Source of the DNA: Candidatus Hodarchaeota archaeon
GTDB lineage: Archaea; Asgardarchaeota; Heimdallarchaeia; Hodarchaeales; Hodarchaeaceae
Direction: 5' to 3'
Length of the DNA: 19,207 nucleotides
NCBI GenBank assembly: GCA_016840035.1
Contig: JAEOTC010000187.1
Location: 1-19,207 of the forward strand
A program made the translations under genes and the position numbers. Shown here piece after piece: positions 1 to 19,207 of the stretch (position 1 is the stretch's first letter; every line of letters begins with the position of its first letter). The notes beneath the pieces were generated by a model. That model worked only from the letters and a program-made list of their open reading frames with translations, searched no databases and was not told where the DNA came from.

Positions 1-228
1 CCAAATCGTAAATAAACGAGTACTACGTCGATCAATGTCAGTAATATCCTCTGATTCACCATGAATATTTGTAAAATCAAGAGCACAAACACCAATTTCT
101 TCTATAACCGAAGGAATATGTGTTTCTTCTCCTTGGTATAACCGGTGATAGACACTCTCATTTTCGAATATGGCCATTTTTCCTCGCGGAATGGCTCTTT
201 CCCGACCGTCATGAAATTTCAGAATCAA
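1..228 (-). CDS. Hypothetical protein, N-terminal part (runs off the left edge)
   Basis: Manual translation gives an open frame from TTG at 228 (or ATG ~176) to position 1: LILKFHDGRERAIPRGKMAIFENESVYHRLYQGEETHIPSVIEEIGVCALDFTNIHGESEDITDIDRRSTRLFTIW. It is absent from the ORF track because it is truncated. Confidence 0.5.
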   Translation of the reverse strand, partial: MILKFHDGRERAIPRGKMAIFENESVYHRLYQGEETHIPSVIEEIGVCALDFTNIHGESEDITDIDRRSTRLFTIW

Positions 229-529
229 TTTCTACCACTCTTAGGAACACAACACACGGAAATAAATAAGTACGACCATAGAAATAGAGTTCTTTTTTCA
301 GTGTTTTCGACGAATTTTCAATATTCAAGGGATTTTCTAATCGAAATATTCGTAAGACTGTCTACTTGTTCTTTTGTCAGTGTTATATTGGCTTTAGTCC
401 TCTACAAAGAATTGGAAGAGAATCCAGTATTCATCAAGAACGTCAAATTTTTTCTCAGAAGTGGTTGGGAAGACCCAGTTCATTTACTTAAAGCACGGGC
501 TTGGATATTTCTCACCCTTCTTTTTAGGA

Positions 530-740
530 GGATGGATTTTCAGTGATCACGATCTTTTACACCAATTAGAGGAATTTTTATGATGGTATGGTACACCGAG
601 ATGCTCCGTGTATTTCTACACACTCCCACGAATCGCACACGGGCTATTGTTTCTAAGCAATGTGGAACTGGGCAGTTCTTTCTTGTTCTACAAGATATTA
701 CTTCAAAGAGTCGTGAAAAGTGTTAGGAATGACTTTTAGG
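530..740 (+). repeat. Structured intergenic element, copy R1 (diverged)
   Basis: Carries the blocks TAGAGGA, GTGTAtttcTACAC, CACGAATCGCACACGGGCTATT, TGTGGAA and AAGAGTCGT shared with other copies. Boundaries approximate. Confidence 0.85.
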
Positions 741-766
741 ATAAAAGAAGGAGAGAGCTTTGTTAA

Positions 767-1750
767 TTATCCAAAATTTCCAAACATTCTCGCTATCATC
801 TGCATCTGAGCTTTATCAGTCAACATATAGGCCCTACCAGGCACCATTATTGTATTTTCAGAAATTCCCATAGATACATGAGTTATAGTAAATCTTGTGG
901 GGTGGAGGTTCTGATTAGAAAGCCAATCACGCACACTTATCGGAGTTCCTGTATAAACAGGCATCGCTGGAACTGTAGGCCCGCTCGGATCCCCAGAGAC
1001 AGGTCTGGTGTGATAACCTAACTGTATCTTCCCATAGTGTTTTGCATACCATCCAAAAAGATCTTGATTCAGTCGATCACAGGTATGAAGCAATCCTACC
1101 TCATCGATAAGAAAATAAAGCATATTTGGCTCCAAAAAGGAACGCCAACCTGGTTTAATTAAGCCTTGCTCAATATGAGTAATCTTAAAGCGATTCGAAT
1201 CCAAATTCTTTGTTTTTAAATAGTCCTTTACCTTAATTTTCTTATTGACCATAAATGACTGAAAGGAGCGATCTACGTCAATTGATTTCGCTGACTTCCA
1301 AGAGGAAATTACAGGTAAAAGCACATTATGATACCAATGTAACGCGGCTTCTTCAGGAGGTGAATAAAATAAAATCTCAAACCCAAGTGAAGCTTTGCTG
1401 TCTAGTTTGAGATTTGAGAAATGCTGAGCATAATCTTCAGATTTACCGCCAGCATAAGTCTTTTCTGAAAGCTGAAGGTCTCCCTTTGAGTTACGGATTG
1501 GCTCCAGAGTGTTAAAAAGCTCCAAAAGTCGTATTGTGTCTTCTAGGAGTTCACTTCGTAGATTAAGAGTGATCTCCTCCTCTTTTTCAAGACTTCCAAT
1601 TTTTTCATAATTTGCTTGAATCCGGGGTACTAACTTAGAGATTTGCTGTTGAAATGCCCCAATTTCATACAGTGATAGAACTTCAAGAATTGAATCTATT
1701 AGAAGTTTATGAATACTTAGATTTGTAAAGGTGATTTCTTGTTTTCCCAT
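767..1750 (-). CDS. Hypothetical protein (327 aa) with a duplicated ~45-aa C-terminal module
   Basis: Long ORF with ATG start and upstream GAGGGAAAG. Internal repeat IKVKDYLKTKNLDSNRFKITH / ISVRDWLSNQNLHPTRFTITH. Confidence 0.85.
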   Translation of the reverse strand: MGKQEITFTNLSIHKLLIDSILEVLSLYEIGAFQQQISKLVPRIQANYEKIGSLEKEEEITLNLRSELLEDTIRLLELFNTLEPIRNSKGDLQLSEKTYAGGKSEDYAQHFSNLKLDSKASLGFEILFYSPPEEAALHWYHNVLLPVISSWKSAKSIDVDRSFQSFMVNKKIKVKDYLKTKNLDSNRFKITHIEQGLIKPGWRSFLEPNMLYFLIDEVGLLHTCDRLNQDLFGWYAKHYGKIQLGYHTRPVSGDPSGPTVPAMPVYTGTPISVRDWLSNQNLHPTRFTITHVSMGISENTIMVPGRAYMLTDKAQMQMIARMFGNFG

Positions 1751-1898
1751 ATCTTTCCCTCAAAGCTGCTCTCACCTTTACCTTTCTCTATTTTAATCTT
1801 TCTCATGATTTACTTTCGACAGAATTTTCAGCAAATGATAAAAATCTGGAATGATGAGTTTTATTCCACTGAAATATTGAATTAAATCAGTCAACTTT

Positions 1899-2140
1899 GA
1901 ATCTTGGGAACTTTCGTGAAAGATATCCCGTTGATAGAGGAGTTTTCGGATAAGAAATACGCGTGGACGGACGCTGACAGGCTCAGTGTTTATTACACAC
2001 TCTCACGAATCGTACACGGGCTATTAACCTTAGATTAGTGTGGAAATGGTCAATCCTCTCGTTTTTTTTAGGAAAAATAGCCTTCAGGAGTCGTTTAAAG
2101 TGTTCTGAAGAGCTTTCTGGTCTTCTGTCTGGTAGATTTC
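1899..2140 (+). repeat. Structured intergenic element, copy R2 (near full length)
   Basis: GGGA..TCCCGTTGATAGAGGAG, ACGCGTGG, GGGCTATT, GTGGAAA, TCCTCTCG, AATAGCC, GGAGTCGT, GTCTGG. Bases 1952-2023 are identical to 6166-6237. Confidence 0.95.
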
Positions 2141-2184
2141 TTTTTTTGATGAGTGATATCACTTTTATCACCTTGCACTCTTCA

Positions 2185-2198
2185 AAGTTTTATAAAGG
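2185..2198 (+). promoter_or_regulatory. Putative archaeal BRE/TATA promoter of the surface protein gene
   Basis: AAAGTTTTATAAAG upstream of ATG 2278. Confidence 0.4.
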
Positions 2199-2277
2199 AG
2201 CGAAGGATATCATCAAAGTGATCAGATTTGTGAGTTGTACGAATCCTCAGAAATTCGCTCTAATCGGTTTGACCTTT

Positions 2278-5088
2278 ATGAAATTAAGTAAAAAACCAGT
2301 GATAAACGTAAAATTGAATGTTCTAATCATTTTATATATCTTAGTGTCTTCAGGCCTTTCCACGTGGTTTGTTTTTGTACCCCCTCAGACACATCCTCTA
2401 GCATCCGATCCATTATCACCTAATAGGAATTTTGCTCTTCCTATGTTTTCCTATCTGACCCATAGCGCTATTTTCATTGATGGCAATTCTGCATTCATTT
2501 CGAATGCTACTGCTGAATCTTGGCCTGGAAATGGTTCTCTAGCTTCCCCCTATCAAATTAATAATTTCAACTTTACAGGTTCTTCTTCTGAAACTCTCAT
2601 TGAAATTCGGAATACTGACCTTTTTTTCAATATAAGTAATTGTTTCCTGGATCGGGGTAAATATAGCATTCTCTTTACTAATGTCACAAATGCGGTTGTT
2701 TATAATAATACTATTCAAAGAAGTAAGGGTCTGGTAGGCCAAGGGGATGCGATTGTTCTGTCTTCCTGTCTTTATAGTAATTTTACCCACAATCGGATTA
2801 TAGGCCATGACCATATCGCATTTAGCATTAGTAATTCAGATTTTCTTACTATTTCCTATAATAATATTTCTCACAATCGTTATGGAGGTATTTATCTCAG
2901 TAGTTCCCATAACAATACACTTACTTACAATTCTCTCCTCAATTCTTCCAATAACGGAATCTCCCTTGGAGCTTCACGAGATAATCTAGTGTCTAATAAT
3001 GTGCTCGAAGATCAAGGAAAAGGGCTCTACTTATCTTCTGGTTCTAATACCAATAATATTACTCATAATCAGCTCGGGAATATTGGTGACAACGGTATTC
3101 GTATTACCTCCTCATATTCCAACCGTCTAATTAATAATACTCTTAATGAAACTGCCCGGAATATCTTTCTACAGACTGCTCCGAATAATACTCTTATCGA
3201 TAATCATCTTGCTGTTTTAGGTATCCATATGTCTGGAGATACTCTAAAGGATTATCTACAAACCCAAGTCGTAAATAATTGGATTAATAACCGTCCCCTG
3301 ATCTTTTGGCAACATATCAATGGAGGGATTGTTCCATCTGCTGTTGGACAGGTAATATTACTTAATTGTACATTTATTGAAATCTCTAATCAAAATCTGT
3401 CTAATCTTACAAGCGCCTTACAATTTATATTTTGTAAAAACATGACTATTACTAATAACACTGTTTCTGATGCTGATTATAACGGCATCTATCTCTATAA
3501 TACACATATGAGCCTTATCCAAGGAAATAATTTCTATCGACCCGTTTCTATAGGCATTTACGTTGTTTATTCCCATAACAACTCTATTTTCGAAAATTCT
3601 ATCATTGAATGTGAAGACACCAGCTTGTATGTGTGGGGTTCTCATCAAAATAATTTCTCCCAAAATGCAATTACTCGTTCTCTTGGGTGGGGAATGCTTA
3701 TTGGTCAAGCAAATAATAATACAGTGATGTTGAATCGGTTCCAGAACTCTTCTTTTGAAGCTATTTACTGTTATGATTCAAATCGTAACCACATTGAACG
3801 AAATGATTTTCTTTTCAATAATCTCGGTAGTTCTCAAGCTTTTGATGACCAAACCAATCCTTCCTTGAAGAATATTTTCTCGTATAACTACTGGAACACT
3901 TGGACTACTCCTGATAATGATTCAGATCGGATAGTGGATCACCCATATGAGATTGGTGGATCGGCCAACAATCAGGATCTCTACCCATTGACGCTTCCGT
4001 ATCTTCTATTTGTACATAAGGTTACACCTCCCATTTTGGTTAATCCCAACGGAGGAGAAATTTTATCAGGAATGATTACGATTCAATGGGCGATGTCTAT
4101 TGATTCTTGGGATCACAACATTAGCTATACCCTTTACTATTCTTCTGACAATGGTTCTTCATGGCATTTACTTCAGACTGGTCTATCAGTGACTACTTAT
4201 GATTGGGATACAAATACAGTTGCTGATGGTTCTGAATATCTGATAAAAGTTGTTGCTAATTGCTCTGAAGGATTATTCTCGACTGATTTTTCTGATAGTC
4301 CTTTTATAATAAAGAATTTGAAGCATGTATTATCCATACCTCATGTTCTCTATCCTAATGGTGGTGAAATCCTGTCTGGGGAGATTTCCATTCATTGGAA
4401 TACTGCCACTGATTCATGGAACCATTTAGTGCTATATAGTATATATTATTCTTCCAATAATGGCTCTACTTGGAGTTTACTCACGTCTGATGTTGTTTCC
4501 GATGTGTATAATTGGAATATTTCAGCTTTGGATAAAGGAAATTATCTTATCAAGGTTGTAGCCAATTGCATAGGTGGTTTAACTACTGCTGATATTTCTG
4601 ATAATACTTTTAGCATAACAGATATAGATCATAGTATTTCACCTCCACAGATTATTTATCCCAATGGGGGAGAAATCCTTTCAGGTAATGTTCAATTTCA
4701 ATGGACTGAGGCTGTTGATTCACTCAATCATCCAATTACTTATGATCTCTACCTTTCGTATGATAATGGTGTTTCTTGGTTTGAATTGGGGAGCAGCCTA
4801 ATGACTTCTAGTTACTTGTGGAATTCTACAAGTGTTGCTGATGGGGGAACTTATTTGATAAAAATTCAAGCTACTTGTTCTGAGGGATTTATAGGTGAAG
4901 ATATTTCTGACAATGTTTTTTCAATTCAGAATGTTCTCAAGACTACAACGGAATCTCCCACCGTTCCACCAGAGACCTCAGCCACTTCAACAACCACAAC
5001 TACTTCTGACCGAAGTAGTCCCTCTTGGTCTTTCATTTTAGTATTTATTTCCTTACTCGGTCTTTTCATATCTAATAAGCGTGACTGA
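2278..5088 (+). CDS. Cell-surface protein: N-terminal TM/signal, NosD/pectin-lyase-like right-handed beta-helix, three PNGGE Ig/FN3-like domains, Ser/Thr linker, C-terminal membrane anchor
   Basis: Repeated GIYLxxSxNNxIxxN motifs, GNGSLASPYQI, three (N/Y)PNGGEILSG repeats, and TTTESPT..PSWSFILVFISLLGLFISNKRD tail. Start moved from 2038 (GTG inside repeat R2) to ATG 2278, just before the hydrophobic segment. Confidence 0.9.
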   Translation: MKLSKKPVINVKLNVLIILYILVSSGLSTWFVFVPPQTHPLASDPLSPNRNFALPMFSYLTHSAIFIDGNSAFISNATAESWPGNGSLASPYQINNFNFTGSSSETLIEIRNTDLFFNISNCFLDRGKYSILFTNVTNAVVYNNTIQRSKGLVGQGDAIVLSSCLYSNFTHNRIIGHDHIAFSISNSDFLTISYNNISHNRYGGIYLSSSHNNTLTYNSLLNSSNNGISLGASRDNLVSNNVLEDQGKGLYLSSGSNTNNITHNQLGNIGDNGIRITSSYSNRLINNTLNETARNIFLQTAPNNTLIDNHLAVLGIHMSGDTLKDYLQTQVVNNWINNRPLIFWQHINGGIVPSAVGQVILLNCTFIEISNQNLSNLTSALQFIFCKNMTITNNTVSDADYNGIYLYNTHMSLIQGNNFYRPVSIGIYVVYSHNNSIFENSIIECEDTSLYVWGSHQNNFSQNAITRSLGWGMLIGQANNNTVMLNRFQNSSFEAIYCYDSNRNHIERNDFLFNNLGSSQAFDDQTNPSLKNIFSYNYWNTWTTPDNDSDRIVDHPYEIGGSANNQDLYPLTLPYLLFVHKVTPPILVNPNGGEILSGMITIQWAMSIDSWDHNISYTLYYSSDNGSSWHLLQTGLSVTTYDWDTNTVADGSEYLIKVVANCSEGLFSTDFSDSPFIIKNLKHVLSIPHVLYPNGGEILSGEISIHWNTATDSWNHLVLYSIYYSSNNGSTWSLLTSDVVSDVYNWNISALDKGNYLIKVVANCIGGLTTADISDNTFSITDIDHSISPPQIIYPNGGEILSGNVQFQWTEAVDSLNHPITYDLYLSYDNGVSWFELGSSLMTSSYLWNSTSVADGGTYLIKIQATCSEGFIGEDISDNVFSIQNVLKTTTESPTVPPETSATSTTTTTSDRSSPSWSFILVFISLLGLFISNKRD
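4015..4930 (+). repeat. Three tandem ~102-aa Ig/FN3-like domain repeats inside the surface protein
   Basis: H-x-(V/L/I)-(T/S)-x-P...PNGGEILSG...W...D...Y...S(D/N)NG.SW......Y.W......G.YLIK..A.C..G....D.SD..F.I at ~306-309 nt spacing. Confidence 0.85.
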
Positions 5089-5143
5089 AACTGAAAGATT
5101 CTCTTTGATTGGCCTTCTATTCTTCCATTTCCTTTGCAAGAAT

Positions 5144-5284
5144 AATCGCACAAGGGCTATTGTTTCTAATCAATGTGGAAATCCTCCGTCCTCTCGTTTT
5201 CTAGAAGAAATAGCCTCAAGGAGTCGTAAACGTGTGTGAATATAATAAAAAGAGAATTCGGGTCTTATGTCTGGTGGTCACTGC
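5144..5284 (+). repeat. Structured intergenic element, copy R3 (5'-truncated)
   Basis: AATCGCACAAGGGCTATTG..TGTGGAAA..TCCTCTCG..AATAGCCTCAAGGAGTCGT..GTCTTATGTCTGGTGGTCAC. Confidence 0.92.
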
Positions 5285-5349
5285 TTATTGGTGATATCGT
5301 GAAGAGTATCTAAAGTGTGTTTTAGGTGTTTACGGGATCTTCGTCAAAA

Positions 5350-5757
5350 TTAATAAAGGTAGGTCTTTATTTTTAAATTCTGGATTGGAGGTAAATTTTT
5401 TTCGGTAGTATGTAGGACCAGTTTCTCATTTAAGGCATAGGCGATAACCAGACAATCAAAGTATGATAGAATGCGTCGATATTGGCATTTTAAACCTCCT
5501 GCTTTTAGGAGAGTATCATTCGTAATAGGGACCAGTACGAGGGGATAATTCAACTGTAAGGCACTTATACTGGCTTCTGCGAAAGATTTTCCTTTTGCAA
5601 TGCATAAATGGTTAAATACCTCTACTAAGATGGGGGAAATGACATATGCTTCAGTTTTTTGGTGTTTAATTTCTTGCATTAATTTTGTTATTTCTTTTGG
5701 TTCATCTCTGGTAAAATGTAGAGTCAGGGGTCCTGTATCAAGACAGATGGCTTTCAT
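5350..5757 (-). CDS. vapC: PIN-domain ribonuclease toxin (VapC family)
   Basis: N-terminal CLDTG, conserved E (ILVEV), LSYFDC and LHTTE. 135 aa. Overlaps the upstream AbrB-type gene by 4 nt. Confidence 0.88.
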   Translation of the reverse strand: MKAICLDTGPLTLHFTRDEPKEITKLMQEIKHQKTEAYVISPILVEVFNHLCIAKGKSFAEASISALQLNYPLVLVPITNDTLLKAGGLKCQYRRILSYFDCLVIAYALNEKLVLHTTEKNLPPIQNLKIKTYLY

Positions 5758-5996
5758 TTTTCTTCTAGCTCCAGTTCTTCTTCTCTGGATCTTTTCAGAA
5801 TTTCCATCATTTCTTTTGTGGTTAATGATCTGTTCTGAAGACTTTCAATAGATTCTACTGGAACAATTCTCAACATTCCTTCATCCTCAATGACTATTAC
5901 CTGATCACCATCCTTTAATCCAAATTTTTTTCGAAGGTTAGCAGGGATAGTGATCATCCCTCTATTTGTCACTTTTACTATTCCATCAAGTGTCAC
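5754..5996 (-). CDS. vapB: AbrB/MazE/SpoVT-family antitoxin (VapB)
   Basis: KVTNRGMITIPANLRKKFGLKDGDQV is a classic AbrB swapped-hairpin signature. Acidic C-terminus. Confidence 0.9.
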   Translation of the reverse strand: MTLDGIVKVTNRGMITIPANLRKKFGLKDGDQVIVIEDEGMLRIVPVESIESLQNRSLTTKEMMEILKRSREEELELEEK

Positions 5997-6028
5997 ATCA
6001 AATCACTTAGCAAATAAGTGAATATGCA

Positions 6029-6044
6029 AGTATTTAAGCTTTTT
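6029..6044 (-). promoter_or_regulatory. Putative BRE/TATA promoter of the first vapBC pair
   Basis: Minus-strand AAAAAGCTTAAATA about 35 nt upstream of the 5996 start. Confidence 0.5.
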
Positions 6045-6111
6045 GTTTAGCGATTTCCTTATCTCACATATAGTCTTTTAGGGAGAAAATATAGATTGAA
6101 GTGAACGAAAA

Positions 6112-6348
6112 CGAGTGCGGGGATGTTTCTTCAAAAAAATCCCGTTGATAGAGGAGTTTTCTTTAAAGAAATACGCGTGGACGGACGCTGACAGGCTCAG
6201 TGTTTATTACACACTCTCACGAATCGTACACGGGCTACTAAATAAAATTTAGTGTGGAAATGGTCAGTCCTCTCGTTTTCTTCCAACAAGAGCCTCAAGG
6301 AGTCATCAATGTGTGTTTCTTCTGATTTTATGTCTGGTGGTCACTTTC
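6112..6348 (+). repeat. Structured intergenic element, copy R4 (near full length)
   Basis: GAGTGCGGGGAT..ATCCCGTTGATAGAGGAG through TATGTCTGGTGGTCAC. 72-nt identity with R2. Confidence 0.95.
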
Positions 6349-6375
6349 TCATTTTAAAATCAATGAATTATAGTT

Positions 6376-6590
6376 TCACCATCTTTCTGCCCGTTTTTTC
6401 CTCCGAGGATGCGGTTTTCGGGTCCGAAACATACTGAGCTTCTTACGTGGCTTATCCCCTTTAGTCTTCTTCTTATAATGGACGACTTCCCCCCGTTTTA
6501 ACCGTCTTCCCATTTTTTTCCCGTTCCCTGTAGAGGGCCTGATATTTTTGAATCATCAGACCGTTTCTCACCTTTCCTATGTCTAATCAT
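6376..6590 (-). pseudogene. Decayed, frameshifted small HNH endonuclease-like gene
   Basis: Two frames join as MIRHRKGEKRSDDSKISGPLQGTGKK / MGRRLKRGEVVHYKKKTKGDKPRKKLSMFRTRKPHPRRKKRAERW. This resembles the KKLGRxLxxGEVVHHxxxxKxDNxxxNL pattern of HNH_3-type nucleases, but with catalytic residues altered. Confidence 0.5.
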
Positions 6591-6639
6591 CCTTACTATG
6601 GTTCTCTTTACCTTTTTCCTTATCCTTTTGATTTCTGGT

Positions 6640-6663
6640 GAGTCGAATTCAGCTGAATGACTC
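6640..6663 (-). terminator. Inverted repeat downstream of the hydrolase gene
   Basis: GAGTC-GA-ATTCAG|CTGAAT-GACTC, about 15 nt after the stop at 6678. Confidence 0.3.
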
Positions 6664-6677
6664 GGTTATTGTAGATT

Positions 6678-7280
6678 TCAATCATAGATTACCCCTGTAA
6701 CTGCTTTCTTTAATCGGAAAATCCTTTTAATCCTACTATCTTCACGTTGATTTTGTTTTTCTATCCAAATTCCGACATCTTCATGATACTTAAACCATAG
6801 AATTACTGTCATCACCACTTCGATACCATTCCCCTGTATAGATTTCAGATTAAAATCCGCAAATAAATGGGAAAACCAAGAACATTCAATAATCACTAAA
6901 ATGAGTAGTGCTGAAGTTACATCAATTTTCCTGAGAGCTATTCCAAAAATACTTATTATTAACAGAATTATCAAACCGATTAGAAAAAAATCTCCGGAAT
7001 GAGTTATCCCCCGATGTTCAATATCGAATATTCCGTTATCTAAATAATCTGAGATATTGAATTCGGCTGTTATCTGGGTTATGAAATCTGCTGGAAAAAC
7101 AAATATTGTTGTATCAATATTAATACCGTGAAACCCCCCCAGAAGGATATCAATGTCTGGAAGGAGTCCGCTTATCATTCCTAATGTGAGGTATCTCATT
7201 TTTAGTTCCCTTTGAAAGAGGCTCAGAAAGAAAACCGAAATTAACCCTCCTAGCAATAAATGGGTGTAAAAGCCAGGCAA
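6678..7280 (-). CDS. Membrane-bound metal-dependent hydrolase (YdjM/LexA-binding family)
   Basis: Motifs TH, LPDID, HRGITHS and SHLFAD, with several TM segments. Confidence 0.88.
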   Translation of the reverse strand: MPGFYTHLLLGGLISVFFLSLFQRELKMRYLTLGMISGLLPDIDILLGGFHGINIDTTIFVFPADFITQITAEFNISDYLDNGIFDIEHRGITHSGDFFLIGLIILLIISIFGIALRKIDVTSALLILVIIECSWFSHLFADFNLKSIQGNGIEVVMTVILWFKYHEDVGIWIEKQNQREDSRIKRIFRLKKAVTGVIYD

Positions 7281-7765
7281 TATGTTCTTTTCCTTATTAA
7301 ATGTATCTTACTTAGTTTTTAATTGGGTTATGAATTTAGATCAATGCCTAGCTCTGATATATTGTCAACTTCTTGTCATTCAAAGCTATATTTACTCTTT
7401 TGTAAGATCATTCAAGGTACAGTTATTACTTATCAGTTATATTGAAGAAATTAATTTTATTCGGTGCTTAGACATATCCGACAAAATTAGCGTATTGTTT
7501 TTCTCCCCAGATCTATAATTTTTAATGAAATATCTACTATTATAAGAGAGTGTTAATTGATTTACAGACATAAGAAAATACCGATTAATTTGGTGTGTAC
7601 TATAGAATAAACTGATCCCCTATTAATACATTGTCATTGATGAAAGAGTAGATCTAAAGCTAGCGAGAGCTCTCCCTCAATAAAATCGACAAAACAAAGA
7701 AATTATTGATGGGGATTGAGCGTACGTAACGCCTTTTCCTATTAACTTAATACAGAATAAATCAC

Positions 7766-7836
7766 TCTTTAGCTTTAAAGAAGGAAAGTTTCATTCCTCT
7801 CGTGTTTATGTAGAATTAGCCTCCAGGAGTTGTAAT
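7766..7836 (+). repeat. Structured intergenic element, copy R5 (internal fragment)
   Basis: Hairpin TCTTTA-GCTT-TAAAGA, then GGAAAGTTTCATTCCTCTCG..TAGCCTCCAGGAGTTGT. Confidence 0.8.
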
Positions 7837-7849
7837 CATAGATGGAAGG

Positions 7850-7894
7850 GATAAGAATTATATATGAGATATGTTTCATGTGATATGAGATATG
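7850..7894 (+). promoter_or_regulatory. TATA promoter with direct-repeat operator of the second vapBC pair
   Basis: GATAAGAATTATATAT, with ATATGAGATATG at 7862-7873 and 7883-7894 directly before ATG 7896. Confidence 0.65.
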
Positions 7895-7895
7895 A

Positions 7896-8141
7896 ATGAT
7901 GACATCACATGAAAAAGTAGTTCAAACTACCCTGTCTCCCGAGGAACACGCGATTCTTCGTGATTATGCGACTCAACATGATCTATCTATTAAAGAAGCA
8001 GTAAAGATAGCTATTCTTGCTCTTCTCAAGAGTGATCAGATTGAGGCAAATGATCCCTATTTTTCTTTGAAAACTAAATCATTTGTTACCGTTGAGAAGG
8101 CCTCTCAAGAAGTAGATCGAATTATCTACAAAGTTGACTAA
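7896..8141 (+). CDS. Ribbon-helix-helix (CopG-like) antitoxin
   Basis: KVVQTTLSPEEHAILRDYATQHDLSIKEAVKIAI fits a beta-alpha-alpha pattern. C-terminal ASQEVDRIIY is typical of archaeal VapB. Lies directly upstream of a PIN gene. Confidence 0.82.
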   Translation: MMTSHEKVVQTTLSPEEHAILRDYATQHDLSIKEAVKIAILALLKSDQIEANDPYFSLKTKSFVTVEKASQEVDRIIYKVD

Positions 8142-8173
8142 GTTTCTATTATTTTCGTGGTTAAGGTGTAAAA

Positions 8174-8578
8174 ATGATTTTTGTTGATACGGGTGCATTT
8201 TTTGCTTCTAAAGTGTCTAATGATATCAATCATTCTTCCGCTCTTCTAATTGAAGGGCAAATCCAGGAGGGAAGATATGGGAAGATGATCACAACGAATT
8301 ACATTCTTGATGAGCTTTTCACGTTGTTACGGGGTCGTGTGGTTCATAATGAACTTACTCAAATTGGCGAATCTATTAGAAACTCACCTAACATCCGAAT
8401 TATCTGGATCCAAGAAGCATTAGAAGCAAAAGGGTGGGAATTTTTCAAGCAACACCAGGATAAAACCTTTAGTTTTACTGACTGTATGAGTTTTGTCGTT
8501 ATGCAGACTTTAAACATAACTATTGCCTTTACCTATGATTCCCATTTTGAACAGGTTGGTTTCCAAATTATCCAATGA
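8174..8578 (+). CDS. vapC: PIN-domain ribonuclease toxin (VapC family)
   Basis: MIFVDTGAF, ILDE, FSFTDCMSF and AFTYDSHFEQVGF give a complete acidic tetrad. Confidence 0.93.
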   Translation: MIFVDTGAFFASKVSNDINHSSALLIEGQIQEGRYGKMITTNYILDELFTLLRGRVVHNELTQIGESIRNSPNIRIIWIQEALEAKGWEFFKQHQDKTFSFTDCMSFVVMQTLNITIAFTYDSHFEQVGFQIIQ

Positions 8579-8582
8579 ATCC

Positions 8583-8835
8583 ACGGTAACCCTGTGATGG
8601 TAGACAAGTGCTGGGATAATTCGTTGAGAATAATCCCGTTGATAGAGGTGCGTTCTTTAAGGAATACGCGTGGAGGTTTTCCGACATGTTCAGTCTATTT
8701 TAGCACTCTCGCTCCTCGTACATGGTCTATTTCTTACTAGAAAGGTGGAAAGGGTCAGCCCTCTCGTTAATTGACCTCAAAGAGTCGTAGTGATGTGTTA
8801 GAATTGAGTGTTTGTCTTCTGTCTGGTGGCCGTTC
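8583..8835 (+). repeat. Structured intergenic element, copy R6 (full length)
   Basis: ACGGTAACCCTGTGATGGTA..AGTGCTGGGAT..ATCCCGTTGATAGAGG..ACGCGTGG..GTGGAAA..CCTCTCG..GAGTCGT..GTCTGGTGG. Starts 4 nt after the vapC stop. Confidence 0.93.
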
Positions 8836-8979
8836 TCAATCTCTTAACAGTATCGTCAGCACTCAGAGATAAAGCTTATATATATGAAAACTTGTAATTA
8901 CAGATTCTGATTGAAATTCTATACTATTTTATCAGAAAGATGTCAATAACAAGTTAGAAGTTCGTTAGGAGGAAATTTT

Positions 8980-9276
8980 ATGCCTATTTATGTAGTTTTA
9001 GGAAATTATACTCAAAAGGGAGTTGAGGGAGTAAAAGAAACAGATAATAAACTCAATTTAACGTATGAGTGGATTAAAGATTATCAAGGTGAAGTTAAAC
9101 AGCTTTTTTATACTTTTGGCCAATATGATTTTGTCACCATTGTTGATTTTCCTGATAATAACGCCATGATGAAAGCGGCTCTTAGACTTGCGAAATCAGG
9201 AGAAGTTCGGACGGAAACATTGATTACAATATCTGCAGAGGATTATGTTTCTCTTACCAAAGAATTACCAGACTAA
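8980..9276 (+). CDS. GYD-domain protein
   Basis: MPIYVVLGNYTQKG..YTFGQYDFVTIVDFPD..GEVRTETL. RBS AGGAGG and upstream TATA (TTATATA ~8876). Confidence 0.9.
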   Translation: MPIYVVLGNYTQKGVEGVKETDNKLNLTYEWIKDYQGEVKQLFYTFGQYDFVTIVDFPDNNAMMKAALRLAKSGEVRTETLITISAEDYVSLTKELPD

Positions 9277-9320
9277 TCCCCGACATAGAAATGTGAAAAT
9301 GTTCAGTCCTGCCGTTAAAA
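9277..9320 (+). repeat. Structured intergenic element, remnant R7
   Basis: Collapsed blocks (A)TCCC, CGACAT and ATGTGAAAATGTTCAGTCCT..CGTT directly after the GYD stop. Confidence 0.5.
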
Positions 9321-9427
9321 GGATTTCCGAGAAGATTATTTAGACTGAAGAATAACCCTCTAAGGAATATAAAGCCAGAAGTTACCTTTAAAAGGATTAA
9401 TTCAGACTAATTTACTTGAGAAAGAGA

Positions 9428-9577
9428 ATGTTTAGGAAAAGGTCTCCTTTTATTCGGAAACCAAAGAAAGGAGATATTGATAAAGAAGTTATAGAGCAGA
9501 TTGAAGACACCAAACGCAAGATGAAGGAAAAAATCCCTCGTACTTCCAAGGAAAAGGAACAAGAAGAATCTGAATAA
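9428..9577 (+). CDS. Small charged hypothetical protein (49 aa)
   Basis: Manual translation MFRKRSPFIRKPKKGDIDKEVIEQIEDTKRKMKEKIPRTSKEKEQEESE. Purine-rich coding-like strand, below the ORF-track cutoff. Confidence 0.45.
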   Translation: MFRKRSPFIRKPKKGDIDKEVIEQIEDTKRKMKEKIPRTSKEKEQEESE

Positions 9578-9625
9578 GGAAATTGGAGAGATTTCGTCTC
9601 CTATTACTTTCTTGTTTACTCATCG

Positions 9626-11554
9626 TTGTTTAAGTTGCTATCAATTATGAGAACCAATTTTCCAACTGGTACACAGCTTAAATTAGTAGTTGCAGCCGTT
9701 GTCCTTGTTTTCTCCATATTAGCTATCACCATAGAATTCATTCCCTTCAAATCCGATAATTTCGTTTTGTCTGAACCTGATTTGACTGGTCATCTCCCCT
9801 TAAGTGCTGCTATTCATCAATCAAAGATAACTACAGATTTATATCCTCACGATCTAAGTGTTGAAGAGCTATCTCAGCTCCTGTGGGCATTACAAGGTAC
9901 CACTCATGGTCCAGGGTTTCGAACCGTTCCTTCTGCAGGTGCAACCTATCCGTTAAAGATTTTTGTTCAACATAATGGAAGTTCTTCTCTCAGTCGCGGA
10001 TATTACAGCTACAATTCCGATGCACACGAATTAAAGTTACATTTTTCTATTATTAACAAATCTCTATTAGTTCCTACTCTTTTACCTGAGGATCAAAGCT
10101 CTATTGCGAATATTACGAATATCTTCTACGTTTTTGCAGATTTTAATCGAACTACAGATCGCTATGGCACAAGAGGAATTCAGTATGTCCATTTAGAGGT
10201 AGGTCATGCTCTTCAAAATTTCCTTCTCCAACTTACCTCTTTGAATTTAAACACCTGGGTAATTTCAGATTTTAATACGACACAAGTTAAAGCATTGCTT
10301 CACACATCATTACAACCTCTTCTTATATTGCCTGTTGGTCAAGATCAGGGTAATTTAAAGAGGTTTTCGAAATTAGACGTTCGATCCGTGATAACTACAG
10401 AAGAAATGACTGTAGAGCAAGCTATTGCGAAACGTAAATCCACTCGAGACTATGTTAGTGGATTAGTTCCCTTTTCGATTCTTAGGGATATCTTGAATGA
10501 TTGTATAGATATTGCTTTTCCTATAGAAAATGTATCCATTATCGATCTTCGTCTAGTTGTTGGTAAAGTAAACGGATTATCTATGGGCATGTATTCTTAC
10601 TCCTTGATTAATCGTTCTCTTAAGCAGTTTCACGAGGGAGATGTACGTAATTCCTTGAGAAAAGTAGCATTAGATCAATCTTGGGTTGAATCTGCTCAAC
10701 TCAGTCTAATTATATCTGCTAATATGACTTGGATGGATCAACAATCTGATCCTAATCTTTCATATCGGAGATTGATGTCGAATATCGGGATGATCGCCCA
10801 AAATATTTATCTTAAATGTGCTGCTCATTCTCTGGGCACCGTAGTTATCGGTGCGTTTAGTGACGGGGATGTTGCTCAGTTATTAGAGATTCCTAACTCA
10901 CATACTCCTTTTTATATTCTTCCAGTTGGATTAATCCCAGCGTTTTTTGATAAAGAAACTGGCCCCTTTGGCTCTTTGTCTGAAATTGGCCATTATATCG
11001 GATTATTTTCCTTCGTTTTATTCTATACTAGCTTTTACCTGACCCTCCCTGTATTGAAACGACGGTTAAGACGGCAAGTTTTATGGTCTCATTACTTTTC
11101 TGGCTCCCTCCTCGCAATATCTAGTGTATTTCATTACATGGTTTTGCACGGCCATGTAAAATCTATTTCGGAGTTCTCAGATGTTACTATTTATATATCA
11201 GCTGTTGTTGATTTTCCAAGCGTATTTTTTGCTTTTCCTACAACCCGTTATGATGTGGGCCAATTTCTTGCAACACTTGGTTTCATTTCTGGGACGATTT
11301 TTACTGTTTCTGGTTTTTTTATGGTCTTAGAAGTTGGCTCTTATCGAAGAATCCTGCGTACTATTCACAAATATTCTGTTTTCACTACTCTTATTTTCAT
11401 TATAATCCATAATCTATTTAATGGAACCTTTCTTGTGATCAAACCTCATATATTCCTTTATCTAAATATTTTATTTTTTACTTTGTATTTCTTCATTCAC
11501 AATTCTTTCGAGGAGCTGAGACAATATCGAAAACACCTCGGTTCTGCTAATTGA
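9626..11554 (+). CDS. Tandem SagB/ThcOx-family nitroreductase domains fused to a C-terminal cytochrome-b-like membrane domain
   Basis: ELSQLLWALQG, RTVPSAGATYPL, RYGTRGIQYVHLEVGHALQN. Second domain AKRKSTRDY..AQNIYL..LGTVVIGAF. C-terminal TMs with two H-x13-H motifs. Start may be ATG 9647. Confidence 0.88.
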   Translation: MFKLLSIMRTNFPTGTQLKLVVAAVVLVFSILAITIEFIPFKSDNFVLSEPDLTGHLPLSAAIHQSKITTDLYPHDLSVEELSQLLWALQGTTHGPGFRTVPSAGATYPLKIFVQHNGSSSLSRGYYSYNSDAHELKLHFSIINKSLLVPTLLPEDQSSIANITNIFYVFADFNRTTDRYGTRGIQYVHLEVGHALQNFLLQLTSLNLNTWVISDFNTTQVKALLHTSLQPLLILPVGQDQGNLKRFSKLDVRSVITTEEMTVEQAIAKRKSTRDYVSGLVPFSILRDILNDCIDIAFPIENVSIIDLRLVVGKVNGLSMGMYSYSLINRSLKQFHEGDVRNSLRKVALDQSWVESAQLSLIISANMTWMDQQSDPNLSYRRLMSNIGMIAQNIYLKCAAHSLGTVVIGAFSDGDVAQLLEIPNSHTPFYILPVGLIPAFFDKETGPFGSLSEIGHYIGLFSFVLFYTSFYLTLPVLKRRLRRQVLWSHYFSGSLLAISSVFHYMVLHGHVKSISEFSDVTIYISAVVDFPSVFFAFPTTRYDVGQFLATLGFISGTIFTVSGFFMVLEVGSYRRILRTIHKYSVFTTLIFIIIHNLFNGTFLVIKPHIFLYLNILFFTLYFFIHNSFEELRQYRKHLGSAN

Positions 11555-11656
11555 AACAAGTTTATTGAAGAAATATTTTTGTCCAAATATTCCAAGGGAG
11601 AACCTAGAAAAGACGAATCTATTTTACCATCTGTTTAAAAGCCATGGGGATTGGCG

Positions 11657-11920
11657 ACGATAACCATGAGATGGTAACCGAGTGCTGGGATCATTCTTGA
11701 AAGCTATCCGTTGATAGAGGAGTTTTCTTAACAGAAATACGCGTGGGGGTCTGTCGACATGTTCAGGGTAGTTTAACTCACTCCCACTACTCACACACGG
11801 AGTACTAATGACATTTTAATGTGGAAATTGTCAGTCCTCTCGTTTCCTAGAAGTAATAGCTTATAGGAATCTAATAGCGTGTGTTCGTGAGTTTTCTGGT
11901 CTTATGCCTACTGGTTAACT
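11657..11920 (+). repeat. Structured intergenic element, copy R8 (full length)
   Basis: ACGATAACCATGAGATGGTAACCGAGTGCTGGGAT..ATCCGTTGATAGAGGAG..ACGCGTGG..GTGGAAA..TCCTCTCG..TCTGGTCTTATG. Confidence 0.93.
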
Positions 11921-12002
11921 TTTATTTTTTCTAAGAGTCTCCCACTATTAAGAGTTAGAAATATCCTACTGGAATCGTTCTTTAGTAAGCGTAATCAGCT
12001 TC

Positions 12003-12518
12003 CTAATGCTCGGGTTTGGAGGAAGGGAAATTTGGAGTTAAAGTTGCCAGTAACTCTTCTGGGTTGGGATTCGATAGTAATTGGTTTTTCGCTTGACTTA
12101 CTCTCTGACGTCTGGCTTCCCAATATTTCATGGACTCCACGTCCTCCTCCTCTACTTTTTCTCCCTTGCTTACTTGAGTGTTTATTTTAGTGTAAATTCC
12201 TGATAATTTTTGATTAATTTGGTTTTCTAAGTGTATCAAATACTCCTGAAAGCACTCAGAAATTGTTGGATCGGATTCAAAATAGCTTAAAATGTGTTTT
12301 AATATTTCCTGTTGAGGTTTTTGAATGACTTGCCATAAAAGCCGGGATAACGGATTAATTTCGAAATATAATGGTTTTAATGCCTCCATTAGCTTGTTTA
12401 ACTGCGAGGCATCCAGTCTTGTCCTCCCTGACGTTGTCTGCACAATCACGCTGTCCTTGGCCTCATTTACTTCCATGGTTATATGTTCTGTTAATTCCAT
12501 TATGCAAGCCTCATTCAT
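12003..12518 (-). CDS. Hypothetical protein (171 aa, helical/coiled C-terminal half)
   Basis: ORF with normal composition, bounded by repeats R8 and R9. No recognisable motif. Confidence 0.75.
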   Translation of the reverse strand: MNEACIMELTEHITMEVNEAKDSVIVQTTSGRTRLDASQLNKLMEALKPLYFEINPLSRLLWQVIQKPQQEILKHILSYFESDPTISECFQEYLIHLENQINQKLSGIYTKINTQVSKGEKVEEEDVESMKYWEARRQRVSQAKNQLLSNPNPEELLATLTPNFPSSKPEH

Positions 12519-12574
12519 CTTAGACCTAGAGTGCAGTCAGGCTTTAAGATTTTCTTATCTAGGTATGTAACTCG

Positions 12575-12685
12575 GGGAATTATCCCTAGCATTGGTCAGG
12601 CCTTTCGCTTTCTCAAAGAAATAGCCTCAAGGAGTCGTCAAAAGTGTTTTCGTGAGTCTTCTAGTCTTATGTCTGAAGGTTTCTT
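12575..12685 (+). repeat. Structured intergenic element, copy R9 (3' half)
   Basis: GGTCAGGCCTTTCG..AGAAATAGCCTCAAGGAGTCGT..TTCGTGAGTCTTCTAGTCTTATGTCTG, preceded by a mini GGGA-ATTA-TCCC hairpin. Confidence 0.88.
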
Positions 12686-12718
12686 ATTTCACAAGTTCGT
12701 TTCTACAATCATAATCAC

Positions 12719-13780
12719 TTAGGAAATCCATTCCGATGATCTGGAAATTAACCATCGAAGTTGAAAATCCGTGGCTATTAAGCTAATCTGATATACTGTC
12801 ACTCCCCATGCATCTAACGCCATACTAAATGAATCTATCATGATTTTTTGAAATATTACCCAGCCTGCTGTGATATTAGCTTCAGCTAGAGGTCCTGTTG
12901 TTAGCCAACTGTAACTAGGACTAAGTCCGTCTTCTAGTATTCCATTTAGCCCTGTTCCTATGTATTTTGTCCAGTCGCTTCTAATGGATAAGTATGTGTA
13001 ATTCATTTCCTCAAAGGGGACTGCCCATGCGATATAGATTATGGAGATCCGTGGTTGTCCTCGATACTCGGTATAATATTTTATCGAAGTAGTATTGATA
13101 ATTGCGCGAGTTACCCCCCCATAGCTCGGAATTGTCCAATCTACATATGAATTTTCCGTTCCTGCAAGTGATCTTGCTTCTTCTATCAAATTCGAATTTT
13201 CCAGATTTTCGATGGCAGCTAATCCTCCCTCCGCAGTTGTATTTCGGAGTACTTTCTTATCATAGAAGTGGAAAGAAAACTCTTTTGATCGCCCGATCGT
13301 GTTGTTAAGATAACAAGAGGAAAGTTCAAGAGATCCCCATGTACCCGCCATACTCTTCGGCCAGGACCACTGATTATAGGTAATGAGCAAATAAGCGATC
13401 CCTGAAGCATTGGTTGTTACGCTTAACCCTAGTTTTTTTGTTAAATTAAATTCCTCTGACCATTGGCTGAACCATGAATATATGATTCCAAGGGTTAAGT
13501 TGATGAATATTCCTGGCCGTCCTTGTGCATCTCTTAAACCAGCAATGATTTCCATTTGATCCTCGTGTCGAAAGAATGATCCGCTACTATTGAGGTTTTT
13601 GACATGAATATGTTCTGAAGTATTTGTTTTCGGATTATAGAATGAGGCGGTATTTAAATCAAATACTATTTCTTCTTCGGGCTCTTTTTTTGGAAGTTGA
13701 ATACATCCACTAAGGAGGAGAATCAGACTCGTGCTTAGGACGAACAATAGTCTATAATATTCTCTTGATCCCCGATTCAT
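12719..13780 (-). CDS. Putative lipoprotein of unknown function
   Basis: Hydrophobic signal with lipobox LLLSG-C. Several NxS/T sequons. Confidence 0.82.
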   Translation of the reverse strand: MNRGSREYYRLLFVLSTSLILLLSGCIQLPKKEPEEEIVFDLNTASFYNPKTNTSEHIHVKNLNSSGSFFRHEDQMEIIAGLRDAQGRPGIFINLTLGIIYSWFSQWSEEFNLTKKLGLSVTTNASGIAYLLITYNQWSWPKSMAGTWGSLELSSCYLNNTIGRSKEFSFHFYDKKVLRNTTAEGGLAAIENLENSNLIEEARSLAGTENSYVDWTIPSYGGVTRAIINTTSIKYYTEYRGQPRISIIYIAWAVPFEEMNYTYLSIRSDWTKYIGTGLNGILEDGLSPSYSWLTTGPLAEANITAGWVIFQKIMIDSFSMALDAWGVTVYQISLIATDFQLRWLISRSSEWIS

Positions 13781-14084
13781 TATGTGATCATCCTAAGTGG
13801 ATCTCTTTTAAGCAATTCATCCTTCTTGCTTGTTGAAAGAAAGAATTGGCTAATATTCACTTCGTCTCAATATAAATACTTATCTTTAGATGGTTCACAC
13901 TTTCTTCTCTAATCTGATTTTAGGGAGTAATTTTCGAAGCTGGCTTTCGTCAAACAATTATTTACCACATTTTATCCTTCAAAAAACTTGAGAAAATTGG
14001 ATGTATTCCAATCGCAGATTCTTAAGATTTTATGATAGTTTTTTATATCTTCGTGGAATTTAAACCCACTTGAGGTAATTTCGA

Positions 14085-14975
14085 TTGAAAATTAAAGCAG
14101 TAAAAGTCATCAGTTTCTCCCCAACTGGGGGTTCAAGAAAGGTGGCTGAAACTATCGCCAAAGGTATCCAAGCCCCCATAGAATATGTCGATTTGACCCC
14201 ACCAAGTGCACGAACCGAAAATTTTCCAAAATTCACCGATGAACTCGCCATTATTTCCGTGCCCGTCTATGCAGGACGTGTACCTACCGAAGCTGCCTAT
14301 CGGATACGCAGGTTGACAAGTAACCGGGAACCCTACGGTGCTAAACGTCCACATAAAATTCCCACCGTCATTGTGGTCACCTACGGAAACCGAGCCTACG
14401 AGGATGCACTATATGAATTAGGTGACATCGTTTCGGAAGTAGGATTCCAACCCATCGCTGCTGGCGTCTTCTTATGTGAACATTCATTTAGTGTCCCTGA
14501 GGTGCCAACCGCGCATGGACGACCAGACACAAAGGATCTTGCAAAAGCAGAAGCCTTTGGAAAACAGGTCCGGGCCAAGTATGCGAAGACTGATACGATT
14601 GAGAACCTCTCCCCCGTAACTCCGCCTGGAACAAGCCCATACTCGTTATCAATGAAGGCTAATCTCACCTGGTACGACTACAGCGAATTAGCTACTCCTT
14701 ATACCAACGAAGACCAATGTACGAAATGCAGATCTTGTGTTGATGTATGCCCTACTGCCGCGATTCGAATCCAACATGTATCATCCAATCCCTCACCAAT
14801 GATTGGTTACAATCTTCGGTTGATTTCTACCGACCACAATGCATGTATCTGGTGTTGTGCCTGCGTCAAAAACTGTCCCACTGGTGCACGCGTTATGAGT
14901 CGCCGCATCCTCAAATCACAAAGCGACCTGAATAAAGGCTACTCAGACAGAAAGGAGCCTGAAACCTACATCTAG
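14085..14975 (+). CDS. Flavodoxin-like plus 2x[4Fe-4S] ferredoxin protein (EFR1-like)
   Basis: FSPTGGS, PVYAGRVP, YGNRAYEDAL, EHSF, GRPD, then CTKCRSCVDVCP and CIWCCACVKNCP. RBS GAGGT before the TTG start. Confidence 0.92.
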   Translation: MKIKAVKVISFSPTGGSRKVAETIAKGIQAPIEYVDLTPPSARTENFPKFTDELAIISVPVYAGRVPTEAAYRIRRLTSNREPYGAKRPHKIPTVIVVTYGNRAYEDALYELGDIVSEVGFQPIAAGVFLCEHSFSVPEVPTAHGRPDTKDLAKAEAFGKQVRAKYAKTDTIENLSPVTPPGTSPYSLSMKANLTWYDYSELATPYTNEDQCTKCRSCVDVCPTAAIRIQHVSSNPSPMIGYNLRLISTDHNACIWCCACVKNCPTGARVMSRRILKSQSDLNKGYSDRKEPETYI

Positions 14976-15021
14976 CCTATCACCCATGCACATTCCAAGA
15001 AAATAAAAAGTGGGCACTAAA

Positions 15022-15035
15022 TCTGGTGGTCACTT
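15022..15035 (+). repeat. 3'-terminal block of the intergenic element, remnant R10
   Basis: TCTGGTGGTCACTT, identical to the end of R4 (6333-6346). Confidence 0.6.
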
Positions 15036-15160
15036 CTTTCCAAGATTTCTCCTATCGAAATTCCACTTCACCAAGTTTCAATATTGAGAGCTCTCTCTAT
15101 GAACTTCGCTAGAAGGTCAAGGAATGGTGTTTTTTAAAGATTAAAAAAAAAGGATAAATT

Positions 15161-15475
15161 ATGGATTCAGAAAATAGTTCAGCTCTCATCGCGTATGAAA
15201 AGAGAATAGAAAATTATAGAAACTCGTTTGATAACCGTGTCATGAATATTGTAATACTAGTGATTGTAGAAGTACTCAATATCATGTTTACAATACTCTT
15301 CAGCATGTTAGAATGGCCCGAGCTGGAGGGGGTATGCCTATTGTTAACATTCATACTTTCAACGGTATTCATTTTTCTTCTGGCTGATACCGTATTTTCT
15401 TTAATACCAAAGCGGCTACAAGCCACTGAAGAGATGATTAGAGTCATGTTTGAAGAAAAGGGAAAATTAGCGTGA
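15161..15475 (+). CDS. Small two-TM membrane protein
   Basis: ATG start, two hydrophobic segments, flanked by R10 and R11. Confidence 0.75.
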   Translation: MDSENSSALIAYEKRIENYRNSFDNRVMNIVILVIVEVLNIMFTILFSMLEWPELEGVCLLLTFILSTVFIFLLADTVFSLIPKRLQATEEMIRVMFEEKGKLA

Positions 15476-15500
15476 GGTATATCACTAAGATTAGCTTATT

Positions 15501-15590
15501 CGTCCTCTCGTGTTTCATTAATCCTCTCAATTTCTTTAAGTATTCAGTAAGGAGTCGTAAACATGAGTTTGTGATGAGTACTGGTCTTAA
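15501..15590 (+). repeat. Structured intergenic element, copy R11 (degenerate 3' half)
   Basis: GTCCTCTCGT..AAGGAGTCGTAAAC..CTGGTCTTA. Confidence 0.75.
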
Positions 15591-15649
15591 CTTTCCAATT
15601 AACGTGTAAAACTAGGTAGGGGAATCACTCCAAAGAATTAAGGTTAGTG

Positions 15650-15698
15650 AAAAACTTTATATATAGAGTTAACTATTTTTGGTTACTATGGTAACCAA
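15650..15698 (+). promoter_or_regulatory. TATA promoter and palindromic operator of the HTH operon
   Basis: AAAAACTTTATATA, then perfect inverted repeat TTGGTTAC-TATG-GTAACCAA (15679-15698) centred on ATG 15688. Confidence 0.65.
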
Positions 15699-16164
15699 TC
15701 TTGGTAAATATCATCCTCTCAAATATCCCACATTAATCCAGGTGGAGATCTGGTTTCTGAAGAGAAACGCTATTTCGGGGAGAAAAATCGCTAAGGAACG
15801 TGGGGTTACCCCTGCTTTTATTAGTAAGACCTTAAAAGAAGCCAATAAACGAATCAAAATACTTTTAAAAAGCACGGCCAAAACCAATAAGATTTCTTTA
15901 GACTTCATCAGTCCAGAACATGGGTTTGCCAAAGGAAGAAGTCATATGTTTGGTATAAAAGCCTATATCACTTTCTCACCTGAAAATGGAATTCAGGTCT
16001 GGTATGTACACAAAGGTAACTGCTCAACGTGTGAAGAATTTTCTCATTGTCGTGATCTCTTAATTAAAGAATTTAAGGAGCGTAACATCAAAATTGACAA
16101 TCCCCAATTAAGACCAACTGATCTTGGGGATATTTTGCTTAAACATTTGGAGGAGTTAGCGTAA
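15688..16164 (+). CDS. Archaeal HTH transcriptional regulator with C-terminal Cys cluster
   Basis: SGRKIAKERGVTPAFISKTL is HTH-like. HxGxCxxCxxxxxC near the C-terminus. ATG 15688 preferred over TTG 15679. Confidence 0.8.
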   Translation: MVTNLGKYHPLKYPTLIQVEIWFLKRNAISGRKIAKERGVTPAFISKTLKEANKRIKILLKSTAKTNKISLDFISPEHGFAKGRSHMFGIKAYITFSPENGIQVWYVHKGNCSTCEEFSHCRDLLIKEFKERNIKIDNPQLRPTDLGDILLKHLEELA

Positions 16165-17588
16165 TGATAAGAACTCCTACAAGAAATAAATATCGTGCAG
16201 GGGGATATTTTCTGCCTGTTTGTATTAAGGCTCCCCCTCAACGTCAAAATTCTCTTTCTACCCTCGGTTCTTTAATTTTAATCTCATTACTTTTAATTCT
16301 AATTTTGGTTCTTCCTTTGGAACAGCATAATTATTCCTCTGAGCAGGTACTTATGCTAGCTCCGTATGTGTATAAAAGTAATTCCACTAGCGATCCCCAT
16401 AGCCTGATCCAAACGACTGATGGTGGGTTTGCTATTTCAGGAGTAATTAATCTCTACAACATTTCATGTGGTCATCGTTTATGGCTCGTTAAAACTGATT
16501 TAAACGGAAGAATAGAATGGCATCGTTCTTTTGGAAGAACTCTCTGTACTCGAACTCCTTTATCTCGTATGTGTGACACCCATTCCGTTGTGATTCAAAC
16601 GACTGATGGTGGTTATGCTCTTGCCTGTGATTTCAATTCTTCTAGTAATTACGGAATCGACTTCTGGTTGTTAAAAACTGACTTTAATGGTCAACCTGAG
16701 TGGAATACCACCGTTGGTGGCAGTAATGATGAGAGATTCTTTTCCTTAATCCAAACTGAAGACGGTGGGTATGCTCTTGCTGGGGATACCCAATCATTTG
16801 GTGTTGGTAAGAAAGACTTTTTCTTGGTGAAACTTGGTCCTACTGGTCGACTTGAATGGAATACATCCTTCGGCGGGAGCTTTGATGAGACTGCTTCTTC
16901 TTTAATCCAGACCCTTGATGGAGGGTATCTACTCGCTGGACAAAAAGCAACTACAGACGTAGGAAATTATGATGGCTGGCTAGTAAAAACAGACCAATAT
17001 GGATTGTATGAATGGGATCTCTCTATGGAGGGGATAGAGTGTGCATACTCTTTAATTCAAACTTTAGAGGGTAATTATGTCTTCTTAGCTCGAGAAAGTA
17101 ATTATTCTCCAGGTTGGTATTTTATGAGGGTTGACAGAGAGGGTCATAATGTATGGGATTTGCCTATACCTGGGGTTGCCGATTCTTCGCTTGTTTCCAT
17201 CATCCAAACTACTAACACTGGATATGCTATTACTGGTACTTATACTTGGCATGACCTCTTCTTGTTGAAAACAAACTCCGTCGGATATATAGAGTGGACC
17301 CGAACCTATGAAAAGGCCCAGCGCGATATTGCAAGCGATTTAATCAAAACGACCGATGATGGATATGCTCTCCTTGGATGGACCGAAGAATGGTCTAGAA
17401 TGTGGTTACTGAAAACTGATTCCCATGGTGTAGCCCAGTGGAATAGAACTGTCGGCAATTATGAGGAATATTATACTTACTTAAGCTCACAATCATCAAG
17501 CTTCCCCGAATTGAACCTCTTCGGTTTTGTTTTTTGGGGAATATTGATTTTTACCTTGATTTACCAGAACAGACGGAAAAGAATGTAA
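16164..17588 (+). CDS. Secreted, membrane-anchored beta-propeller-like repeat protein
   Basis: About 7 repeats of SLIQTxDGGYALAG...WLLKTDxxGxxEWN. N-terminal TM, C-terminal S-rich linker, TM and RRKR. Start overlaps the regulator stop (TAATG). Confidence 0.88.
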   Translation: MIRTPTRNKYRAGGYFLPVCIKAPPQRQNSLSTLGSLILISLLLILILVLPLEQHNYSSEQVLMLAPYVYKSNSTSDPHSLIQTTDGGFAISGVINLYNISCGHRLWLVKTDLNGRIEWHRSFGRTLCTRTPLSRMCDTHSVVIQTTDGGYALACDFNSSSNYGIDFWLLKTDFNGQPEWNTTVGGSNDERFFSLIQTEDGGYALAGDTQSFGVGKKDFFLVKLGPTGRLEWNTSFGGSFDETASSLIQTLDGGYLLAGQKATTDVGNYDGWLVKTDQYGLYEWDLSMEGIECAYSLIQTLEGNYVFLARESNYSPGWYFMRVDREGHNVWDLPIPGVADSSLVSIIQTTNTGYAITGTYTWHDLFLLKTNSVGYIEWTRTYEKAQRDIASDLIKTTDDGYALLGWTEEWSRMWLLKTDSHGVAQWNRTVGNYEEYYTYLSSQSSSFPELNLFGFVFWGILIFTLIYQNRRKRM

Positions 17589-17638
17589 TAGCTTTGAAAG
17601 TCATATCTCTAAGAAAATACATTAGAGGGTGTTAAAAA

Positions 17639-18508
17639 ATGAAATATAAAGTAGAAAAATTAACAGTCCTGATATTGTTACTTCTTCTCCCCTTTTTTTT
17701 GAGGGGAGCTGAGCTTACCCCTGTAACAGGGGCAAATGACCCACCCGGTCCTAATCCGATCCTCTTTCTTCACGGAATGAGTGATAATATGGGTGCTTGG
17801 GGATGGATCCTCCAAAAAATGTTCTACGAGGATGGTTGGCAAAATGCAACCGTATCCACCCCTCATTACGAATATAATTTTCCAAATTCGTCTAGTTGCG
17901 CTGCTCAAGCCAATATCGTAAATGCCAATCACATCAAGCAATGGGTTGAAACGATTTTAGATGAAACGGGTGCAGACAAGGTTGATCTTGTAGCGCATAG
18001 TATGGGAGGCTGGAGTAGTCGTTATTATCTTAAATCTCTCGGTGGAACTGAATATGTTGATGACTTTGTGAGCTTAGGAACTCCCCATGCTTATGATCCC
18101 TGGTCAGTTACCAATTGTGATGGTTTTAGTGACTTTATGTTTGGTTTAAACGATGGAGATGCTTCCCCAGGTGGGATTCTGAATGATACGCTGGGAGAAC
18201 GGGTTGATCCTATGAATACTTCCATTGTCTATTCGGGGGCTCATGTTTCTGGTAACGTAAACTATACCTCGATTTATAGTCGTGAGGATGAATATGTACC
18301 GTATAAATGCAGTTATCTTGATGGAGCTCATAATATTGAAGTTCGAGATTTAACTCATATGCAATTATTGAATGATAGAACTGTGTACAACCTCATTATA
18401 GCGGCTCTAGATGATAGGGTAAGAACTTCAGCAAGTAGCTCTGATTTTCTCTATCTCTTTAGTTCCTTCTTTGTGCTGGTGATTTTTTTCCGAAAAAGGA
18501 CTAGATAA
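17639..18508 (+). CDS. Secreted alpha/beta-hydrolase (lipase/esterase, lipase_2-like) with C-terminal anchor
   Basis: PILFLHG oxyanion motif, VDLVAHSMGG nucleophile elbow, SREDEYV (Asp) and LTHMQLL (His). Signal peptide and TM-RKRTR tail. Confidence 0.92.
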   Translation: MKYKVEKLTVLILLLLLPFFLRGAELTPVTGANDPPGPNPILFLHGMSDNMGAWGWILQKMFYEDGWQNATVSTPHYEYNFPNSSSCAAQANIVNANHIKQWVETILDETGADKVDLVAHSMGGWSSRYYLKSLGGTEYVDDFVSLGTPHAYDPWSVTNCDGFSDFMFGLNDGDASPGGILNDTLGERVDPMNTSIVYSGAHVSGNVNYTSIYSREDEYVPYKCSYLDGAHNIEVRDLTHMQLLNDRTVYNLIIAALDDRVRTSASSSDFLYLFSSFFVLVIFFRKRTR

Positions 18509-18533
18509 GACATCCCGTGTTCTCATGCAGGTT

Positions 18534-18707
18534 ATCCCGTAGCAGTCTAAGTGTGGAGATATATCGACATGTTTCGTGTCTTCCACACCTCCCACTCCTC
18601 ACACACGGGTTTTTTCTTCAGAAAAGTGTGGAAAGTTTCAGTCCACTCGTTTACTAAAAGTTGTAGTCTATAGAAGTTGTGAGAGTGTGAAGAAGTGTAT
18701 TCTAGGT
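18534..18707 (+). repeat. Structured intergenic element, copy R12 (diverged, internal deletion)
   Basis: ATCCCGT..GTGTGGAG..CGACATGTT..CTCCCACTCCTCACACACGGG..GTGTGGAAAGTTTCAGTCCACTCG. Confidence 0.85.
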
Positions 18708-19207
18708 TTAGCTTGACAGATCTTCGGTTCGTATTATTCCTATTTCTGGATGTTCAACTTTCCAAACATACTTCAGGCGTCTCCATAGAAGGTAGAGAAG
18801 AAGAGGGATAACGACTAAACTTCCGAAAATGAACAGATCTGGGTTGTTAATAAATAATATGATCCAAAAGACGATTAATCCACCAATTAATCGAAGTTCT
18901 TTTTCATGCTTTTGATTCTCGCTATCAACTCTTTGAAATGAATTGATATTTCGTCTACGGTTATTAATAGTCCTCTTCCTAGGCCTAGAGATTCTTGTTG
19001 AGGGGAAGTACTTGGATTGATTCGTGAATAGAGTTTTTGATCCATTCGGTTTTCTATTTAATGTGATCCCTATATAATATCCTTGGAGTTCGTTTCTGCA
19101 GATTGGGCAATATTTTCTTCTCTGCAACCATTTTGCTAAGTGGCTAGTGTGATAAGTCGTGGAACAAAAGGGACAGATAAAGAGCTTCCTTGTATCTTCT
19201 ACCTCTC
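18708..19207 (-). CDS. RING-finger protein with two C-terminal TM helices (5' end outside the window)
   Basis: The frame stays open upstream of the track start at 19127: EVEDTRKLFICPFCSTTYHTSHLAKWLQRRKYCPICRNEL, i.e. CPxC-x4-H-x2-H-x3-W-x6-CPxCR. Confidence 0.85.
   Translation of the reverse strand, partial: EVEDTRKLFICPFCSTTYHTSHLAKWLQRRKYCPICRNELQGYYIGITLNRKPNGSKTLFTNQSKYFPSTRISRPRKRTINNRRRNINSFQRVDSENQKHEKELRLIGGLIVFWIILFINNPDLFIFGSLVVIPLLLYLLWRRLKYVWKVEHPEIGIIRTEDLSS

Follow-up and report, generated by a model that had tools for sequence, protein, structure and literature searches.

What is the sequence that recurs, always in one orientation, between the unrelated genes of this archaeal locus, and how did the genes come to lie between its copies? 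The window, that is, the whole stretch of DNA analysed, is JAEOTC010000187.1:1-19207 (19,207 nt) of Candidatus Hodarchaeota archaeon GCA_016840035.1, hereafter genome G000. The initial annotation saw here a cassette-array-like locus with about 12 co-oriented copies of a non-coding element of ~250 bp, and took it for an undescribed archaeal gene-capture or shuffling platform.

The repeat is the tail of the 23S rRNA gene

We searched both strands of the window and found that all 12 copies are real and lie on the + strand, with none on the - strand (Table 1). Nine were recovered by an iterated nhmmer profile (E<1e-5), and the other three are worn remnants confirmed by sequence reading. The size of ~250 bp holds for the four longest window copies only; most are 5'-shortened, to 50-150 bp.

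Table 1. Tail copies and cassette bodies in the window
Feature	Coordinates	Strand	Evidence
23S-tail copy, both ends shortened (extended-model 329-451)	591..723	+	nhmmer E 1e-13
23S-tail copy: final ~90 nt of 23S (helices 99-101) and trailer, intact 3' edge	1898..2150	+	nhmmer E 1e-60; extended model 290-496
Cassette body: NosD/beta-helix protein, 1016 aa	2173..5121	+	Pfam
Short-class tail copy: final ~30 nt of 23S and trailer	5143..5292	+	nhmmer E 3e-36; extended model 358-498
Cassette body: AbrB/MazE-type antitoxin and PIN toxin	5350..5996	-	Pfam
23S-tail copy, middle class, 3' edge intact	6107..6355	+	nhmmer E 5e-62
Trailer core fragment, worn	7782..7835	+	nhmmer E 5e-9
Cassette body: antitoxin and PIN toxin	7896..8578	+	Pfam
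23S-tail copy, middle class; begins 5 nt past vapC stop codon	8583..8845	+	nhmmer E 4e-41; alignment
Cassette bodies: GYD protein and 642-aa nitroreductase	8980..11554	+	Pfam
Trailer-core remnant (worn remnant), holds ATGTGAAAATGTTCAGTCCTGCCGTT; same cut point as G004 and G020	9283..9316	+	direct reading; homology to L028/G004 tail
Longest window copy: 23S from ~Rfam position 2865 to 3' end and full trailer	11585..11938 (nhmmer listing 11507/11673-11938)	+	nhmmer E 1e-97, extended model; alignment with long copies
Trailer-only copy, 3' edge intact	12593..12689	+	nhmmer E 2.5e-21
3'-terminal remnant (worn remnant), holds 3' end TCTGGTGGTCACTTCTT	15000..15040	+	repeat search of window; direct reading
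Degenerate trailer copy (worn remnant)	15508..15590	+	nhmmer E 0.005; direct reading
23S-tail copy, middle class, worn 3' end	18504..18709	+	nhmmer E 4e-22

The repeat is the 3' end of the 23S rRNA gene together with ~150 nt of its 3' trailer, which forms the processing stem, and not an undescribed element. The link to 23S came through longer copies, on contig C162 and in sister genomes. The results showed that the long copies of G000 match Rfam LSU_rRNA_archaea at positions 2721-2973 of 2987, the sarcin-ricin loop included (E 2.8e-59), and that the window copies align continuously to them. The window itself gave no Rfam match, not even at E 10 for its longest copy, because its copies contain too little 23S. 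A lineage-specific insertion lies within the 23S part of this longest copy. ARAGORN detected no tRNA.

The 5' starts fall mainly into three clusters, one at ~23S position 2721, the first base of the domain VI closing helix, and two at positions 250-300 and 340-360 of the extended model, while the ends cluster at one shared 3' edge (extended-model 480-500). Many copies are short (~140 nt) with fairly uniform edges, the joints ranging from 140 to 470 nt, and the tails are mutually only 70-85% alike. We also considered a functional LSU rRNA gene or a split rRNA piece and rejected both, because the copies start abruptly at 23S 2721, ~2890 or ~2955 and the DNA upstream is unrelated; the true 23S gene of G008 is continuous across 2545-2987.

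In G008, the trailer boxes and the 16S-23S spacer form a helix of ~26 bp with small bulges. The duplex argument leans on this local helix only, the long-range energy of the leader-trailer duplex reaching only z -2.5 against shuffles. Two variable hairpins of the tail keep their pairing by compensatory changes: anchored pair counts gave 82% pairing vs 66% after partner shuffling for one and 88% vs 81% for the other, and 0 of 1000 shuffles reached the observed values. These counts were used instead of RNAalifold, which on a MAFFT alignment returned only a 4-pair stem, because the variable hairpins misalign. The G008 array copies have the G008-type trailer, not the G000 type. Hairpin 1 is missing from the native G008 tail and present in most array copies, which is unexpected if each copy was once a working tail.

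Arrays of tails behind the rRNA operon

Genome-wide, nhmmer found 34 copies on 12 contigs of G000. The contigs that bear them are short (4-20 kb), apart from the 147-kb contig C28, which has its copies within the first 10 kb, and the lone exception is a weak match (37-39 bp) on contig C184, 143 kb long. In G000, copies that share a contig always share one orientation. Across six congeneric genomes we counted 117 copies in 26 loci, 100% co-oriented within each locus, for which the chance would be ~2^-91 were orientation random. At least 9 of the 22 congeneric genomes contain more than one 23S-tail fragment, and the array stretches examined hold 4-14 tail copies each.

The arrays are not free-standing and sit behind the true 23S gene. 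In G008, this gene lies at the end of contig C8 (model 2545-2987, continuing beyond the contig edge), where it heads a co-oriented array of more than 50 kb and points the same way; a sister contig holds 16S and 23S positions 1-1452. In G005 (contig C44), the true tail is followed by at least one weak further copy (E 0.0013). Both loci thus show a regenerated target gene at the head and co-oriented, displaced 3' fragments downstream. G000 has no assembled 23S gene; its array probably lies behind one as well, judging from G008, G005 and the shared flanking genes, the distal array ends of G000:C28 and G004:C196 adjoining largely the same core-gene set in rearranged order. No 23S gene was found in G010, G016 and G007, which are listed as single contigs, so that they are unusable as closed references.

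This distribution bears on the alternative that the initial annotation had offered, a strand-biased MITE or other small mobile non-coding element inserting between the genes of a variable region. Such an element would fit the many short copies with their fairly uniform edges, and also one high-identity pair in which the central part of the tail was inherited with neither flank. The genome-wide picture already contradicts it, and with it a non-autonomous element of the IS200-IS605 type, the copies being restricted to arrays behind the rRNA gene rather than scattered, and their sequence being that of the rRNA tail itself. Their flanks are unrelated to one another, they have no terminal inverted repeats, target duplications or linked TnpA, HUH or RT gene, and viral contigs contained no copy (no exact match to the core). 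We regard this origin as extremely improbable. Scatter in mixed orientation, with breaks elsewhere than at the element, had been named as the pattern that would speak against the cassette-array reading; the copies are instead array-confined and co-oriented, and modules gained or lost in relatives break in or at the element.

Reshuffling of cassettes and the search for an enzyme

Pfam searches bore out the diverse cargo, two vapBC pairs included, that the initial annotation had described: the intervals between the window copies carry unrelated genes on both strands, in units of 1-3 genes. They encode a NosD/beta-helix protein, two PIN-antitoxin pairs, YdjM, GYD, a nitroreductase, a ferredoxin-type protein, a lipase and a RING protein. 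Several cassettes recur with other neighbours, the NosD cassette in G004 and G014 and the + strand antitoxin-PIN cassette in G002, G004 and G014; G004 and G020 have the nitroreductase cassette too, there without GYD.

Comparison with sister species showed that cassettes are shared, gained, lost and reordered, with their orientation kept and the breaks in or at the tails. The order NosD, vapBC(-), vapBC(+), nitroreductase of the window reads nitroreductase, vapBC(-), vapBC(+), NosD in G004. These break points and the changed order support the integron-like layout and the shuffling that had been proposed, now anchored on the rRNA operon. The array may be a dedicated platform for capture, or else insertions that accumulated and were reshuffled through ordinary recombination. 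Among the 16 pairs compared, nine show high-identity blocks that begin in both genomes at the 3' edge of the upstream tail or within ~60 nt past it; where these blocks stop inside the downstream tail varies (positions 143-413). For the best pair, at 96.5% identity, one break point falls at 484 and the other at 320, some 160 nt apart. Only the final ~15 nt of the upstream tail are co-inherited with the cassette body, together with the first part of the downstream tail. The variable crossover points within tails favour homologous recombination or gene conversion between tails.

Among public reads, the window is present in four runs from a single marine-sediment study, only in the form of short Logan contigs (~5x depth), and no excised circles or alternative junctions could be demonstrated from them. 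The joints listed there were rejected as evidence of excision, being cross-matches between paralogous tail copies with sides of <45 nt. Among metagenome contigs, only 8 of 24 pattern matches were true homologues, and the contigs bearing these (1-3 kb) offered no useful context.

We searched five genomes with PF00589, PF00239, PF07282, PF14528, PF00961, PF01844 and PF01541 and scanned ~70 array ORFs with Pfam, and found no integrase, serine recombinase, homing endonuclease or transposase tied to the arrays. The Pfam results for the window agree with the earlier statement that it encodes no catalytic enzyme of this kind. All PF00589 matches in the five genomes (one Xer-like gene per genome) are on non-array contigs, with none upstream of the G008 rRNA operon, and PF00239, LAGLIDADG_1, LAGLIDADG_3 and GIY-YIG likewise matched non-array contigs only. 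TnpB genes are common in the genome, and only one, isolated, is on an array contig. In G008 and G005, no recombinase, nuclease or transposase domain was recognised in the cassettes that directly follow the true tail.

From these results we put at about 60% the probability that the window is an internal piece of a large cassette array behind the 23S gene of Hodarchaeales (Asgard), shuffled by recombination in the tails. Each joint is a copy of the 23S gene end with the 3' trailer that pairs with the 16S-23S spacer in precursor rRNA. Incoming DNA would bring its own copy of the rRNA tail and insert by recombination inside the tail, following the logic of islands at tRNA or tmRNA genes, so that each event leaves one extra co-oriented tail downstream. 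The many tails would then serve as portable homology, through which recombination or gene conversion may delete, duplicate, move and exchange cassettes without inversion. The insertion step would most likely be carried out by general homologous recombination or by an unrecognised trans-acting factor. Some points, besides the lack of an array-linked enzyme and of demonstrated circles, sit uneasily with this reading: a tail likeness of 70-85% is low for efficient homologous recombination, and homologous recombination alone leaves the first acquisition of a tail by new genes, and the discrete 5' edges, unexplained.

An integron-like route would account for some of the same features. Here an unrecognised recombinase acting in trans, or the host XerA, would act at a defined site close to the tail's 3' edge (the ...GGTCTTATGTCTGGTGGTC box), where circular cassettes of genes plus a tail copy would be inserted and excised as in attC x attI. 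The bodies that start at or just past the same upstream edge in nine pairs, inheriting the first part of the downstream tail, agree with it, as do the two hairpins, which like those of attC sites keep their structure while varying in sequence; in length, too, the arrays far exceed every tandem tRNA-island array (PMC4383910). However, the downstream breaks vary, unlike those of a single crossover site, and the shared 3' edge is also where homology and the processing stem stop. A candidate enzyme linked to the arrays is absent. No 11-6-11 (28-bp Xer-type) or other inverted-repeat site was seen in the conserved boxes of the tail, a reading that sites of a genus-specific dif consensus may escape; a repeat search of the window gave only two weak inverted repeats, and the GGCTGGATT motif occurs there at chance level and shows no pattern in the genome. 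We consider this route unlikely, and the earlier view that the locus is not an integron agrees with the lack of IntI beside the array and of attC boxes (RYYYAAC/GTTRRRY) in the alignments read.

A homing endonuclease could also have built such arrays, by cutting a conserved 23S site. Repair would then copy in the nuclease gene and its cargo along with a replacement tail, the old tail would be pushed downstream, and the discrete 5' edge classes would mark cut sites. rRNA genes are classic targets of these enzymes. Wu et al. 2022 described a Heimdallarchaeum element that adjoins the 16S gene and carries a homologue of homing endonucleases (PMC8813620). Under this origin the upstream tail should move together with the body, but only its last ~15 nt do so. 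The head cassettes of G008 and G005 are without a nuclease domain, the array contigs contain no LAGLIDADG_1, LAGLIDADG_3 or GIY-YIG match, and a single isolated HNH match lies ~36 kb from the array head in G008. Domain searches, which divergent nucleases could escape, recognised no endonuclease gene between new and old tails. We judge it quite improbable.

Significance and comparison with known systems

The tail of the large-subunit rRNA gene is identified here as the joint of arrays of many small cassettes in a prokaryote, for which we found no published description in the literature searched. Such tail arrays explain why these regions and the adjoining rRNA operon break Asgard metagenome assemblies. 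Since incoming tails would join the rRNA precursor, the system bears on the variation tolerated in rRNA tails and processing stems. Hodarchaeales are the archaea closest to eukaryotes, and the arrays offer a concrete locus for studying how accessory genes (Ras/Rag-type GTPases, toxin-antitoxin pairs, surface beta-helix proteins) enter and move in these relatives. It is possible, though we lean against it, that Hodarchaeales use the rRNA-operon tail as a dedicated, integrase-free platform for gene capture and shuffling. Cassettes with a working replacement 23S tail would then be inserted or exchanged at the rRNA gene by an undescribed mechanism, perhaps an unrecognised enzyme or hairpin-guided recombination, and the arrays would be a nursery for accessory genes, including expanding small-GTPase families.

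The R1/R2 retrotransposons and Pokey of eukaryotic rDNA likewise use the large-subunit rRNA gene as a safe, conserved landing site. They insert inside the gene and encode their own enzymes and, unlike the arrays here, build no series of gene-tail copies with host-type cargo. In fungal mitochondria, mobile endonuclease ORFs carry a duplicate of the host gene's end; there, as proposed here, the insert brings a replacement end and leaves the old one behind it, so that cast-off tails stack up. The 23S-tail arrays differ in that no endonuclease gene was found in them or at their head, and that a cassette body brings along no more than the last ~15 nt of the upstream tail.

Tandem islands at tRNA and tmRNA genes (PMC4383910), such as the tycheposons of Prochlorococcus (10.1101/2020.12.28.424599), also target a structural RNA gene with DNA that carries its 3' part. 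The gene is regenerated at the head, and the displaced 3' fragments, variable in length with a common 3' end, lie co-oriented downstream with cargo between them. Here, in contrast, the target is the 23S gene with its processing-stem trailer, the crossover points in the repeat vary, and no unit in the arrays scanned has an integrase gene of its own. The units are also tiny (1-3 genes) and very numerous, with 34 copies in G000, whereas Islander lists only 4 arrays of at least three tandem islands (Hudson, Lau and Williams 2015, PMC4383910).

With integron arrays, including CALINs and archaeal integrons, the arrays share co-oriented joints, small unrelated cassettes with toxin-antitoxin pairs among them, an order reshuffled among relatives, and joint hairpins whose structure is conserved while their sequence varies. 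Archaeal integrons were reportedly described by Ghaly et al. in 2022. The attC sites of integrons are single imperfect palindromes of 57-141 bp with R''/L''-L'/R' boxes. The joint described here is instead derived from rRNA, without attC boxes or an IntI found; the genes lie in both orientations, and the array is anchored at the rRNA operon, where integrons have attI and Pc.

Identity, number and orientation of the repeat

The repeat search of the window returned 13 direct-repeat families, several of them (D1-D7, D9-D11) tiling the same unit, and hardly any inverted repeats. No match to the window was found in Rfam. Some copies on contig C162 of G000 (the genome holding the window) and in sister genomes reach ~200 nt further 5' than the window copies. 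After alignment, we found that these long copies include AGTACGAGAGGAAC, the sarcin-ricin loop, and match LSU_rRNA_archaea at positions 2721-2973 of 2987 (E 2.8e-59 to 4.6e-35). The window copies align with the 3' part of the long copies; apart from those listed in the table, they mostly consist of the last ~30 nt of 23S and ~150 nt beyond. Judged by these alignments, the repeat, which the initial annotation had called a non-coding element, consists of the tail end of the 23S rRNA gene and the 3' trailer that follows it. In all long tails, ~55 nt are inserted between positions 2882 and 2883 of the LSU model, as a lineage-specific expansion segment close to the 3' terminus of 23S; the resemblance of its first part to an open frame ending ...ECWD is coincidental.

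Using an nhmmer profile seeded with four window copies and iterated over the whole G000 genome, we recovered 34 copies, spread over 12 of the 293 contigs, with 10 copies in the window and every one of these on the + strand. Since the sites at ~9277, 15022 and 15501, which the profile missed or scored weakly, are legible in the sequence as worn remnants, all 12 sites of the initial annotation are real (profile matches plus the three remnants read directly). The co-orientation noticed in the window holds across G000, where each contig with several copies shows one orientation only. Except for one weak match on C184, the copies are confined to short contigs (4-20 kb) and to the initial 10 kb of C28, a contig of 147 kb. 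The sequences flanking different copies have no relation to one another, and the genes between copies are, as first described, unrelated and on both strands.

Location of repeat copies, edge classes and other features of the arrays (L numbers, array-locus sequences; extended model, nhmmer profile of the tail lengthened 5')
Feature	Location	Strand	Remark
Tail copy	window:11585-11938	+	23S start ~2865
Tail copies	window:1898, 6107, 8583	+	23S start ~2886
5' class 1	extended model 0-40		23S position ~2721
5' class 2	extended model 250-300
5' class 3	extended model 340-360
~55-nt insertion	window:11600-11660; L005:4350-4405
G008 16S gene	L042:1695-3919
G008 23S gene	L041:13937-14756
Native G008 23S tail	L041:13940-13990
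GTPase-bearing loci	L001, L004, L005, L008, L024, L026-L031, L033, L037, L041		e.g. L001:461-1123, L041:12197-12778
AbiEi/AbiEii pair	L041:6685-8612		G008 cassette
Ferredoxin-type (4Fe-4S) gene region	window:14000-15000
32-nt motif copies	window:16405-17372		in 474-aa ORF
TnpB, 426 aa, inside one cassette interval	G000:C121:1029-1229 (L006)		IS605 family

Position behind the rRNA operon and anatomy of the tails

No 23S gene was found in the G000 assembly. In the congeneric genome G008, contig C8 terminates in a 23S segment (model positions 2545-2987) running off the contig, with at least 8 tail copies in the same orientation over the 52 kb behind it, and the end of contig C9 carries the 16S gene and 23S positions 1-1452. 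Contig C44 of the congeneric G005 has true 23S sequence upstream of position 2721, followed by at least one weak further copy (E 0.0013). The distal array ends of G000 (C28) and of the congeneric G004 (C196) adjoin largely the same core-gene set in rearranged order. Because of the true 23S heads in G008 and G005 and the shared distal core genes, the best reading of the window is that of an interior segment of an array behind the rRNA operon, a position that for G000 itself we infer. The 16S gene of G008 is 2225 nt long compared to a 1478-position model, and 337 nt are inserted near model position 2650 of its 23S gene; rRNA introns or large expansion segments probably account for both.

Edge classes were analyzed in 117 copies from six species. 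The 5' starts fall mainly into three clusters with a few starts in between, and the 23S position of class 1 is the first base of the helix enclosing domain VI on the Rfam structure line. The 3' ends cluster at positions 480-500 of the extended model, after ...GGTCTTATGTCTGGTGGTCAC, followed by a T-rich run and unrelated DNA; this common 3' edge is the end of the functional precursor. In G008, trailer boxes pair with the 16S-23S spacer in a helix of ~26 bp interrupted by small bulges. The overall duplex energy gave a z of only -2.5, and therefore there is moderate support for assigning this helix as the processing stem expected for 23S.

Two short AU-rich hairpins in the tails are variable in sequence and keep their pairing via compensatory changes; the shuffle test overstates their significance because the tail sequences are related to one another. 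The array copies of G008 carry a trailer of the G008 type. In G008, the native 23S tail has the sequence GGGCTAACCGTGTGGAAA and lacks hairpin 1; in nearly all G008 array copies a 12-14-nt palindrome replaces its ACCG, and a few G000-type copies retain the short form without the palindrome.

Cassette order, break positions and cargo

With a window copy as BLAST query, the element was detected in 4 of the 21 other species of the genus; with the 23S part as query, at least 9 of 22 genomes gave several tail fragments. Many cassettes are common to several species at 83-96% identity, with differing neighbours. The comparison of module order among relatives, suggested initially, showed that order is permuted and orientation kept: along the tails, the window has NosD, vapBC(-), vapBC(+) and nitroreductase (sign, strand), and G004 has nitroreductase, vapBC(-), vapBC(+) and NosD.

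Sixteen shared blocks were compared under a strict identity criterion. In both genomes, nine of them start where the upstream tail has its 3' edge or at most ~60 nt past it, and the same nine extend into the downstream tail, ending variably (positions 143, 192, 320, 365 and 413). The pair with the highest identity (96.5%) breaks at ~484 upstream and at ~320 downstream, and the two genomes carry different tail variants in the hairpin region between these points. We keep as a rival explanation a site-specific enzyme that acts on the tails in trans. With one fixed crossover site, the two breaks would coincide; those of this pair differ, and variable crossovers or conversion tracts fit the sequences compared better.

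The cargo most often present in these arrays is small GTPases, with 18 Ras/Roc-type ORFs in one BLAST cluster, 3 Gtr1/RagA-like ORFs in a second one and further ones in G008. The arrays may serve as a nursery for the expansions of GTPases that are typical of Asgard archaea. One G008 cassette is a type IV toxin-antitoxin pair (AbiEi/AbiEii), which along with the two PIN pairs of the window shows that addiction modules recur as cargo. The ferredoxin-type region has a G+C content of 44-48% compared to ~36% for the genome, which suggests a recent foreign origin. The 474-aa ORF, without Pfam match, contains five copies of the 32-nt motif, 141-453 nt apart, and its product is probably a protein of repeated domains.

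Possible mechanism and related systems

On the array contigs of the 5 genomes searched, no tyrosine recombinase, serine recombinase, LAGLIDADG or GIY-YIG gene was found, and the enzyme matches were isolated: the TnpB of G000:C121 and one HNH on G008:C8. TnpB genes are numerous genome-wide (3-19 matches per genome). In G008 and G005, the cassettes that immediately follow the true tail, with head proteins encoded at G008:C8 53028-53690 and G005:C44 3855-5709, show no recognizable recombinase or homing-endonuclease-type gene, and neither do the genes preceding the rRNA operon of G008. Cut-and-copy by a homing endonuclease, an idea put forward for a 16S-adjacent element (Wu et al. 2022, PMC8813620), is likewise kept as a rival. 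A search of viral contigs for an exact core match revealed no virus or plasmid bearing the tail.

In the mechanism that we propose, accretion would come first, with an incoming tail inserted at the 23S gene, where it would have to function within the rRNA. A 3' edge at the precursor end and a long-class 5' edge at the start of the domain VI helix are expected if the incoming tail must work in rRNA. After accretion, tail-tail recombination would produce reordered cassettes and mosaic tails.

We found no description of 23S-tail cassette arrays in the literature searched. In islands at tRNA and tmRNA genes, incoming DNA restores the 3' end of the gene and a fragment stays downstream (PMC4383910). 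The layout of the arrays follows the same logic, with the 23S gene as target and with tiny units that are without integrases and present by the dozen.

Follow-up and report, generated by a model that had tools for sequence, protein, structure and literature searches.

Organization of the Repeat Arrays

The window, that is, the whole 19,207-nt stretch of contig JAEOTC010000187.1 from a Candidatus Hodarchaeota archaeon that was analyzed, carries nine clear copies of a repeat on the + strand, identified by nhmmer with a profile of the full-length unit (E values of 5e-5 to 3e-63), besides two decayed remnants (table 1). The copies sit in one orientation between unrelated gene cassettes, and the units are co-oriented regardless of the orientation of the genes. 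The cassettes contain VapBC and AbiE toxin-antitoxin pairs, Ras-like GTPases, beta-helix proteins, and methyltransferases, and they recur at 83-94% identity in other genomes next to different neighbours. R6 begins immediately 3' of the stop codon of a PIN gene (8578), R9 adjoins the stop codons of both neighbouring genes (18508 and 18708), and the second remnant divides the long interval 12719-18508 into smaller cassettes. Each unit belongs to its upstream cassette: the left boundary is conserved in orthologous cassettes, as for R3, whose boundary recurs in genome G004 in the orthologous unit that follows this cassette, and sequence specific to a cassette does not begin until the extreme right end of the unit.

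As judged from sequence comparison, each copy proved to be a 5'-truncated version of one ~434-nt unit, the longest copies reaching ~430-450 nt. Truncation extends to every length, and a common 5' end and a conserved promoter are absent. The longest copy in the window, R7, begins in the H97/H98 region of 23S domain VI.

Table 1. Repeat copies and remnants in JAEOTC010000187.1
Feature	Coordinates	Strand	Description	Evidence
R1	593..723	+	5'-truncated 23S-tail unit, unit positions 277-397 of 434	nhmmer unit profile, sequence
R1 hairpins	H1 646-661, H2 ~684-701			
R2	1920..2135	+	Unit positions 236-430: H100, H101, 23S 3' end, trailer	nhmmer unit profile, sequence
R3	5143..5280	+	Unit positions 304-433, final 23S bases and trailer	nhmmer unit profile
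R4	6105..6343	+	Unit positions 216-433, H1 at 6237-6253	nhmmer unit profile, sequence
R5	7766..7831	+	Minimal unit, positions ~329-386; nhmmer match itself 7778-7831	
R6	8582..8830	+	Unit positions 200-431, begins in H98/ES39 region	nhmmer unit profile
R7	11600..11916	+	Unit positions 145-432	nhmmer unit profile
R8	12592..12681	+	Trailer-only unit, positions 342-432	nhmmer unit profile
Remnant	15000..15040	+	Right-end block alone (ATCTGGTGGTCACTTCTTT)	
Decayed trailer remnant	15500..15595	+	GTCCTCTCGT ... AAGGAGTCGTAAA ... CTGGTCTTA	sequence
R9	18504..18705	+	Unit positions 233-416, H1 at 18612-18625	nhmmer unit profile, sequence

The Repeat Unit Comprises 23S Domain VI and the Processing Trailer

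The 5' 320 nt of the unit matched positions 2721-2973 of the Rfam model RF02540 (LSU_rRNA_archaea), which correspond to 23S domain VI. The full-length unit of this genome (contig C162, L002:4278-4584) scored 199.1 bits, and those of other genomes scored 169.5, 139.3, 222.4, and 161 bits, all exceeding the gathering score of 50 bits; the truncated copies of the window had no direct Rfam match and are tied to rRNA via the shared unit profile. The unit runs through domain VI, starting at H94 and taking in the sarcin-ricin loop, as far as the mature 3' end (GGGCTA), and continues into a trailer that forms the 3' strand of the long stem by which pre-23S is processed. The end of the unit coincides with the end of the stem, just before a T-run, and its beginning with the start of domain VI, so that both unit boundaries are functional RNA boundaries. 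In the real operon, the partner of the trailer strand lies ~3 kb upstream; the leader-trailer duplex had an energy of -71.5 kcal/mol, compared with -53.7 +/- 5.1 for shuffled trailers, and the trailer blocks GCTTAAGGA, GCGGACCTATCGTC, and GTGT stand opposite their complements in the leader.

The conserved blocks of the repeat thus correspond to helices H94-H101 of the rRNA and to the trailer side of the pre-23S processing stem. The Rfam match, the processing-stem trailer, and the position of the array in a sister species, directly behind a genuine 23S gene, showed that these blocks, like the long-range complementarity apparent in them, are inherited from pairings of rRNA and pre-rRNA and do not form a fold of the repeat's own. 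A first-pass annotation of the window had listed AGAGGA/TCCTCT and GTGGGGG/CTCCCAC as possible long-range pairs; in the Rfam alignment, AGAGGA and CTCCCAC are instead the two strands of helix H101.

The rRNA match starts at approximately model position 2708-2721, and unrelated cassette DNA lies upstream in ~20 copies, none of which is part of a complete functional 23S gene. Continuation of rRNA upstream of domain VI was found only on G008:C8 and G005:C44. Most copies lack most of domain VI and are therefore unable to rebuild a 23S, and decay of the rRNA helices is visible in orthologous units. In the sister species G008, the island starts directly behind the genuine 23S gene on contig C8, which ends within this gene (model positions 2545-2987, 328 bits, interrupted by the contig end); contig C9 holds the 16S, the spacer, and the 5' half of the 23S. 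At least seven displaced units follow the genuine gene over 52 kb; as in islands of the tRNA/tmRNA type, the direct repeats thus derive from the 3' portion of the target gene, and the island adjoins that gene. Because the 23S gene of the present genome (G000) is absent from its assembly, we infer the adjacency of its arrays to the rRNA operon from G008.

Hairpin Insertions at Six Fixed Sites

The first-pass annotation had described variable palindromes at equivalent positions of the repeat, and these were confirmed: the five before GTGGAA (646-661, 6237-6253, 7766-7781, 8730-8743, and 18612-18625), those inside the GGGAT..ATCCC stem of R2 and R6, and those after CCTCTCG. We showed that each is a separate AT-rich mini-hairpin, 13-16 nt long, standing in place of a native loop of 3-5 nt. 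Six fixed sites were found: the loops of H97 and H100, two internal loops within H101, the mature 3' end, and one internal loop in the processing stem. In the native structure, every one of these is a loop, bulge, or junction, and the native helices are avoided. The insert length is bimodal at every site (native or 13-16 nt), and the hairpins are cleanly present or absent with the flanking blocks unshifted. R2 bears the insertions P1, P2, P5, H1, and H2, all five downstream insertions are present in R4, and R5 has its own H1-type palindrome (TCTTTA/TAAAGA) despite the absence of the upstream rRNA block.

No hairpin was present in the genuine 23S tails of G008 and G005, the two genuine tails found; the trailers of both species are somewhat different. 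H1 was observed in 7/7 displaced units of G008, including the unit 0.8 kb from the gene, and 72 distinct H1 sequences occurred among 88 copies with pairing retained. Full displaced copies free of hairpins also exist (e.g., on C162). The new 5' arm is often readable as the reverse complement of the purine-rich native loop, for example AGAAC to CTTTCTTG-AAAGAA.

Pairing Is Maintained in Two Local Hairpins

We tested the pairing of H1 (before GTGGAAA) and H2 (after CCTCTCG) in 42 copies from five genomes. Paired cells amounted to 85.0% compared with 72.5% in shuffles, and 67 cells were changed on both sides compared with 25.9 in shuffles (0/500 in both cases); the covariation score was 0.342 compared with 0.155 in shuffles and at most 0.134 with slid partners. 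An alignment-free test likewise showed better folding for cognate arms than for arms exchanged between copies, the cognate value being reached in 0/2000 resamplings for H1 and 4/2000 for H2. Thus, pairing in H1 and H2 is kept while the sequence changes, far beyond shuffled and slid controls, which indicates that something acts on self-complementarity there. The covariation claimed for the repeat therefore stands for the local hairpins but does not extend to the long-range pairs GGCT/AGCC and TCCT/AGGA, which were 90% complementary with covariation not beyond shuffles (114-249 of 500).

At the level of the whole element, the folding energy was no better than that of dinucleotide shuffles (+ strand z-scores, -0.32 and -0.26; - strand z-scores, -1.15 and +0.62), and RNAalifold found no consensus fold for the repeat. 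Single hairpins were weak, with a mean MFE of approximately -1 kcal/mol. The proposed G-T bias on the + strand was absent, as the mismatches in H1 and H2 comprised 19 G.T and 20 A.C in a small sample of 39 cells. Of the structural reading originally suggested, what is borne out is thus self-complementarity kept in two short hairpins, with no whole-element fold above shuffles.

Search for Recombinases and Transposons

No integrase was found in or beside the arrays, and Pfam scans of ~45 cassette proteins yielded no recombinase. A genome-wide search with PF00589 in five genomes (87-99% complete) found no tyrosine recombinase on any array contig. G000 has two PF00589 genes, of which one is XerA-like and present in all congeners and the other is uncorrelated with the arrays; in G004, which has large arrays, the XerA-like gene is the sole tyrosine recombinase. 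Integron R'' (RYYYAAC) and R' (GTTRRRY) boxes were absent from the unit consensus ends on both strands, as inspected in the consensus. Neither excised circles nor precise empty sites were seen, and contig joints linked only other unit copies. One TnpB IS lies within an array (C121), with ends at 890 and 2311, 115 nt from a unit, and other copies of this IS have no unit. A transposon RNA of the omega-RNA or HEARO type was rejected, given the lack of a corresponding Rfam match and the separation of the TnpB IS ends from the unit.

Origin of the Units and Their Hairpins

The first-pass annotation had read the repeat as an independent, large, structured + strand ncRNA resembling HEARO or omega-RNA, and the covarying hairpins, the conserved blocks, and the single orientation throughout are in keeping with this. 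We now regard it as highly improbable: the 5' part of full-length copies matches an already described Rfam family, LSU_rRNA_archaea, at 139-222 bits, the 3' part pairs with the 23S leader, and neither folding energies, consensus folding, nor mismatches gave the signal of such an RNA; moreover, copies of every length lack a shared promoter or 5' end, and the TnpB IS in the array is unrelated. It is also improbable, though less so, that the hairpins are micro-expansion segments of a functional RNA, the units being, now or until recently, working 23S tails and pre-rRNA trailers that recombination has exchanged onto the body of the 23S. In that case, selection acting on the folding of rRNA and pre-rRNA would permit only compact loop hairpins and keep their pairing, which agrees with the location of all six sites in loops, bulges, or junctions, with the functional boundaries of the unit, and with hairpin-free full copies (C162), which show that genuine-type tails are displaced. 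However, both genuine tails lack every hairpin, G-U is not preferred over A-C, rRNA helices decay in orthologous units, and most copies could not rebuild a 23S.

The units may also be a folded single-strand recombination substrate, the second option of the first-pass annotation. In a specific form, which we consider rather unlikely, hairpin-bearing units are attC-like sites that fold as ssDNA and whose hairpins are recognized by a candidate recombinase or nuclease; the genuine, hairpin-free tail would be an attI-like entry point behind the strong rRNA promoter. The co-orientation of the array whatever the gene orientation, the assignment of each unit to its upstream cassette with the same left boundary in orthologues (as for attC), and the onset of cassette-specific sequence at the far right end all argue for it, as do hairpins in the displaced units but not in genuine tails, their clean presence or absence, toxin-antitoxin cassettes as in superintegrons, and strand-symmetric mismatches, which are compatible with DNA. 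Against it stand the missing GTTRRRY/RYYYAAC boxes, the lack of IntI or any other recombinase in or beside any array (only the XerA-like gene in G004), the weakness of the hairpins, and the failure to see circles or precise empty sites. A broader version, an integron-like capture platform of Hodarchaeales behind the 23S in which hairpin-marked tail mimics serve as ssDNA recombination sites for a candidate enzyme or host repair and the hairpin-free genuine tail is the entry site under the rRNA promoter, we hold to be unlikely.

We favor, with some but not strong confidence, the explanation that the units are 23S-tail homology anchors for cassette shuffling and that the hairpins are template-switch insertions at the DNA level, not parts of a + strand ncRNA. 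The units would act as anchors for the gain, loss, and reshuffling of cassettes behind the rRNA operon, probably through the host's own recombination. The hairpins would be palindromic insertions that replication template switching creates and keeps self-complementary, with only compact ones surviving at structurally neutral loop positions. Template switching has been reported to create and maintain perfect hairpins in rRNA genes (Monttinen and Loytynoja 2022, PMC8794818); in these arrays, we infer it, like shuffling by homologous recombination, from sequence. The similar numbers of G.T and A.C mismatches, the weak hairpins, and the unremarkable whole-element z-scores support a DNA-level over an RNA-level reading. 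However, H1 is universal in the displaced units of G008 and diverse yet paired, which looks more like a maintained feature than an accident, and the avoidance of helices at all six sites is explained equally well by selection on an RNA fold and by a filter for survival in loops.

Comparison with Known Systems and Implications

Genomic islands and tandem accretion arrays at the 3' ends of tRNA and tmRNA genes are integrase-mediated. As in those islands, co-oriented partial 3' copies of a structural RNA gene lie between accessory-gene blocks, each copy reaches the functional 3' end of the gene, and the island starts at the target gene; unlike in those islands, the target is the 23S gene (domain VI and processing trailer, up to ~430 nt), the cassettes are small (0.6-6 kb) and without integrases, and the copies bear hairpin insertions. 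The SCC composite islands of staphylococci, at the 3' end of rlmH, have Ccr serine recombinases and repeats of 15-18 bp. They too have tandem cassettes located where a conserved gene ends, with direct repeats of the gene's end as their borders, and some SCC cassettes lack a recombinase of their own; however, SCC is bacterial and Ccr-dependent, with a protein-coding target and short repeats. Integron attC sites measure ~60-140 nt. Integron arrays, superintegrons, and CALINs resemble the present arrays in their unrelated small cassettes, including toxin-antitoxin modules, and co-oriented, imperfectly palindromic repeats, and in integrons the repeat likewise belongs to the upstream cassette and varies in length; in contrast, the arrays described here have no R'/R'' boxes, no IntI, mixed gene orientation, and an rRNA-derived repeat of up to 430 nt. 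Archaeal CALINs were reported to be enriched in Asgard archaea (PMC9668308). The hairpins share new perfect stems, multi-base "compensatory" changes, and a strand-symmetric process with template-switch hairpins of rRNA (PMC8794818), but here they occur in displaced, probably non-functional copies, at six recurrent sites, and with a uniform length of 13-16 nt. In the literature searched, we found no description of an accessory-gene island on spare 23S tails without an integrase.

These results remove a false lead: the repeat is rRNA-derived DNA and does not represent a large ncRNA family of a new kind. Small self-complementary insertions at fixed loop positions set the spare tails apart from the working tail, and these tails provide a natural data set for testing whether selection on a fold or templated mutation in unconstrained DNA is the source of the apparent "compensatory evolution" of hairpins; the outcome affects the weight that covariation can carry as a sign of functional RNA. 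Accessory genes of the archaeal group closest to eukaryotes appear to be stored, and exchanged between species, on an island of spare 23S tails.

The Repeat Is a Displaced 23S rRNA Tail

The window, C159, is an entire 19.2-kb contig of a 4.3-Mb Asgard genome (G000, 293 contigs), and it carries nine clear copies (R1-R9) of a noncoding repeat, all on the + strand, which separate unrelated genes of both orientations, including two VapBC pairs and genes for a beta-helix protein, YdjM, GYD, a nitroreductase fusion, and a lipase. When the flanks of the longest copies were aligned, homology extended ~230 nt further upstream, and Rfam recognized this extension as the 3'-terminal part of the archaeal 23S rRNA model (positions 2721-2973 of 2987), with 199 bits for the copy on contig C162 of G000 and 139-222 bits in other genomes. 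The rRNA identity was reached only via this extension; because the window copies are truncated, insertion-laden, and too short, Rfam returned no match for the entire window (at E up to 1) or for 11560-11830. A tRNA/tmRNA search of the window also returned none. The window copies range from unit positions 145-432 (R7) to 342-432 (R8). Among 118 copies, most share an end at the end of the trailer. The starts of 22 copies coincide with the domain VI boundary, and most others fall within the final 40 nt of 23S or at its 3' end.

The trailer was interpreted with the aid of G008, a sister species whose array lies directly behind the genuine 23S gene. One contig of G008 (C9) carries the 16S gene and, after a spacer of 244 nt, the 5' half of 23S. 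Another (C8) terminates inside the same gene, of which it contains a 3' part (328 bits over model positions 2545-2987) truncated by the contig end. Where it adjoins the 23S gene, the spacer is complementary to blocks of the trailer, with GCTTAAGGA, GCGGACCTATCGTC, and GTGT opposite TCCTTAAGC, GACGAAATAGGACCGC, and ACAC, and the leader-trailer duplex reached -71.5 kcal/mol, compared with -53.7 +/- 5.1 kcal/mol for shuffled trailers. Therefore, what is conserved as blocks in the repeat is one strand, the 3' one, of the stem for pre-23S processing; the displaced copies are without the partner strand of this stem. The G008 16S gene spans 2225 nt against a 1478-position model, with ~750 nt of insertions, and an insertion of 337 nt interrupts its 23S gene around model position 2650; these insertions are probably rRNA introns.

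In G000, ~33 copies were found on 11 short contigs, with uniform orientation inside each contig and no exception. Arrays of the same repeat occur in 4 of 21 congeneric genomes, with ~75 further copies, and multicopy partial units were also detected in G001, G003, G006, G011, G013, and G019. The latter units came from DNA searches, used instead of a search of whole genomes with the family RF02540, which overlooked even known partial copies. In the closed genome G010, there is a degenerate 23S-tail fragment, which has lost its sarcin-ricin loop and carries an H1-type hairpin in the trailer; a full 23S gene was not found in this genome by the searches used.

Features of the repeat unit, the window, and the array loci
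Sequence	Position	Feature	Remark
Repeat unit		Whole unit	~434 nt
Repeat unit	1-320	Domain VI	H94, sarcin-ricin loop, H97, H98 expansion, H100, H101, mature 3' end at GGGCUA
Repeat unit		H100	GGGAU/AUCCC
Repeat unit		H101	AGAGGAG.../...CUCCCACU
Repeat unit	321-434	Trailer	
Window (C159)	12719-18508	Long "cassette"	Three former cassettes
Window (C159)	~15000 (15000-15040)	Decayed unit remnant	
Window (C159)	~15500 (15500-15595)	Decayed unit remnant	
G000:C28	10161	Array edge	
G000:C266	1445	Array edge	
L001	461-1123	Ras-family small GTPase cassette	
L002 (G000:C162)	2903-4029	Ras-family small GTPase cassette	
L002 (G000:C162)	4603-4968	Partial ORF	No Pfam match
L004 (G000:C121)	890-2311, - strand	Intact TnpB IS	417 aa
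L083 (G010:C1)	~2877135-2880190	Degenerate 23S-tail fragment	
L100 (G008:C8)	10686-12613	AbiEi/AbiEii	Type IV toxin-antitoxin pair
L100 (G008:C8)	12654-13193	Ras-family small GTPase cassette	
L100 (G008:C8)	16198-16800	Ras-family small GTPase cassette	
L100 (G008:C8)	~18270-18700	Region with 23S insertion	
L108 (G008:C9)	1695-3919	16S gene	

Two Local Hairpins Covary, but the Whole Element Folds No Better than Shuffled Controls

The first-pass annotation had listed variable palindromes in the repeat and read them as covariation in a large + strand ncRNA or a folded single-stranded DNA. Every listed palindrome was found in its place. For covariation, we used 42 core copies from five genomes, aligned with MAFFT with no structure fitted. 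The two local hairpins, H1 (flanked by GGGCTA and GTGGAAA) and H2 (flanked by CTCTCGT and TAGCC), clearly covaried, whereas the proposed long-range pairs were complementary but showed no covariation. In H1, the pair types were UA 20/CG 12, AU 15/UA 11/GC 6, and UA 12/AU 10/CG 8. Across both hairpins, 85% of cells were paired versus 72.5% in shuffles, and 67 cells were altered on both sides versus 25.9, values reached by none of 500 shuffles; the covariation score was 0.342, and controls with slid partners stayed below 0.134. Independently of any alignment, cognate arms folded better than arms swapped between copies (0 of 2000 for H1 and 4 of 2000 for H2). Mutual information was high inside each hairpin and low among H1, H2, and other variable sites, which indicated that simple haplotype structure does not account for the signal.

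The hairpins are weak (mean near -1 kcal/mol), neither strand of the whole elements outperformed dinucleotide shuffles in folding, and RNAalifold gave an empty consensus for the 42 core copies. The G-T pairs that had been noted on the + strand are in no excess, as the stems contain G.T and A.C equally often (19 vs 20), and thus there is no sign of one strand folding as RNA; internal mismatches in the best stems were too few to score. On the tests that the first-pass annotation itself had named, a new large ncRNA was not supported.

Hairpins Occupy Loop Positions of the Native Fold

The genuine tails of G008 and G005 read GGGCTA-ACCG-TGTGGAAA and ATCGT-CAGT-TGGC, and their native loops in H97, H100, and H101 are short. 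The displaced units vary at six fixed places, each of which is a loop, a bulge, or a junction in the native rRNA/pre-rRNA fold. There they have the native length of 3-5 nt or, in its stead, an AT-rich 13-16-nt hairpin, and intermediates are rare. In G008, the H1 hairpin is present in 7 of 7 displaced units, even in one that lies only 0.8 kb away from the gene. Hairpins are missing, as in the genuine tail, from a few displaced units, among them the full-length C162 copy. Among 88 copies, H1 has 72 distinct sequences, and between orthologous units of two species most hairpin positions differ, with flanks ~12% different. A mobile mini-palindrome spread genome-wide was rejected, since TTTCT-N3-4-AGAAA and three other hairpin types were not above permuted controls outside the arrays.

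Cassettes Vary between Species

Behind the genuine 23S tail of G008, at least seven displaced units lie in the same orientation over 52 kb. By analogy, the G000 array would also adjoin the rRNA operon, the 23S gene of G000 being absent from its assembly. Counterparts of the cassettes occur in other species at 83-94% identity with different neighbours; for instance, cassette C (YdjM), between B and D in the window, is missing from G004. Beside orthologous cassettes, the downstream unit retains the same left boundary, and sequence on the opposite side becomes cassette-specific no earlier than at the unit's extreme right end. Attempts to map crossovers, by BLAST end points and by linkage among variable sites, did not resolve a sharp position. 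Four DNA runs of a single marine-sediment study contained only joints between different unit copies, formed through conserved blocks, and a clean excision product was not seen. The long "cassette" of the window at 12719-18508 holds both decayed remnants and is three former cassettes whose separators are eroding. In G008, an AbiEi/AbiEii pair, not a recombinase, lies directly upstream of a full-length unit, and ~60 nt of this AbiE-side upstream flank are shared by C162 of G000 beside its own full-length unit, despite different trailer types.

No tyrosine recombinase was found on any array contig, and the array edges located in G000 adjoin ordinary Asgard genes rather than recombinases. G004 has a 35-kb array, yet its sole tyrosine recombinase is a XerA-like gene, and the presence of the second integrase of G000 does not follow that of arrays. 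An integron was rejected (no boxes, no IntI), as was a TnpB/omega-RNA system, the intact TnpB IS inside the cassette array on C121 being an independent insertion with its own ends; a 94% identical copy lies on C167, and solo right-end fragments of ~75 nt on C220, C57, C9, and C6. The single Y1 transposase, on C178, is unrelated to arrays; a serine resolvase search gave one fragment and an IS110 search none; and the 391-aa gene upstream of the C266 array edge, with a CxxCxxCC-type motif by eye, is not a recombinase.

Discussion

Because the arrays have direct repeats of 130-430 bp in a single orientation, lack a recombinase, consist of mosaic copies, and share cassettes between several species, we infer that the island evolves by homologous recombination, in which the rRNA-tail units would serve as anchors and cassettes would be gained, lost, and shuffled. 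For the hairpins, we favour palindromic insertions at the DNA level, which template switching, a process documented for rRNA genes (PMC8794818), may both generate and keep self-complementary; survival would be limited to compact hairpins in loop positions. Since displaced copies regularly have H1, there is real room for a functional role of the hairpin-bearing units as folded recombination sites, although we regard it as rather unlikely.

Ras, RagA, RING, and Vps4-like proteins are encoded near the arrays, and Ras-family small GTPase cassettes are found in the arrays of several species. The recurrence of these GTPase genes as cassettes indicates that eukaryote-like signature genes belong to the mobile cassette pool.
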